Shown here: piece after piece, positions 1 through 32,000 of the stretch | Numbering within the stretch: the first letter of the stretch is position 1 | Layout: each line of letters opens with the position of its first letter | Assembly: GCA_965229705.1 (NCBI GenBank) | Contig: OZ245922.1 | Span: 750,001 to 782,000, forward strand | Direction: 5' to 3' | Source: Candidatus Saccharimonadota bacterium | Lineage (GTDB): Bacteria > Patescibacteriota > Gracilibacteria > BD1-5 > UBA6164 | DNA: 32,000 bases | Position numbers and translations under genes: made by a program | Notes under the pieces: model-generated | Seen by the model: only the letters and a program-made list of their open reading frames with translations | Told to the model about the DNA's origin: nothing | Database searches by the model: none

Positions 1-3000
1 TCCATTGAAAAAAGTATTTTGTGATGACTTTTGTACAAGAGGAGCTCATGAAATATGATTTTCTGATGTTTCTGGCGCTGATGAATAATTATCTTTATAA
101 TAGAGCGTCCCTGATGAAAAGTATAAAATATCTTCATCGCCATCATTATCCATATCTTTCATATATGGTTCTTCATCACCATCAAGAAAATCTGTATAGT
201 CAAAGAGCTGATAGTTTTTATCTTCTTCCACCACATATATTCACTCATACTGATAATCTGTCGCAGCATCTGGTCGACAACTGGCTCAGTGTGTTTCTCA
301 TCACTGTGTTCAAGATGAGTCTTGCGCAAAGAGTCTTCGCTCATCAATAAATTTTTCTATGGTTCTGGTTTCTTGCTTGAGCTCTGATTCGAGCTGTGTC
401 GTAAAATGGTCTTCACCATCAGCAAGGGCAATAATACTCTCTAAACTTCGGCTATTATATGGAGCAAGCTGATGTTTGTAAATATCGCGTTTGCTGTTCG
501 AAGATTGTGCTCTTATCTGGATAAAACTTTCTGGATTTTCTCTGTTTCTCAGACGCTCCTGAAGTTTTTGTATTTCTTGTATTTCATGAGTGAGAATATT
601 TTGTAAGAGGTCGAATTTTTCTTGATTATGATTTTGGAGGTCTTGTATCAGAGCATCTTCTATCACTGTTTCTCTGTCTCGAACAGATTTCCAGAGATGC
701 TGAAGTTCTTGAGCGCCAGAGTTTGGTTCTCACACACTTGCAATGAGTCCCTGTGATACATGAGTGATAAACTCATCATTATCCATATATATACTGCTGG
801 CATTTGAAAAGTTTTCTAAGAATGAAAGAATTTTTCGGGTAAGTATCCCAGCTATCATCGCTCATACTTCTTCCTTATAAGAGATATCAAACCCTTTTGT
901 ATTTATATTAATATCGCTTGGAGTAGCATTTCGCAGGTTAATATCGGAAGCTCTAATATCAAACATCTGAGTAATGTTATTGGTCATAGCATCAAGTGGA
1001 GCTGTGACTGATCTCATAATCTCGATAAGAAACTCTGTTTCAAACTCAAAATTTACATAGTTCGTAACTCTGATAGCAGAAATAGTAGAGTAGGAGAAAC
1101 TTGGAAATTGAATATCAAGAAAGTCTGTAGGAAGATATCCATTTCGTTCGGTGAGAAAGGCAATTTGATCTCATGCTCGCCACTCAGGTACAAAAGGAGA
1201 TCCTTTGATGAGACACATAGTCTTGATAATCAACTTCATAATATCTAGTACTATCTCCACTGAACCAAAAATCTGCGGTATTTGAGGTGGTGGTGGCAGG
1301 TGAGGGAGCTCTATTGCTGGAAGTACTGGGAGGTCTGGTAGCTCTGGAAGTGTATATATTGGAAGTAGAGGCAAAGATGGAAGAGTCGCTCAAAGTTCTG
1401 GAAATTCTGGCAAAAAGAGATCTGGAAGAGTTGGCAGAACAATAGGACGCAAACTGATATCAAAGTCTGGGAGATATATCGTCATTCATGCTCTGATATT
1501 ATGAAAATCGAGAATAATATCTGGCCAAGATGGAAACTCTATAATAGGAGGTGTTGGTAATACCACAGATATGAGCTGAAAAATAAAGTCTTGAAGATCT
1601 TGTCTCTCATTTTTACATTCTTGACACTCTGCCTCATAACCAATAAATACATCTATAAATAGTTGCCAAGACTTTAAAATGGCTTTTATCAAAATATAGA
1701 GTTCCACCCACGCCTTAAATCGCTGACCATTTTTCTTGAGCCAGTCTCACATGAGGTTTGAAAGGATTTCGATATTATAGAGAATTTGTCATAGCCATAC
1801 TTCTCGGATATTAATGAGACTCGCAAGACGCTCTGGAAATTTTTTATATTCTTCGAGTATCGCAATATTTTGTTCTAGAGATGATATGAGTGCTCATGAC
1901 TGGAGATAGAGCTTGTTACGTATATCATTTTCTCTTTCACATCTTTCTTGCTCTGCAGGAGTTTCTTTGTCACATGCCTTTCAAAGACTCCATTGCTCTG
2001 CTGCTCTTTGTCGTTCATCTTGCCATGACTGACTCGTTAGTTTCCAGTTCAGTATCGTGCGATTGAGCTCTGTTTCATCAATCCACGGAATATTTACCTG
2101 AATTGTTTCTGACTCTATATCAACGAGAGGAATATTTCCAACAAATTCATAAACTTCTTTAATTCCTGAAAGAGTTTCATTACTACTGTTTTTGAGTCCC
2201 TGACCTGTCTGAGCAAGAACCTGCAGCTCTATCATAGAGCACTGCAAGGCGTCACTTCCACTACAATCTAAAGAGTTTTTTTGTTCTTGGAGCTCTCTCT
2301 TCCGCTGAGCATCTGTCTGTCGCTGATCCTGAACACTTTGTTGTTGTATTTCAAAGACCTCTTGTAGTCCATCTCCAAATCAGGCAAAACTATAGTCAAA
2401 TATTCCTCAAAAATCTGGAAGTATCACATATATTTTTGGCAGATTTGTGAGCTTTGAAGTAATCTCATCAAGTTGCTGATCTACCCAGTTCATCATAAAT
2501 CCTGGGAAACCTCCAACAGCTTTATTTTGTACTTGAACAATATCTGAAAAATCTCGATTTCTTATTTTTTCTGTATCGAGGCTCACCGATATTTCAGAAA
2601 CTCCTTGTGATCATCAAATCTGAATAAAAGGTTTTGTCGGAAGATTGTATGTTCCTGAATTTTGAGAAATAAATTTGAGTTCATCGATATAATCTGCATA
2701 CATTTCTTCGGAAACTTCGTCAGTGCTCAGATATGTCAGGTAGTCATCCATAAAGTCTGATGAGAGCTCTGTAGGAGAGTCAAGACTCTCAGAGGACGAT
2801 CCCTGACAGTTTGCATGAAGAACTCAAAAATCTCAAGATCAGGGAAAGCCAAGTCCTCATGGATTTCCAAATCCCTCTTCACATCAAAACAGAGGTTGCG
2901 CGGTAACAATACAGTTCCCTCCTGGTACAAGAGGATATACTCACATAGGGTTGCTATTTCACGCGACAATCGCAGGTCATCAAAAACATACTGCGAGACC

Positions 3001-6000
3001 AAATCCTCCTGTCAGTGTTGGTGTGGCAAACATACGCACAAAGTTTGTTGATGCCCATGTTCATAGCGATCCTCATGCAGACGGAGGTCCACAAAAAGGT
3101 CATGGGACATATCACTGTGAATGCGCTGGGTATACTGATGGAAGACAACAAGGAGAAAGTCAGCAACTCGCCTGCATTCCAGTAAGAGCAGAAAAAATAG
3201 GAACACCCTCATTAACATGCAAACCATCTCCGATAGGTATTCCAAAAAGAGTTGGATCATTTCCCGGAGCAAGTGGTGCCCAGTTGAGTGGATTTGCAAA
3301 ACAACTTCCTCCACCAAATCCACAACTCAGTCACTGAATTAGCTCATCTATCCCTGCGCTGACTTCGTCTATTCCCTCATTGAGTTTTTCAAAAGATCAG
3401 AGTATTCCTCAAGAGCTACTTGGAGTATTATCCATCGAGTCATCACTATCCATGATACCATCGCCATCGCTATCTTGGAACATATCTACAGAAACTTGCT
3501 GGATATATTCGTTCAGCGCTTCTTGATCATCGCTTGGGATAATCGTTCCGTTTTGATCTGTTGTTAGTACTCCTTCGAGATAGTCAGGGATATCATTTTG
3601 ATTACTATCTTGAAATTGTGAGTATTCTTCTCACATATCATGTCCCTCCTCACAGCTTGTTTGTGACTGAGCAAGTGAATATTCTTTTGATCATTCTGAG
3701 CGGTATACTTCGGCATCGTCTCAACAGTTATACTCAGACTGACGTACCCGAACATCTCCATAGTTATCGTCCCCAACTTCTCCTGACTCAAAAAGTCATG
3801 CCTCTATATGAGCATAGGATACTGCGAGTACTTCAAGGTCTATTTCTATTGTCAGCTCTTCTCACGCGTCAAGAAAAAACTCATCTATAAGAATATCATA
3901 GCTTCATACACCTGTTTTGAGTTTTCGACTCTCACTCTCACGAGAACCATCAGTTCACAAAACATAAAAATCATTCCCTACCACCTGAAAATAGTCTGGG
4001 AGAGTATCAGCGTAAGCTATATTATCTTTTCTTTGTGAAGAAGTGTTTGTAAATGATACTTGATAACGAATCACTTCTCCTGTTTGTAATATCTCAGGAG
4101 TATCGTCGATAAATGTTTTTGTGATTTCCAGACCTACATTTTCTCCATACTGACTCAATAAAAAGGAACTCTCTTGCGTAGAAGTATTTAATCTTGGCTC
4201 GTATATGATATGATCATTGTATGCTTGTGCAAAGTCAGAAAACTCTCCATATCCCTGCTGAACAAACACCTCGTCTCATTGCTGATCCGTCTCCTGAGGC
4301 TTAAAGTTTGTCGGAGTATAAGGAAGTGACGCATAGCTGAGCGAAGCAAGAAGAGTATCATCAATACTTTGAATCACTGGAGTATCAATATTTGCGCTCG
4401 AACTTTGGAGAGCGTCTATATTTTCTTCTACCTCCTTGAGGTAGTCTTCAGCAAAATTACTAGTGATATTTGAGCTTTTTTTCGGTTGAACGAGTCCATC
4501 AAAATACACGGCTCCTCCATGTGAAATCGTCTCTTCTCAGAGACTGAGTTGATGCCCATCTCAAAGAAAAGATTTTTCAAAGCGTGGATTATCGGTATCT
4601 CACGCGCCGTAAAATATATATATCTCCCCAGCGTCATCAAGCGTTACAATATCACTTCTACCATCACGATCCATATCAAAAACTGTTGTTTGGATCACTG
4701 ATCCTTTGAGATCAAAATTTTCTTGAATACTGATTCTTTCTAGTTTTTTCCCATCATTATGAAACATCTCTGGAGTCCCTGTATCGCTCACAAAAAATAT
4801 ATCATCATAACTATCTCCAAAAAAATCTCCCGTTTGTAACATGTTCGATGATCCAGCATCAGCAGCGTAGGCATAATTTCTTTGTGCAAGATATCATCCA
4901 TCACCCGTATTTTCTATCAAAAAGAGAAACCCCTGTCTATCTATCATGAGTATGTCTTCATGATTATCAGCGTTATAATCAAAGGTTCGATAATCTATAA
5001 AATCTTCATCTTTTGCAAGAGTTGTTCACAGTGACCTATCAAAAGATTTTTCTGATCCGTCTTGAAAATACTGCTTTTGTGATGGAAGAGAGATAAGGGG
5101 ATCTCCAATATTTATAAGAGAAAAACTTGGAAATATTTGAGTTGCCTCTCAAAGAGAACTTCCAGAACTCAACTCCAAGATCATCGCATTTGCTTCATCC
5201 CAACCAATAGATTGTTCTTCTATAAATTCTCCTCCGAGATTTGCCTCATTATGAAAAATACTTTGTGTTGATGATGAAAGAGAAAAAGGATCTCGATAAA
5301 AGAAGGATACCCCATCTTGACGGTTTTCTCGCTCAGAATAATCTGACGAATACTGCTGGGATTGGAGATGAATGATAACCGTATCTTTTGATATATTGAG
5401 CTTTGTTTCGAGTACTCGCTGGTCTCGAGTAACATCATAAGAAACATCATCTTGTAGTTGTATTTGCATAACTTTTTCACCTCCATGTTCTACAAATAGT
5501 TGTAGTCACTCTCCTGAAAAACTCTTATCAAGACTCAAGGAAGCGCCATTTTTTCTATACATCTTACCACTTTCATCTATCTCAAAAAGCGTTTTTCATC
5601 ATGCGCTTTGCAAGAAATATTTCTCTGCTTCTTGGACTATCTCATAGTCTGATGCGAGCAGTGAAATATCTATCTCTGTCTCTTCTGACAAGAGATAGTA
5701 TACTCGCGCTATTTTTTCTCTGAGAATCGTATTTTGGATATCCAGTATGAGTCTTCCGCTATCATCTGTAAGCAATTGCACATCTATATCTTGAGTGAGG
5801 TCTTCAGAGCTATTGAGAGAGAGACCTCCATTTGGCAAAAAGCTCAAAGTTTCCTCTCACTTTTCACTCTCTGAGAGAAGCGTAGTAGCCCCAAGAGACA
5901 CATTGTCTCTCTCAAAAATCAATGCTCCTGCAAGATAATCTTCCTGGCTAATATCTCCATAAGGACCTCCAAAAAGTATAGAATACACACTATTATAGGA

Positions 6001-9000
6001 CTGCTCCTCGATACTCTGCTTATCCCAAAAGAAGAAAGTTTCTATCTCTCCTGCCCCCTCAGAGATTCACTGAAAATCAATATCTCCAATTTGGAAATCG
6101 ATATTTTCTAGTCACGCATCTGCTTGAAGTTCAAAAAATCATGTCCCCGAAACAGATCCTCCATACACTCGAAATTGAGAAATTCATTTTTCTACTACCT
6201 GGCTGGTATCAGAAAAAGAAATAATATTTTTTGAGTTTTCGTGTACTTGCGCTGATATAGTTGTGGTATTGTCATTGAAAACGGTATTGCCATACTTGTC
6301 TTTGAGCGTTGCTTCTACGAGCGAGACTTCTTGACTACTTGCCTGCATTTTTGTTTTCGAAGCAGCAATATCTATATATACCGGTTCTTCTGGAAGCAGG
6401 GTAATATTCTTGGTGAATATATCATTTCCTCACTCAAGATGAATTTCTAGAGGGATTTCTTCGCCTGCAGTGAATCCACTGATAAAAGAAATCTCTGCTT
6501 TTCCAGCCCTGACCTCTGTATAAGAATCTGTGATTTGGCCATATATACTTGGCAGAGAAGCGTATACTCGCGAATATACATCAGAATATATATTTCCATT
6601 TTCGTCCTGAAACTCTAAGCTATAAAGATACTCTTCTCCTCATACTTTTGCTGCTGCTCCTTTTTGAGTAAGAACAGGTTTGATATGTTCTACTGTTCGT
6701 ATATAGCGAGTTTTTTCATCTATCAATTTCCCTGAGAGATCATAGGCTCGAAACTGTATCGTGTTTTGTCAGGAGGTATCAGTGCTTTTCAAGCCCATAA
6801 GTTTGTATCATTCAATTATATGATACTCTATCTCTGCTGTATCATTTTCTTCAAAAACGAGACCTCCTCACTGGAGTGATATCTCAAGTTTATAGACATC
6901 ACTATTGGCAATATTTCCAAACCCATCTTCCAAAGTCAGAAAGTGTTGAGAAACATTTCCTCCTACCTCCATAATACTCGTTGAAAGACTTGGTTGAATC
7001 ACGCGCGCTTTCTCTGCTCTTATATCTATATTTTGAGAGGCAACAAATCCATCAGCATCTTCAATAATAAGTTCATATATTCATGACTCTTGCGCGGTAA
7101 ATATTTCTTTTGGCTGAGAAACATCTGTTTGTGATATACTGACTTCTTCAAAGATCTTCTCATCTCCTTTATAAAGACTGATACTGAGAGGATAGTTTAG
7201 TCAATTTTTGGCTCATGTAGGAGATATGTTTTGTACATCTACGAGCAGTTTTTCTGAAGAGTTTGAGAGTTGTGAGAGTTCAGAACCCCATTTCTCAAAC
7301 TCAGTATCTGAGCTGTGAATCACATAAATATTTGGACTTTCTGATACAAGAGCACTATTTCAAAAATCTGCGCCTTCTTCATCTGTGAAAGTGCGACTGG
7401 TAGTAGTAATCCTATCTCCTCGTACCTCTATCTTGAGCTCATTACTCTTGAGATTGAGCAGTGTTTGAGCAGTGCTATCTTTGATATCAAGCTCTGCTAT
7501 AAAGTATATATTTGCATCTATTGCTGGGGTAGAAATATAGTTTTGTGACTCTCATCTCATATTTCGTTGAGCTGCTGTAGAATAGCTAATATATTCTTGA
7601 GCTTGAGCTAGTGCTTGATCTCCGGAAAGATCTCTCTGATCTCTATCAAAAATGATTTTCGTATTGGTACCTGTGAGTTCTTGCGTGATATCTTGGGAGA
7701 TTTCCAATCTTTGTAGAAGATAGCGTGTAGAAGTCTGATTGTCAAAAAAGGCCTTTTCTCCATTTTTTTGATATATATCTGCCTGCAAAATTCCTGTGGT
7801 GTTATAGGAGTACTTTGACTGCCTACTTGAAAGTTTGAGAGAACCCCCCTGAAGTTTTTGCTCATAACAGTCCAAAACACCATTTTTGTTTTCATCTGTA
7901 CTACATTTGTCTATTTCTCGAGCTTGTTCGGGAGTAAAACTTGATCCTCGAAAATCATTTTTTGCGATCTGAATCGTTGGAGGAAGCATCTCCTCAAGCC
8001 AGCATATAATGGCAGAGGGCCACTGAGATATATCCACTCCTTCTGGAGGAGCGCAGGAGAAAACAGCTTCTTCTTGTTTTTGCTGCGGCGCTTCAGGTCT
8101 AGAGGCTCTCAGAGCTGTTTGTAAGGTAAGGTTTTTTTCTAAAGTGTTTGTGTATGGATGCGTTGCTTTTTTTTCTGGATCAAAATTGATATACATATTT
8201 TGTGCATCTCCTGGAGCTGAAAAATACGCTATTTCATAATTTGTTTTTGCTTTTGGAAGATGAAAATCATAGTCGTTGCCCTCAAACTCATTGCTCATAT
8301 AATTCTCAAAGAGGAACTGATACTTTGAAGAAACACTGGTGAGATTATTCCAAAATATCGCAAAAACTACTGTATCATAATAAGAAAGTTCTTTGCTTTG
8401 ACCATTTTGTGAAAAAACTTCTTGGGGTTTGTTTTGGAGAAATTTTGTGAGATCAACATCTGCCTCTGGAAATACGCCACTACTAAGAGACTCATACAGT
8501 GCTGTTTCTCACGGCGTGAGTATGGAAGGGTCTGCCTGACGAATATTTTGATTGATACTTTCTGAAACTTGTGAGAGATGCGCTGTGAGAAGTTCTCGGG
8601 CAGAGTCAATATCAACACCTTGCTGAGATGTATGTTTGAGAGAAAAAAGTTGGGGAAAATCTATTCTTTGATAACCCCTATTTTCTCCTCTTCCATTTGC
8701 TCAGATATAGTCGATATACCGCACACTATCTATCGGAAGAGCCGGCGTAAAACGAGACTGTGACTGAAGAGCAAACTCCTCATCTGTTGGTGATGTATGC
8801 AAAATATACGATGGAATAGTCTTATACTGCTTTACTCATTCTACATTTTCACAACTACATACAATTCTCTCATTATCACCTTGTCATGCTGTTCTACAGG
8901 TTTTATCGTGTTGTTTTGAAATAGTATTGGTATCTCCATTGATATTGAGCGTATAAGTGTTACATTCTCCACTTGTTCCATAAGCCTCTAAAAATCTTTC

Positions 9001-10863
9001 TTCATAATCTGGCGTATAGGTAGAAACATTGTTATCTGTTCGACACGACCATGAACCTGACGCCTCATTTCCAAGAACTGGAAGCTGAAAACCCTCAACA
9101 CAAAAATACTCTTCTCGCTCATTTTCATCTTTTCACACCGTTCGTGACTCTTGATACTGCCTATATGTTTCTACATACACTCCCGCATCATAACAATCGA
9201 GAGGAGAAGGTGTTTTTGAGAGATCACTGACAGACTTTGATCCCAGTATATCAAATAGTGGAACTATCGATGAAGAAAGAGAAGCCCCATTGAGTTCAAA
9301 ATCTCCATAGTTTTCACTCTCTCAAACTTTCAGATTGAGAGGAGTATTTCCTCACCAATATCATTTTGTAACTGGCAAAGCTCAACTATCTCCAGAGACA
9401 AATGTATCTCTACATAGTTCGAGGTCAGCTTCGGTATTCTGGACATTATACGCTCTGTTTGCCTCTACGAGATGATTTCCAGAACCTCGATATATACTAC
9501 AGTCAGCTGCTGACTCTAGTTCGTGAGCGATTTTTCCATAATAAAAAGTATGAGATCGTGAAATACATTTGGCTTGTCAGAGTTGCTGCTGTGTCTTTTC
9601 AAGGCGTATAGGAATGTTTCGTGAAAGTCCATTTTTGACTATTTGTGTAATCTCCTCTTCCAGTGCGTCACTGGCATCTTTGAGTATTTGCGTATGTATC
9701 TCATCCAACTGAGAAATCAAAAAAGCAGGGCTATCCATGTTTACTCTCCTTCCTCCCTGGTTGTATCTCCCAGCATTGTATACATTTTTTCGCATCTCTC
9801 AGAGAGAAGAAGCATTAAATGTTTCGAGAAATCTGTTACTGGTATTATTGGTAATATAACGAGACACCACATCTGATGAAGTGTTGGTATCTGGACCCGT
9901 ACTAAAGAGTTCTGGAGAAAGATCTATACCCGCTTTTTCTACCAGTCCCGATATATCCTCATCTTGAGTTCATAGAACATGATTTTTGACTTCTTCTGCA
10001 AGTTCTTGTGAGTATCTGTTATAGATCATATCATCTTTATGCTCACTATACATCTCGTATCCTGCGTATTTTTGATATTGAAGTGCCTCGTTTTCACGAA
10101 ATTGATCATAATAAAATACATAAGGTTCATAGTCTTTCCCCATTTCTCAGACTGTGCCATTGATGATATTTTTTTCTTCCGAAAAAAGTCCTTCTCCCGT
10201 ATAAAAATCATGATTTTTATCAAAATAGTTTTGAATTGCTTCTATATTTCCTTGTCTTGTTCCGGTATTTGGAGAAATAAATCCATGCCATATCTCTGCC
10301 TCAAAAGTATTTGTTGCTTGATCCGCTCTTTGGTATTTTTGATTTTCATGATCAAAGATAAACTGTTTTTCTACAAAATCTACATAGGGTAAAACACTCT
10401 TTGCCGAAGCTCCGTTATCAAATACGAGAGGAAGGGGAATATCCCCTATAAACACTGTTCCTACCAAACGCGACTCAAAGGAAACATCTTCGTGCACTTT
10501 GTATCACTGAAAATATAGCGCCTCACTGAGAGATGCAATATCATATACACTTGCTGTCTTTGGTGTTGGAAATATAGCAACCTTAGTATTTTCTCTATAA
10601 GACTGTATATCTCGAGAATAACGAACAATCTCTGTTTTGAGATCAGGATATATATCTTCCTCTACTATAAGGGCCACGAGGTCATGATATGGTTCATCCT
10701 CAGCGTAGAGTGAGCTGAAAAATACTTCAAAGGGAACTCGGAAAATCAAGCTCAAAAATATGCTCACTATCAATATGCATGAAAGTGTTTTTTGTAGCAG
10801 GGTTTTGGGAAAGAATTTCTTGAGCATCCTCGTGAAAATAAAGGTTTTTGAGAGAATACGCAT
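1..10863 (-). CDS. giant secreted/cell-surface multidomain protein; the C-terminus runs off the window start (at least 3,621 codons visible)
   Basis: One minus-strand frame joins track ORFs 10504..10863, 10147..10497, 9577..9795, 7552..8298, 5599..5847, 5149..5469, 4600..4842, 4276..4509, 3955..4269, 1981..2247, 1486..1707, 1171..1374, 310..666 and 46..234. I walked the frame triplet by triplet. Every interruption is TGA (plus-strand tca). The only in-frame TAA/TAG is tta at 10966-10968, upstream of the ATG at 10861-10863. The N-terminus has a hydrophobic signal/TM segment (TLSCILIVSIFLSLIF...SSLYA). Ig-like repeats appear around 5850-7550 (ATLKDKYGNTV, LTLEDGFGNIA, LEFQDENGNIY). FG-GAP/VCBS-like repeats appear around 4600-4990 (FDMDRDGRSDIVTLDDAGEIYIFYG). 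Other segments: a DUF11-like stretch (EVIRYQVSFTNTS), an acidic Ca-binding-like DSDGDGIMDSDDS at 3427-3477, and LP-rich repeats at 1280-1483. Confidence 0.85.
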
Positions 10864-11017
10864 TCTGTGTCTGAAATCAAGTAAGAAAGTGCTGGAAATA
10901 TCGAGGAGAAAGAAGTTTTTTGTATAAAAAATGAATGTCTTGAGTATAATGTGAAAAAGGTGTTTTTAAGAGAGTTCTGAGACATAAAAAATCTTGCGAA
11001 AGACTCGTCTCACATCC

Positions 11018-11124
11018 TTAAGGAGGATCTGAAAAACAAAAAATTTCTCATCCTCTCTGTCTCTATCGAGCCATCTCTTCTTTGTAAAAGGAGAGAAAAA
11101 ATGAGTTTCTCAGAGGTTCCTTAA
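11018..11124 (-). repeat. copy 1 of a ~105-bp TIR-bounded intergenic element (inverted relative to copies 3-5)
   Basis: The reverse complement reads TTAAGGAACCTCTGAGAAACTCATTTTTTCTCTCCTTTTACAAAGAAGAGATGGCTCGATAGAGACAGAGAGGATGAGAAATTTTTTGTTTTTCAGATCCTCCTTAA. This is near-identical to 21096..21202. It sits between the divergent starts of the giant gene and the A24-like gene. Confidence 0.8.
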
Positions 11125-11146
11125 AATAAGAATAAATTATAACTCT

Positions 11147-12469
11147 ATGCACATAATATCTTTTATAGAAATCTTTTGGTTCTTTTTTCTCTGGATCAAT
11201 ATATATATTGTTTGGAGAGATATAGCGTTTCAAAAGATAGAAAACGCATCTGTATGAATACTTTTTGCGCTATGATGTATATGATTTTTATTTGGAATAC
11301 TGAGTTTTTCATGGTGAGTATTGCTCTGGTTCCACCTTATCTTCTTGTGTATATTTCTCCTCTTTTACTTTGGTATTTGGTGAGCTGGAGATGCGAAATA
11401 TATACTTGTACTGAGTATATTTTTACCTGTAGGAAGTGTTTTTACACTTTTTTGAAATATTGCGATTGTTACCCTCCTGTATCTCATAGTTCATAGTATA
11501 CATCTGTACATCATCAAAAGTCTGTATGATCTCTCTCATGGGAAAAATCTCTTCATGAAAATATATGCCGACCTCAGATCAAAATTTGATGTATTTCTTG
11601 GAGGAGACGAAGCTCAAAAATATCAATGGAAAAACCTGATAGAAAAAATATTCCCCTTCCTTATAGGGTTTTTGATATTTTTTATCATCGTGCGGCTTGT
11701 ACGAATATATGCTCTATGAGAATGGCTCTGAAATGAAGAGGGGTGAAACAAGATCTGACTCCTACTTCAAATCGCAACAGAGTATACAAGTATGATTGTC
11801 TTGGGAATTATTATATGAATATATATCATCTATAAAGCATGCAAGAAAATCTTTTCCTCTATTTTTATATATGTATATACGCGTTTTTGAGTCTCTCAAG
11901 AAACAGCAAGATATATATGACTTATTGTTTCAAGTATCGGACTTATAGGTTTTATATCATACGAATATATCAGTGGCTCGGAAGTGATATGATGATACCT
12001 TGTCATGATATTCAGCGTATATATATTTCTCTATCTTACTGTGCGTCTTCTCATATATCTCCATTATGTTACTTTTCAACTTGCAGAAGTGGTATATAAG
12101 CGTATTTGAGAACTACAAGTTTGAGAGAGGGTAGACAAAGATTTTTTGATTCAAATTTTTGGAACACAAAAAGCCCTCTGATACGGAGAGAAAAAATGAA
12201 AATATGGTCCTGAACCTCGAAATTTTTTTACAAGTATTGAAAATCCTCTCTCTCAAGAAGCCGTTAAAGAGTTACAAAACATTTATCGACTCACAAATAA
12301 TTATCATATAAGACAAAAAACACCAGGATTTCAAAAAATAGAAGCTGTAAAAACCATCAAAAGTTTTGCTTTTTCTCCTTATATATTTTTCGGACTTATG
12401 CTGACCTTGATATATGATGATGTCCTCAAGAGTATTGTGGAGTTTTTTATCCACCTTATCACATCCTAA
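11147..12469 (+). CDS. A24-family (prepilin/preflagellin) aspartic peptidase-like polytopic membrane protein with a long C-terminal extension (440 aa)
   Basis: The plus frame is open from 10988 to the TAA at 12467-12469 once TGA is sense; the first ATG is at 11147. Two A24-type Asp motifs are present: VWRDIAFQKIEN (Asp codon 11219-11221) and GIW-G(TGA)-AGDAKYILVLSIF (GxGDxK, Asp codon 11390-11392). Many hydrophobic segments occur throughout. Confidence 0.7.
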
Positions 12470-13410
12470 AATACACTCCGTATTTCTTCTATCACTTCTT
12501 TTTTTCTCTCAGGAGATACCGTTTTAGGGTGCACTTTGATATAGTGGTAGTATTTATCATACTCATATATTCCTGTACATATATCATTCCATCCACAATC
12601 TTTGCATTCAGGAAGTTTGGTATGTTCCCAGTCTCTTTGTCTGATAGATTCTCGTTCATCAAGAAAATGTACAATTCTCTCTTCTTCTTTTACTATTTTT
12701 CGTGTTTCTGTAGATGACCATTCATAGCCTTCGATGAAGCAAAGAGGGACCTTCTCTGCTCTAAATGTTCTTCCAGTAGATGTGAGAAAGGCCATGGCCT
12801 CTCTCAGTGAGTCCGAAAACTCTCAAAAATCAGGAAGTGTACTCCAAGCAGTATCTGTTTTACGCATCATGAGAGGGTCTAGATTGTTCCAAACAAAGTG
12901 CTCTATAGGAGGAAAATGACGAACAAGAAACTTCACTGTTGCATCTAAATGATGCTGATTGTAATGGTTCATTACCGTATTGATTTGTACTCGTATACCG
13001 AGGTTAAGAGCGTGCGTAATCGACTTCATCAGGCGTTTCCACGATCCTGGTGTATCTGTCAAAAAATCATGTATTTGTTCATAACAGGAAAAAACAGAAA
13101 AATGTATAAGTTCCAGTCAAGCATCAGCAAGACGCTTTGTATATTCATAACTTGAACAGAGCATCCCATTGGAAATGATTCTATTGGACATACCAATATC
13201 AAGAGCGTACTCTATCCAGGCTGGTAGGTCTTTTGAAAGAGTTGGTTCTCCTCCTGTAAATATCACACCATGATAGCCTCTCTTTTTAAAATCATCTATG
13301 AGCTCAATACCTTTTTCATAGCTAATACTCTTCCCATTACTTGGATTACTACAAAAATGACACTGATTGTTACAATGCCTATTTACTTGTATGTATCAAA
13401 TATTTGCCAT
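12466..13410 (-). CDS. radical SAM enzyme with a Cys-rich (SPASM/twitch-like) C-terminus, 314 aa (rSAM-1; HxsC candidate)
   Basis: Track ORFs 12466..12795 and 12823..13062 plus the stretch up to the ATG at 13408-13410 are joined in one frame by TGA codons. The N-terminus is MANIGYIQVNRHCNNQCHFC, with CxxxCxxC at 13351-13374. Also present: FTGGEPTL and a C-terminal CKDCGWNDICTGIY. The stop is TAG at 12466-12468. Confidence 0.85.
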
Positions 13411-14959
13411 GAGTAAAGAAAAAAATACCATTTTAAACAGTTTCAGTATAATTCCTCTTATGAATCATCAAAAAAATATTTGAAAAAAAGCAGAGAGTAT
13501 ATCCTTGCTGATACATCTGGGGTATCAAACCCCTCAAACAATATTTATTGATACAGAAAGAAATCTACAAGATCAAATCCAAGACATATTTGAGTCGGAA
13601 AACTACATTGTAAGACCAAGTTTTTATGATGAAGATACTCCTCAAAACTCTCAGGCATGAAAATATAGATCATATTGACCAATAAGTCTCAAGGAACTTC
13701 AAATATTTTTTGAGAAAAATCTGAAGGATATATGCTCTATTTTTTGATGAGAAGAACAAGATTTATGAAGTATCATCCTGCAAGAATTTATCAGCACAAA
13801 TACTTATGGTGTTGGATTTTCTCGAAATCCTGAAAACATACTCTTCTCTTGATGATATGAACTTCATTCATCTTTCAATGGTATTACATCAGGGAAAAAA
13901 TGAGATCAAAAAGGATCATTGTTTCTCGATTATAAAATTCAAAAAACCATTAAACGCTTAGAAATTTCTTTTTGATATCCTCAAGATGTTGAGTTTGCCG
14001 TAAAAAAATGACATATATATATCCTCCAAAGTAGAAATATCACTAGTGGGATAACATCTTTTTCGGAATATGCAAAATTTCAAAAAATGAGCGGAATATT
14101 TCAAAACTTGGATAACGGTGAGTTTTGAAGTGTAGCATATTTTTGAGTATCTTTTTTAGAAAACCTATATCATACACTTATCATTTCGTGAAATATCTTC
14201 TGAAAAAGAAAAAAAAATGGAAAAAAGTATTTAGAGCAAGATATACAAAAATTTCAAAATCTTTATGGCAAATACCTAAGATGGAAAAAAATACACTCTA
14301 TAGGAAGCTTTTTTCTCTTTTTTCAAAAATATGATGTAGATGTGCTCTCAACACTTTATAAAAACTGTGCCTATCAATTTTCTCCCACTATAGCAACACG
14401 CTTTCCTGAGATACAAAAAATATGAAACAATTATAATCTAAAAACTTCTTTGTTATTGCGAAGTGAGTTCCTTAAATATAAGGCTTTTCAGGCTTTAGAG
14501 CCGGTAAAAAAACGTATTCTTCAGGAAAATATATTTTGAGAGGATATAAACTATCTATCATATAAAGAATATCAAGATACATCTATCCATCATGAAGAAA
14601 TTATCAAGCAGAGAAAAAAATCTCATGCTATTCATAAGACATATAGCTCTTATATAGTGATGATTCAATGAAAAATCCAAAAAAAATATAACACATTTCT
14701 ATCAGACAATACAGGTAAAATATGGATATATAGATGAAAGCTTACATGAAAAAAAGTCAGAGATATCAAACAGATAGATATAAAATCAAAAAAGAAGTAT
14801 CTTTTGGAAATACAAAGTCTGGATGGAGATATTTCCAGGTACTTGCCCCGTTTATGATGAGTAATTTTGATAAATGGAAATATGTATTCTCACCACTGCA
14901 TACTTTTGCGAGAACATAGAATACCAAGTTACCTTATTTCTGAAGACTGTGAAAGATAG
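13409..14959 (+). CDS. PEP/pyruvate-binding plus PEP-utilising mobile (swivelling His) domain protein, PEP synthase / rifampicin-phosphotransferase-like, 516 aa
   Basis: I checked the plus frame codon by codon from the ATG at 13409 to the TAG at 14957-14959. It contains more than 25 in-frame TGA codons and no TAA/TAG. PPDK_N-like motifs: VRPSFYDED, GVGFSRNPEN, YPQDVEFAVKKGHIYILQSRNITS. The C-terminal mobile domain reads GGVILINGNMYSHHCILLREHRIPSY, matching the family pattern G..tSHaAI.aRe.giP. Confidence 0.75.
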
Positions 14960-15656
14960 GTTCAATAATTTGACGACATTTCCCTGTATCAAGTCAAGTA
15001 TAAAGTCTTAAATAATCTCATTTCTTGGCAGCTTTAGAGTATGAAATACCAGTGTGGATATAGTATGAGAGAGTGATTCTGCATAGGTGCTTTACATCTT
15101 CATCTGCATAGTAGAAATCTTGTGAGGCAAAGATATTATTGAGAATATATGGAGAGGTTTCATTCAAAGTATTATCTACTTTTGTATCAAACTCATTTAT
15201 AAGCCTCTGAAATTGTATATGAAGTGAGTAAGCTGAAAAAACTAAAGGAACATTAAGTAACAAGATTAAAGCAAGCAAAAAGTAGGTTAAGAGGTATATT
15301 CAAAACTTATACACAAACAATAGACTTAGGACAACCCCAATAAGTAGATAAAAACTTATATTTTGATAATCTAACACCGTATCAAAAAACTGTATATTCA
15401 TAAGTCCCAGTTGATGAGGTCATACGAATAAAATAAGTGCAAGATAGGATAATACAACACTCATACTCAATAATATAAATAAGGTTATTCTCCATCTCAA
15501 AAGTAAACATACAAAAGACGAAGCAAAAACTCCTATTGATATATATACAAGTATAGCAATCTCATATATAAATGGTATCACTCAAAGAAAAGGAATAGCA
15601 TATGTAGTGTTATAGCTAAGAAAAAAAATAAAAATAGAAAGAATAATATATTTCAT
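14934..15656 (-). CDS. hypothetical polytopic integral membrane protein, 240 aa
   Basis: The minus frame runs from the ATG at 15654-15656 to the TAA at 14934-14936 and extends track ORF 15018..15278 through TGA codons. The N-terminal two-thirds is almost entirely hydrophobic helices (MKYIILSIFIFFLSY..., LLALILLLNVPLVF). I recognised no family. Confidence 0.6.
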
Positions 15657-15680
15657 AGGAGTTTATAAAAAATAATAACA

Positions 15681-16961
15681 TTATAATTTTTCTATCGGTT
15701 CAAGTATTTGAAATCCATAGCTTCGCAGAAAGTTTATATGAATTCCTTCACAGTTTTTAAAGTATTTACAAGAGTTGCACCTCAAAGATTTCTTTCGATA
15801 CAGCGTATCTATATACCTGTAAGTATAATCCGAGAGAGAATCCTCTGCTTTGACATCATGATAGTTTTGATATTTTCCTGATCCTCATAAACATTTTGGA
15901 ATATTTATGAGTTTGCCATGCTCTTTTTGTTTTTTCTTCAAAAATGCTCGAAACTCCTCCGGGCTTTCTCCATATGACTCATATACCTCACTTGGAAAAT
16001 TTTTTCATTCTACAATGTAGGCTTTCTCAAAAACTTGCTCCGACTCTTTGAGGTTTTTTAAAAATCAGTGACAAAACTGATGCTGAAAACATACCTCACA
16101 TGCGTCCCCAAAACAGCCTGGTTTTTCTTGTCATTTCGAAAGGATAAATCTCTCAAACATCCTATAGGCTTCTCCCATGATCTCCGACTTAAACTTGCGG
16201 GGGTCTTGTATTAGGTCTTCATATCCTTCAAACGCCTCAGCAGGAAATCTATTAGTCCACATATACATGCCCTCTACTCGTGAAAGACTCCAGGTTCGTA
16301 TAAGCTCATCCTTATAGTCCGCAATCTCATAAAAAAGTTTTTCTTTATTTTGCCTAAATCCTCTCCCAAAAGGAATAATCTGAAGAATATCAAACTCATA
16401 TACTCACAATCGCATAAAAAATGAAATAATATCAGGAAGGTAACGAACATTTGGCTTACAAACTACGATATCAATATTGACAATAACTTCGGGAAAAAAT
16501 TTTCGTATATATATCAATCCTGTAAGAGCTCTCTGAAAAGATCATGGTGCGTCTACGAGATAATCATGGAGTGCAGGGGTATGTCCATGAAAAGAAAATG
16601 TTACTTCCTCGAGTCCTGCGTCCACGACTTTTTTACAAAAGTCATAACTACGGAACATATTTCCATTTGTGACCGTTTGTACTCTATCATACCCAAGTTC
16701 CTTTGCGTAGCGTATATATTGTGGAAACTTTGGGTTGATACTTGCCTCTCCTCAAGAAATGATGACTCGGTTTTCATAACCTGCCTTGTACCCGTCTTTG
16801 ATTTCTTTTTTTACTTGTTCTTCTGAAGGAAATGTCCCATTTTGAGCATCGCTATCAAGACAAAAAACACATTTAACATTACAAGCAGAGGCAATGCGTA
16901 CCCAAATGCGATTTTGTTTTGTTGTGTGTTCTTTGGAGAGAAGATTTTCTTTATAAACCAT
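15681..16961 (-). CDS. radical SAM enzyme with two C-terminal Cys clusters (SPASM-like), about 426 aa (rSAM-2)
   Basis: I walked the frame from 16985 down to the TAA at 15681-15683; all interruptions are TGA. Motifs: ACNVKCVFC (16860-16883), VIIS-G(TGA 16752-16754)-EASINP for the GGE motif, and C-terminal CFGDACEVCFQHQFC and CNSCKYFKNCEG. The start is either the ATG at 16959-16961 or the TTG at 16983-16985. Confidence 0.85.
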
Positions 16962-18258
16962 AGTTTTTCTGTAATAAGAGAACAAATGAGGTATATCATC
17001 ATTTTTCGTTTTCCAAAAGGCTTTTTACATCTATATTTTCTATGAGGAGTCTATCTATAACTTTTGACTGTAAAGGCAAGATGATATCATTGTCTTGAAG
17101 TATTATTTCTCTATGAGGTCCATCATAATATATAAATTTTTTATATCAAATCTCCTCAAAAAAAGAGAGTTCTTCATCAAAGAGTGTATAGTTCTTTTGC
17201 ACAATTGCGAGGAAAAATCTGGCTTTATGAATAGCAAACTTTATTTCTTTTCATTTTCATAATATGTTTTCACAAAGATAGTATTTTGCTTGCTTATAGT
17301 ACCCTTTTCTGAAAAAAAATTTTCATATCCATAAATATATAGTTGCCCTCTGCGAATAAAAAAACTCTTTTCTTCGAGAATAATTTTTTAAGAAAAAGCC
17401 TACTGCTTTCCAATTATGACAATGCAAATAGAGAGCCAGTTCAAAAATAAAAATCCCTTTATTGTTTGGAAAGTATGTATGAGAGAGTTTGATATTTTCT
17501 TGTATTCGTTGGTACACGGCATTTTCTTTCGTCATCATTTCTTTTCGAATATGTGCTTGTTTTTCAACTTGTTCACTATTAAATCAAATGAAATACAGTG
17601 ATCTCACTTTTAAGGCGTAGATTTGTGAAAAAAAGGGATAGATACTACACGCCGTTACTAAATGCTTATATGAAGATAGATGATCTATATGATAAAAACT
17701 TGTATCTACAAATTGTAGCATAGAGCAATAAAATAGATTTTTTTCTGAAAGTTTTTCTCATATGATCGAAATTTTCTCCTGAATCTCTTCAAGATGAATC
17801 GTCAAATAAAATAGTTTTTGAAAAAAAGAAAGTTGGTGAAAAATGATTTTTTCCCTACAAAAAAGTATGTCATAAAGTTTTTTTGTGTATATGTTCACAA
17901 TGGAGGATTGTGATATATGGTTTTTAAACTCTCTTTTGTGTATATCAGTTTGTATCTCAACATATTTCCCCTCTTCACAGTAAGATACAATAGTATAGAA
18001 AAATCTATAGAGTTCTCTTTCTACATTATTTCAAAAAGTATGGTATGAAAATGCGTGATGATGATCTCAGTTAAGATACCTTTCTTCTAGAGAACCTTTT
18101 TTGTATTTTTTTAGCAAAGGACTATTTATATCCAAAAGTGCAGCTTTATCATCAGAGAGACGAACAAGCCTCGTATTTAAAATATGTATAAAAAAGGTGA
18201 AGAAGAGCTCTTCTCATACAAAATCATCTTCACGATTATGAGAAAGCATATCATTCAT
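16951..18258 (-). CDS. hypothetical protein, 435 aa, no recognisable family
   Basis: The minus frame is open from the ATG at 18256-18258 to the TAA at 16951-16953 and contains track ORF 17323..17538. All other interruptions are TGA. The 3' end overlaps the start of rSAM-2, which suggests co-translation within an operon. Confidence 0.6.
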
Positions 18259-18264
18259 GAAACA

Positions 18265-19425
18265 TTATAAGTTTAAATTTTTACTTACACTTTTAAAATT
18301 TAATTCAGGATTTATCTCAAGAGCTTGATCTATATATTCTTTCGATTTTTTTTCATCACCTAAGTTACGCATAGTAGTTCATAGTAAATAGAGTAAATAC
18401 TCATCATCTCCTCCTGTATTTTTATTTGCCATTTCAAAATATGTTTTTGCTTCAGAAAAATTCTTTTTATTAAAGTAATATCTCCCAAGTGCTGACAATA
18501 ATCCAGCATCAGTAGGAAACTTTTCAAGTCCTGAATCAATGAGTTCTTTTGCTTTTGCTAAACTTTTATCCGTATTCTCAGTAATAAGAGGATAAATCTC
18601 TGAGAGCCGTTGATCTATCTCTCTTGACTCAGTATTATGCAGAAGAACATTTTGTAAGTTTTGGTTTTTAGGATCTTTTTCTATTGCTTCTTGTAACCAC
18701 TTTTCTGCTTCGTCATAGCTACTGCGTCATGTGTGCGTAAGATTATGATGTGCAATACCTATACTTTTTATAAGTCGCGGATTCTCCTGTCATCACATCT
18801 CGTATGCCTTTTCAAAGTTTTCCAACGCTCACTCATAATCTCTTTCTTTCATCTGTACGATTCAGAGATTTTCATACGACTCTCATGGATATGATTCTCA
18901 TTGTTCTCCTTTAGCTCTCTCTTGCATATCAAAAGTTAGCGCTTTTTCATGCTTTGGATCAAGTTTCAATATTTTTTGTATATATATTTTTGCATTGTTC
19001 ATATCTCCTATATTCCTATAAACAACAGCGATATTATAGAGTATGTTTGTATTCTGGTCAAAAACAACATCGCTTGTACGAAGAAAAATATTGAGAGCTT
19101 CATCGTATTTCATTTGTTTCATATATAGTTTTCACAAACGAGAAAGGACTCGATGGTTTTGAGGATATTTTTCCGAAAGTGGGAGGAGTATTCCTAGAGC
19201 TTTTTCATACTCTTCTTTTTCCATAAATACTTCCACAATACCAAACTTTTTCTCTATATCATTTATTTCTTCTAGAGAAAGTTCTTGAGGTACAATATCA
19301 GTTATATTATCTACTTCTTGTAGAGAAGTATTTTCTTCAGGCATAATTTCTTCGCTTTTTTCTGTAAAAATATTACACGAAGACAAGAGAAGTATCAGCA
19401 AAAAAAGTGTGGTTTTTTGAAACAT
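18265..19425 (-). CDS. TPR-repeat lipoprotein, 386 aa
   Basis: Track ORFs 19132..19425 and 18898..19122 plus downstream sequence are joined in one frame by TGA codons, ending at the TAA at 18265-18267. The N-terminus MFQKTTLFLLILLLSSC is a lipoprotein signal with a lipobox Cys. TPR-like A/Y/L periodicity recurs (YEKALGILLPL, YDEALNIF, NAKIYIQKILKLDP, YDEAEKWLQEAIEKDP). Confidence 0.8.
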
Positions 19426-19450
19426 ATATTGTTTATAAAAAAGTAAAGTT

Positions 19451-19554
19451 ATGGAAGATATGACAAAAAAATCTTCAATCCACTCTGGCTCTATCGAGCC
19501 ACCTCTCCTTTGAAAAAGGAGAGAAAAAAGGACTTTCTCAGAGCTTCCTTATAA
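19451..19554 (-). repeat. copy 2 of the ~105-bp element (inverted; one arm degenerate)
   Basis: The reverse complement reads TTATAAGGAAGCTCTGAGAAAGTCCTTTTTTCTCTCCTTTTTCAAAGGAGAGGTGGCTCGATAGAGCCAGAGTGGATTGAAGATTTTTTTGTCAT.... Its right end overlaps the last codons and the TAA of rSAM-3 (19549-19551). Confidence 0.75.
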
Positions 19555-20520
19555 TATAATAGGTGTAAATATATCTTGAAACTCTTTTTCTCAAAATTGT
19601 TCTACATATCATTTCCATACTCACTGACAGGCATCTCGATATATGCATTTTTTACAGTGTGGAAACTGCGTTTTGAGAATGTCTTTCTTTCGTTTTTTCC
19701 AATTAAACTCATCCCCAGCATTGATATGGTCAACCTCTACAATATGATCATGATCTTCTCACAAATATTTTCGCGTGAGTTCTCTCCCATTTTTTTTATC
19801 AATAGCATAAAACACACAAGCAGGAATAGTATCAAAAGTGATACGTATATCATATTTTTCAGATATGTATATCAGTTTTTTTATATATGGGATAAAGTCA
19901 GAGTAGGTAATAGCCAGATCATCCCAGTACTCTCTCATATCATCATTGAGCCACATAAAGTTATAACGAATATCCCTCACTGATTTCTGAAAAGCGTAAA
20001 ATATTGCTGCTTCTCCCACAGTCTCGTAGTTCTTTTTATTGACAACATAGTTGATACTCAAGGCATCTTTGAGTAGTCCTTGCCTATGAAGTTCTTGGAG
20101 ATTATCTATTGCCTGCCACTTTCGTTCAAGTCCTCAGGGAACCTGGATGAGGTATTCTTCTACTTGTGGGATATATGAATGTATAGAGAAATTGACTCGC
20201 GTCACTCACGACTCAACAAATTTTCTTGCAAATAGGGGATCATCAAACTTCATGCCATTACTGATAACATTGATACTTGTAAATCCTTCATCTCTTGCAC
20301 ACGAAATAATCTCAAAGATTTTTGGATGTATAGAAATATCTCATCATAAAAATCCTATCGACTCATACCCTTCTGCTGCGTAGCCGGCTATCTTTTCTTG
20401 AAGGATTTCGAGTTTGACAAACTTGATATCCCAAAGCTCTGGTTTAGAACTCATACAAAAACGGCATTTATTATTACACGCCTTTCAAATATTTATCTCT
20501 ATATGCTTGTAGGGATTCAT
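19549..20520 (-). CDS. radical SAM enzyme with a short Cys-rich C-terminus, 323 aa (rSAM-3; HxsC candidate)
   Basis: The frame runs from the ATG at 20518-20520 to the TAA at 19549-19551 and includes track ORF 19759..20061. The N-terminus is MNPYKHIEINIGKACNNKCRFC (CxxxCxxC at 20455-20478). Also present: GFL-G-G(TGA TGA)-DISIHP and a C-terminal CKKCIYRDACQGVW. Confidence 0.85.
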
Positions 20521-20593
20521 ACTTTTTTCACTAAAATATTCCCTATAAGTGTACGAAGTTTACTCTCATCTCTATATTTTTTGAATTTTTTAT

Positions 20594-20622
20594 TTGACAA
20601 AATATATCTATATGTATATAAA
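20594..20622 (+). promoter_or_regulatory. putative sigma70-type promoter for the lipoprotein gene
   Basis: TTGACA at 20594-20599, a 17-nt spacer, then TATAAA at 20617-20622, preceded by a T-rich TTTTATTTGACA context. It lies inside a ~60-bp block (20541-20599) that is duplicated at 24254-24311. Confidence 0.45.
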
Positions 20623-20661
20623 TACTCCTGCAGAATAATTTATTCTTTAAATATTTTTATT

Positions 20662-21087
20662 ATGATGCAAGTAAATAGTCATTTAGGTGTTAACGAAAGT
20701 GCAAAAACACAAAGATCTCCTGTATATTGAATTGCTCATGCTGTAATAATAGCTGCTACTGCAATTCTTGCTACTTGATGTTCATCAGCTCCAGCAAACA
20801 CTGGTCAAGAAACTGTACTATCTGTAATAGAGGAATGACAACAATTTAAAAATTGGCCAACATTAGATAGATTCGGTCAATGTGAGTTCGACGATGAGCC
20901 TGAATATTATCAAAGACTGTGAGGAATGAGTACTAGATCAGAGCTAGAAGCTTATTATGAAGAAAATTGATGGGCTTTAAAACCTTGAGGTTACTGACAG
21001 CTTGTATTGAAGGTTTTGAAAAATGATCGTTTAACAGAAGCGGATAAGAGATCTCTCAGCTGTATCACTCTTGCGGGTTCAAATTAA
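20662..21087 (+). CDS. small lipoprotein, 141 aa, unknown function
   Basis: From ATGATG at 20662 to the TAA at 21085-21087, with 9 in-frame TGA codons. The lipobox is AILAT-G(TGA 20776-20778)-C-SSAP. The rest is acidic/aromatic (QCEFDDEPEYYQRLGG...EAYYEENGW). Confidence 0.7.
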
Positions 21088-21095
21088 AGTGTCAC

Positions 21096-21202
21096 TTAAG
21101 GAGACTCTGAGAAACTCATTCTTTCTCTCCTTTTACAAAGGAGAGATGGCTCGTTAGAGACAGAGTGGATTAGAAATTTTTTGTTTTTCAAGGTCTCCTT
21201 AA
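21096..21202 (+). repeat. copy 3 of the ~105-bp element (most complete copy)
   Basis: TTAAGGAGACTCTGAGAAACTCATTCTTTCTCTCCTTTTACAAAGGAGAGATGGCTCGTTAGAGACAGAGTGGATTAGAAATTTTTTGTTTTTCAAGGTCTCCTTAA. The terminal inverted repeats are TTAAGGAGAC...GTCTCCTTAA. The central perfect hairpin is TCTCTCCTTT-tac-AAAGGAGAGA. It lies between convergent gene ends. Confidence 0.8.
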
Positions 21203-21284
21203 AAAATATTTATCATACCCCTACATTGAGGTGGAGATTTTATATTATCGCTAAAGTCATTGCGTATATATAAAAGAAATCTTG

Positions 21285-21812
21285 TTATCTACCTCTTGTG
21301 TGTTGGTCTTTTCAACTTGATGAACTCCCATGACTCCCGTGTGAACCATGACTTCCGTGTGAACCATGTGATCAGTGAGATCAGTGACTCCCATGACTTC
21401 CATGGCTTCCATGTGATCAGTGACTCCCATGACTTCCATGTGATCAGTGACTACAGTGTCCTACAGGTGTCGCTGTTGCCGTAGGCTGAGCATTAAAATG
21501 TCCATTCACGATACCGCTTGAATGTGCTATAGAAAGGTTACATCACAGATTATAATTTCGATTTGATCCAGGATAACACACAGGAGTTGCACCTCATCAT
21601 CTATTTCCACTAAAGTGACCATACACTTCGGGTTCATTTATAGGATTAGCATATGAGTTACACTTTGGAAGCGCCGCATCTGCAAGCTCAATTCATCAAA
21701 GTAGCAGTCAGGCAGCTCCTATACCAAAAGCATCTTTTTTTGTGACTTTTCCACTCTCATCGGTGAGAAACTGTGAAAGTTTGAGTTTTATTTTTGGGAT
21801 TTTATTTTTCAT
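21285..21812 (-). CDS. hxsA: His-Xaa-Ser repeat protein (HxsA-like), 175 aa, ending in HCS followed by 14 HGS
   Basis: The minus frame from the ATG at 21810-21812 to the TAA at 21285-21287 contains 11 in-frame TGA codons. Translation: MKNKIPKIKLKLSQFLTDESGKVTKKDAFGIGAAGLLLGGIELADAALPKCNSYANPINEPEVYGHFSGNRGGGATPVCYPGSNRNYNLGCNLSIAHSSGIVNGHFNAQPTATATPVGHCS-(HGS)x14-SSSGKDQHTRGR. It lies 9 nt downstream of the HxsB-like gene on the same strand. Confidence 0.85.
21324..21458 (-). repeat. 15 x 9-nt coding tandem repeat (His-Xaa-Ser units)
   Basis: There are 15 consecutive CAY-(TGT/TGA/GGN)-(TCN/AGY) units. Gly is encoded by TGA in 4 units and by GGA/GGG/GGT in 10. Synonymous codons are mixed for all three positions. 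Confidence 0.9.
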
Positions 21813-21821
21813 GAGGTATTG

Positions 21822-23216
21822 TTAAAAAGCATAAGTAATCCATCGAGAAAAAAGTTTTTTTGCAAAATCATCATTTTCCAGTTTATCAAAGATATAGTCT
21901 AAAATTCATAACTGAAGCTTCATTTTTTGGTCTTCCATCATCGGAGAAAAGAGTGACTGATTTGTCTGAAAATTATGAATAATATCTACTCCAAGATATG
22001 GTTTATAAACATGGTCATTGTATCCAGGAAGTCCATCGAGACAACTCGATTGTACGGCTATCTTTGTAATAGGACTCGACATCATCGCTTTATAACTTTC
22101 TGCTCAATTTTCTTTGAGTTCTGTCATCAAAAAGTCTTCTATTCCCATTCGCCCTAACATGCGAGACTCATCACTTGCATAAATTTTCCCATCATAATTG
22201 TATGCCACTCACCCCACAGCAATACCACTCGGACTTCGTATATCCATAAATGCAGGATCAATATCATTAAATATCTTCATCAGGTACACAGAAGTGATTT
22301 GCTCTCTAAAGTCTTTTCACTGCTTGTTCAACTCTAAAATATAATCCATAGATTTTGTATAAAACTCCAGCCATTCATCTGCGGTATATGCCAATTTTTT
22401 CATATCTGCTGCGGCAAAACCATAAGGATTGAGCCATCTCAGAAAAATACCATCAAGTCATATATCCAAATAACTGTTAATAAGTCTTTGATATTCTGGA
22501 AGATTCTTCTTGGTTACCGTCATGAGAGCCCCTATCTTTGATCTCCCTTCTTTTTGTTTTCTGGCATTGATATGTTTGATCCAATAAGTAACTTTTTCAA
22601 AGCTATTTCCCTGAAAACCCGAACGATTCATATTATGATGTTGTTCATCGCCATCAAGGCTGGTACAGATAGAAATATTTCTCTCTAGGAGCCAATCCAG
22701 CTTTTCGTGAGTCATCAGTGTGAGATTACTCACGAGAGCAAAGCTCAGATTTTTTTGGAGATATTGAGCTCGAATGCTGGCATATTCAACAACAAATTGC
22801 AAAACTTCCCAATTTACCAGTGGTTCTCCTCACTGAAACTCTATGGTAATATTTTGTGCATTGGTATGAAGTATAGTATCAACGCATCTTTGCGCCGTCT
22901 CTTGCGTCATATCCAAGCCCTTTGCCGACATAGGTGCTACCGCTGCATGACAATACTGACAATGATGATTGCAACGAAGCGTCAGCACCATCATATGAAG
23001 AGCAGGTCATTGTCCTACAAAATGACTTTTTGCACCATAGGCTCTTGTCATCCATCTCTCATAATCTGGAGTTTTGATAAAGCCTTTTGCAACAAGGTCT
23101 TCGTAAGCATCAAGTTTTTCGAGAGTATTTCATGTAAGAAATGTTTCAAAATCTTGAGCAGATAAAAAATGAAATCGTCATGCGTCATTTGTGAGGAGAT
23201 ATGATCATGACATCAT
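21822..23216 (-). CDS. hxsB: radical SAM maturase, HxsB-like, 464 aa (rSAM-4)
   Basis: I walked the frame from ATGATG at 23211-23216 to the TAA at 21822-21824; it includes track ORF 22458..22802. Motifs: LTLRCNHHCQYCHA (Cys codons 22950-22973) and IEFQ-G(TGA 22830-22832)-GEPLV. It has the long N-terminal pre-domain and the size typical of the larger of the paired Hxs radical SAM proteins, and it sits directly upstream of the HGS-repeat gene. Confidence 0.8.
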
Positions 23217-23271
23217 TTTTTTAAAGCGAAAAAATCATATTTTTTCGGTATTTATACCTAAAATGCTCTCT

Positions 23272-23481
23272 TTATTCATACTGTATGCTTATAACATAAT
23301 TCATAAATTCTTGGAAAATATACGCCTCTTCATAGTCTTTTCCCTTTGAGGTAATAGTAATAAGAAATGTTCCTTCAGAAGAAGTAACAACAATATCAGC
23401 AATATCTTTATAGGCCTCTTTAGCACTTTCAAGAGCGTATTTTCAGTATATTTCTGAAGAAATTGAAAAAGAAGGTGTCAT
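23272..23481 (-). CDS. small protein, 69 aa, resembling the N-terminal half of the adjacent HxsD-like protein
   Basis: From the ATG at 23479-23481 to the TAA at 23272-23274: MTPSFSISSEIYGKYALESAKEAYKDIADIVVTSSEGTFLITITSKGKDYEEAYIFQEFMNYVISIQYE. The pattern is the same as residues 1-80 of the upstream gene (I..S.EIY...I..A.Y, a beta-rich middle, then EEIF..Y.N). Confidence 0.5.
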
Positions 23482-23487
23482 ATTTTT

Positions 23488-24045
23488 TTATTGAGTTTTA
23501 AACTTTTCTTTCATATCTTTCATCCCTTGAAGGTTTGCGGTAATTTTTGGCTTTTGTATACTTTTCTCTTCTATCTCCTTAAGTACTGACTCTATTTGCT
23601 TCGTATCTATATGGAGTTCTCTATCTTCTTCTATTTCTTTGAGTATATCATCTATATCTCTATCAAAATTGATGCTGTTATGAGCATTCTCATTTTGATC
23701 GCTATCATACGATACAAAGTGCTCTTGATCAAGAGGTCCTGTGAGAGCCTTATGAATAATGGTTTCTCGAATTTTTTGATTATCTTTTTCAAGTCTGTCT
23801 CGGAGATATGTGTCCAAAAGTTGATTGCTATATCTTCCAAAAATCTCCTCAATATCTGTTTCTACTCCATCTTTGAGGCTGATACTGAGAACAAGTCTCT
23901 TATCTGCGTCATAGTGAAAGAAAAAATATCCTATATCAAGGAGGTTATATGCCGCCTTAAAAATAATATCTTGAGCATAAATACTGGTATCAAGTATGAG
24001 TTCTCATTTTTTTCACTCGGCTTTTATAGAAAAAAAATCATCCAT
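23488..24045 (-). CDS. hxsD: HxsD-like protein (LLNDYxLRE-motif family), 185 aa
   Basis: From the ATG at 24043-24045 to the TAA at 23488-23490, extending track ORF 23488..23817 upstream through 2 TGA codons. It contains YSNQLLDTYLRDRLEKDNQKIRETIIHKAL, which fits the xLxDxxLR[DE] core of the HxsD signature, and it is the first gene of the hxs operon. The C-terminus is an acidic, coiled-coil-like tail. Confidence 0.65.
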
Positions 24046-24084
24046 AGTTGTTGTATATAATTTTATCTAAAGTGATTGAGAGGG

Positions 24085-24112
24085 AGTATATGATGATATG
24101 AATGAAAATCAA
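24085..24112 (-). promoter_or_regulatory. possible promoter of the hxsD-hxsB-hxsA operon
   Basis: On the minus strand: TTGATT (24107-24112), a 16-nt spacer, then TATACT (24085-24090), about 40 nt upstream of the ATG at 24045. Supported by motif match only. Confidence 0.3.
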
Positions 24113-24121
24113 TCCTAAAAA

Positions 24122-24227
24122 CCTCAAAGAACCTTTGAGAAACTCCTTTTTTCTTCTTTTTCAAAGGAGAGATGGCTCGCTAGAGCCAGAGTGGATTGGT
24201 GACTTTTTGTTTTTCAGAGCTTGCTTA
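24122..24227 (+). repeat. copy 4 of the ~105-bp element
   Basis: CTCAAAGAACCTTTGAGAAACTCCTTTTTTCTTCTTTTTCAAAGGAGAGATGGCTCGCTAGAGCCAGAGTGGATTGGTGACTTTTTGTTTTTCAGAGCTTGCTTAA. It sits between divergent gene starts. The second small hairpin is GGCTC-gcta-GAGCC. Confidence 0.75.
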
Positions 24228-24305
24228 ACTATTATATCCCTTTATATATTTATCCCTAAAGTGTACCCAGTTTACTCCCATCTCTATATTTTTTGAATTT
24301 TTTAT

Positions 24306-24334
24306 TTGACATACATTATAAAGTGATTATATAT
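24306..24334 (+). promoter_or_regulatory. putative sigma70-type promoter for the lipoprotein gene at 24372
   Basis: TTGACA at 24306-24311, a 17-nt spacer, then ATATAT at 24329-24334. It is embedded in the duplicated block 24254-24311, which is about 88% identical by eye to 20541-20599. Confidence 0.45.
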
Positions 24335-24371
24335 CATAATACGAAATAAAAACAAAGTCATAGGAGTTCTC

Positions 24372-24734
24372 ATGTTTAGATTATTTTGGGTCTTAGCCAG
24401 TTCTTCTCTTTTTTTTTCTGCTTGCGACATTTCGCAAGCAACAAAAAAAGAAAGTAATGTATTCAGCGCTATCGCGCCGAGATACAAAGATTTTTCTGGA
24501 GTCGACCACAAAAATATTCTTTGTGCCAATCCCGAAACCTATCGTACGGTAGGTCGAATGAAAACGGTTAAGCAAGTTCAGCGTTATTACGCTGAACTCG
24601 GATTCACAGGAGATATCCCTCGTGACAGCCCTTATGGGGCTGCAATTACTGCACTGCAAGGCACCAGCTTCACAATGCAAAAGGAAAAAGAGGAAGCATA
24701 TTGCTTCCATCAAGAGGACACAGGAGAGCTATAA
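24372..24734 (+). CDS. small lipoprotein, 120 aa, unknown function
   Basis: The track ORF is intact with no TGA. MFRLFWVLASSSLFFSAC is a signal peptide with a lipobox Cys. An SD-like TAGGAG lies 6 nt upstream of the ATG, and a strong terminator follows. Confidence 0.75.
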   Translation: MFRLFWVLASSSLFFSACDISQATKKESNVFSAIAPRYKDFSGVDHKNILCANPETYRTVGRMKTVKQVQRYYAELGFTGDIPRDSPYGAAITALQGTSFTMQKEKEEAYCFHQEDTGEL

Positions 24735-24765
24735 CTTGTCATTCCTAGTATCTCCCACACACATA

Positions 24766-24796
24766 ACAAGGCGCCCGTAGGCGCCTTGTTTCTTTG
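24766..24796 (+). terminator. rho-independent terminator
   Basis: A 10-bp GC-rich stem ACAAGGCGCC-cgta-GGCGCCTTGT is followed by TTCTTTG. Confidence 0.8.
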
Positions 24797-24814
24797 TATT
24801 CACTCCATTTTTAT

Positions 24815-24842
24815 TTGACAAACTCCCAGCTTTTTATAACAT
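24815..24842 (+). promoter_or_regulatory. possible rpsF operon promoter
   Basis: TTTTATTTGACA with TTGACA at 24815-24820. The -10 is weak or ambiguous (TAACAT at 16-nt spacing, or TATAAC at 14 nt). Confidence 0.3.
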
Positions 24843-24921
24843 TTTCCTGCTTTGAAAAACAAGCATTTTTATATCCTTCTACCGTGACTTTCAAAGACTG
24901 GTAGATAGTAACCATAGGATT

Positions 24922-25209
24922 ATGACTCAATATGAACTTATGATGATTCTCGACCCTGCTGTAGGAGAAAAAGAAAGAGCAGCAAGCGTTCAGAATGTCG
25001 AAACACTCCTCAAGAACGCAAAAGCAAAAGGAGTGAAAAAAGATGAGTGGGGTGAAAAAAAGCTCGCTTATAAAATAAAAGGCTCGCAAACAGGATACTA
25101 TATCTTGTGGTCTCTTGAGCTTGAAGGTACAGCTATCAAGAAAATGAATAATGAACTAAACCTTGATGGAAATATTTGGAGATACATGTTTGTTAATTTA
25201 GATGACTAA
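24922..25209 (+). CDS. rpsF: 30S ribosomal protein S6
   Basis: Intact ORF: MTQYELMMILDP...EWGEKKLAYKIKG...GYYILW. These are typical S6 motifs, and the gene lies in the rpsF-ssb-rpsR arrangement. Confidence 0.95.
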   Translation: MTQYELMMILDPAVGEKERAASVQNVETLLKNAKAKGVKKDEWGEKKLAYKIKGSQTGYYILWSLELEGTAIKKMNNELNLDGNIWRYMFVNLDD

Positions 25210-25218
25210 TACTATACT

Positions 25219-25629
25219 ATGAGAACGATAAATAAAGTAATCTTGATCGGAAATATTACCCGAGATCCTCTTATCAAAACAACCGAATGAGGAAAAAAAA
25301 TGGCAATGTTTACTACCGCAACAAATAGATATTATAAAACCTCTGATGGAGAAAATAAGTCTGAAGCAGAGTTTCATAACTGTGTCGCGTGGGGAACTCT
25401 TGCTGAAAGAGCTGAGCAGTTTCTCACAAAAGGAAAACTCGTTTATATAGAATGAAGACTCAAAACACGAGTCATAGAAAAAGAGGATGGAGAAAAAAAC
25501 TACAAAACCGAAGTCGTGGTAGCAAATATCATCTTCCTCAATAAAAAAGGCGACTTTGATGACAGTACATCAGAATCTCCCGAAACCCTCGATGCTCTTG
25601 AAAGTATTGATGACGATGATATGTTTTAA
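25219..25629 (+). CDS. ssb: single-stranded DNA-binding protein, 136 aa
   Basis: MRTINKVILIGNITRDPLIKTTE-G-GKKMAMFTTATNR...[32 protein letters not shown]...DDDDMF. The two in-frame TGA codons (25288-25290, 25453-25455) fall at conserved Gly positions. The acidic C-terminal tip is typical of SSB. Confidence 0.95.
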
Positions 25630-25650
25630 ACTCAACAAATACTCATATCC

Positions 25651-25713
25651 ACTTTCTACTTTTAACTTTCGAACTTTTCCCTTTCAACTTTCAACTTTCT
25701 ACTTTTAACTTTC
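25651..25713 (+). repeat. pyrimidine-rich direct repeats in the ssb-rpsR spacer
   Basis: ACTTTCTACTTTTAACTTTC occurs at 25651-25670 and again at 25694-25713, with CTTTCAACTTTCAACTTTC between them. Confidence 0.7.
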
Positions 25714-25740
25714 CCCTTTTACCTTTATAACACCCTTACT

Positions 25741-25962
25741 ATGAACCAAGAAAAAACTTGTCCACTTGACGGACAAAACATTGACTATAAAAATGTTGAA
25801 CTTCTCAAAAAATACCTTACAAAATTTGGAAAAATCATCCCAAGATACTACACTTGAGTATCTCTGAAAAACCAAAAGAAACTGGCAAAAGCTATCAAAA
25901 GAGCAAGAATCATGGCTCTTATCCCTTTTGTAAAAAGATTTGATCCAAACTTTGGAGCATAA
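25741..25962 (+). CDS. rpsR: 30S ribosomal protein S18, 73 aa
   Basis: [39 protein letters not shown](TGA 25855-25857)-VSLKNQKKLAKAIKRARIMALIPF. These are canonical S18 motifs. Confidence 0.95.
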
Positions 25963-25981
25963 ATATACTACTAATAAGCAT

Positions 25982-26434
25982 ATGAAACCATACTCTGTAC
26001 ACCTCGAAGACATACTCACAAAATTTCTTGTAGGGTTCTCTAGTGGTTTTTTTTCAGCATTTTTGATTGGAGGTATTCTCTTCTTTGCTGATGCTTTTCC
26101 CAGGATTGTAGAAAAGTTTTGAGCAAAAAATGAGTTTGTTGCCTTTTCTATTCATATGCTGGCAGGAATTATCATGGCAACTATTTTTTCGTTCCTATTT
26201 TATAGGAAAATTACATCATATACCATGAGCGTTGTATATGCTTCTATTTTTTCTCTTGTTTTCTGGTTATTTGCAACCGTTATTGTGAAACCATTAAAGT
26301 TTGGAGGAACTTTTCAAGAAGCTCTTTTAACCGTGTTTCAAAACCTCAATATCTTTTTCTGACATATTCTCTTCGGGATACTTTTAGGATTTGCTTTCTA
26401 TTATCTCAAAGGAATTATTAGGCTGAAAAAGTAA
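25982..26434 (+). CDS. hypothetical small membrane protein, 150 aa (about 4 TM helices)
   Basis: From the ATG at 25982 to the TAA at 26432-26434, joining track ORFs 25940..26122 and 26156..26362 through TGA codons at 26120-26122 and 26360-26362. Hydrophobic helices are visible (FLVGFSSGFFSAFLIGGILFF, MLAGIIMATIFSFLFY, and others). Confidence 0.65.
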
Positions 26435-26436
26435 CT

Positions 26437-26526
26437 TTAAGGAACCTCTGAGAAAGTCCTTTTTTCTCTCCTTTTACAAAGGAGAGATGACTCTGTAGAG
26501 CCAGAGTGGATTGGAAGATGGTTAAG
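26437..26526 (+). repeat. copy 5 of the ~105-bp element (right arm shortened)
   Basis: TTAAGGAACCTCTGAGAAAGTCCTTTTTTCTCTCCTTTTACAAAGGAGAGATGACTCTGTAGAGCCAGAGTGGATTGGAAGATGGTTAAG. It begins 3 nt after the stop of the preceding gene and lies between convergent gene ends. Confidence 0.75.
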
Positions 26527-26593
26527 TATTCAATTCACTTTCCAATTTTTTATGAGAATTTGGATTCATTTCTGTGTACTATTATTAGGTATT

Positions 26594-27190
26594 TTATTTT
26601 ACACAAGCAGCTATGTCATCTATTTTCAGAGCATGATATTGAGGTCCTATTCCCTCACATCTGCGAACTTCGATATTTAAATCATGATTCTCAATCAAGT
26701 GCGGTGCTATGAGTTTATCTCTTTCACAGTAAAGGAGTACTCCTGATACTCATGTTTTTAGCGCAGAGATATTGCTCTCAAGTCCATATTTGTCTTGAAA
26801 TATATCATCTACATCAACTCATACATCAAGATTCTTTACTGCTTCACAAGCTCATTTTTTTACCACTTCTGTATCTTGAGTATCTGCAATTCATAGCCAC
26901 ATTTTTACGGTTTTTTCTGGAGATAATACGGGAGATATGAGTATTACTTTCCCCTGATGTCATGTATCACGACACCACTTGAGTCATGCAGGAGTTGATA
27001 AACTGTTGAGAAAAAGTCTCTGCAGTTCTTGCTGCTAGGATATTTCACATAACTCATCATAAATATTTGTCAGACTATATACAGCATCTCGAACACCATC
27101 TATGACCGTAAGAGGTTCTCCTATCTGCGCTTGAAGATCACGAGCAAACTCTCCTGTCGACATAAAACCTGTAAGATATACATTTCGCAT
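26594..27190 (-). pseudogene. hypothetical gene interrupted by an in-frame TAG (a 51-codon N-terminal part plus a 146-codon C-terminal part); either a pseudogene or two genes
   Basis: The ATG at 27188-27190 opens MRNVYLTGFMSTGEFARDLQAQIGEPLTVIDGVRDAVYSLTNIYDELCEIS, followed by TAG (27035-27037). The same frame then continues open to the TAA at 26594-26596, with TGA codons as sense (QQELQRLFLNS...GKVILISPVLSPEK...IAACVK). I recognised no family with confidence. Confidence 0.4.
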
Positions 27191-27256
27191 TTGATAGTAT
27201 TACTTAAAATATTTATTGGTATTTTATATGAAAGTCAATATTTGCAAAAATTTTAT

Positions 27257-27284
27257 TTGATTTTGCACTTTTTCGCCCTATAAT
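27257..27284 (+). promoter_or_regulatory. putative typA promoter
   Basis: TTGATT at 27257-27262, a 16-nt spacer, then a perfect TATAAT at 27279-27284, about 40 nt upstream of the ATG at 27325. It has the same TTTTATTTGA upstream context as the other promoters. Confidence 0.55.
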
Positions 27285-27324
27285 CCTCGCATTTTAGAGA
27301 AAAACTACTTTATTATATATACTT

Positions 27325-29127
27325 ATGTCATTTCGAAATATCGCGATTATCGCACACGTAGACCATGGAAAAACTACTCTTGTCGACGAACTCTTAAAAG
27401 CTGCTGATGGCTTTGATACGCGTATTGGTATCGAGGAGCGCGCTATGGATCACAATGCTCAAGAACAAGAAAGAGGAATTACTATTTACTCAAAAAACAC
27501 CTCTATCAGGTACAAAGGTGATAAAATCAATATTGTGGATACTCCAGGTCATGCCGATTTTGGAAGTGAGGTAGAACGAGTACTCAGAACCGTAGATAGT
27601 GTATGTCTTGTAGTTGACGCCTATGAAGGTCCAATGCCCCAAACAAAGTTTGTCCTCAAAAAATCTCTCGAACTCGGTCTCAAACCTATTGTGGTCATCA
27701 ATAAAATGGATAAACCCAGTGCCAGATCTTCATGGGTGGTAGACCAACTTTTTGACCTCTTTGTCCAACTTGGAGCACAAGACGAACAACTTGAAAATCT
27801 TTACTCTCCTGTATATGCGGTTGCTCGTGATGGTCTTGCATGGACCGATGAAAATGATAACAGAGAAAATATTACTCCTCTTTTAGATTATATTATCTCC
27901 ACTGTTCCCGAAGCTCCAAATGATTCACATGCTCCATTTAAAATGCAGATCGCAAATCTGGGGTATGACAATTTTCTTGGTCGTCTCGGTGTTGGTCGTG
28001 TGTACGAAGGTGTTGTAAAACAAGGCCAAGATGTATGGGTTGCTGATAATGATGGAAAGAAAAGGAAAGGGAAAATCACCGAAATACTCACAAACGAAGG
28101 ACTCGAGAAAGTAAAAGTTCCAGAAGCTGAAGCTGGAGATATCGTAACTATTGCCGGAATTGCTGATATATTTGTTGGAGAAACTGTATCAACAAGTGAA
28201 GATGCGGAGGCTCTCCCTGCTATCACTATTGATGCGCCCACTCTCAAGATGGATTTTCTCGTCAATAACTCTCCTTTTGCTGGAAGAGAAGGAAAATTTG
28301 TAACCAGTAGACAAATACGAGAAAGGCTTGAAAAGGAGCTGGAAACCAATGTTGGACTCAAGATTGATTTTGACTCAGGAGAAAACTATGAAGTTGCCGG
28401 TCGAGGAGAACTCCATCTCTCCGTCCTCATAGAAACGATGCGAAGAGAATGATTTGAACTACAGGTATGAGCTCCTGTTGTTATCATGCACGAAGAGGAA
28501 GGAATAAAGATGGAACCTATAGAAAATGTTGGTATATCTGTCTCATCATGATCTGAATGAGCTGTTATAGCAGAGCTTGGTAAACGAAAGGGGATGATGA
28601 GTCATATGGAAGAAGAAAATGGTGTTGTATCACTAGAATTCAAAGTGCCAACTCGAGGACTCCTTGGTTTTAAGTCAGAGTTTACTACTATGACTAAGGG
28701 TGAGGGACTTCTCTCAAGTAGCTTTGAATGTTTTGAAGAATATAAAGGACCCATCGAAAAAAGGAATGTATGATCTATGATCTCTATGGAAAATGGTACA
28801 GCTATGGCGTACTCACTCTTTAATCTTCAAGAAAGAGGAACAATATTTATCACTCCTCAAACAGAGCTATATGAGGGAATGATTATTGGTGAATCGAGTA
28901 AAGATCAAGATCTCACGGTCAATGCCACAAAAAATAAAAAATTGACGAATGTTCGTGCAAGTGGAACTGATGAAGCTCTCAAGCTTACTCCTCCAAAGAT
29001 TATGAGTCTCGAAGAAGCGATTGATTACATCTCTTCTGATGAATATGTGGAAATAACTCCTGAAAATATTCGTCTGCGAAAAAAATGGCTCAAAGAACAT
29101 GAGAGAAAAAAACATAAGAATGGATAA
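27325..29127 (+). CDS. typA: translational GTPase TypA/BipA, 600 aa
   Basis: Track ORFs 27325..28452 and 28777..29127 are in the same frame and are joined by 5 in-frame TGA codons. Motifs: [18 protein letters not shown], ...[16 protein letters not shown](28450-28452)-FEL..., and C-terminal [14 protein letters not shown]. The sequence is colinear with BipA over its full length. Confidence 0.95.
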
Positions 29128-29130
29128 AAT

Positions 29131-29164
29131 AAAAACTCTTGGACTTCCAAGAGTTTTTATTTTA
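29131..29164 (+). terminator. rho-independent terminator (possibly serving both convergent units)
   Basis: AAAAACTCTTGGA-cttc-CAAGAGTTTTT followed by ATTTT. A- and T-runs flank the stem on both sides. Confidence 0.75.
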
Positions 29165-29183
29165 CAAGATTAAAGATTAATAT

Positions 29184-29723
29184 TTATACTCTATACACAT
29201 AAAAATACTTATTATCCCTCACATGAATCTTTTCATAATAATCTACTCCCGGTACTTCAAAAGAGCTGGAATACAATAAAGTTCCCGAACGACATTCTCG
29301 ACAAACCTTATTATGTACTCGTTTCATATGAAATGGAAGCAGATAGCAATATACAACATCTGCCTCTGAAATATCGGTAGAAAAAAAATTTGCTCTTCGA
29401 ATATCATAAGAAACATCTGACTCTTTTTGTCTTCTTTTTGCAAGAAAATAGGGATGAAAAGAGTTTTCTATTCAGATACATGTAACTGCTGGAAAGTGCT
29501 TTTTTACTGCTTCTACCACTTTTCCATCACCACATCCGATATCATAAAAAATACTTCCCGAACGCAGTTTGAGAGACTCACAGAGCTTTGTGATTTTGTA
29601 ATCTGGAGTAGGGACATAGGGGACACCGTATCAAAATATTACTGGAAGTAATACTTGAATAGTAAACAAGAATAGGAGTACAAGAACAATAAAACAGGCA
29701 AGAAAAATAGCAATAAAAAGCAT
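29184..29723 (-). CDS. class I SAM-dependent methyltransferase with an N-terminal TM helix, 179 aa
   Basis: From the ATG at 29721-29723 to the TAA at 29184-29186, with 2 in-frame TGA codons. MLFIAIFLACFIVLVLLFLF is followed by ...IFYDIGCGDGKVV (motif I) ...DVVYCYLLP. Confidence 0.8.
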
Positions 29724-30535
29724 TAGAGATCAAACTGTGATGTAATATTATTCATAAATGTTGTATCATCTTGCTCTCGTCTTTGTTGCTCATACATCTC
29801 AGCATCAGCTCATACAATATATCGCAATGTATCAGTTCCATCTGTTGCTGCCTCATATATTTTTTCTGCTACAAGTGATGCAGGTGAAGCAACTTCAAGG
29901 ATTCATCACATAGCATTCATCAATTTTCCAAAAATATTTTGATACTCTGTGAGTGACTCATCGTTTTGCATATCAAAAGAACGTGTAGCAAAGTCTGTGA
30001 TGATTGCCCCTGGTTCAATAATCTTTACTTTTCCTCCAAACTCTGCAAGTTCATATGAGAGTGATTCTGATATTCCTTCTACAGCAAATTTTGTTCCATG
30101 ATAGAGGGATACTAAAGGAAAGGTCATCTTTCCTCCTATCGAAGAAACATTCATAAGTATTCCTGACTTATTATCTCGAAAGTGTGGAAGAAAAGTCTTT
30201 GTTACTTCTAAAAGTCCTATGACATTTACCTCAAACTGACGACGAATAGCATCCATAGAAAAAGCCTCAACAGGACCAGCAGTTCCATATCCTGCGTTAT
30301 TGAGGAGCACATCTACGATTCCAAACCTTTCTATTGCTGACTGATATGCTGACTGAATACTTGCGGAGTCTTGTACATCAAGTCGCGTTACAAGAACATT
30401 ATCAAGATCTGTAAGCTCTGTTTCTTTCTCTGGACTTCTCATGCTGGCAACAACATTCCACCCTTTTTCGTGAAATAATTTTGCTGTTGCTTTTCCGATA
30501 CCACTACTTGATCCCGTAATAAAAATAGTTTTCAT
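29723..30535 (-). CDS. short-chain dehydrogenase/reductase (classical SDR), 270 aa
   Basis: Track ORF 29906..30535 extends through TGA TGA at 29903-29908 to the TAA at 29723-29725. Motifs: TGSSSGIGKA, NNAG, S...YHGTK. The stop overlaps the methyltransferase start (TAATG). Confidence 0.9.
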
Positions 30536-30615
30536 AATAAAAAGAATAAAAAATAAAATATTCTACATAGCAGTATACAGATATATGAACAGAGCTAAAA
30601 TAAATTGTAGCTATT

Positions 30616-32000
30616 TTACAAATGATTTTGTTCCCATTCTTGAAGAGCCTGTGTACTTTCAAGAACAAATTTTGTGTCTACTTCTCTCCCTCATAAGAGA
30701 ATAAAAATATGTATTTCTCACTTTTCTTGTACTGAGAGAAAATCTTTGAGATCATGAATTTGATCAAGAGAGGTGCCTTGTGGTATTTCTACAATATATT
30801 TTCATGATTCTTGAGAAATCATTTTTTCTACTTTTTCATATTTATTTTCTTCTATTTTGGCTTCGAGTTTTTTTTCAAAAACCTCTTCAGAGTCTCCCTC
30901 TCATTTGGCAACTTCACTTTCACGCTCTTTCTCCTCAAAAGAGGAGGACGATAAAAACGCTAAGTCTCTTTTTGAGGTGTCAAAGAGATTCATATCTCGA
31001 GCCTGAGCTCTTAGCTGTGTAAGCGTTGCTGTTATGATTTTTCGGGCACGAATATTTTTTCTCCTATACTCAAAATTTATATCCAAACTTCACTCTACAA
31101 TCACTATTTTTCATACTGTTACTGTATCTTTATACTCGTCATAGTCTCTGTCAAAAATCGTAACTTCAAAATCATATGCATATGACTCACAATAAAGAAA
31201 CAACATATTTTTTCCTGTTTTTGTCACAACTTTTCTTATGTCCATAACGATTCCTACTGTTTGAAGTTGCTGTTTTTTCAAATCTTGCTCAAATTTTTCC
31301 TCATCTTTTTGATAAATCTTTTGAAGCTCTTCCAACCTCATTTGTAGATACTGAGTAGATCGAGATCTTCGAGAAATATATGTTCTTAATCCGTCAAGCG
31401 GGTGTCCAGATACCATATAACCAAGTACTTCTCTTTCTCAAAAAAGTCGCTCTTCATAGGTCATGTGCTGTCATTTTCTGAGAGAAAAACTCTCGTCAAA
31501 AACCTCTCATCAAAGACCTGAGTCAAATAGTCCCATTTGCATTGAGTCTTTCTTCTTTTCTTCATTTTTACTCATTCGAATCATATCATCGATATTTGCA
31601 AAGAGATCTGCTCTTTCGCCAAACTGATCCATTGCTCAGGCAAGTATCATCGCCTCAAGAGACTTTTTGAGCATCACTTCACGTCCTCATCGCTTCACAA
31701 AGTCATCAATATGCTCAAAAGGTTTTTCTTTTCGAGCTGCAAGTATCGCGTCAATAGGTCCATCTCAGAGTCATTTTATAGCTTTAAGTCCGAAACGGAT
31801 ATGACTATCATCAATATAGGTAAAATGTTTGAGAGACTCATTTACATCTGGTCTGAGTACCTCAATATTATGAGACTTCGCTTCTGCAACTTCAAGAATA
31901 ATACGGTCCATATTTTCCTCATCTGAGATCATCATAGAAGTGAGAAACTCTGTTCTATAATGCGCCTTAAGATACGCTGTCTGGTAGGCAATAAGAGCAT
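30616..32000 (-). CDS. dnaE: DNA polymerase III alpha subunit, C-terminal part (the 5' end lies beyond the window)
   Basis: The minus frame is open from the window end to the TAA at 30616-30618 with TGA as sense. It reads ALIAYQTAYLKAHYRTEFLTSMMISDEENMDRI...IRFGLKAIKG-LGDG...GYMVSGHPLDGLR, followed by an OB-fold segment (QTVGIVMDIRKVVTKTGKNMLF). Confidence 0.9.

Follow-up and report, generated by a model that had tools for sequence, protein, structure and literature searches.

Glycine at UGA codons in a 32-kb stretch of a Gracilibacteria-type genome

What does UGA mean in this DNA? Under NCBI translation table 11, open reading frames of at least 100 amino acids cover 29% of the window (the whole 32-kb stretch of DNA analysed here), and the codon could be a stop, tryptophan (table 4) or glycine (table 25). 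We propose, with a probability of about 0.96, that the window comes from the chromosome of a bacterium of the Gracilibacteria (BD1-5-type, Candidate Phyla Radiation) that uses table 25. UGA would be an ordinary glycine codon and translation would end at UAA and UAG alone; published work on the clade suggests that UGA would be read by a tRNA-Gly of its own (anticodon UCA) and that release factor 2, otherwise the reader of UGA, would have been lost. The recoding itself is textbook knowledge. Table 25 is the code of Candidate Division SR1 and Gracilibacteria (Campbell 2013; Rinke 2013; both cited in PMC8629427), proteomics has proven glycine at UGA in a BD1-5 bacterium (PMC4032931), and Codetta assigned UGA to glycine in 13 of 15 Gracilibacteria species, tied to tRNA-Gly(UCA) and the absence of release factor 2 (PMC8629427). 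A scan for tRNAs returned none of any kind in the window and, in 20 related loci, none with anticodon UCA, a neutral result expected by chance, and the lack of a release-factor gene or domain among the 21 window genes is uninformative on loss of release factor 2 in a window covering about 3% of the genome.

UGA is a sense codon in the window, and UAA and UAG are its only terminators. With TGA as a sense codon, open reading frames of at least 100 amino acids cover 97% of the window, up from 29%, whereas making TAG or TAA sense instead gives just 46–49%. About 225 (225–228) in-frame TGA codons are spread over 19 of the 21 genes, at 23.5 per 1000 codons; in-frame TAA or TAG is absent from the same gene set, against an off-frame rate of about 16 per 1000. 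The two TGA-free genes encode ribosomal protein S6 and a small lipoprotein, the latter if started at ATG 24372. The 20 complete genes end at TAA (18) or TAG (2), and C-termini agree with family ends, as in the acidic tail of SSB and in HxsB, whose model is covered to position 466 of 466. A sequence-only reading of this DNA had held that UGA is sense, that long genes terminate solely at TAA or TAG and that table 11 spoils most genes (19 of 21 would be split or truncated); these claims stand, and every TGA that it cited is in frame. That UGA is still a stop, in DNA full of pseudogenes and frameshifts or with occasional readthrough or selenocysteine, has a negligible chance and is already refuted: the table-11 map is fragmented as decayed DNA would be, but frames run for up to 3621 codons without TAA or TAG, 75 compared TGA codons are kept in place in a sister strain despite a 3.4% base difference, orthologues carry glycine at TGA columns, every TGA is followed by intact, well-scoring domains (BipA_C, 162 bits), and a count of some 225 is far too high for selenocysteine, for which Rfam finds no RNA element.

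The amino acid at UGA is glycine, not tryptophan. The gene for the BipA/TypA GTPase (27325..29127, plus strand; 600 aa) has five TGA codons, at 28450 (ETMRRE-x-FEL), 28468, 28549, 28558 and 28771, corresponding to residues 376, 382, 409, 412 and 483. E. coli BipA has glycine at 376, 412 and 483, serine at 382 and glutamine at 409; among 22 relatives, glycine or TGA is found at the five positions in 22, 20, 12, 22 and 22 sequences and TGG in none. SSB (25219..25629, plus strand), in which the acidic tail DDDDMF is followed by TAA, has two. TGA 25453–25455 (VYIE-x-RL, residue 79) is glycine in SSBs of the PDB and glycine or TGA in 12 of 12 relatives, and TGA 25288–25290 (residue 24) lies in a variable loop with serine or asparagine in PDB structures. 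In ribosomal protein S18 (rpsR; 25741..25962, plus strand), TGA 25855–25857 (RYYT-x-VS) is residue 39, which is glycine in the four displayed PDB chains and GGN or TGA in 11 of 11 relatives. DNA polymerase III alpha (DnaE; 30616..31998, minus strand) is represented by its C-terminal 460 aa, which leave the window at its right edge and hold 14 TGA codons; E. coli DnaE has glycine at 76, 78, 121, 187 and 303.

The orthologues of known structure come from organisms with the standard code. Five of the 15 TGA columns compared with them are not glycine, and these are variable columns: BipA 382 (Ser) and 409 (Gln), SSB 24 (Asn) and DnaE 104 (Thr/Leu) and 296 (Asp), the residues being those of E. coli or other references. 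Tryptophan appears at none. The sequence-only reading had placed TGA at invariant glycines; this is borne out for BipA 28450, SSB 25453 and S18 25855 and fails for SSB 25288, where the loop varies between asparagine, serine and glycine. The alignment of BipA, SSB and S18 that it proposed returns glycine at the conserved TGA columns and tryptophan nowhere. Across a BipA alignment of 20 genomes, 43 columns hold a TGA, and the other sequences carry glycine at 584 of 708 positions in them (background 7.4%) and tryptophan at none.

Tryptophan is the meaning of UGA in Mycoplasmatales and several insect endosymbionts, and this code, table 4, also makes UGA a sense codon. Its coding-density signature is identical to that of table 25, density-based pipelines assign table 4, and density is blind to the difference (a point also made in the gTranslate preprint, 10.64898/2026.05.24.727570). 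For SSB, S18 and BipA of this same genome, the versions in the public protein collection are tryptophan translations. The codons argue otherwise. In alignments of all genes with 22 related loci, window TGA lies opposite TGA 166 times, GGN 134 times and TGG never (n=403); in the reverse direction, relatives' TGA lies opposite window TGA 166 times, GGN 237 times and TGG never (n=521), which leaves no TGG opposite TGA among about 760 codon pairs. The sister-strain contig (L001; 26.8 kb, 96.6% identical) differs at seven TGA codons, by GGA↔TGA at four and by TGG↔TGA at none, although the latter would be a synonymous transition under table 4. All 13 Pfam domain hits score higher with glycine than with tryptophan at TGA, by about 93 bits in total, among them SSB (119.9 against 112.0 bits) and HHH_6 of DnaE (88.3 against 73.4). 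Table 25 gives a composition of 7.05% glycine and 0.77% tryptophan; table 4 gives 4.7% and 3.1%, and the latter tryptophan content is implausible. A tryptophan reading is already refuted by the alignments and is barely credible. Solved structures, the BipA alignment, codon pairs, Pfam scores and the His-Xaa-Ser repeat described below all return glycine, and every test able to separate it from tryptophan or stop favours it, as the sequence-only reading had supposed.

A subtler possibility is that UGA is mainly glycine with ambiguous or inefficient decoding, for example some tryptophan insertion or context-dependent termination, and that accuracy-critical genes avoid it. TGA makes up about 33% of the glycine codons of the window and is the second most used, yet its share runs from 0–14% (S6, BipA, the short-chain dehydrogenase) to 50–61% (DnaE, the A24-like, PPDK-like and 435-aa proteins), a gene-to-gene heterogeneity with p=3e-6. 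In DnaE and SSB, conservation is lower at TGA than at GGN sites. Confusion of UGA and UGG is possible through U34 wobble (PMC8629427), and the highest-stringency peptides of the proteomic study include one with tryptophan against 40 with glycine (PMC4032931). We nevertheless regard ambiguous decoding as highly improbable. The TGA share drops with rising gene GC (rho=-0.64, p=0.0016), so AT mutational bias accounts for much of the spread; TGA and GGN sites show no difference in conservation in BipA, S18 and the giant open reading frame; and invariant glycines of catalytic motifs are encoded by TGA (GGE, GxGD, BipA 376). The lower conservation in DnaE and SSB fits loop glycines and is no proof of uniform decoding. 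It is unlikely, if somewhat less so, that UGA decoding is costly, the 0–61% spread, with low values in S6, BipA and the short-chain dehydrogenase and high ones in accessory genes, and the less conserved DnaE and SSB sites reflecting selection against a codon read less accurately or efficiently; UGA/UGG ambiguity through U34 wobble would be the suspected cause, and in that case an accessory gene rich in TGA would yield a statistical mixture of proteins.

Glycine at UGA agrees with the placement of the window. By BipA, the closest genomes (61–85% identity) are MAGs of Ca. Gracilibacteria, or ones labelled Peribacteria or Patescibacteria, and the next-best matches are Bacteroidota at 53%, a similarity ranking rather than a phylogeny. 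It narrows an earlier choice between Gracilibacteria and Absconditabacteria to BD1-5/Gracilibacteria; the episymbiont lifestyle named with that choice would follow from clade membership. The window resembles table 25 organisms in glycine at UGA, in UAA and UAG as sole stops, in Gracilibacteria affiliation and in the low GC of a small genome (36% GC here, on a source contig of 1.0 Mb). In these respects it shows no departure from that code, the very heavy use of TGA aside. The sister lineage Absconditabacteria has an extended code in which UGA is glycine and CGA and CGG are tryptophan (Shulgina & Eddy 2021, PMC8629427). It shares glycine at UGA with the window and differs at CGA, which the aligned codons indicate remains arginine here: 75% of CGA partners are arginine, close to AGA (74%) and CGT (76%). 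CGG has only six codons in the window, too few to assign it; L001, L007 and L022, which are close relatives, have arginine codons opposite it, and tryptophan stands opposite it in two cases, both in the distant relative L014. A tally of all codons also flagged ATG, TGG, CAA, CAT, GAA and GAT, which we rejected as reassignments, the signal being an artefact of leaving out identical codons in one- and two-codon families.

Read with table 25, the left part of the window encodes large and membrane-associated proteins. A giant open reading frame of more than 3621 aa (1..10863, minus strand) leaves the window at its left edge, has 82 TGA codons and an N-terminal hydrophobic segment, and is open only with TGA as sense. 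Its sole Pfam hit is FG-GAP_3; it is 96.6% identical to its counterpart in L001, with two GGA↔TGA changes, and 35% identical to a homologue in L014. A membrane protein with an N-terminal A24 (prepilin peptidase-like) domain follows (11147..12469, plus strand; 19 TGA). TGA 11381–11383 is the first glycine of its G-A-G-D motif, and the earlier assignment of this codon to the A24 motif is sound as to frame (W-x-AGD) and weaker as to family: Peptidase_A24 scores 30.3 bits with glycine, 20.2 with tryptophan and 20.3 with X, so that the cutoff of 26.5 is passed only if TGA is glycine. A protein with a PPDK_N-like ATP-grasp segment (13409..14959, plus strand) has 22 TGA against 15 GGN codons (PF01326, 47.6 bits with glycine, 35.0 with tryptophan). 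Two proteins without a family match are a membrane protein of 240 aa (14934..15656, minus strand; 5 TGA) and one of 435 aa (16951..18258, minus strand), the latter with the highest TGA share (61%; 11 TGA against 7 GGN).

Three lipoproteins are predicted. One with TPR repeats and an LLSSC lipobox (18265..19425, minus strand; 9 TGA) matches Pfam TPR families and has NCBIfam TPR hits. In a small one (20662..21087, plus strand; 7 TGA), TGA 20776–20778 is position -1 of the lipobox (L-A-T-[TGA]-C); L001 keeps this TGA and has a 3-nt deletion that yields L-A-[TGA]-C, which, with TGA as glycine, reads as canonical LAGC. The third, with an FFSAC lipobox (24372..24734, plus strand; 0 TGA), is a table-11 frame intact under any table, and the upstream stretch of the longer frame around it consists of repeats. 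Over the whole window Rfam gave nothing at gathering threshold, and for the dispersed repeat sub-threshold noise only at a permissive threshold; an exact-pattern search of related loci found no occurrence of the intergenic repeat.

On the right lie the housekeeping genes already described, together with S6 (rpsF; 24922..25209, plus strand; 0 TGA; PF01250, E=5e-25; identical protein in L001), a 150-aa membrane protein without a family match (25982..26434, plus strand; 2 TGA), a SAM-dependent methyltransferase (29184..29723, minus strand; 2 TGA; Pfam Methyltransf_25 and Methyltransf_11; one GGA↔TGA change against L001) and a short-chain dehydrogenase (SDR; 29723..30535, minus strand; 3 TGA; PF00106, E=6e-45). 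Minus-strand frames at 25198..25638 and 25705..26175 were dropped in favour of plus-strand ssb and rpsR, and the plus strand for a frame at 26506..27111 was a wrong or unsupported choice. Seven unassigned frames, among them both candidate frames between 26.4 and 27.3 kb, have no match in Pfam or NCBIfam.

A divergent HXS-like radical SAM cluster sits in a strain-variable island. Its maturase HxsB, a radical SAM/SPASM protein (21822..23279, minus strand; 11 TGA), matches TIGR03978 at 466.6 bits (cutoff 370) over model positions 3–466 of 466, scores higher in Pfam with glycine and has TGA 22830–22832 in EFQ-[TGA]-G-E-P. Directly downstream is an HxsA-like protein (21285..21812, minus strand; 11 TGA) with 14 His-Xaa-Ser units, in which ten of the Xaa codons are GGN and the other four TGA; NCBIfam HxsA4 reaches 53.8 bits (cutoff 55). 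Three further radical SAM proteins are HxsC- or HxsC4-like at 100–132 bits, far below cutoffs of 268–500, and none adjoins HxsB. The first (12466..13431, minus strand; 3 TGA; Radical_SAM 89.9 bits with glycine, 85.8 with tryptophan) scores 100.2 bits with HxsC (cutoff 267.9). The second (15681..16961, minus strand; 7 TGA; 65.0 and 59.3 bits) scores 131.7 with HxsC4 (cutoff 500) and has TGA 16752–16754 in its GGE motif; the sequence-only reading had recognised the motif and dropped one G from the context, which is VIIS-[TGA]-GEAS. The third (19549..20520, minus strand; 9 TGA; 63.3 and 51.2 bits), HxsC4-like below cutoff, carries a TGA-TGA pair in GFL-xx-D.

The cluster shares its HxsB maturase with the HXS anti-phage system (PMC13128918), in which the published HxsA has about five His-Xaa-Ser repeats rich in basic residues and a peptidoglycan-binding domain. 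The HxsA-like protein here has 14 H-G-S units, with glycine and not a basic residue as Xaa, and Pfam finds no peptidoglycan-binding domain in it. The order D-B-C-A, with HxsC and HxsD, is not found here, and HxsD has no match in the window.

All further statements on the content of the window depend on table 25. Table 11 would cut BipA to 375 of its 600 aa and make the giant surface-type protein (over 3,600 aa) disappear. Table 4 would turn about 225 glycines into tryptophans, push Peptidase_A24 under the Pfam cutoff (20 against 30 bits) and spoil the catalytic motifs GGE and GxGD as well as one lipobox and the H-G-S repeats of a defence-type effector. For genes of the window, the public protein collection contains these table-4 mistranslations and not the glycine versions; among public errors, table 4 is commoner than table 11, a turn that the sequence-only reading had not foreseen. 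The value of the result is as a warning for annotation and as the key to gene content.

With TGA counted as a sense codon, 97% of the window lies in ORFs of 100 aa or longer. Table 11, the standard bacterial code, leaves this figure at 29% of the 32 kb, and its longest ORF has 375 aa. Opening TAG or TAA instead gives 46% and 49%, respectively. In the curated gene set, 19 of 21 genes carry in-frame TGA (225 codons, 23.5 per 1000 codons; 228 if the longer start of a lipoprotein gene is used), and no TAA or TAG lies in frame, although the off frames of the set have approximately 16 of them per 1000 codons. The sequence-only reading had proposed that UGA encodes glycine (table 25) across the window and that long genes terminate at TAA or TAG alone; all 20 complete genes do so (18 TAA, 2 TAG), and each TGA codon it cited is in frame and in the context it described. 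The view that UGA is still a stop, with the genes being pseudogenes or read through, is excluded: frames stay open for up to 3,621 codons, domains are intact downstream of each TGA, C-termini coincide with family ends (the acidic tail of SSB; HxsB covered to the final model position) and 75 TGA codons are kept in place between the window strain and L001, a sister-strain contig (ENA ERZ25074195, 96.6% identical).

The identity of the encoded amino acid was examined against solved structures from standard-code organisms. The TGA columns of BipA, SSB and S18 had been expected to hold glycine, and this stands for residues 376, 412 and 483 of BipA (E. coli structure), residue 79 of SSB and residue 39 of S18 (4 of 4 displayed chains) but not for the loop residue 24 of SSB, which is Ser or Asn. 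E. coli BipA also has Ser at 382 and Gln at 409, both variable positions, and DnaE positions 76, 78, 121, 187 and 303 are all Gly in E. coli. Trp is opposite TGA in none of these BipA, SSB, S18 and DnaE structures. An alignment of BipA from 20 genomes (GTDB representatives), with partner residues read from unambiguous codons only, has one or more TGA codons in 43 of its columns; at these, the remaining sequences have Gly in 584 of 708 cases (background 7.4%) and Trp in none of the 708. When codons of all window genes were paired with those of 22 related loci, window TGA (n=403) was opposite TGA 166 times and GGN 134 times, and never opposite TGG; in the reverse direction, TGA of the relatives (n=521) was opposite window TGA 166 times, GGN 237 times and TGG 0 times. 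Seven changes at TGA codons separate the window from L001; four are GGA<->TGA and none is TGG<->TGA, a transition that is silent under a Trp code.

Placing Gly rather than Trp at TGA raised the score of 13 of 13 Pfam domain hits (approximately 93 bits summed), and Peptidase_A24 passes its curated cutoff of 26.5 bits with Gly only (30.3 versus 20.2 with Trp). Repeat, lipobox and composition evidence is independent of homologues. The His-Xaa-Ser protein (21285..21812, minus strand) has 14 units in which Xaa is encoded by GGN ten times and by TGA four times. The lipobox TGA at 20776 is kept in L001, where a 3-nt deletion leaves L-A-[TGA]-C, which with TGA as Gly is the canonical LAGC. Table 25 gives 7.05% Gly and 0.77% Trp, whereas table 4 (UGA as Trp) gives 4.7% and 3.1%. 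Table 4 is contradicted by all alignment-based tests and is excluded. Structures, BipA alignment, codon pairs, Pfam scores and internal evidence are five independent lines that concur in supporting TGA as a glycine codon, and the recoding is confirmed. This is code 25, long familiar, in a Gracilibacteria genome that the databases already contain.

Partly ambiguous decoding of UGA could be read from the TGA share of Gly codons, which varies among genes, from 0 to 61% (heterogeneity p=3e-6): 0% in S6 and the lipoprotein at 24372, 10% in BipA, and 59-61% in a PPDK_N-like protein and a 435-aa unknown. TGA also falls at less conserved sites in SSB and the C-terminal part of DnaE, whereas BipA, S18 and the giant ORF show no such difference, and the TGA share drops with higher gene GC (rho=-0.64, p=0.0016). 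Mutational AT bias is the simpler explanation of the spread, and ambiguity is very improbable.

CGA and CGG were tallied too, since both are reported to be Trp codons in Absconditabacteria, and CGG also in some Gracilibacteria (PMC8629427). The 98 CGA codons have Arg partners in 75% of cases, similar to AGA (74%) and CGT (76%). CGG is rare (6 codons), with Arg codons opposite in L001 and two further close relatives, L007 and L022. Only L014, a distant Gracilibacteria MAG (JBBILU010000009.1), has CGG opposite window Trp (TGG): two such codons in its giant-protein homologue (35% identity) align with residues 955 and 3023 of the window protein, and these pairs are consistent with the published idea of CGG as Trp in some Gracilibacteria. 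The all-codon tally gave no further real deviation from the standard code.

NCBI and ENA both have the 1,006,762-bp contig from which the window comes. The BipA sequences closest to that of the window share 61-85% identity with it; their MAGs bear the title Candidatus Gracilibacteria or, in a few cases, Peribacteria or Patescibacteria. Bacteroidota follow at 53%. Proteomics has proved Gly at UGA in a BD1-5 bacterium: at the highest stringency, 40 peptides had Gly and 1 had Trp (PMC4032931). UGA decoding as Gly is attributed to tRNA-Gly(UCA) together with RF2 loss (PMC8629427; gTranslate preprint), and by analogy with these related organisms the same tRNA would read UGA here, with RF2 lost. The 32-kb window contains no tRNA or release-factor gene, and no tRNA(UCA) was found across 20 related loci.

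With TGA masked as X, BipA, SSB, S18, S6, the DnaE C-terminus, a short-chain dehydrogenase, a methyltransferase, four radical SAM proteins and a TPR lipoprotein were confirmed; the A24 peptidase domain was weak. The giant ORF (1-10863, minus strand), not visible under table 11, is over 3,621 aa long, has a hydrophobic segment at its N-terminus, leaves the window and contains one FG-GAP repeat as its sole recognisable domain. Approximately 850 nt (26440-27300) lack a convincing gene or an Rfam family; ORFs 26506-27111 (plus) and 26594-27034 (minus) have no Pfam match, although L001 has the former annotated as a gene of 197 aa. The ssb-rpsR spacer (25648-25731) holds approximately five to six tandem copies of a CTTTCAACTTTC-like repeat with a 14-15 nt period. 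Two copies of a 53-nt segment (20547-20599 and 24259-24311; 94% identical, 3' end TTGACA) lie upstream of both small lipoprotein genes and look like a duplicated promoter region.

The warning had concerned table 11, but the error in public data is table 4, which density heuristics cannot separate from table 25 (gTranslate preprint). A public protein collection (NCBI and ENA sources) holds exact Trp translations of the window SSB, S18 and BipA, and in L001, too, BipA is annotated with all 600 aa. The collection has neither the Gly versions nor the BipA truncated at 375 aa that table 11 gives, so queries with the correct sequences find no exact match.

L001 lacks 10921-15687 and most of 17529-24133, except a homologue of the small lipoprotein gene, and carries an IS1595-family transposase in their place, which puts the radical SAM and His-Xaa-Ser (HXS) genes in a strain-variable island. 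An intergenic element of approximately 75-90 nt occurs in five copies, at 21100-21195, 24128-24221 and 26441-26536 (plus) and at 11030-11122 and 19458-19550 (minus). Its conserved 10-bp hairpin (CTCTCCTTTT/AAAGGAGAG) precedes a second short hairpin and a run of T. The copies show no covariation, and no Rfam family matches them. Some are close to 10921 and 24133, two of the four indel boundaries with L001; this placement suggests that the element takes part in recombination or serves as a terminator-like unit.

Within the HXS cluster (21285-23279, minus strand), HxsB (equivalog 466.6 bits, cutoff 370) is directly upstream of the HxsA-like protein with its 14 H-G-S units. Three radical SAM paralogues resembling HxsC/HxsC4 are scattered nearby on the same strand (12466-13431, 15681-16961, 19549-20520), far below cutoff; no HxsD match or peptidoglycan-binding domain was found in the window. 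HXS is an anti-phage system recently shown to stop DNA entry, 99.7% confined to Pseudomonadota and nearly always ordered D-B-C-A (PMC13128918). By that definition the window cluster is divergent and incomplete. Given this confinement, a version in a CPR bacterium using code 25 would be an outlier, and one whose H-G-S repeats table 4 would turn into H-W-S.

What the first reader, a model, noticed from the sequence alone, without database searches (positions are those of the whole stretch)
1..10863. Giant surface protein (more than 3,600 aa, still incomplete) read through dozens of UGA codons
A single frame of 10.8 kb is interrupted only by UGA. It encodes, from the N-terminus:
- a signal/TM anchor;
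- a region whose layout resembles the non-catalytic N-terminal fold of gingipain-type C25 peptidases (LVALIVEEDIYPDLKTEIVRYSRDIQ...LVGTVFIGDIPLP...EIWHGFISPNTG...IEAIQNYFDKNHDFY; tentative);
- Cys-rich segments;
- about five Ig-like repeats;
- FG-GAP/VCBS repeats;
- a DUF11-like domain;
- acidic Ca-binding-like motifs;
- a long, poorly recognisable C-terminal third.

Giant adhesin-like proteins are the expected host-attachment machinery of episymbiotic CPR bacteria. This one takes up a third of the window and sits next to the peptide-modification locus.
Basis: partly seen in the sequence, partly recalled or inferred. Interest (0 to 1): 0.65.

Follow-up and report, generated by a model that had tools for sequence, protein, structure and literature searches.

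The report
Giant conserved envelope protein, Gracilibacteria
This is a real, single gene for a roughly 4,250-residue exported protein of a Gracilibacteria-type bacterium that reads UGA as glycine; it belongs to a clade-wide but uncharacterised family of giant cell-surface proteins, so it is a sound but unsurprising find whose function is still inferred.

Summary
On the minus strand, window 1-10965 is one frame with 82 in-frame TGA and no TAA or TAG. An ATG lies at 10863, with another possible start at 10827. TGA encodes Gly (code 25).

The public copy of the protein continues 628 residues beyond the window, giving about 4,249 aa. It is collinear over its full length, at 31-47% identity, with relatives of very uniform length (median 4,310 aa). 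These relatives occur in at least 106 species genomes, with one match in each of three complete genomes.

More distant, equally collinear giants occur in Peregrinibacteria, Altimarinota and Absconditabacterales. Many of them carry S-layer-homology wall anchors.

- **Supported:** signal-like N-terminus, Cys-rich segments, FG-GAP/VCBS repeats, at least two Ig-like domains, acidic motifs.
- **Borderline:** the DUF11-like domain.
- **Not supported:** any gingipain/C25 relationship, and any conserved link to the neighbouring radical-SAM locus.

The "unrecognisable" C-terminal third contains the most conserved part of the protein, an ~800-aa core. It matches no family or solved structure and defeated AlphaFold2.

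An extracellular location is well supported. A role in host attachment is plausible but untested, and the conservation pattern fits a structural envelope or contact machine equally well.

The parts
1..10863 (-). Giant ORF: the first 3,621 of about 4,249 codons, read with TGA = Gly. The frame is open up to 10965. The last 628 codons lie beyond the window start.
   Evidence: frame, 82 TGA, no TAA/TAG. (P0001 gives the missing C-terminus). (TGA = Gly).
10702..10863 (-). N-terminal signal peptide or signal anchor (residues 1-54). There is an alternative start ATG at 10825-10827 (M13). The hydrophobic core is residues 27-45. A possible cleavage site follows ...SSLYA.
   Evidence: Kyte-Doolittle 2.32, the only strong hydrophobic segment. 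The consensus N-terminus of relatives, M.Y.KFQKF.S.FLIF.LLFS.TFR.PF....FA, appears. Cleavage is inferred, not tested.
10219..10689 (-). Conserved N-terminal alpha/beta domain (residues 59-215; motifs LVALIVEED and EIWHG). It has a three-layer, flavodoxin-like topology and unknown function.
   Evidence: AlphaFold2, pLDDT mostly about 55-85 over this stretch. (about 44-53% identity to relatives). (no significant structural or profile match, and no gingipain).
7834..10701 (-). N-terminal conserved region (residues 55-1010). It includes a variable, indel-rich, Cys-rich stretch at residues 470-760 (window 8584-9456) and conserved blocks at residues 800-1000.
5914..7866 (-). Ig-like beta-sandwich region (residues 1000-1650). 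Two clearly related units lie at residues 1263-1340 (window 6844-7077) and 1478-1565 (window 6169-6432). Segments at residues 1000-1160 and 1360-1490 match these units weakly.
   Evidence: segment profiles, i-E 1.7e-8. (Glyco_hydro2_C5, 18.8 bits, below the cut-off). (Invasin_D3 in 6 of 11 relatives and Glyco_hydro2_C5 in 5 of 11). (no BLAST-level self-similarity).
4474..5070 (-). FG-GAP/VCBS repeats (residues 1932-2130), probably part of a beta-propeller.
   Evidence: PF13517, 38.7 bits against a cut-off of 26.9, residues 2013-2073. (11 of 11 relatives). (PDB 8w20, E 5.9e-5). (units at 1932-1980 and 2049-2084).
3664..4131 (-). DUF11/TIGR01451-like domain (residues 2245-2400), borderline.
   Evidence: 17.3 bits against 24.6. 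(relative P0009: TIGR01451, 22.6 bits against 24). (JGI names two relatives 'TIGR01451 family').
3439..3474 (-). Acidic DSDGDGIMDSDD motif (residues 2464-2475), resembling a calcium-binding site.
   Evidence: Read from the sequence. TSP3_bac repeats are significant only in a Peregrinibacteria relative. Calcium binding is inferred.
2800..3333 (-). Gly/Cys/Pro-rich conserved module (residues 2511-2688; GLSCGFGGGSC...NWAPLAPGNDP...TPTLTGG...PGGNCIV). It has about 10 conserved Cys. Many of its Gly codons are TGA.
   Evidence: 62% identity; invariant columns. (AlphaFold2 pLDDT below 40, so the fold is unknown).
964..2196 (-). The most conserved core (residues 2890-3300). It has long helices, the motifs RFKAWVELY and ECxxCKNERQD, a Pro-rich (LPxLP)n...PPPP stretch, and PEWRAGDQIAF. 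It is shared with the giants of Peregrinibacteria, Altimarinota and Absconditabacterales.
   Evidence: 57-69% identity. (only the long helices are modelled with confidence). (678 clusters; second-tier giants match profile positions about 390-800). (collinear matches, domain i-E 1e-22 to 1e-60). (no match to solved structures).
214..876 (-). Poorly conserved linker after the core (residues 3330-3550). By eye the sequence looks helical; this was not modelled.
   Evidence: 19-33% identity. Sequence.
1..159 (-). A further FG-GAP-like unit with the acidic motif DMDNDGDEDILY (residues 3569-3621), cut by the window edge. About 630 more residues follow outside the window.
   Evidence: the FG-GAP segment profile hits 3569-3611.. 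(the C-terminus from P0001 includes DSDGDGDPRND).

Best explanation
The gene encodes a single, Sec-exported, very acidic protein of about 4,250 residues that stays on the outside of the cell of a Gracilibacteria (BD1-5) bacterium. It works as a long envelope-attached fibre involved in contact with another cell.

**Shown**
- It is one continuous gene, translated with UGA as glycine.
- It has a signal-like N-terminus.
- It has FG-GAP/VCBS repeats, at least two Ig-like domains and conserved cysteines.
- It is the orthologue of a giant protein that gave one match per complete genome and is found across Gracilibacteria. Collinear relatives occur in Peregrinibacteria, Altimarinota and Absconditabacterales, and many of those carry S-layer-homology wall anchors.

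**Inferred**
- After export, the N-terminal two thirds project outward. This part comprises the alpha/beta domain, the Cys-rich segments, the Ig-like modules, the beta-propeller and the DUF11-like domain. It binds ligands on a host or partner cell, stiffened by disulfides and calcium.
- The ~800-residue conserved core (Gly/Cys-rich module, long helices, polyproline stretch) is the invariant 'chassis'. It anchors or oligomerises the fibre within the cell wall.
- The protein may be O-glycosylated by the Wzy_C-type enzyme and glycosyltransferase that neighbour it in many relatives.
For: - **Real single gene:** 3,655 codons without TAA/TAG. It is collinear over 99% of its length, at 31-47% identity, with 4,100-4,400-aa relatives. 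The ORF is intact under code 25 in nearly all of the 79 relatives' loci that have enough sequence.
- **Code 25:**
- **Export:** the only strong hydrophobic segment is N-terminal and is preceded by Lys/Arg. No convincing later transmembrane segment was found.
- **Extracellular domain types:** FG-GAP_3 above the cut-off; Ig-like units; conserved Cys.
- **Orthologues elsewhere:** collinear giants in Peregrinibacteria, Altimarinota and Absconditabacterales. SLH and TSP3_bac domains lie near the C-terminus of the Peregrinibacteria ones, so the C-terminus is also outside the cell.
- **Expression:** VCBS-repeat proteins of Gracilibacteria genomes WB 25_16 and 25_26 were detected by metaproteomics (PMC11452946). 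Those two genomes carry family members (L040 and L034).
- **Literature:** giant surface proteins are described in Vampirococcus, Strigamonas and Peribacter and are proposed to mediate host contact (PMC8080830, PMC13059738, PMC4736985).
- **Neighbourhood:** Wzy_C and GT1 occur downstream in 27-30 loci, and T4SS_pilin genes in 17-18, of about 50 loci with enough flank.
Against: - No binding, localisation or host is known for this organism.
- The protein lacks the hallmarks of classical giant adhesins. It has no tandem near-identical repeats, a fixed length, one match per complete genome, and its highest conservation in a core that has no adhesin-like domain.
- No wall anchor (SLH, LPXTG or similar) was detected in the Gracilibacteria proteins themselves. 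How the protein is retained is therefore unknown.
- The Ig-like and DUF11 assignments are below the curated cut-offs in the window protein.
- The AlphaFold2 models are weak (pLDDT 59.7 and 45.2).
- The identity of the metaproteome VCBS proteins with this family is inferred from genome names, not checked by sequence.
Confidence: 0.5

Rival explanations
1. It is a structural envelope protein: an S-layer or S-layer-associated scaffold, or a wall-spanning stalk. It is needed for the architecture of the cell surface in this whole clade, and is not a host-specific adhesin.
For: - One match in each of three complete genomes.
- Narrow length distribution: 114 of 120 relatives are 4,000-4,450 aa.
- Collinear conservation over the full length, with a 57-69% identical core.
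- Orthologues across Gracilibacteria, Peregrinibacteria, Altimarinota and Absconditabacterales.
- SLH domains in the standard-code orthologues.
- Neighbouring Wzy_C and GT1 genes, and an unidentified polytopic membrane protein, as in surface-glycan or S-layer glycosylation loci. The analogy is from general knowledge and was not tested.
Against: - No SLH domain in the Gracilibacteria proteins.
- 4,250 aa is far larger than known S-layer proteins (general knowledge).
- FG-GAP and Ig-like modules are more typical of binding proteins.
- No abundance data are available.
Confidence: 0.3
2. It is a component of a contact-dependent transfer or feeding apparatus that works with the VirB2-like 'T4SS_pilin' proteins and a VirD4-like ATPase. 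It would be a giant extracellular adaptor or channel-forming protein, with the conserved Gly-rich and helical core inserting into or bridging to the partner's envelope.
For: - Three T4SS_pilin genes lie 5-6 kb downstream in 17-18 of about 50 relatives' loci.
- Two larger T4SS_pilin-like genes and a VirD4-like gene (T4SS-DNA_transf) lie upstream in two loci.
- The core has weakly hydrophobic Gly-rich and amphipathic helical segments.
- Predatory relatives consume host cytoplasm (PMC8080830).
Against: - The pilin genes are separated from the giant gene by oppositely oriented glycan genes.
- No VirB4 or VirB6 gene is adjacent.
- No T4SS family matches the protein at E<=1; the only related hit is a non-significant TraE match in one relative, E 0.19.
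- The window itself shows no T4SS genes.
- T4SS_pilin genes are numerous in CPR genomes, so proximity may be chance (general knowledge).
Confidence: 0.12
3. It is a surface-tethered enzyme. The strongly conserved N-terminal alpha/beta domain would be a hydrolase, and the rest of the protein would serve as a stalk.
For: - The N-terminal 50-300 residues are among the best conserved (44-53% identity). They hold many invariant charged residues and a His-Gly after a strand.
- AlphaFold2 gives a confident alpha/beta sandwich.
Against: - No Peptidase_C25 or any other enzyme family in the window protein at E<=0.1, or in 11 relatives at E<=1.
- No gingipain in the PDB profile search at E<=10.
- Foldseek's best E-value is 0.11, to generic flavodoxin-like folds, with no gingipain among the 50 best matches.
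- No cysteine lies between the signal peptide and about residue 455, so a Cys-His dyad is impossible in this domain.
Confidence: 0.06
4. It is not a real single gene, but an assembly chimera, a fusion of unrelated genes, or a decayed pseudogene.
For: Only the general risk with metagenome assemblies. The window ends inside the gene.
Against: - Full-length collinearity with more than 100 independent assemblies, including three complete genomes.
- The absence of TAA/TAG has a chance probability of about 1e-81.
- TGA sits at conserved Gly columns.
Confidence: 0.02

Closest known systems
Unnamed family annotated by NCBI as 'VCBS repeat-containing protein [Candidatus Gracilibacteria bacterium]' (for example P0009, 4,377 aa, GCA_010119145.1; P0038, 4,265 aa)
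   Same: - Collinear over 99% of the window protein at 31-47% identity.
- Same length and the same FG-GAP_3 hit.
- Same invariant core motifs (CKNERQD, PEWRAGDQIAF, NWAPLAPG).
- Same genetic code.
   Different: Only ordinary divergence. The upstream neighbours differ: the window has a radical-SAM locus and an A24-like membrane protein, where relatives have AspRS, TauE and MscL. The family has no experimentally studied member.
'S-layer homology domain-containing protein' giants of Candidatus Peregrinibacteria, Altimarinota and the Patescibacteria group (for example MBI2464194.1 = P0207, 4,699 aa; P0197, 4,246 aa)
   Same: - Same order of modules: N-terminal alpha/beta domain, Ig-like, FG-GAP, core, C-terminal beta-rich part.
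- Full-sequence E-values of 1e-70 to 1e-136 against the window protein.
   Different: - They use the standard code.
- They carry SLH, and often TSP3_bac and FecR, domains near the C-terminus. These are not detected in the Gracilibacteria proteins.
- In the best-aligned pairs, pairwise identity over the aligned parts is only about 23-29%.
Giant membrane or surface proteins described in Absconditicoccaceae (Vampirococcus lugosii, longest protein VAMP_16_20, 4,163 aa; Strigamonas) and in Peribacter riflensis
   Same: - Same kind of organism (CPR, episymbiotic or predatory).
- Same size class, predicted surface location, and integrin/FG-GAP and DUF11 domains.
- The authors propose a role in host recognition.
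- An Absconditabacterales protein (P0360, 4,900 aa) is a collinear relative of the window protein.
   Different: Whether VAMP_16_20 itself is an orthologue could not be checked, because no sequence is held. The published descriptions are lists of domains, not a defined family.
Integrin-like FG-GAP/VCBS beta-propeller adhesins and invasin/intimin-type Ig (Big_1) arrays
   Same: FG-GAP_3 repeats above the Pfam cut-off. Weak Invasin_D3 and Glyco_hydro2_C5 Ig-like hits.
   Different: These modules make up less than a quarter of the protein. There is no intimin/invasin beta-barrel anchor and no C-type lectin tip. The rest of the protein has no counterpart.
Repeat-rich giant adhesins exported by type I secretion (LapA, SiiE, MpIBP type)
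   Same: Size, acidity, Ig-like modules and calcium-binding-like acidic motifs.
   Different: - No tandem near-identical repeats.
- The secretion signal is N-terminal and Sec-type, not C-terminal.
- No RTX family hit in Pfam.
- The length is fixed rather than variable.
Gingipain-type peptidase C25
   Same: Only a generic beta-alpha-beta layout, with a hydrophobic strand followed by Gly-Asp-Ile-Pro and a His-Gly.
   Different: No sequence, profile or structural match, and no catalytic cysteine.

Membership tests
Gracilibacteria ~4,300-aa 'VCBS repeat-containing protein' family (unnamed) | Full-length collinear homology to family members | tested here: met
   99% query coverage at 31-47% identity, with bit scores of 1,757-3,428 for the 119 listed relatives. 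Low gap fraction along the whole length.
Gracilibacteria ~4,300-aa 'VCBS repeat-containing protein' family (unnamed) | Length of about 4,100-4,450 aa | tested here: met
   4,249 aa from the ATG at 10863, or 4,217 aa as P0001. The family median is 4,310 aa.
Gracilibacteria ~4,300-aa 'VCBS repeat-containing protein' family (unnamed) | Invariant core motifs (GLSCGFGGGSC, NWAPLAPG, RFKAWVELY, CxxCKNERxD, PEWRAGDQIAF) | tested here: met
   All are present in the window protein at residues 2511-3236. They are invariant columns.
Genetic code 25 (UGA = Gly; Gracilibacteria/Absconditabacteria) | In-frame TGA at positions that are Gly in homologues, not Trp | tested here: met
   TypA compared with E. 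coli BipA. The 82 TGA columns. TGA and GGN alternate in the (HGS)n repeat. No tRNA gene lies in the window, so the suppressor tRNA could not be confirmed.
FG-GAP / VCBS repeat proteins (Pfam PF13517) | Match above the Pfam gathering score | tested here: met
   38.7 bits against a cut-off of 26.9, in two stretches. Found in 11 of 11 relatives.
FG-GAP / VCBS repeat proteins (Pfam PF13517) | Seven repeats forming a closed beta-propeller | tested here: inconclusive
   Only three or four units are recognisable in residues 1932-2130, plus one at 3569-3611. This region was not modelled.
Peptidase C25 (gingipain) / clan CD | Match to Peptidase_C25 or Propeptide_C25 profiles, or to gingipain sequences | tested here: not met
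   No hit in the window protein at E<=0.1 or in 11 relatives at E<=1. No gingipain in the PDB profile search at E<=10.
Peptidase C25 (gingipain) / clan CD | Catalytic His-Cys dyad | tested here: not met
   A conserved His-Gly (EIWHG, residues 190-194) exists. No Cys occurs in the mature protein before about residue 455.
Peptidase C25 (gingipain) / clan CD | Structural similarity of the N-terminal domain to gingipain | tested here: not met
   Foldseek against the PDB gave a best E-value of 0.11, to lumazine synthase or flavodoxin-type folds. No gingipain is among the 50 best matches. Caveat: the model's mean pLDDT is 59.7, and mostly about 55-85 for this domain.
DUF11 / TIGR01451 repeat proteins | Match above the curated cut-off | tested here: inconclusive
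   Window protein: 17.3 bits against 24.6. Relative P0009: 18.6 against 24.6 (Pfam) and 22.6 against 24 (TIGR01451).
Bacterial Ig-like domains (Big_1 / Invasin_D3 / Glyco_hydro2_C5 type) | Profile match and internal repetition | tested here: inconclusive
   Window protein: Glyco_hydro2_C5, 18.8 bits against 32. Invasin_D3 in 6 of 11 relatives, best E 8.9e-5. Two units are related at i-E 1.7e-8. A Peregrinibacteria relative has a significant hit at 65 bits.
SLH-anchored S-layer or S-layer-associated proteins | S-layer homology (PF00395) domains | tested here: not met
   None in the window protein or in 11 Gracilibacteria relatives. Present in the Peregrinibacteria and Altimarinota orthologues.
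T1SS repeat adhesins (RTX / Bap / LapA type) | Tandem near-identical repeats, RTX nonapeptides and a C-terminal secretion signal | tested here: not met
   No self-similarity by BLAST at E<=1. No RTX or HemolysinCabind hit. The signal is N-terminal.
Type IV secretion components (VirB2/VirB6/TraG and others) | Profile match to any T4SS family | tested here: not met
   No T4SS family at E<=1 in 11 relatives, apart from a non-significant TraE hit (E 0.19) in one. Only the neighbouring genes are T4SS_pilin or VirD4-like.

The most novel reading that the evidence does not exclude
The protein is not a variable adhesin. It is the clade-defining core of a previously undescribed cell-surface machine shared by Gracilibacteria, Absconditabacteria and Peregrinibacteria.
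- It would be built around an ~800-residue module: a Gly/Cys-rich part, very long helices, a polyproline stretch and a PEWRAGDQIAF block. This module has a new fold.
- The module would span or organise the wall.
- It would act together with neighbouring glycosylation enzymes and VirB2-like pilins to make the physical bridge to the host cell through which these bacteria attach and feed.
Probability: 0.2. Interest if true: 0.75.

Novelty: new member of a known kind. Interest (0 to 1): 0.42.

Why it matters
Gracilibacteria are uncultivated. How they hold on to, or feed from, other cells is unknown.

This gene takes up about 1.3% of a 1.0-Mb contig, probably most or all of the genome. It is kept at a fixed length and gave one match in each of three complete genomes. 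It recurs across at least 106 species, and more distantly across sister lineages that include the cultured predators Vampirococcus and Absconditicoccus. Such investment by a reduced genome implies an essential surface function. That makes the family an obvious first target for localisation, structure determination and antibody or proteomic work.

There is also a practical lesson. Of the 120 best matches in the public protein collection, about 108 carry Trp at TGA codons, up to 7% of residues. That mistranslation degrades any structure prediction or domain search done on those sequences.

The finding itself, a giant surface protein in a CPR bacterium, is what specialists expect. It is already annotated, without a function.

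Tried and rejected
- **Extending the contig.**
  - The exact look-up of P0001 is not on record.
  - A 60-nt exact scan of metagenome contigs with the window start found nothing.
The closest of those to the window by blastn showed only about 65-77% nucleotide identity.
  - The C-terminus is therefore known only as the code-4 translation in P0001. Its TGA and TGG positions cannot be told apart.
Tile N was therefore modelled from the P0001 substring (14 Trp in place of Gly) and tile C from relative P0009. Alignments were limited to 19 rows by size limits.
- **Tile C model.** Mean pLDDT 45.2. Its Foldseek search gave only noise, E>=1.
- **Tile N Foldseek.** Nothing below E 0.1.
- **Profile searches against the PDB.** The whole family hit only an FG-GAP esterase. 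Tile N gave nothing relevant.
- **The word-indexed homologue search with the core profile** saturated, probably on Pro-rich words, and returned only 8 fragments. The exhaustive representative search was used instead.
- **Self-BLAST for repeats** found none, so segment profiles were needed.
- **Organism names for second-tier relatives.** Only 1 of 20 looked up carried an organism name.
- **Considered and rejected:** polymorphic toxin or Rhs (the C-terminus is conserved, with no toxin or RHS hit); TGA = Trp, code 4; later transmembrane anchors (only marginal hydrophobicity, and extracellular-type domains lie on both sides).

Full report
**1. The observation**

The window is 35.6% G+C. On the minus strand, one frame of window 1-10965 contains no TAA or TAG and 82 TGA. 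It runs off the window start. The other five frames of the same stretch contain 43-106 TAA/TAG. From the base composition, TAA+TAG should occur at about 0.05 per codon, so 3,655 codons without one has a chance probability near 1e-81 (my arithmetic).

An ATG at 10863 gives 3,621 codons in the window. A second ATG at 10827 aligns slightly better with the N-termini of relatives.

**2. Genetic code**

Three independent lines show TGA = Gly.
- In the neighbouring TypA/BipA gene (27325-29127 +), the five TGA align with G, S, Q, G and G of E. coli BipA, and never with W.
- At the 82 TGA columns of the giant gene, 365 of 729 aligned residues of ten correctly translated relatives are Gly, against a 7% background. 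Only one is Trp. True TGG columns are Trp in the relatives.
- In a small ORF (21285-21812, minus strand) with a perfect (His-Gly-Ser)n repeat, TGA alternates with GGA, GGG and GGT at the Gly position.

TGA supplies 31% of the Gly codons of the giant gene. No tRNA or Rfam match lies in the window.

**3. Completeness and reality of the gene**

A search of 5.8 billion proteins returned the window's own protein (P0001). It is 4,217 aa, lies on a 1,006,762-bp contig, starts at an internal GTG, and has every TGA translated as Trp. It extends 628 residues beyond the window, giving 4,249 aa from the ATG at 10863.

That search found 199 relatives at E<=1e-5.
- The 119 listed relatives are almost all 4,000-4,450 aa (114 of the 120 listed proteins; median 4,310).
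- Where one alignment spans the whole protein, it covers 99% of the query. Identities are 31-47%.
- Named relatives are [quoted passage not shown].
- An alignment with ten of them is collinear, with few gaps.

A scan of one genome per species (GTDB) found the core in 106 genomes, and 79 loci were kept. With TGA read as sense, the ORF is intact in nearly all loci that have enough sequence. Each of three complete genomes (CP060226.1, CP042461.1, OY782392.1) gave one match.

Chimera, gene fusion and pseudogene are therefore excluded for practical purposes.

**4. Anatomy**

Residue numbers count from the ATG at 10863.
- **Residues 1-54:** Lys/Arg-rich, then the only strongly hydrophobic segment (27-45, Kyte-Doolittle 2.3), then ...SSLYA. 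This is a Sec-type signal peptide or signal anchor. The relatives' consensus is the same.
- **Residues 59-215:** a conserved alpha/beta domain. AlphaFold2 pLDDT is mostly about 55-85 and identity is 44-53%.
- **Residues 470-760:** a variable, indel-rich, Cys-rich stretch.
- **Residues about 1000-1650:** Ig-like. BLAST sees no internal repeats. Family segment profiles relate residues 1263-1340 to 1478-1565 at i-E 1.7e-8, with weaker links to two to four more segments. Pfam gives sub-threshold Glyco_hydro2_C5 in the window protein, and Invasin_D3 (6 of 11) and Glyco_hydro2_C5 (5 of 11) in relatives.
- **Residues 1932-2130:** FG-GAP/VCBS, the only hit above a curated cut-off (38.7 against 26.9 bits). 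The only PDB sequence match is a secreted esterase, to this region (8w20).
- **Residues 2245-2400:** DUF11/TIGR01451-like, below the cut-off.
- **Residues 2464-2475 and 3570-3581:** acidic DxDxDG motifs.
- **Residues 2511-2688:** a Gly/Cys/Pro-rich module at 62% identity.
- **Residues 2890-3300:** the best conserved part (57-69% identity). It has long helices, a CxxCKNERxD motif, a polyproline (LPxLP)n...PPPP stretch and PEWRAGDQIAF.
- **After the core:** a poorly conserved linker, then a further FG-GAP-like unit, cut by the window edge. About 630 residues follow outside the window.

The protein is very acidic, with a net charge of about -346. No convincing internal transmembrane segment exists.

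**5. The gingipain idea**

It falls in the confident alpha/beta domain. Every test of a C25 relationship failed:
- no Peptidase_C25 or Propeptide_C25 hit in the window protein at E<=0.1 or in 11 relatives at E<=1;
- no gingipain in a PDB profile search at E<=10;
- Foldseek against the PDB gave a best E of 0.11, to lumazine-synthase or flavodoxin-type sandwiches, with no gingipain among the 50 best matches;
- the mature protein has no cysteine before about residue 455, so a His-Cys dyad is impossible.

The domain is best described as a conserved alpha/beta domain of unknown function.

**6. The core and the wider superfamily**

AlphaFold2 on the core (relative P0009, 19-row alignment) gave a mean pLDDT of 45. 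Only the long helices were confident. Foldseek on that model returned noise.

An exhaustive HMMER search of 1.84 billion cluster representatives with a core profile found 678 clusters (E<=1e-3), 339 of them at E<=1e-30.
- The first tier is the Gracilibacteria family.
- A second tier consists of 3,700-6,066-aa proteins with normal Trp content (standard code). They match profile positions about 390-800.

One of them is MBI2464194.1, [quoted passage not shown]. Two that were scanned carry SLH and FG-GAP_3, and one of these also has TSP3_bac, Glyco_hydro2_C5 and FecR.

A search from one of these listed Peregrinibacteria, "Patescibacteria group", Altimarinota and Absconditabacterales giants. It also listed large ENA clusters of about 4,850 aa.

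Direct comparison shows that the window protein matches these collinearly. The N-terminal domain, the FG-GAP region, the core, and in some cases the Gly/Cys module or the C-terminal part all align. Full-sequence E-values are 1e-42 to 1e-136.

The gene is thus the Gracilibacteria orthologue of a giant protein conserved across this whole CPR clade. The SLH and TSP3 domains near the C-terminus of the standard-code orthologues place both ends of the protein outside the cell.

**7. Surroundings**

In the window, the gene's start faces a divergent 440-aa polytopic membrane protein (11147-12469 +). That protein has a prepilin-peptidase A24-like N-terminus (25.4 bits, cut-off 26.5). Beyond it lies a locus with four radical-SAM genes, a PPDK_N-like gene, a TPR lipoprotein and the (HGS)n peptide.

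The adjacency is not conserved. Three relatives' loci with 10 kb of upstream flank, and a fourth with 3.3 kb, have no radical-SAM genes there.

The recurring neighbours lie downstream of the gene's end, which is outside the window. The order is:
- one or two unidentified membrane proteins;
- Wzy_C;
- a GT1 glycosyltransferase, convergent;
- a small TrbC-like protein;
- three T4SS_pilin genes;
- a metallopeptidase-like protein;
- RNase J.

Wzy_C and GT1 are found in 27-30 loci, and the pilins in 17-18, of about 50 loci with at least 7 kb of flank. Two loci also have T4SS_pilin-like and VirD4-like genes upstream.

**8. Literature**
- Giant membrane or surface proteins are reported for Vampirococcus. 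Its ten longest proteins are 1,392-4,163 aa, and the longest, VAMP_16_20, is "hypothetical".
- They are also reported for Strigamonas and other Absconditicoccaceae and for Peribacter. In each case the authors propose that they mediate host contact.
- In a groundwater study, VCBS-repeat proteins of Gracilibacteria genomes WB 25_16 and 25_26 were detected in the metaproteome. Those two genomes carry family members (L040 and L034). The family is therefore very probably expressed, although I could not check sequence identity.

No paper I found defines or studies this family as such.

**9. What it most likely is and does**

*Shown:* a real, single gene for an exported giant protein with extracellular-type modules. 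It is orthologous across the clade.

*Inferred:* it is an envelope-attached fibre. Its distal modules bind a partner cell, and its conserved core anchors or assembles it.

I give this 0.5. The main rival (0.3) is a structural envelope or S-layer-associated scaffold. The arguments for it are one match per complete genome, fixed length, absence of tandem repeats, a highly conserved non-adhesin core, and SLH domains in orthologues.

A role in a T4SS-pilin-associated contact apparatus (0.12) rests on synteny only. A tethered enzyme (0.06) rests only on conservation of the N-terminal domain. An artefact is effectively excluded.

**10. Novelty and score**

This is a new member of a known, annotated but uncharacterised kind. 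What this analysis adds:
- the correct strand, genetic code and full length;
- rejection of the gingipain and peptide-locus links;
- the finding that the "unrecognisable" third is the conserved heart of a superfamily spanning Gracilibacteria, Absconditabacterales, Altimarinota and Peregrinibacteria;
- the finding that this core resists current structure prediction with shallow alignments.

Interest is moderate, at 0.42. It is a good target, not a surprise.

Noticed in passing
window 21285-21812 (-), with neighbours 12466-23279: A 175-aa ORF has an N-terminal leader-like part and ends in about 14 perfect His-Gly-Ser repeats (Pfam sees 'Collagen'). It sits among four radical-SAM genes, a PPDK_N-like gene and a TPR lipoprotein, which looks like a RiPP-type peptide-modification locus. 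In the repeat, TGA and GGN alternate at the Gly position.
   Followed up: partly
window 11147-12469 (+): A 440-aa polytopic membrane protein whose first ~110 residues match the type IV prepilin peptidase family A24, just under the cut-off (25.4 against 26.5 bits). It is transcribed divergently from the giant gene and has 19 in-frame TGA.
   Followed up: partly
window 27325-29127 (+) versus L005 16989-18935, L013 16552-18348, L027 and L036: TypA/BipA lies 16 kb upstream of the giant gene's start in the window, in divergent orientation. In several of the closest relatives it lies 0.1-1.6 kb downstream of the gene's end. The region has been rearranged in this genome, or the radical-SAM block was inserted.
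   Followed up: partly
relatives' loci L013, L005, L066, L019, L021, L043 (giant ORFs): The share of Gly codons written as TGA in this one gene ranges from about 8% (L013, 39% GC) through 31% (the window, 36% GC) to 84% (L043, 23% GC). It tracks AT-richness.
   Followed up: partly
P0001 and most of P0002-P0120: Public protein predictions for this family are mostly mistranslated. About 108 of the 120 best hits carry 2-7% Trp, and as little as 0.6% Gly, because TGA was read as Trp (code 4). Only about 12 NCBI entries use code 25. P0001 also starts at an internal GTG.
   Followed up: yes
L001 23188-32419; L002 23287-32798; L004 23043-32903, and about 27 further loci: A conserved block lies downstream of the giant gene in relatives. 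It holds unidentified polytopic membrane protein(s), Wzy_C, a GT1 glycosyltransferase, a small TrbC-like protein, three T4SS_pilin genes, a ~290-aa metallopeptidase-like protein and RNase J.
   Followed up: partly
L023 and L024 (contig CALDZW010000037.1, 27,956 bp): The same contig was returned twice, in opposite orientations, with identical match coordinates. The contig appears to be an inverted duplication, probably an assembly artefact.
   Followed up: no
P0093 (5,272 aa), P0106 (5,282 aa); L051, L054, L073 (about 5,000 aa): A few family members are about 700-950 residues longer. In P0093 the extra sequence is a low-complexity stretch, helical by eye, inserted after about residue 800.
   Followed up: no

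What the first reader, a model, noticed from the sequence alone, without database searches (positions are those of the whole stretch)
11018..26526. Five copies of a ~105-bp element with TTAAGGA... terminal inverted repeats and a conserved internal hairpin (MITE-like, or a structured RNA family)
The copies are at 11018-11124 (-), 19451-19554 (-), 21096-21202 (+), 24122-24227 (+) and 26437-26526 (+).

They share TTAAGGAaCCTCTGAGAAAsTCnTTTTTTCTCTCCTTTTACAAAGGAGAGATGGCTCGnTAGAGcCAGAGTGGATTnGnAAnTTTTTTGTTTTTCAGAnC..CCTTAA. Structural features:
- a perfect 10-bp hairpin, TCTCTCCTTT/AAAGGAGAGA;
- a second small hairpin, GGCTC-nnnn-GAGCC;
- roughly 19-bp termini that can pair with each other.

The copies occur in divergent, convergent and co-directional spacers, in both orientations. 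Two have a degraded arm, and one overlaps the stop codon of rSAM-3. Five copies in 32 kb of a tightly packed genome is a very high density.

The TTAA ends and the variable decay look MITE-like. The conserved nested stems could equally specify an RNA or a protein-binding site. In three cases the element borders the Hxs and giant-protein loci.
Basis: seen in the sequence. Interest (0 to 1): 0.7.

Follow-up and report, generated by a model that had tools for sequence, protein, structure and literature searches.

The report
Small palindromic mobile-element repeats in Gracilibacteria
Five copies (plus one fragment) of a ~105-bp hairpin-forming repeat between genes of an uncultured marine Gracilibacteria genome look most like a decaying miniature transposon (MITE) family, an ordinary kind of element not yet described in this lineage, and two copies flank a peptide-maturation gene cluster that a sister strain lacks.

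Summary
There are five copies at the stated coordinates (nhmmer E 1e-35 to 1e-38; core pattern 5 hits vs 0 expected), plus a sixth solo arm at 10966-10989(-).

The genome reads TGA as Gly (code 25, marine Ca. Gracilibacteria). All copies lie between genes, in both orientations.

Evidence for a MITE-like non-autonomous element:
- The terminal inverted repeats are 17-19 bp.
- The ends carry TTAA; c2 has ATAA at both ends as a direct repeat, so a 4-bp target duplication is likely.
- The copies carry no ORF.
- Decay is variable: c5 lacks an arm, and c2 and c4 have degraded arms.
- A different Gracilibacteria species (L015) has a 138-bp element with near-identical termini (perfect 18-bp TIR) but a largely different interior.

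Evidence against a structured-RNA family: no Rfam match, covariation no better than shuffles, and no clear strand asymmetry.

A ~97%-identical strain (L001) has a single c3/c4 chimeric copy where the window has c3, the HxsD/B/A cluster and c4. The repeats therefore act as recombination substrates.

Not shown: an autonomous transposase partner, an empty site, or the genome-wide copy number (the source genome could not be retrieved). No copy was found in GTDB representative genomes, JGI metagenomes or IMG/VR.

Verdict: a new member of a known kind, of modest interest.

The parts
11018..11124 (-). Copy c1, full length (107 bp). It lies in the divergent spacer between the giant-protein gene (start 10863, -) and a peptidase-A24-like membrane protein gene (11147, +). 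It has TTAA at both ends.
   Evidence: 90% complementary to c3 over 107 nt; E 9.6e-38; 119.5 bits. RNA fold -36 kcal/mol, z -3.4.
10966..10989 (-). Solo right-arm-like fragment (TTTTATGTCTCAGAACTCTCTTAA), 28 nt beyond c1 in the same orientation. It is probably the remnant of another copy.
   Evidence: the right-arm pattern gives 3 hits in the window (this one, c1 and c4) vs 0.02 expected; the left-arm pattern also hits 10966-10983(+).
19449..19552 (-). Copy c2, in the co-directional spacer between rSAM-3 (HxsC4-like, 19549-20520, -) and a TPR lipoprotein gene (18265-19425, -). It is flanked by ATAA at both ends as a direct repeat. The rSAM-3 stop codon TAA (19551-19549) lies in the left ATAA. 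The right arm has a 3-nt deletion.
   Evidence: E 2.9e-35; 109.8 bits, 19449-19552. Gene identities.
21096..21202 (+). Copy c3, the best preserved (107 bp). It lies in the convergent spacer between lipoprotein gene lipoA (stop 21087, +) and HxsA (stop 21285, -). Its features are: left arm 21096-21114, hairpin 1 at 21124-21146, hairpin 2 at 21148-21161, right arm 21184-21202.
   Evidence: E 3e-37; 125 bits. RNA fold -42 kcal/mol, z -4.6, 0/200 shuffles as good.
24124..24228 (+). Copy c4, in the divergent spacer between HxsD (start ~24063, -) and lipoprotein gene lipoB (24372, +). The left arm is degraded (TCAAAGAACCTTTGAG), and there is a 2-nt deletion before hairpin 1.
   Evidence: E 1.5e-35; 108.8 bits.
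26437..26526 (+). Copy c5, truncated. The left arm and core are intact, and the right arm is missing. Similarity ends near 26517, followed by ATGG-TTAA. It starts 2 nt after the stop of a membrane-protein gene (25982-26434, +). It is identical in strain L001.
   Evidence: E 4e-35; L001 11508-11630 identical; 93.1 bits.
21203..24123 (-). His-Xaa-Ser cluster bracketed by the direct copies c3 and c4: HxsA 21285-21812, HxsB 21822-23279, an HxsD-like gene, and HxsD up to ~24063. The whole segment plus one repeat equivalent is absent from strain L001, which carries a single chimeric copy.
   Evidence: NCBIfam: HxsB 466.6 bits, HxsD, HxsD_rel, HxsA4. blastn window vs L001. Alignment of the L001 copy with c3 and c4.

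Best explanation
[quoted passage not shown] Proposed mechanism (inferred): they were mobilised in trans by a DDE transposase that recognises the ~18-26-bp terminal inverted repeats (consensus TTAA-GGAAGCTCTGAGAAA ... TTTTTCAGAGCTTCC-TTAA). They inserted at TTAA-like (WTAA) sites in AT-rich intergenic DNA and duplicated the target.

The copies are now old. They are 80-92% identical to each other, several arms are damaged, and one copy is truncated identically in two strains. They probably no longer move.

Their present effect is passive. As dispersed ~100-bp homologies they serve as crossover points for gain or loss of flexible gene blocks. The Hxs cluster sits between two direct copies and is missing in a sister strain that keeps one chimeric copy. 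When co-transcribed they would form a long hairpin.

Shown:
- The repeat family exists.
- It has terminal inverted repeats.
- The termini are conserved across two species.
- The sister strain carries a chimeric copy.

Inferred:
- Transposition occurred.
- The target duplication is 4 bp.
- The transposase belongs to an IS5-like or IS630-like family.
For: - **Terminal arms:** they pair over 17-19 bp, 16/17 in c3 and in the L001 copy. The structure as a whole is 83.8% paired, against 41-54% when partners are slid.
- **Ends:** TTAA at both ends of c1, c3, the L001 copy and the L015 element. c2 has ATAA at both ends, which is a direct rather than an inverted match and is what a 4-bp target duplication predicts.
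- **Second species:** L015 (Ca. Gracilibacteria ALOHA_ZT_17, BipA 83% identical) carries a 138-bp element. Its 18-bp TIR is perfect (TTAAAGAAGCTCTGAAAA / TTTTCAGAGCTTCTTTAA). About 26 nt at each end resemble the window family, while most of the interior differs. It folds as one long hairpin, z -7.1 and -8.5. Conserved ends with a free interior are what transposase recognition predicts.
- **Placement and decay:** no ORF, intergenic only, both orientations, all three spacer types, variable decay, and a solo arm next to c1.
- **No functional RNA signal:** no known RNA family matches, covariation is not above shuffles, and G.U 14 vs A.C 8 gives no strand signal.
- **Location in flexible DNA:** c1, c2, c3 and c4 lie in or at segments that differ between the window and the ~97%-identical strain L001. 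The L001 copy has c3's flank and left arm joined to c4's interior, right arm and flank.
- **Patchy distribution:** absent from syntenic and other regions of about ten other Gracilibacteria genomes. The core pattern is absent from GTDB representatives, JGI metagenomes and IMG/VR.
- **Fit to the published description:** prokaryotic MITEs are described as <500 bp, with TIRs of 4-30 bp and flanking direct repeats, AT-rich and intergenic, with stable stem-loop transcripts (PMC10969869).
Against: - No transposase gene with matching ends was found. The only IS seen (IS1595 family, in L001) has unrelated ends, GGGTCTTGCCCAGTT.
- No filled-versus-empty site pair was found. The copy shared with L001 (c5) is present in both strains, and the other copies are missing only as part of larger differences.
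- TTAA is its own reverse complement, so for most copies it could be part of the inverted repeat rather than a duplication. The direct-repeat argument rests on c2 alone.
- The central hairpin, with its TTTTACAA-type loop, is also present in the L015 element with a different stem. That could hint at selection on structure.
- Genome-wide copy number is unknown, because the 1,006,762-bp source contig could not be retrieved.
Confidence: 0.65

Rival explanations
1. A family of cis-acting structured RNAs, comparable to functional REP, ERIC or BOX elements. Transcribed within UTRs or operon spacers, the long hairpin would set mRNA 3' ends, block exonucleases or provide an RNase III site, tuning expression of the adjacent surface-protein, lipoprotein and Hxs genes. 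This could be an exaptation of a MITE.
For: - c1 and c3 fold well beyond shuffled controls, z -3.4 and -4.6.
- Pairing is 84%, against about 50% in slid controls.
- Positions 6-8 of the outer stem show A-U, G-C and G.U variants among c2, c3 and the L001 copy (2 pairs changed on both sides).
- A central hairpin with a similar loop recurs in the L015 element with a different stem.
- c2 sits inside an operon-like co-directional gene pair, in sense orientation.
Against: - No Rfam match, even at E<=10.
- The covariation score is 0.091, against a shuffled mean of 0.097, and 395/500 shuffles do as well.
- Covariation in terminal arms is equally expected for transposase-recognised TIRs.
- Hairpins 1 and 2 carry uncompensated mismatches in 3 of 5 copies.
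- There is no consistent orientation or distance relative to genes, and two copies lie in convergent spacers.
- There is no strand asymmetry in wobble pairs.
- c5 lacks a whole arm yet is conserved identically in both strains.
Confidence: 0.15
2. Recombination sites of a cassette system, analogous to integron attC sites or other hairpin-recognised sites. A dedicated recombinase would insert and excise gene cassettes, such as the Hxs cluster, at the element.
For: - The Hxs cluster is bracketed by two direct copies, and a sister strain has exactly one chimeric copy at that place. This is the product expected from excision or integration of a circle.
- Several copies border strain-variable blocks.
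- The element is an imperfect palindrome about the size of an attC site.
Against: - Ordinary homologous recombination between 105-bp direct repeats gives the same product.
- The other two strain differences (10921-15687 and 17529-20643) do not end at elements.
- Copies occur in both orientations rather than as a one-way array.
- No integrase or recombinase domain was found among the window proteins scanned.
- The ends lack the attC R''/R' core (RYYYAAC...GTTRRRY).
- The closest Hxs clusters in other genomes have no such element nearby.
Confidence: 0.07
3. A palindromic operator or nucleoid-protein binding site repeated upstream of a regulon of envelope and secreted-protein genes.
For: Neighbouring genes are enriched for a giant surface protein, lipoproteins, membrane proteins and a secreted-peptide system. 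The element has a palindromic architecture.
Against: - At 105 bp, the element is far larger than typical operators.
- c3 and c5 lie between convergent gene ends, where no promoter is expected.
- Arms are lost or degraded without conservation of any short core shared by all copies at a fixed distance from starts.
- No promoter-like hexamer pair is called inside the copies.
Confidence: 0.04
4. A purely local segmental duplication, with no dispersed family.
For: All five copies lie within 15.5 kb, and no copy was found in the public collections by exact pattern.
Against: - Similarity stops sharply at the TTAA ends, and the flanks are unrelated.
- The copies are in both orientations.
- A homologous-ended element exists in another species at an unrelated locus, between radC and gyrB.
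Confidence: 0.03

Closest known systems
RUP (repeat unit of pneumococcus), a 107-bp MITE of Streptococcus pneumoniae thought to be mobilised by IS630-Spn1 (my own knowledge; family named in PMC10969869 and PMC3049150)
   Same: Same size class (about 107 bp). Both have terminal inverted repeats, are AT-rich and intergenic, occur as many diverged copies, fold into a long hairpin, sit at A/T-rich target sites containing TA, and are found clustered in flexible regions.
   Different: No sequence relationship was tested or seen. RUP duplicates TA, whereas here a 4-bp TTAA/ATAA is the better fit. The partner IS is known for RUP and unknown here. The host is a code-25 CPR bacterium.
Correia elements (NEMIS/CREE) of Neisseria
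   Same: Both are 100-155-bp elements with ~26-bp TIRs, a TA-containing target, intergenic or operon-internal location, transcribed hairpins, and a role as recombination and rearrangement substrates.
   Different: Correia elements carry IHF sites and outward promoters, and are cleaved by RNase III. None of this could be tested here, and no promoter-like sites were called inside the copies.
IS5-family insertion sequences and their MITE derivatives
   Same: IS5 duplicates a 4-bp YTAR target, which includes TTAA (PMC5009759). The E. coli IS5 inverted repeat GGAAGGTGCGAAT shares 10 of 15 positions with the element arm GGAAGCTCTGAGAAA that follows TTAA.
   Different: The resemblance is short and untested statistically. 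c2's ATAA does not fit YTAR. No IS5-type transposase was found in the window or in related loci.
ERIC/IRU and REP/BIME elements of enterobacteria
   Same: Both are imperfect palindromes in transcribed intergenic regions, with lineage-restricted and patchy distribution, and can affect mRNA stability.
   Different: REPs are 20-40 nt and depend on RAYT (IS200/IS605-like) transposases. ERIC lacks a clear TSD. The present element has long, distinct terminal arms with TTAA ends.
Integron attC sites
   Same: Both are imperfect palindromes of 60-140 bp that bound gene cassettes. One cassette-like block here (Hxs) is bracketed by two direct copies.
   Different: There is no RYYYAAC/GTTRRRY core, no IntI, mixed orientations, and the copies are not arranged in an array.

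Membership tests
Prokaryotic MITE (definition as in PMC10969869, section 2.1) | Short (<500 bp), with no transposase or other ORF | tested here: met
   The copies are 105-107 bp (138 bp in L015). There are frame-breaking indels between copies, and no shared ORF.
Prokaryotic MITE | Terminal inverted repeats (~4-30 bp) | tested here: met
   The arms are 17-19 bp. Pairing is 16/17 in c3 and in the L001 copy, and 18/18 in L015.
Prokaryotic MITE | Flanking direct repeats (target-site duplication) | tested here: inconclusive
   TTAA lies at both ends of c1, c3, the L001 copy and L015, but TTAA is palindromic. c2 has ATAA...ATAA as a true direct repeat. c4 has TCAA...TTAA.
Prokaryotic MITE | Multiple dispersed copies in AT-rich intergenic DNA | tested here: met
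   There are 5 copies plus 1 fragment in five different spacers of a 35.6% GC window. Genome-wide copy number was not testable.
Prokaryotic MITE | An autonomous IS with matching ends that can mobilise it | tested here: inconclusive
   No such IS is present in the window. The IS1595-family element in L001 has different ends.
Prokaryotic MITE | Insertion polymorphism (filled vs empty site between strains or species) | tested here: inconclusive
   c5 is present in both strains. The other copies differ only as part of larger indels. The L015 spacer is not alignable with that of its nearest relative.
Prokaryotic MITE | Transcript or strand folds into a stable stem-loop | tested here: met
   MFE is -29.5 to -42 kcal/mol, with z from -1.4 to -4.6. 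For L015, z is -7.1 and -8.5.
Any Rfam RNA family | Covariance-model match at or near the gathering score | tested here: not met
   There are 0 hits at gathering thresholds over the window. No element-length hit appears at E<=10 over 19300-27300.
Conserved structured RNA (generic) | Compensatory base changes beyond what shared ancestry gives | tested here: not met
   The covariation score is 0.091 against a shuffled mean of 0.097, and 395/500 shuffles do at least as well. Only 7 sequences were available, so power is low.
Integron attC | R''/R' core sites (RYYYAAC...GTTRRRY), a neighbouring IntI, and a co-oriented array | tested here: not met
   The ends read TTAAGGAAG.../...CTTCCTTAA. Orientations are mixed. 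No recombinase domain was found among the scanned proteins.
IS5-family derivative | 4-bp YTAR target duplication and GGAAGG-type inverted repeats | tested here: inconclusive
   TTAA fits YTAR (PMC5009759), but c2's ATAA does not. The arm shares 10/15 positions with the E. coli IS5 IR. No transposase was found.
REP/RAYT system | 20-40-nt GC-rich palindromes with a conserved GTAG-type head, plus a RAYT gene | tested here: not met
   The element is 105 bp, AT-rich and has long terminal arms. No Y1-transposase domain was found in the scanned proteins.

The most novel reading that the evidence does not exclude
The elements may be more than decaying MITEs. They could be working modules of genome flexibility in a reduced CPR symbiont: hairpin-forming sites at which blocks encoding surface and secreted products (the Hxs peptide cluster, lipoproteins, the giant-protein locus) are exchanged between strains by a dedicated, still unidentified recombinase or transposase. 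Under this reading the conserved central hairpin is a functional DNA or RNA signal rather than a relic.
Probability: 0.08. Interest if true: 0.7.

Novelty: new member of a known kind. Interest (0 to 1): 0.3.

Why it matters
Interspersed repeat families have hardly been described in Candidate Phyla Radiation bacteria. A full-text search found no paper that mentions both MITEs and Gracilibacteria.

A MITE family in a ~1-Mb, code-25 genome shows three things:
- Even these streamlined genomes carry, or have carried, active DNA transposons.
- It gives a practical marker for strain typing, and an explanation for assembly breaks.
- It identifies the sequence at which a RiPP-like His-Xaa-Ser cluster is gained or lost between near-identical strains.

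The finding does not change any general concept. Small palindromic mobile repeats that also act as recombination substrates are well known in many bacteria.

Tried and rejected
- **Exact-pattern scans of public collections.** The 30-nt core gave 0 hits in GTDB representative genomes, JGI metagenomes and IMG/VR. In hindsight the core was the wrong probe. Arm-pair patterns in IMG/VR also gave 0 hits.
- **Retrieving the source genome.** The 1,006,762-bp contig holding P0001, P0241 and P0270 cannot be looked up. Only rpsF, which has no TGA, could be used, and it yielded strain L001.
- **BipA-based locus fetch in JGI metagenomes.** This returned only distant taxa.
- **Searching with the L001 IS1595 transposase, to sample more contigs of the species.** The best hits were 84-85% identical, on 1-2-kb contigs, and were useless for this purpose. 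The ends of this IS do not match the element, so it is rejected as the parent.
- **Covariation and strand tests.** Covariation is not above shuffles, and wobble counts are not decisive.
- **A third internal helix (CTCAT/ATGAG in c1 versus AGTCC/GGATT in c2 and c5).** The register differs between subfamilies, so the idea was dropped (alignment, inspected by eye).
- **Reciprocal-recombinant reading of c3 and c4.** The idea was that the c4 left arm pairs with the c3 right arm. Position 10 supports it, but positions 4 and 7 favour c3's own arms, so it remains unresolved.
- **Empty-site search for the L015 element in its nearest relative (L028).** Only the gyrB coding sequence aligns.
- **Mini-ORFs and SD-like motifs inside the element** (for example ATGAGTTTCTCAGAGGTTCCTTAA on the antisense strand of c1 and c3). 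They are not conserved among copies and were rejected as coding.
- **The hypervariable repeat locus described for a Gracilibacterium (PMC6851277).** That is a coding PTD tripeptide repeat and is unrelated.

Full report
**Observation**

The five sequences read at the stated coordinates align over about 105 nt, with 85% mean column identity.
- A 30-nt degenerate core (CAAAGNAGAGNTGNCTCNNTAGAGNCAGAG) hits exactly these five places, against 0.00 expected in dinucleotide shuffles.
- The repeat finder links them pairwise at 82-92% identity. For example, 11018-11124 and 21096-21202 are 90% complementary over 107 nt.
- An nhmmer profile recovers them at E 9.6e-38 to 4e-35, with nothing else above noise.
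- A right-arm pattern search adds a sixth, partial member: a solo arm at 10966-10989(-), 28 nt from c1 (3 hits vs 0.02 expected).

Hairpin 1 is perfect in c3 and c5 only. GGCTC/GAGCC is perfect in c2 and c4 only. Three copies have a damaged arm: c5 has no right arm, c2 has a 3-nt deletion, and c4 has a degraded left arm.

**Context**

With the standard bacterial code the window is almost ORF-free. With TGA read as sense it is densely coding, including an ORF of more than 3,650 codons. TGA = Gly fits the His-Xaa-Ser repeats (GSHGSHG...) and conserved BipA positions, which indicates code 25.

BipA is 83% identical to two marine Candidatus Gracilibacteria MAGs. The source is a 1,006,762-bp contig that could not be retrieved.

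Gene order:

| Feature | Coordinates / strand |
|---|---|
| Giant protein | - |
| c1 (plus solo arm) | |
| Peptidase-A24-like membrane protein | + |
| Radical SAM 1 | - |
| PPDK_N-like protein | + |
| Membrane protein | - |
| Radical SAM 2 | - |
| Unknown protein | - |
| TPR lipoprotein | - |
| c2 | |
| Radical SAM 3, HxsC4-like | - |
| Lipoprotein A | + |
| c3 | |
| HxsA, HxsB, HxsD-like, HxsD | all - |
| c4 | |
| 53-nt promoter-like repeat | |
| Lipoprotein B | + |
| rpsF-ssb-rpsR | |
| Membrane protein | + |
| c5 | |
| Unassigned ORF | |
| bipA, methyltransferase, SDR, dnaE | |

The copies therefore lie in divergent (c1, c4), convergent (c3, c5) and co-directional (c2) spacers, in both orientations. 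The rSAM-3 stop codon (19551-19549) lies in the terminal ATAA of c2.

**Anatomy**

The consensus is:
TTAA-GGAAcCTCTGAGAAA-CTCcTTTTT-[TCTCTCCTTT-tac-AAAGGAGAGA]-T-[GGCTC-gata-GAGCC]-AGAGTGGATTgGAAATTTTTTG-TTTTTCAGAtCcTCC-TTAA.

The outer arms pair over 17-19 bp, including a conserved G.T. Single-strand folds give -29.5 to -42 kcal/mol, with z from -1.4 to -4.6.

On a 7-sequence alignment, the three-helix model is 83.8% paired, against 41-54% when partners are slid. Covariation, however, is no better than column shuffles: score 0.091 against a mean of 0.097, with 395/500 shuffles at least as high. G.U cells (14) versus A.C cells (8) do not single out a transcribed strand, and four of the G.U cells are one inherited pair. 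Rfam gives nothing at gathering thresholds, and no element-length hit even at E<=10.

**Relatives**

- **Public collections.** The core pattern is absent from one genome per GTDB species, from JGI metagenome contigs and from IMG/VR.
- **Sister strain L001.** The ribosomal protein S6 sequence led to L001, an ENA contig about 97% identical to the window. L001 has the c5 orthologue, identical and with the same missing arm. It has one further copy, at 9206-9310.
- **Second species, L015.** A covariance model built from six copies recovers all known copies at 93-125 bits. It also finds one new element, L015 3356-3493, in Ca. Gracilibacteria ALOHA_ZT_17 (29.3 bits, E about 1e-4). That element is 138 bp and lies between radC-like and gyrB genes. 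It has a perfect 18-bp terminal inverted repeat, TTAAAGAAGCTCTGAAAA / TTTTCAGAGCTTCTTTAA. It shares about 26 nt at each end and a central CTTTTACAAG motif with the window family, and is otherwise different. It folds as one long hairpin, z -7.1 and -8.5.
- **Other relatives.** No paired-arm element occurs in the other loci fetched. These total 570,751 bases, of which about 330 kb come from some ten other Gracilibacteria. They include regions syntenic to the window and the closest Hxs clusters.

**Strain comparison**

L001 differs from the window by three block differences:
- Window 10921-15687, which contains c1 and four genes, is absent from L001.
- Window 17529-20643, which contains c2, is replaced by an IS1595-family IS with ends GGGTCTTGCCCAGTT.
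- Window 21203-24123, the Hxs cluster, is absent from L001.

Only the third difference is bounded by elements. The window has lipoA-c3-Hxs-c4-lipoB, and L001 has lipoA-X-lipoB. X carries c3's left flank and left arm (2 substitutions), joined to c4's interior, right arm and right flank (2 substitutions). This is the product of a crossover between two direct repeats, or of the reverse integration of a circle. It needs nothing more than homologous recombination.

**Interpretation**

The following features match the published description of prokaryotic MITEs (PMC10969869):
- small size
- no coding capacity
- long terminal inverted repeats
- A/T-rich tetranucleotide ends
- intergenic AT-rich location
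- mixed orientation
- copy-to-copy decay
- a solo arm
- patchy lineage distribution
- termini conserved across species while the interior drifts

The ATAA...ATAA direct repeat of c2 argues for a 4-bp target duplication. For the other copies TTAA is ambiguous, because it is palindromic.

TTAA is one of the YTAR targets of IS5 (PMC5009759). The arm following TTAA (GGAAGCTCTGAGAAA) shares 10 of 15 positions with the E. coli IS5 inverted repeat GGAAGGTGCGAATAA. This is a lead, not a test. A TA-duplicating IS630-type partner, as for pneumococcal RUP, is equally possible.

What is missing for proof is a transposase-bearing relative with the same ends, a filled/empty site pair, and the genome-wide copy number.

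**Rivals**

- **Functional structured RNA (0.15).** It is not excluded, but it has no positive statistical support. It also fits poorly with convergent-spacer copies and with uncompensated mismatches.
- **Site-specific cassette recombination site (0.07).** It is suggested only by the Hxs bracket. It is weakened by mixed orientations, by the lack of a recombinase, and by the two strain differences that do not end at elements.
- **Operator-type site (0.04) and purely local duplication (0.03).** Both are unlikely.

**Verdict**

This is a real, well-defined repeat family. It is most probably a decaying MITE family of marine Gracilibacteria that now serves as a substrate for recombination in a flexible genome region. 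It is a new member of a known kind, and interest is modest (0.3).

Noticed in passing
whole window, e.g. 21285-21812(-) and 27325-29127(+): TGA is a sense codon. There are 82 in-frame TGAs in the giant ORF. Reading TGA as Gly restores the GSHGSHG repeats of HxsA and conserved BipA residues, so the genome uses code 25 (Gracilibacteria/Absconditabacteria).
   Followed up: yes
20547-20599 and 24259-24311 (+); also L001 9335-9393: A 53-nt direct repeat (94% identical) ending in TTGACA. In each case it lies upstream of one of two paralogous small lipoprotein genes (lipoA ~20650-21087, lipoB 24372-24734). It is likely a duplicated promoter/5' region, separate from the 105-bp element.
   Followed up: partly
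25648-25731 (+): About six tandem 14-15-nt units (ACTTTCNACTTTTA-like) fill the spacer between ssb and rpsR (rpsR = 25741-25956). They are conserved in strain L001, and their function is unknown.
   Followed up: partly
L001 7995-8748: The sister strain carries a 754-bp IS1595-family insertion sequence (230-aa DDE_Tnp_IS1595, TIR GGGTCTTGCCCAGTT) where the window has 17529-20643. Homologues at no more than 85% identity are abundant on short metagenome contigs.
   Followed up: yes
10921-15687 vs L001 6084-6164: A 4.8-kb block is absent from the sister strain. It holds c1, the peptidase-A24-like gene, radical SAM 1, a PPDK_N-like gene and a membrane protein. The left breakpoint is 58 nt upstream of the giant-protein start, not at an element.
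   Followed up: partly
12466-13410, 15681-16961, 19549-20520, 21822-23279 (all -): There are four radical-SAM genes in 11 kb, of which one is a clear HxsB and one is HxsC4-like. A second HxsB paralogue (P0270, 60% identical) sits elsewhere on the same 1.0-Mb source contig.
   Followed up: partly
1-10863 (-): A giant protein of more than 3,600 residues runs off the window. Its N-terminus has a signal/TM-like segment. Its promoter region contains c1 and the solo arm.
   Followed up: no
11018-11029 (c1 right arm): The arm reads GATCCTCCTTAA, resembling the 3' end of 16S rRNA (anti-Shine-Dalgarno). The opposite strand reads TTAAGGAGGATC, a strong SD-like motif. No conserved start codon follows, so this is probably incidental to the palindrome.
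   Followed up: partly
L015 3099-3200 (-): A weak covariance-model hit (20.6 bits) lies just upstream of gyrB. It consists of the hairpin TTTCTCCCTTTTAAAGAGGGAG followed by CAGAGTGGA, reminiscent of the element core but without arms. It is possibly chance.
   Followed up: no
26518-27111 (+) / 26594-27034 (-): Two overlapping ORFs on opposite strands lie between c5 and bipA. Neither has a family hit, and both are 100% conserved in L001. Which one, if either, is a gene is unresolved.
   Followed up: partly
L015 918-992 and 3512-3586: The ALOHA_ZT_17 contig has its own 75-nt repeat, containing a terminator-like hairpin (GTGCCAAAGTGGTTTTGGCAC plus a T-run). One copy lies next to the 138-bp element.
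   Followed up: no

What the first reader, a model, noticed from the sequence alone, without database searches (positions are those of the whole stretch)
11147..24045. Expanded 13-kb locus around the HGS peptide: four radical SAM enzymes plus accessory genes beyond the canonical HxsABCD set
The canonical system is HxsA plus two radical SAM proteins (HxsB and HxsC) plus HxsD. Here the core operon hxsD, hxsD-like, hxsB, hxsA runs 24045 to 21285 on the minus strand.

It is flanked by a second minus-strand operon running 20520 to 14934:
- rSAM-3
- TPR lipoprotein
- 435-aa unknown protein
- rSAM-2, which has two extra Cys clusters
- polytopic membrane protein

Beyond that lie a PEP-utilising enzyme, rSAM-1 and an A24-like peptidase. 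rSAM-1 and rSAM-3 are both about 320 aa, with CNNxCxFC and a C-terminal CKxCxxxxxCxG, so they look like paralogues and either could be HxsC.

Four rSAM genes within 11 kb of a small, streamlined CPR genome is striking. It suggests a multi-step modification and export pathway for a surface or secreted repeat peptide. That architecture is not part of the described Hxs system.
Basis: inference. Interest (0 to 1): 0.85.

Follow-up and report, generated by a model that had tools for sequence, protein, structure and literature searches.

The report
Expanded HxS peptide-maturation locus in Gracilibacteria
A tiny symbiotic bacterium that reads UGA as glycine carries a much enlarged version of the HXS system (recently shown in E. 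coli to block phage DNA entry), with several extra radical-SAM enzymes, a kinase-like enzyme and a membrane protease, and relatives share this layout with up to 13 such enzymes in a row.

Summary
Read with code 25 (UGA=Gly), window 11147-24045 holds hxsD, an HxsD-like gene, hxsB and hxsA (15 tandem HxS repeats). It also holds three more radical-SAM genes, a TPR lipoprotein, two unknown proteins, a PPDK_N/PEP-utilizer enzyme and an A24-like membrane protein.

HxsB, HxsD and the HxsD-like protein pass NCBIfam cutoffs. HxsA (53.8 against 55) and the three extra rSAMs do not, although HxsC or HxsC4 is their best hit.

- Every code-25 hxsDBA core with downstream sequence is followed by rSAM genes.
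- One NCBI contig has hxsD-D2-B-A, then 11 co-directional rSAMs including the rSAM-2 and rSAM-1 orthologues, then a convergent A24-like gene and a 13th rSAM just past it.
- The closed HOT-871 genome has a compact version ending in the same A24-like gene.

The window is a short form of a lineage-wide super-locus: a constant 5' core, a constant 3' A24-like gene, and variable rSAM content between.

Function is inferred only. The likely product is a multiply modified, leader-cleaved, exported HGS-repeat protein. It is a new variant of a known kind. Counter-examples exist: a stand-alone rSAM-2, and an array with no Hxs core at its head.

The parts
23488..24045 (-). hxsD (185 aa): HxsD domain plus an acidic C-terminal extension
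   Evidence: TIGR03976 scores 54.0 bits against a cutoff of 50. Orthologues at 46-51% identity lie upstream of hxsB in L001, L007-L010, L018, L024-L026 and L028.
23272..23481 (-). hxsD2, an HxsD-like small protein (69 aa)
   Evidence: NF038315 HxsD_rel scores 52.5 bits against a cutoff of 41. It is conserved between hxsD and hxsB in all CPR loci examined. hhalign against the HxsD N-terminal domain gives probability 88%, E 3e-6.
21822..23279 (-). hxsB, radical SAM maturase (485 aa)
   Evidence: TIGR03978 scores 466.6 bits against a cutoff of 370. More than 120 clusters at 55% identity or above exist, several named HxsB [Ca. Gracilibacteria] by NCBI.
21285..21812 (-). hxsA precursor (175 aa): K-rich leader FLTDESGKVTKKDAFG, hydrophobic segment, HSSGIVNGHF motif, 15 tandem HxS repeats
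   Evidence: Sequence, alignment of 11 CPR HxsA proteins. HxsA4 NF038313 scores 53.8 bits against a cutoff of 55; the HxsA3 leader match scores 31.1 bits.
21324..21458 (-). Tandem repeat: one HCS unit plus 14 HGS units. Four of the 14 Gly are encoded by TGA.
   Evidence: repeat family D1.
19549..20520 (-). rSAM-3 (323 aa), an HxsC-family paralogue
   Evidence: Best NCBIfam hit is HxsC4 at 103.6 bits (cutoff 500), with HxsC at 54.5. It has the C-terminal CxxCx5CxG motif seen in canonical HxsC. Orthologues at 55-71% identity occur in L006, L021, L023 and L027.
18265..19425 (-). TPR lipoprotein (386 aa)
   Evidence: Multiple TPR Pfam hits and a lipobox LLSSC. Only a weak counterpart exists, in L021.
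16951..18258 (-). 435-aa protein of unknown function
   Evidence: No Pfam, NCBIfam or PADLOC hit. The only homologue found is in L021, at 38% identity.
15681..16961 (-). rSAM-2 (426 aa), an HxsC-family paralogue with two extra Cys clusters
   Evidence: Best hit is HxsC4 at 131.7 bits (cutoff 500). More than 120 orthologue clusters reach 60% identity or above. Eleven Cys are invariant. The AF2 model has pLDDT 86.6, and only the rSAM core matches PDB entries.
14934..15656 (-). Polytopic membrane protein (240 aa)
   Evidence: Sequence. One orthologue at 37% identity occupies the same position in L021. No family hit.
13409..14959 (+). PPDK_N (ATP-grasp) plus PEP-utilizers swivel-His enzyme (516 aa); no PEP/pyruvate-binding domain was detected
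   Evidence: PF01326 scores 47.6 bits. PF00391 scores 16.2 bits on the C-terminus, which is sub-threshold. The closest PDB entries are 5FBS and 5HV1, at E 2e-3. Homologues occur in L005, L006, L018 and L021.
12466..13410 (-). rSAM-1 (314-321 aa), the paralogue closest to canonical HxsC
   Evidence: Best hit is TIGR03977 HxsC at 100.2 bits (cutoff 267.9), covering model positions 29-289 of 292. Orthologues at 61-84% identity lie directly after rSAM-2 in L005, L006, L023 and L027, and tail-to-tail with the A24-like gene.
11147..12469 (+). A24-like polytopic membrane protein (440 aa), a putative GxGD-type aspartyl protease
   Evidence: PF01478 scores 25.4 bits against a GA of 26.5. D25 and D82 (in the AGDAKY motif) are invariant in 8 and in 60 homologues. 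Only 160 representatives exist among 1.84e9 proteins. It sits at the 3' end of the locus in L005, L006, L021-L024, L027 and L028.
20662..21087 (+). Small lipoprotein gene lying between hxsA and rSAM-3; a paralogue lies at 24342-24734
   Evidence: BLASTP E 4e-7. The two share a 53-nt upstream segment at 94% identity. Membership of the system is uncertain.
21096..21209 (.). One of five copies of a ~100-nt MITE-like repeat that bracket the modules; the others are at 11018-11128, 19466-19556, 24122-24235 and 26436-26545
   Evidence: No Rfam hit.

Best explanation
This is a Gracilibacteria-type, enlarged His-Xaa-Ser (HXS) protein-maturation locus.

**Shown directly**
- hxsA encodes a precursor with a conserved lysine-rich leader, a hydrophobic segment and 15 tandem H-G-S repeats.
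- It is co-transcribed with hxsD, a second short HxsD-like protein and the radical-SAM maturase HxsB.
- The single HxsC of the canonical four-gene system is replaced by three HxsC-family radical-SAM paralogues: rSAM-1, rSAM-2 (with two extra Fe-S sites) and rSAM-3.
- The locus also has an ATP-grasp/swivel-histidine phosphotransferase-like enzyme and, at its 3' end, a polytopic membrane protein that keeps both catalytic aspartates of prepilin-peptidase-type (GxGD) proteases.

**Inferred**
- The HxsD-type proteins present the HxsA leader to the radical-SAM enzymes.
- Those enzymes install several modifications on or near the HxS motifs.
- The kinase-like enzyme adds or activates a further group.
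- The membrane protease removes the leader as the product is exported to the cell surface, with the TPR lipoprotein and membrane proteins as lineage-specific helpers.
- By analogy with E. coli HXS, the product may hinder phage DNA entry. That function is not shown here.
For: **Family tests**
- HxsB, HxsD and HxsD_rel pass their curated cutoffs.
- rSAM-1, -2 and -3 have HxsC or HxsC4 as best hit and share the C-terminal CxxCx5CxG motif of canonical HxsC.
- In a full relative cluster, 7 of 10 other rSAMs also hit HxsC or HxsC4 best.

**Synteny**
- All 11 code-25 Hxs cores with downstream sequence are followed by rSAM genes.
- JAQVGG010000016.1 carries hxsD-D2-B-A, 9 rSAMs, rSAM-2, rSAM-1, the convergent A24-like gene and one more rSAM, in about 17 kb.
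- Closed genome CP017714.1 has the Hxs core, 3 rSAMs and the A24-like gene in about 10 kb.
- hxsA and the A24-like gene are linked in 5 loci, including L023 and L024 where they are 0-1 genes apart.
- At least 10 contig lengths are shared between the HxsB and rSAM-2 hit lists.
- L021 mirrors the window block.

**Other**
- The catalytic Asp residues of the A24-like protein are invariant.
- Tailoring-type genes recur in the arrays: PPDK_N, methyltransferases, an ADI-like protein, an SDR and an ATP-PPase.
- The canonical mechanism comes from Li et al. 2026, PMC13128918.
Against: - No experiment or expression data link the extra genes to HxsA; the link is by synteny only.
- The rSAM-2 orthologue stands alone in L020.
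- The L022 array has no Hxs core at its head and no HxS ORF within 21 kb.
- L005 and L006 show no Hxs gene within 10 kb, although their arrays run off the locus.
- HOT-871 lacks rSAM-1, -2 and -3 orthologues.
- rSAM-1 and rSAM-2 are far more conserved (60-84% identity) than HxsA (36-49%), which would also fit a housekeeping role.
- No rSAM reaches the HxsC or HxsC4 cutoffs.
- The A24-like Pfam score is just under threshold, and its confident model has no PDB match.
Confidence: 0.65

Rival explanations
1. Two separate systems lie side by side. One is a minimal Hxs module (hxsD, hxsD2, hxsB, hxsA, perhaps with one HxsC-like rSAM). The other is an independent, Gracilibacteria-wide module (rSAM-3 ... 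rSAM-2, rSAM-1, A24-like, PPDK_N) that acts on another substrate, for example pilin-like or other envelope proteins.
For: - rSAM-2 stands alone in L020.
- The L022 array lacks an Hxs head.
- HOT-871 has Hxs without rSAM-1, -2 or -3.
- N_methyl pilin-like genes recur near the A24-like gene in L005, L022 and L023.
- rSAM-1 and rSAM-2 are conserved at 60-84% identity.
- In the window, the two blocks are separated by an opposite-strand gene and repeat elements.
Against: - The A24-like gene stays with the Hxs core even where rSAM-1, -2 and -3 are absent (L028), and it lies next to hxsA in L023 and L024.
- The extra rSAMs belong to the HxsC family, whose only known partner is the Hxs system.
- The blocks form one co-directional run with overlapping genes in JAQVGG010000016.1.
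- No alternative precursor was seen.
Confidence: 0.22
2. The extra rSAM genes are housekeeping enzymes (cofactor, tRNA/rRNA or lipid modification) that happen to neighbour hxsA.
For: - Weak similarities to MoaA, NirJ, AhbD, Tes and viperin models.
- One HemN-like member occurs in relatives' arrays.
- rSAM-2 is strongly conserved.
Against: - All those hits cover only the generic rSAM core and score far below their cutoffs (for example MoaA 72 against 325).
- HxsC or HxsC4 are the top hits over nearly full length.
- Copy number varies from 3 to 12 paralogues between genomes, which does not fit a housekeeping role.
Confidence: 0.06
3. The locus is a defence island in which several unrelated antiphage systems (HXS plus viperin-like rSAMs) have accumulated.
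For: - PADLOC pVip hits of 43-70 bits.
- ParD/RelE and a DGR cassette are inserted within relatives' arrays.
- HXS is an antiphage system.
Against: - HxsB gives the same generic pVip score, and the pVip matches cover only the N-terminal core.
- The end genes have conserved order and orthology across genomes, unlike defence islands.
- No CPR-type HxsB is found on viral contigs.
Confidence: 0.05

Closest known systems
Canonical HXS / HxsABCD system (predicted by Haft & Basu, as cited in PMC9062424; shown to be antiphage by Li et al. 2026, PMC13128918)
   Same: It has HxsB and HxsD above curated cutoffs, a precursor with tandem His-Xaa-Ser repeats plus an N-terminal leader or signal, and a second radical-SAM partner of the HxsC family with the same C-terminal CxxCx5CxG motif.
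   Different: - Gene order is D-D2-B-A with no hxsC between hxsB and hxsA; the canonical order is D-B-C-A in 99.6% of systems.
- It has 3 HxsC-like paralogues (up to about 9 in relatives), where more than 99.8% of canonical systems have four genes.
- It adds an extra HxsD-like protein, a PPDK_N/PEP-utilizer enzyme and an A24-like membrane protease.
- HxsA has 15 HGS repeats and no detected peptidoglycan-binding domain, against five basic repeats plus a PG-binding domain.
- The host is a code-25 CPR bacterium, whereas 99.7% of described systems are in Pseudomonadota.
NCBIfam variant Hxs models: HxsD_rel NF038315, HxsA3 NF038309, HxsA4 NF038313, HxsC4 NF038332
   Same: The small ORF passes HxsD_rel. 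The HxsA leader matches the N-terminus of the HxsA3 model and the repeats match HxsA4. rSAM-2 and rSAM-3 hit HxsC4 best.
   Different: HxsA (53.8 against 55 for A4; 31 against 65 for A3) and all HxsC-like paralogues (82-132 bits against 500) fall below the cutoffs. I found no paper describing these variants.
Multi-rSAM RiPP gene clusters with SPASM/twitch maturases (for example SkfB, PapB, SuiB)
   Same: A leader-bearing precursor sits next to rSAM maturases with auxiliary Fe-S clusters, together with tailoring enzymes and a dedicated protease. rSAM-2's structural neighbours include SkfB and SuiB.
   Different: The substrate is a 120-180 aa repeat protein rather than a short peptide. No RRE domain or ABC exporter was found, and the number of paralogous rSAMs (up to 13) is unusually high.
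Type IV prepilin peptidase / archaeal FlaK (Pfam PF01478 Peptidase_A24)
   Same: The N-terminal ~115 aa keep the two catalytic aspartates, the second in a G-x-G-D-like AGDAKY motif.
   Different: It is 440 aa with a ~325-aa extension, has no methyltransferase domain, scores just under the Pfam threshold and has no PDB fold match. The family has only about 160 representatives among 1.84 billion proteins, and none of the best 150 listed is shaped like an ordinary prepilin peptidase (nearly all are full-length 400-460 aa).
Rifampin phosphotransferase / PEP synthase-like dikinases
   Same: It has an ATP-grasp PPDK_N domain and a swivelling His (PEP-utilizers) motif, GNMYSHHCILLREHRIP. The closest PDB sequences are 5FBS and 5HV1.
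   Different: The match is very weak (E 2e-3), no PEP/pyruvate TIM-barrel domain was detected, and the substrate is unknown.

Membership tests
HXS (His-Xaa-Ser) system | HxsB radical SAM maturase (TIGR03978, cutoff 370 bits) | tested here: met
   466.6 bits over model positions 3-466 of 466.
HXS (His-Xaa-Ser) system | HxsD small protein (TIGR03976, cutoff 50 bits) | tested here: met
   54.0 bits.
HXS (His-Xaa-Ser) system | Precursor with tandem His-Xaa-Ser repeats encoded next to hxsB | tested here: met
   15 tandem HxS units at 21324-21458, 9 nt downstream of hxsB.
HXS (His-Xaa-Ser) system | HxsA passes a curated HxsA model (TIGR03979, or A2, A3 or A4) | tested here: not met
   The best score is HxsA4 at 53.8 against 55; HxsA3 scores 31.1 against 65. 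TIGR03979 was not among the families returned at E <= 0.01. Six relatives also fall below every cutoff.
HXS (His-Xaa-Ser) system | HxsC radical SAM partner (TIGR03977 cutoff 267.9, or HxsC4 NF038332 cutoff 500) | tested here: not met
   rSAM-1 scores 100.2, rSAM-2 scores 131.7 (C4) and rSAM-3 scores 103.6 (C4). These are the best hits but lie far below the cutoffs.
HXS (His-Xaa-Ser) system | [quoted passage not shown] 2026) | tested here: not met
   The order is hxsD-hxsD2-hxsB-hxsA, and the HxsC-like genes lie 0.8 to 8.8 kb further on.
HXS (His-Xaa-Ser) system | Peptidoglycan-binding domain in HxsA | tested here: not met
   Pfam gives only a low-complexity Collagen hit.
HXS (His-Xaa-Ser) system | rSAM-dependent modification and N-terminal processing of HxsA; block of phage DNA entry | not testable with these tools
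   This needs mass spectrometry and phage assays, and the host is uncultivated.
HxsD-like protein (NF038315) | Score of 41 bits or more | tested here: met
   52.5 bits for window 23272-23481. Relatives score 35.8-41.4. hhalign to HxsD gives 88% probability.
Peptidase A24 (prepilin peptidase / FlaK type) | Pfam PF01478 at or above GA 26.5 | tested here: not met
   25.4 bits over residues 12-113. Precomputed 'weak' hits exist in four orthologues.
Peptidase A24 (prepilin peptidase / FlaK type) | Two catalytic aspartates, the second in a GxGD-type motif | tested here: met
   D82, in the W[SA]AGDAKY motif, is invariant in 8 and in 60 homologues. D25 is invariant in the 8 and present in at least 90% of the 60.
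Peptidase A24 (prepilin peptidase / FlaK type) | Fold similar to solved A24 or GxGD proteases | tested here: inconclusive
   The model has pLDDT 89.8, but no PDB match reaches E < 1 for the full-length protein.
PEP synthase / PPDK dikinases | PPDK_N, PEP-utilizers and the PEP/pyruvate-binding TIM barrel all present | tested here: not met
   PPDK_N scores 47.6 bits, but only over a 39-residue stretch. PEP-utilizers scores 16.2 against 23.1. No third domain was found, and every NCBIfam PEP synthase model scores far below its cutoff.
SPASM/twitch radical SAM enzymes | Auxiliary Cys clusters C-terminal to the rSAM core | tested here: met
   rSAM-2 has 8 invariant auxiliary Cys, and rSAM-1 and rSAM-3 have CxxCx5CxG. 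No Pfam SPASM hit was found, so the type remains unassigned.

The most novel reading that the evidence does not exclude
The hxsD-D2-B-A ... A24-like super-locus, with 4 to 13 radical-SAM genes, is a lineage-defining envelope-biogenesis pathway of Gracilibacteria rather than an accessory defence system. In this reading, a battery of HxsC-family enzymes converts the simple HGS-repeat protein into a heavily cross-linked or metal-binding surface polymer. That polymer is released by a dedicated intramembrane protease and used for the episymbiotic or predatory lifestyle or for general phage exclusion. The HGS substrate and paralogue series would then offer a natural 'dissection kit' for the still unknown HxsB/HxsC chemistry.
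Probability: 0.25. Interest if true: 0.8.

Novelty: new variant of a known kind. Interest (0 to 1): 0.62.

Why it matters
**What is already known.** HXS was shown in 2026 to be a four-gene antiphage system, almost confined to Proteobacteria, that blocks phage DNA entry. Its radical chemistry is unsolved: a +8 Da change on one HxS motif.

**What this locus adds.**
- The same core exists widely in code-25 CPR bacteria, in a much larger form.
- HxsC is multiplied into 3 to about 9 paralogues.
- A second HxsD-type protein, tailoring enzymes and a dedicated GxGD-type membrane protease are added.
- In one relative, the locus spans about 17 kb of a ~31-kb contig; genomes of this lineage are about 1 Mb.

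**Why that is useful.**
- It widens the known range and architecture of HXS.
- It names a candidate for the leader protease, which is unidentified in the E. coli system.
- It gives biochemists a simple Gly-only repeat substrate with a graded set of enzymes.

**Practical warning.** Public protein collections hold this genome translated with UGA as Trp, which hides Gly in catalytic motifs such as GxGD.

Tried and rejected
- **Table-11 ORF listing** is useless for this window, so I replaced it with code-25 translation.
- **First frame for the 'hxsD-like' ORF** (23289-23570, poly-Leu) was wrong. The conserved ORF is 23272-23481.
- **Genome scan with single HxsB** found only one CPR relative, because the patterns were too specific. 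It cannot serve as a census.
- **Homologue search for the A24-like protein** saturated on hydrophobic words and gave 4 hits. The exhaustive HMMER search replaced it.
- **Fold searches:**
  - The A24-like model has no PDB match.
  - rSAM-2 matches only generic rSAM cores.
- **PADLOC** gives only generic viperin-core similarity, which HxsB shares.
- **The 435-aa protein** has no relatives among the other array proteins.
- **L026 and L023** could not be joined by DNA overlap.
- **Giant protein 1-10863** is not homologous to the ~800-aa gene that flanks the locus in relatives.
- **The promoter and terminator scan** was uninformative, with fewer promoter-like sites than in shuffles.
- **Rfam and tRNA scans** found nothing.
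- **Viral contigs** carry no CPR-type HxsB.
- **Literature searches** found nothing linking Gracilibacteria or Patescibacteria with rSAM arrays.

Full report
**1. Genetic code and source**

With the standard bacterial code the window has no ORF longer than 384 aa. With UGA read as sense, it resolves into tightly packed genes, including one longer than 3655 aa.

UGA is glycine, on two lines of evidence:
- In the hxsA repeat, the middle codon of H-X-S is GGA, GGG, GGT or TGA interchangeably.
- The 11 UGA positions of HxsB align to Gly 13 times and to Trp never in three standard-code HxsB proteins, including the invariant GGEP motif.

Database proteins P0001, P0121 and P0242 differ from my translations only by W in place of G at every UGA codon. 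The window therefore comes from a 1,006,762-bp NCBI/ENA contig that the collection holds translated with table 4. Close homologues are labelled Candidatus Gracilibacteria.

**2. The observation**

The Hxs block is compact: hxsD, 6-nt gap, hxsD-like, 8-nt overlap, hxsB, 9-nt gap, hxsA.

The second block has two parts. rSAM-3 comes first, then a 123-nt gap holding a repeat element. Then come TPR, the 435-aa protein, rSAM-2 and the membrane protein, with gaps of 6, -11 and 24 nt.

The PEP-like gene is inverted. rSAM-1 and the A24-like gene overlap tail-to-tail by 4 nt, exactly as in L005, L022, L023 and L027.

Between hxsA and rSAM-3 lie an opposite-strand lipoprotein gene and a repeat copy.

**3. 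Family tests**

| Protein | Best model | Score (bits) | Cutoff |
|---|---|---|---|
| HxsB | TIGR03978 | 466.6 | 370 |
| HxsD | TIGR03976 | 54.0 | 50 |
| 69-aa ORF | NF038315 HxsD-like | 52.5 | 41 |
| HxsA | HxsA4 | 53.8 | 55 |
| rSAM-1 | HxsC TIGR03977 | 100.2 | 267.9 |
| rSAM-2 | HxsC4 | 131.7 | 500 |
| rSAM-3 | HxsC4 | 103.6 | 500 |

- The 69-aa ORF also matches the HxsD N-terminal domain by profile comparison (probability 88%, E 3e-6).
- HxsA narrowly misses HxsA4, and its leader resembles the HxsA3 model. It reaches no cutoff, and neither do six relatives.
- The rSAM-1 match to HxsC covers model positions 29-289 of 292. The three rSAMs are HxsC-family paralogues, not members by the curated tests.
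- They share the C-terminal C-x2-C-x5-C-x-G motif of canonical HxsC (CEGCLKKGDCGG in L002).
- Housekeeping models (MoaA, NirJ, AhbD and others) match only the generic core, at 40-75 bits against cutoffs of 230-650.
- rSAM-2 has eight invariant auxiliary Cys in 38 orthologues. Its confident AF2 model (pLDDT 86.6) matches only generic rSAM cores in the PDB.

**4. Synteny: the Hxs core is followed by rSAM genes**

A scan with HxsB found 14 code-25 loci. Every one with downstream sequence shows hxsD-(hxsD2)-hxsB-hxsA followed by one or more rSAM genes. L007 has seven rSAMs in 12 kb. In L018 the array runs into PEP-utilizers-like and PPDK_N-like genes.

**5. Synteny: neighbourhoods anchored on rSAM-2**

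rSAM-2 is strongly conserved, with more than 120 clusters at 60% identity or above. Its orthologue sits in tandem arrays of 7-13 rSAM genes with PPDK_N.

It is followed directly by the rSAM-1 orthologue (61-84% identity) and then by a convergent A24-like gene.

L021 mirrors the window gene by gene:

| Gene | Identity to window |
|---|---|
| rSAM-3 | 71% |
| 435-aa protein | 38% |
| TPR | weak |
| rSAM-2 | 74% |
| membrane protein | 37% |
| inverted PEP | 38.5% |
| rSAM-1 | 84% |
| A24-like | 42% |

**6. Synteny: loci that contain both ends**

Two loci join the ends directly.
- **JAQVGG010000016.1** (GCA_028696815.1) carries, in about 17 kb: hxsD, hxsD2, hxsB, hxsA, a 228-aa gene, nine rSAMs, rSAM-2, rSAM-1, A24-like (convergent), one more rSAM, and then housekeeping genes. 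That is 13 rSAM genes.
- **The closed genome of Gracilibacteria HOT-871** (CP017714.1) has: atp operon, hxsD, hxsD2, hxsB, hxsA, three non-rSAM genes, three rSAMs, A24-like.

Further links:
- L024 has the Hxs core, an adjacent A24-like gene, a second hxsA-like ORF and an rSAM-1 orthologue on one 18-kb contig.
- In L023, an hxsA gene lies one gene beyond the A24-like gene.
- Ten exact contig lengths occur in both the HxsB and rSAM-2 hit lists.

The picture is a super-locus with a constant 5' core, a constant 3' A24-like gene and a variable rSAM battery. The window joins the core directly to the distal conserved block (rSAM-3 ... rSAM-2, rSAM-1, A24-like).

In the full JAQVGG cluster, 7 of 10 other rSAMs are again HxsC- or HxsC4-like. 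One is HemN-like, one is PapB/HxsB-like and one is twitch-type.

**7. Counter-evidence**

- An rSAM-2 orthologue (74% identity) stands alone among housekeeping genes on a 15-kb contig (L020).
- The L022 array begins after a glycosyltransferase, with no Hxs core and no HxS ORF in 21 kb.
- L005 and L006 show no Hxs gene within 10 kb. Their arrays run off the locus, however, and the first gene of L005 is 52% identical to a gene inside the Hxs-headed arrays of L007 and L001.
- HOT-871 has no rSAM-1, -2 or -3 orthologues.
- The TPR gene, the 435-aa protein and the membrane protein are found only in the window and L021.

These points keep alive the rival reading that two modules are merely adjacent.

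**8. Components relevant to mechanism**

*HxsA.* CPR HxsA proteins share a fixed layout:
- a leader, M..KK.FPK.KKKL..FLTDESGKITKKDALG
- a ~15-aa hydrophobic segment
- a variable region
- the motif H[AS]SG[IV]VNGH[YF]
- 6-15 tandem HGS units (three in the HOT-871 copy), usually ending in RW

*A24-like protein.*
- It keeps D25 (xDIxxKxIPN) and D82 (W[SA]AGDAKY). D82 is invariant in 8 and in 60 homologues; D25 is invariant in the 8 and present in at least 90% of the 60.
- Its family is small and uniform: 160 representatives among 1.84 billion proteins.
- Its Pfam score is just under threshold (25.4 against 26.5).
- Its confident model (pLDDT 89.8) has no PDB match.

*PEP-like enzyme.*
- It has a PPDK_N ATP-grasp segment and a weak PEP-utilizers swivel-His motif.
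- Its closest solved sequences are 5FBS and 5HV1. From my own knowledge these are the Listeria rifampin phosphotransferase.

*Other tailoring-type genes in relatives' arrays* include a TP_methylase-like protein, methyltransferases, an SDR, an ADI-like protein and an ATP-PPase.

**9. Comparison with what is known**

Li et al. 2026 (PMC13128918) report the following for HXS:
- HxsB, HxsC and HxsD mature HxsA by N-terminal processing and a +8 Da change on SHRSS.
- HxsC binds HxsD.
- The product acts in the periplasm against phage DNA entry.
- 99.7% of systems are in Pseudomonadota, more than 99.8% have four genes, and 99.6% follow the order D-B-C-A.

The present locus shares the core parts but fails the HxsC, HxsA-model, gene-order, composition and PG-domain features.

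NCBI already names Gracilibacteria HxsB and holds variant models: HxsD_rel, HxsA2-4 and HxsC4. I found no paper describing rSAM arrays in Gracilibacteria or Patescibacteria. PADLOC 2023 has no HXS model.

**10. Verdict**

It is best described as a new, enlarged variant of the HXS system, typical of code-25 CPR bacteria.

The proposed mechanism is leader-guided multiple radical-SAM modification, possible phosphoryl transfer, intramembrane leader cleavage and export. It is inferred from synteny and family resemblance. No step has been shown.

Noticed in passing
window 11018-11128, 19466-19556, 21096-21209, 24122-24235, 26436-26545: Five copies of a ~100-110-nt interspersed intergenic element. 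Mean column identity is 76%. It has a central hairpin (CTCTCCTTTGTAAAAGGAGAG) and ~20-nt terminal inverted repeats, so it looks MITE- or REP-like. There is no Rfam match. The copies bracket the modules of the locus.
   Followed up: partly
window 20547-20599 and 24259-24311; genes 20662-21087 (+) and 24342-24734 (+): Two paralogous small lipoprotein genes (24% identity, E 4e-7) flank the hxsDBA operon on the opposite strand. They share a 53-nt upstream segment at 94% identity that ends in TTGACA.
   Followed up: partly
window 1-10863 (-): A giant ORF of more than 3621 aa, with 82 in-frame UGA codons across the full ORF and an N-terminal signal anchor, runs off the window. It is not homologous to the ~800-aa gene that flanks the locus in relatives.
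   Followed up: partly
database proteins P0001, P0121, P0242 (1,006,762-bp contig): The public collection holds this genome's proteins translated with UGA as Trp. All differences from the code-25 translation are G to W, including in the GxGD-like motif of the A24-like protein, where many homologues read SAWDAKY.
   Followed up: yes
P0135, on the same 1,006,762-bp contig as the window: The source genome encodes a second HxsB paralogue, 52-63% identical to all the CPR HxsB proteins. This implies a second Hxs locus outside the window.
   Followed up: partly
L022 11968-16715: A diversity-generating retroelement is inserted between the rSAM-2 and rSAM-1 orthologues. It consists of an N_methyl/Fib_succ_major target gene, bAvd and a reverse transcriptase.
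   Followed up: no
L023 5820-6474: A ParD/RelE toxin-antitoxin pair sits inside the rSAM array.
   Followed up: no
L024 3857-6210: Two hxsA-like genes flank the A24-like gene. The first (176 aa) has lost the tandem HGS repeats, and the second keeps six.
   Followed up: partly
L026 3451-3855; L028 6825-7226: A small RNase H / RVT_3-type gene is embedded in the atp operon, between the gamma and beta subunit genes, just upstream of the Hxs locus. The atp operon precedes hxsD in L001, L010, L018, L026 and L028, but not in the window.
   Followed up: no
L001 (CAZFWS010000017.1): This contig is labelled 'Candidatus Peribacteria', but it clearly uses UGA as a sense codon and carries a Gracilibacteria-type Hxs locus. 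The label may be wrong.
   Followed up: no

What the first reader, a model, noticed from the sequence alone, without database searches (positions are those of the whole stretch)
21285..21812. Hidden 175-aa peptide ending in HCS plus 14 HGS repeats, with glycine partly encoded by UGA (HxsA-like substrate)
With table 25, the minus strand encodes a protein with three parts: a basic N-terminus followed by a short hydrophobic stretch (KKDAFGIGAAGLLLGGIELADAAL), a Cys/Gly/Asn-rich middle, and a C-terminal run of 15 His-Xaa-Ser triplets.

The repeat mixes synonymous codons at all three positions: CAC/CAT, TGA/GGA/GGG/GGT, and TCA/TCT/AGT/AGC. So the periodicity is conserved at the peptide level and is not recent DNA slippage. 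The gene holds 11 UGA codons, four of them inside the repeat. Under the standard code the gene is invisible and only antisense or off-frame ORFs (21257..21439, 21260..21484) are called.

His-Xaa-Ser repeat proteins (HxsA) are the presumed substrates of the TIGRFAMs-defined but biochemically uncharacterised His-Xaa-Ser radical SAM system. A CPR, code-25 example with a perfectly regular HGS array could be a tractable substrate for working out the chemistry. Possibilities to test include metal binding by His/Ser arrays and rSAM crosslinks or epimerisation.
Basis: partly seen in the sequence, partly recalled or inferred. Interest (0 to 1): 0.9.

Follow-up and report, generated by a model that had tools for sequence, protein, structure and literature searches.

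The report
Hidden His-Gly-Ser repeat protein gene
A real but uncalled gene, readable only when UGA is read as glycine, encodes a divergent His-Xaa-Ser repeat protein at the end of an hxsD-hxsB operon; it extends a recently described anti-phage radical-SAM system into tiny uncultured bacteria, in a stripped-down form.

Summary
Window 21812..21285 (minus strand) is a 175-codon ORF with 11 in-frame UGA. It ends in HCS plus 14 HGS.

UGA means glycine here. It aligns to Gly, never Trp, in TypA, and it supplies a Gly of the radical-SAM GGEP motif in HxsB. In the repeat it alternates with GGN and never with TGG.

The gene is the last of a tight operon: hxsD, an hxsD-like gene, hxsB, then hxsA-like. 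The first three pass NCBIfam cutoffs. Three HxsC-like radical SAM genes lie downstream.

The protein has at least 261 homologues, which form 315 clusters at 50% identity. They share a conserved leader (FLTDESGK-TKKDA), a hydrophobic export segment and a core motif (H-x-S-G-I-V-N-G-H). They keep the same gene neighbourhood in Gracilibacteria, Peribacteria, Omnitrophota, Myxococcota and Elusimicrobiota.

The protein is not a modelled HxsA. TIGR03979 gives no hit, HxsA4 scores 53.8 against a cutoff of 55, and HxsA3 scores 31 against 65.

A 2026 paper shows that E. coli HXS is an anti-phage system.

This locus differs from that system in four ways:
- it has no canonical HxsC;
- it has no peptidoglycan-binding domain;
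- its repeat array is almost uncharged at neutral pH;
- its HxsB has lost all seven SPASM cysteines.

Verdict: a real gene and a new variant of a known kind, of moderate interest.

The parts
23488..24045 (-). hxsD, 185 aa; first gene of the operon
   Evidence: TIGR03976 scores 54.0 bits against a cutoff of 50, over residues 18-102. It contains QLLDTYLRDRLEK, which resembles the LLNDYxLRE motif. HxsD holds the same position in L001, L002, L004, L005 and L006.
23272..23481 (-). hxsD-like small gene, 69 aa; its end overlaps the hxsB start by 8 nt
   Evidence: NF038315 (HxsD_rel) scores 52.5 bits against a cutoff of 41. A 61-67 aa ORF sits in the same place in L001, L002, L004, L005 and L006.
21822..23279 (-). 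hxsB, a 485-aa radical SAM maturase. It has CxxxCxxC at C103/C107/C110, and the first Gly of its GGEP motif is encoded by UGA. All seven SPASM auxiliary-cluster cysteines are lost.
   Evidence: TIGR03978 scores 466.6 bits against a cutoff of 370. P0121 is this gene translated with table 4.
21285..21812 (-). hxsA-like CDS: 175 aa, 11 UGA(Gly). It starts 9 nt after the hxsB stop.
   Evidence: There are 261 homologues and alignment A1 shows the conserved columns. Sub-threshold HMM hits to HxsA4 and HxsA3.
21729..21812 (-). Residues 1-28: a basic N-region carrying the family-conserved leader motif FLTDESGK(V/I)TKKDA
   Evidence: F15, L16, E19, S20, K26 and A28 are invariant in 36 sequences. This is the segment that matches the HxsA3 profile at positions 2-41. 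Net charge is +4.5.
21672..21728 (-). Residues 29-47: a hydrophobic segment (FGIGAAGLLLGGI) followed by ELADAA. This looks like an export signal with a signal-peptidase-like A-x-A site.
   Evidence: The Kyte-Doolittle maximum is 2.08 at residues 28-38. A46 is conserved in at least 90% of sequences. AF2 of the closest homologue predicts a helix at 25-45. No signal-peptide predictor was available, so this is inference.
21495..21527 (-). Residues 96-106, AHSSGIVNGHF: the conserved core motif H-x-S-G-[IV]-V-N-G-H
   Evidence: H97, V102, N103 and H105 are invariant, and S99 is conserved in at least 90% of sequences. The motif is present in 58 of the 120 listed homologues.
21324..21458 (-). Residues 119-163: the His-Xaa-Ser array, HCS plus 14 HGS, with four X positions encoded by UGA
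   Evidence: for the array, for the 18- and 27-nt higher-order DNA units. Array charge is +1.1 at pH 7 and +11.3 at pH 5.5.
19549..20520 (-). rSAM1: a 323-aa HxsC-superfamily radical SAM protein
   Evidence: The best NCBIfam hit is HxsC4 at 103.6 bits (cutoff 500); HxsC scores 54.5. Relatives at 30-36% identity lie in HxsA loci L007, L020, L030 and L041.
15681..16961 (-). rSAM2: a 426-aa HxsC-superfamily radical SAM protein
   Evidence: HxsC4 scores 131.7 bits and HxsC 79.6, both below cutoff. An ortholog at 65% identity lies in L002/L003 and one at 37% in L007.
12466..13431 (-). rSAM3: a radical SAM protein of about 314-321 aa and the closest thing here to HxsC. The true start is probably the M of MANIGY at 13410.
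   Evidence: TIGR03977 scores 100.2 bits over profile positions 29-289 of 292, against a cutoff of 267.9. Orthologs at 40-47% identity lie close to, in L022 directly after, hxsA-like in L015, L022, L020, L007 and L040.

Best explanation
**What it is (high confidence, about 0.9)**
- This is a genuine protein-coding gene of a bacterium that reads UGA as glycine. By closest matches the organism is a Gracilibacteria-type Patescibacterium.
- It is the fourth and last gene of a tightly packed operon: hxsD, hxsD-like, hxsB, hxsA-like.
- It encodes a divergent member of the HxsA class of His-Xaa-Ser repeat proteins.

**How it most likely works (inferred, about 0.4)**
1. The pre-protein carries a long basic N-region with a conserved motif (FLTDESGK-TKKDA). 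This probably acts as a recognition leader for the maturation enzymes.
2. A hydrophobic export segment follows, ending in an A-x-A-type cleavage site.
3. In the cytoplasm, HxsB covalently modifies one or a few His/Ser positions. It works with the two small HxsD-type proteins and probably with one or more of the three HxsC-like radical SAM enzymes encoded downstream.
4. The invariant core H-x-S-G-I-V-N-G-H is the best candidate for the modified site. The HxS array is the other candidate.
5. The leader is removed and the product is exported to the cell envelope.
6. There the (HGS)14 tail forms a multivalent poly-histidine array. It is nearly neutral at pH 7 and strongly cationic below about pH 6.
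7. By analogy with E. coli HXS, the matured protein would act at the envelope as a barrier to incoming phage DNA.

**What is shown and what is inferred**
- Shown here: gene reality, genetic code, operon membership, family conservation and domain anatomy.
- Inferred: modification, export and the anti-phage role.
For: **Genetic code**
- UGA at TypA residues 376, 412 and 483 aligns to Gly in E. coli BipA. None of the 5 TypA UGA aligns to Trp. TGG at residue 137 aligns to Trp.
- HxsB UGA150 lies in the GGEP motif.
- In 20 HxsA-like genes (19 locus entries, L002/L003 being one gene, plus the window's), the X codon of the repeat is mostly GGN, sometimes TGA or a Ser, Ala, Cys or Thr codon, and never TGG. 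Standard-code members use GGN.

**Operon**
- HxsB scores 466.6 against 370. HxsD scores 54.0 against 50. HxsD_rel scores 52.5 against 41.
- Only 9 nt separate hxsB from hxsA.

**Conservation**
- 261 homologues, forming 315 clusters at 50% identity.
- Invariant leader and core columns.
- All 36 aligned members hit the HxsA3 N-terminus, and 14 hit HxsA4.

**Synteny**
- The order HxsD, small ORF, HxsB, HxsA-like appears in L001, L002, L004, L005 and L006 and in many genome loci across five phyla. HxsC-like radical SAM genes lie nearby.

**Function by analogy**
- In E. coli, HxsB, HxsC and HxsD are all needed for N-terminal processing, a +8 Da modification in an HxS motif, export of HxsA and protection from phage (PMC13128918).

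**Export signal**
- Hydrophobicity peaks at residues 28-38, A46 is conserved, and a helix is predicted at 25-45.
Against: **Family thresholds not met**
- No model for HxsA, HxsA2, HxsA3 or HxsA4 reaches its cutoff.
- BLASTP finds no similarity to a canonical Aeromonas HxsA or HxsD.

**Canonical parts missing**
- No rSAM gene reaches the HxsC cutoff. The best scores 100 bits against 268 and lies about 8 kb away, beyond a gene on the opposite strand.
- There is no peptidoglycan-binding domain.

**Electrostatic model may not transfer**
- The array has no Arg or Lys. Its charge is only +1.1 at pH 7, against +4.4 for the shorter canonical array.

**Enzyme differences**
- HxsB lacks all seven SPASM cysteines. 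In E. coli, mutating the second cluster abolished defence.

**Context does not look like defence**
- The locus sits among housekeeping genes (rpsF-ssb-rpsR, typA, dnaE), not in an obvious defence island.
- The source genome has two HxsB paralogues.
- PADLOC has no HXS model. The only hits were generic viperin-type rSAM matches.

**No direct evidence**
- There are no expression or proteome data.
Confidence: 0.6

Rival explanations
1. This is the same gene and the same maturation machinery, but the product is not a phage barrier. Instead it is a constitutive cell-surface or envelope component of these reduced bacteria. It could be a modified poly-histidine array that binds metal ions (Ni, Zn or Cu), or one that mediates attachment. 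A larger multi-rSAM pathway would make it.
For: - The array holds 15 His and no Arg or Lys, and is nearly neutral at pH 7. His-rich arrays are classic metal ligands (my own knowledge).
- The flanking genes are housekeeping genes.
- There are two HxsB paralogues in a genome of about 1 Mb.
- The 120 best HxsB clusters are all at least 55% identical to the window's HxsB, which suggests wide presence in the clade.
- In related loci the core is followed by many rSAM genes plus sugar-modifying enzymes: DegT, an epimerase, GT2 and a carbamoyltransferase.
Against: - The only experimentally studied relative is an anti-phage system.
- Flanking genes differ between genomes, as expected for an accessory module.
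- There are no metal-handling genes in the window.
- Prevalence was not measured.
Confidence: 0.3
2. The tail is a bacterial collagen-like (Gly-X-Y)n triple-helix segment, read as (Gly-Ser-His)n, and the protein is a structural fibre.
For: - Pfam Collagen (PF01391) scores 29.4 bits against a gathering score of 27.2, over residues 123-162.
- There are weak hits to the Scl1, Scl2 and Lcl adhesins.
Against: - Across leader-bearing homologues, 32% of X positions are not Gly.
- In 62 of 81 members the longest run contains at least one non-Gly X. That would break a triple helix.
- His and Ser are the invariant positions.
- The array has only 14-15 triplets, no Pro, and no trimerisation domain.
- The genomic context is the HxsB/HxsD operon.
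Confidence: 0.03
3. The ORF is not a gene. It would be an accidental open frame created by a DNA tandem repeat, made visible only by treating UGA as a sense codon.
For: - Under table 25 many spurious ORFs open up, including a 140-aa mirror ORF on the plus strand at 21282..21704.
- The exact protein is absent from a 15-billion-sequence collection, although the neighbouring HxsB from the same genome is present.
Against: - The non-repetitive N-terminal 118 residues are conserved in 261 homologues, with invariant columns.
- The position directly after hxsB is conserved across phyla.
- UGA usage equals the window average.
Confidence: 0.02

Closest known systems
HXS anti-phage system of E. coli and Klebsiella: HxsD-HxsB-HxsC-HxsA (Li et al. 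2026, PMC13128918; families TIGR03976-03979)
   Same: - HxsB and HxsD are true family members here.
- A small protein with tandem His-Xaa-Ser repeats and an N-terminal export-type segment is encoded in the same operon.
- The expected logic is the same: radical SAM maturation, N-terminal processing, then export.
   Different: - The gene order is D, D-like, B, A, with no canonical HxsC.
- HxsA fails TIGR03979.
- The repeats are C-terminal, not N-terminal. There are 15 of them, against 5-7, and X is Gly rather than Arg, Ser or Tyr.
- There is no peptidoglycan-binding domain.
- HxsB has no SPASM cysteines.
- The host is a code-25 Patescibacterium, and the locus sits among housekeeping genes rather than on a plasmid or defence island (one search shows the canonical context).
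NCBIfam variant models HxsA4 (NF038313), HxsA3 (NF038309), HxsD_rel (NF038315) and HxsC4 (NF038332); for example the Omnitrophota HxsA4 locus L004
   Same: - The core is the same: HxsD, small HxsD-like ORF, HxsB, then a repeat protein followed by several HxsC-like rSAM genes.
- The leader logic is the same (FLxxEEGK...), with an HGS/HSS array and, in most relatives, a C-terminal W.
- HxsD_rel passes its cutoff here.
   Different: - The window protein scores 53.8 against 55 for HxsA4, on the repeat only. It scores 31 against 65 for HxsA3, on the leader only.
- None of the 36 aligned relatives appears to reach the HxsA3 cutoff. This is inferred from the best E-value of 7.9e-13.
- This subfamily has an extra variable middle region with the invariant H-x-S-G-I-V-N-G-H core, which is absent from the Omnitrophota and Myxococcota members.
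- The rSAM partners are far below the HxsC4 cutoff.
Leader-guided radical SAM/SPASM peptide maturases of RiPP pathways (SCIFF, PapB ranthipeptide, CcpM and others)
   Same: - After HxsB itself, these are the next-best matches of this HxsB.
- The substrate has a conserved N-terminal leader and a repetitive core encoded next to the enzyme.
   Different: - The product is a protein of about 130 aa with an export signal, not a short secreted peptide.
- There are no Cys-based cross-link motifs.
- The SPASM clusters that those enzymes need are missing here.
Bacterial collagen-like proteins (Pfam PF01391; Scl1/Scl2, Lcl)
   Same: Formal Gly-X-Y periodicity over about 14 triplets. The Pfam hit is just above threshold.
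   Different: - The Gly position is not conserved in the family.
- There is no Pro, no trimerisation domain and no anchor domain.
- The context is a maturase operon.

Membership tests
HXS (His-Xaa-Ser) system | HxsB radical SAM maturase (TIGR03978) encoded in the locus | tested here: met
   466.6 bits against a cutoff of 370, covering profile positions 3-466 of 466. CxxxCxxC and GGEP are present.
HXS (His-Xaa-Ser) system | HxsD small protein (TIGR03976, LLNDYxLRE-type motif) | tested here: met
   54.0 bits against a cutoff of 50. The sequence QLLDTYLRDRLEK is present.
HXS (His-Xaa-Ser) system | HxsC radical SAM maturase (TIGR03977) next to HxsB | tested here: not met
   The best match is rSAM3 at 100.2 bits against 267.9, about 8 kb away. 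rSAM1 scores 54.5 and rSAM2 79.6. All three have HxsC or HxsC4 as their best family, so they are distant relatives only.
HXS (His-Xaa-Ser) system | HxsA repeat protein matching TIGR03979 | tested here: not met
   TIGR03979 is not listed even at max E-value 10. Only 2 of the 36 relatives hit it weakly. BLASTP finds no match to Aeromonas HxsA.
HXS (His-Xaa-Ser) system | Tandem His-Xaa-Ser repeats in a small protein encoded in the operon | tested here: met
   15 consecutive HxS at residues 119-163, and the gene starts 9 nt after hxsB.
HXS (His-Xaa-Ser) system | Peptidoglycan-binding domain in HxsA (E. coli type) | tested here: not met
   The only Pfam hit is Collagen. AF2 of the closest homologue shows no folded domain after residue 45.
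HXS (His-Xaa-Ser) system | N-terminal signal peptide, export and maturase-dependent cleavage | tested here: inconclusive
   A hydrophobic segment at 28-41 and a conserved A46 look like a signal with an A-x-A site. No signal-peptide predictor or experiment was available.
HXS (His-Xaa-Ser) system | Auxiliary (SPASM) Fe-S cluster cysteines in HxsB | tested here: not met
   All seven Cys columns are replaced by S, S, Y, H, L, D and M. 104 of the 120 closest homologues have at most 1 Cys in the last 150 aa.
HXS (His-Xaa-Ser) system | Anti-phage activity by blocking DNA entry, and the +8 Da modification | not testable with these tools
   Known only for E. coli HXS.
HxsA4 (NF038313) | Whole-protein score at or above 55 bits | tested here: not met
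   53.8 bits. Only residues 112-163 align, to profile positions 41-92 of 93.
HxsA3 (NF038309) | Whole-protein score at or above 65 bits | tested here: not met
   31.1 bits. Only residues 5-44 align, to profile positions 2-41 of 81. All 36 relatives hit it, with a best E-value of 7.9e-13.
HxsD-like protein (NF038315) | Score at or above 41 bits, and the gene lies between hxsD and hxsB | tested here: met
   52.5 bits. The position is conserved in related loci.
HxsC4 (NF038332) | Score at or above 500 bits | tested here: not met
   131.7 (rSAM2), 103.6 (rSAM1) and 82.0 (rSAM3). The rSAM genes of an NCBI-named HxsA4 locus also fall short, reaching 159 bits.
Genetic code 25 (UGA = Gly) | In-frame UGA aligns with Gly, not Trp, in conserved proteins, and ORFs are restored | tested here: met
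   - Summed ORF length (ORFs of at least 100 aa) rises from 3754 to 19396 aa.
- TypA: 3 of 5 UGA align to Gly and none to Trp.
- UGA lies in the GGEP motif of HxsB.
- At repeat X positions the codons are GGN and TGA plus occasional Ser, Ala, Cys or Thr codons, never TGG.
- No tRNA gene lies in the window, so the suppressor tRNA was not seen.
Collagen triple-helix repeat (PF01391) | Uninterrupted Gly at every third residue, conserved among relatives | tested here: not met
   The window protein scores 29.4 bits against 27.2. However, 32% of family X positions are not Gly, and 62 of 81 relatives have an interrupted run.

The most novel reading that the evidence does not exclude
In Gracilibacteria and their relatives, the module of hxsD, hxsD-like, hxsB and hxsA-like, plus several HxsC-like radical SAM enzymes, is a distinct system and not a copy of the proteobacterial defence.

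- Its HxsB has lost both auxiliary Fe-S clusters, so it must use different chemistry or act only as a scaffold.
- It works on an exported protein whose invariant H-x-S-G-I-V-N-G-H core and long uncharged (HGS)n tail are the substrates.
- The product would be a new kind of post-translationally modified poly-histidine envelope polymer.
- That polymer could be a phage-entry barrier adapted to a cell without an outer membrane, or a metal-binding or attachment structure needed for the episymbiotic lifestyle.
Probability: 0.25. Interest if true: 0.7.

Novelty: new variant of a known kind. Interest (0 to 1): 0.45.

Why it matters
- The 2026 description of HXS placed 99.7% of systems in Pseudomonadota. 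This locus belongs to a sister family of at least 315 clusters at 50% identity, found in Patescibacteria, Omnitrophota, Myxococcota and Elusimicrobiota. No current HxsA model captures it, and the gene was not called in this genome's public protein set.
- The variant removes or changes features thought important in E. coli: HxsC, the peptidoglycan anchor, the basic repeats and the second Fe-S cluster of HxsB. Comparing the two should show which parts of the mechanism are essential.
- In E. coli, in vitro reconstitution has failed so far. The small size, perfectly regular array and single-cluster HxsB of this variant could make it a simpler substrate-enzyme pair for solving the unexplained +8 Da chemistry.
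- There is also a practical lesson. Genes rich in Gly are lost when code-25 genomes are annotated with the wrong translation table.

Tried and rejected
- **Structure prediction.** The closest homologue, P0001, modelled with alignment A2, gave pLDDT 53 and pTM 0.24. Only two N-terminal helices were predicted, so no fold search was run.
- **Source genome context.** Look-ups of the encoding contigs for P0121 and P0135 found nothing on record. The second HxsB locus of the source genome therefore could not be inspected.
- **Link to NifH-like clusters.** Méheust et al. 2020 (bioRxiv 10.1101/765248) described group VI NifH-like genes with multi-rSAM clusters in Elusimicrobia, Gracilibacteria and Myxococcales. 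No NifH P-loop motif was found in the window or in the 57 loci then held, L001-L057, so the link is unsupported within ±8-10 kb.
- **PADLOC.** It has no HXS model. Only generic viperin-type rSAM hits appeared.
- **Viral contigs.** No relative was found.
- **RNA genes.** No tRNA and no Rfam family in the window, so the UGA-decoding tRNA-Gly was not seen.
- **Promoter and terminator scan.** Nothing above chance around the operon.
- **Flp-pilin reading of the leader.** The FLTDESG motif recalls Flp prepilins, but there is no Pfam Flp hit, so the idea was dropped.
- **UGA enrichment.** Rejected: 34% of Gly codons in this gene against 34% in the rest of the window.
- **GC content.** The profile shows no island-like break at the locus.
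Full report
**Observation**

The minus strand of window 21812..21285 is a 528-nt open frame once UGA is read as a sense codon. Its product is 175 aa. It ends ...PVG-HCS-(HGS)14-SSSSGKDQHTRGR, with the 15 H-x-S triplets at residues 119-163 (21458..21324).

The frame contains 11 TGA codons, four of them inside the array. Elsewhere in the window, in all six frames, the longest H-x-S run is 2.

Two refinements follow.
- TRF finds 27-nt and 18-nt higher-order units at 93-95% identity. Codons are also linked within triplets: CAC-TGA-TCN occurs four times and CAT-GGR-AGY six times. So block duplication did shape the array.
- UGA supplies 34% of Gly codons in this gene and 34% in the rest of the window. 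The count of 11 UGA simply reflects a Gly-rich gene.

**Genetic code**

Treating TGA as sense raises the summed length of ORFs of at least 100 aa from 3754 to 19396 aa.

In TypA (27325..29127), UGA at residues 376, 412 and 483 aligns with Gly of E. coli BipA. None of the five UGA aligns with Trp, while a TGG codon aligns with Trp. In HxsB one UGA supplies a Gly of the radical-SAM GGEP motif.

In 20 HxsA-like genes recovered from other genomes and the window, the X codon of the repeat is mostly GGN, sometimes TGA or a Ser, Ala, Cys or Thr codon, and never TGG. Standard-code relatives use GGN. The conserved C-terminal Trp of many relatives is a true TGG. The code is therefore 25, not 4. No tRNA gene lies in the window.

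**The locus**

Reading 5' to 3' on the minus strand:
- hxsD, 24045..23488 (TIGR03976, 54.0 bits against a cutoff of 50).
- A 69-aa hxsD-like gene, 23481..23272 (NF038315, 52.5 against 41).
- hxsB, 23279..21822 (TIGR03978, 466.6 against 370).
- Nine bases later, the gene in question.

A lipoprotein gene on the opposite strand follows. Then, again on the minus strand, come three radical SAM genes: 20520..19549, 16961..15681 and 13431..12466. Their best NCBIfam matches are HxsC4 or HxsC, far below cutoff. They are interspersed with a TPR lipoprotein, a 435-aa protein and a membrane protein, none of which recurs in related loci.

The surroundings are housekeeping genes: rpsF-ssb-rpsR, typA, an SDR and dnaE. 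GC content shows no island.

**Is the gene real?**

A search of 5.8 billion clusters returned 261 homologues. A profile search of 1.84 billion representatives returned 315 clusters at E ≤ 1e-3 and 133 at E ≤ 1e-10.

An alignment of 36 members shows invariant F15, L16, E19, S20, K26 and A28. These form the leader motif FLTDESGK-TKKDA. It also shows invariant H97, V102, N103 and H105, which form the core H-x-S-G-[IV]-V-N-G-H, and the invariant His and Ser of the repeats. The middle region varies in sequence and length.

Gene order is conserved: HxsD, a 61-67 aa ORF, HxsB, then the HxsA-like gene. It appears in metagenomic contigs L001, L002, L005 and L006, which by the UGA-rich HxsA-like genes on them are UGA-recoded, and in an Omnitrophota genome (L004) whose protein NCBI names HxsA4.

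A scan of one genome per GTDB species found relatives in Gracilibacteria, Peribacteria, Omnitrophota, Myxococcota, Elusimicrobiota and others. Most have HxsB directly upstream. Relatives of the window's three rSAM genes (about 30-65% identity) lie nearby, sometimes immediately after the repeat gene.

The exact window protein, in either its table-25 or table-4 translation, is absent from the 15-billion-sequence collection. Its neighbour HxsB is present as P0121, a table-4 translation from a 1,006,762-bp contig. So the gene is "hidden" in this genome, but its family is not unknown.

**Family placement**

TIGR03979 (HxsA) gives no hit. HxsA4 scores 53.8 against 55 and aligns only to the repeat. 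HxsA3 scores 31.1 against 65 and aligns only to the leader.

All 36 aligned relatives hit HxsA3 weakly and 14 hit HxsA4. BLASTP against a canonical plasmid-borne Aeromonas system matches HxsB at 32% identity but matches neither HxsA nor HxsD.

The protein therefore belongs to an un-modelled HxsA subfamily. It sits inside a system whose enzymes are bona fide HXS members.

**What is known**

Li et al. 2026 (PMC13128918) describe E. coli HXS, with gene order HxsD-HxsB-HxsC-HxsA.
- It blocks phage DNA entry.
- HxsA needs HxsB, HxsC and HxsD for N-terminal processing, for a +8 Da modification in the SHRSS repeat, and for periplasmic accumulation.
- Each HxS repeat is required.
- They report 99.7% of systems in Pseudomonadota.

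**How this variant differs**

1. It has no canonical HxsC. Instead there are three distant HxsC-like paralogues.
2. An extra HxsD-like protein is present.
3. The repeats are C-terminal, 15 long, with X = Gly. The array carries +1.1 charge at pH 7 and +11.3 at pH 5.5, against +4.4 at pH 7 for the shorter canonical array.
4. There is no peptidoglycan-binding domain. AF2 of the closest homologue predicts only two N-terminal helices.
5. The window's HxsB has all seven SPASM cysteines replaced within an otherwise conserved backbone: RSPSGIAVGG...YASDESRML...GYNDHVYKPYLGVD against RSPCGAGIGQ...YTCDEGRM...GCSDCVYKPYCGVCP.
   - 104 of its 120 closest homologues likewise have at most one Cys in the last 150 aa.
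   - Omnitrophota and Elusimicrobiota HxsB keep all seven.
   - Myxococcota and the canonical Aeromonas HxsB keep most of them.

**Mechanism**

The best-supported model is as follows.
- A leader-bearing pre-protein is modified in the cytoplasm by HxsB with the HxsD-type proteins, and probably by HxsC-like enzymes.
- It is processed near the conserved A-x-A site after the hydrophobic segment (residues 29-47) and exported.
- It acts at the envelope through its modified core and its pH-switchable poly-His tail.

The anti-phage role is carried over from E. coli by homology of the enzymes, and I give it about 0.4. A constitutive envelope or metal-binding role is a serious rival at about 0.3. It is favoured by the housekeeping context, the two HxsB paralogues per roughly 1-Mb genome, and the neutral array.

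A collagen-like reading is unlikely, despite a Pfam Collagen hit of 29.4 against 27.2. Gly at X is not conserved: 32% of X positions are non-Gly, and 62 of 81 relatives have an interrupted run. A non-coding artefact is excluded by the conservation.

**Verdict**

The finding is a new variant of a known kind. The HXS class is known, its variants are partly catalogued in NCBIfam, and HxsB is already annotated in Gracilibacteria. What has not been described is this HxsA subfamily, the operon without HxsC, and the SPASM-less HxsB. Interest is moderate at 0.45.

Noticed in passing
window 21822..23279 (-), C-terminal third of HxsB (residues about 350-455): All seven SPASM/auxiliary Fe-S cysteines of HxsB are replaced (S351, S369, Y420, H423, L429, D432, M453), while the surrounding motifs are kept. 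The same holds for both HxsB paralogues of the source genome, and 104 of the 120 closest homologues have at most one Cys in the last 150 aa. A second CPR clade keeps three of the seven, and other phyla keep most or all.
   Followed up: yes
L046 (Gracilibacteria JAWUYB010000022.1), from 6556, + strand: A 307-aa protein has the HxsA-type leader and scattered HxS motifs, fused to a C-terminal Hint/intein-like domain (CFTF...VHN). A normal HxsA-like paralogue lies just downstream at 7542.
   Followed up: no
L006 9609 and 10001; L046 6556 and 7542; L055 1036 and 1578: Several genomes carry two tandem HxsA-like genes after hxsB, including standard-code Myxococcales. The repeat protein therefore duplicates readily.
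   Followed up: partly
window 20662..21087 (+) and 24372..24734 (+): Two small lipoprotein-like genes on the opposite strand flank the hxsD-hxsA operon. They are weak paralogues (BLASTP E = 6e-7, 24% identity). Neither matches any Pfam family, and the first also matches no NCBIfam family (the second was not scanned).
   Followed up: partly
window 1..10965 (-): A giant ORF of more than 3600 aa with 82 UGA codons runs off the window start. It looks like a large secreted or surface protein with an N-terminal hydrophobic segment. It was not scanned against domain libraries.
   Followed up: no
window 13409..14959 (+): A 516-aa gene lies between rSAM2 and rSAM3. Only a short match to the ATP-binding part of PEP-utilising enzymes was found (PPDK_N, 47.6 bits). 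A homologue sits in the Peribacteria HxsA locus L026 (196 bits), so it may belong to the extended system.
   Followed up: partly
window 11147..12469 (+): A polytopic membrane protein has a near-threshold prepilin-peptidase match (Peptidase_A24, 25.4 bits against 26.5) and a GAGDAKY motif. The HxsA leader motif FLTDESG superficially recalls Flp prepilins, but no Pfam support was found for that link.
   Followed up: partly
window about 24960..25960 (+), 27325..29127 (+), 29723..30535 (-), 30616..31935 (-): Ordinary housekeeping genes border the locus: rpsF-ssb-rpsR, typA/bipA, an SDR and the C-terminal part of dnaE. This is not a typical defence-island context.
   Followed up: partly
L002, L004, L005, L006 downstream of hxsA-like: In related loci the HXS core is followed by runs of two to seven radical SAM genes. 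Sugar-modifying genes (DegT, epimerase, GT2, carbamoyltransferase, AsnB) often accompany them. The taxa involved (Elusimicrobia, Gracilibacteria, Myxococcales) are those reported to have NifH-like plus multi-rSAM clusters (bioRxiv 10.1101/765248). No NifH motif was found in the loci held.
   Followed up: partly
L010-L014, L016 (Myxococcota-type MAG contigs, one labelled Klebsiella pneumoniae MAG): Full-length HxsA-like genes (40% identity over residues 1-163) have no HxsB, HxsD or HxsC-like gene within ±8 kb. Either the maturases are encoded elsewhere or these copies are orphans.
   Followed up: no
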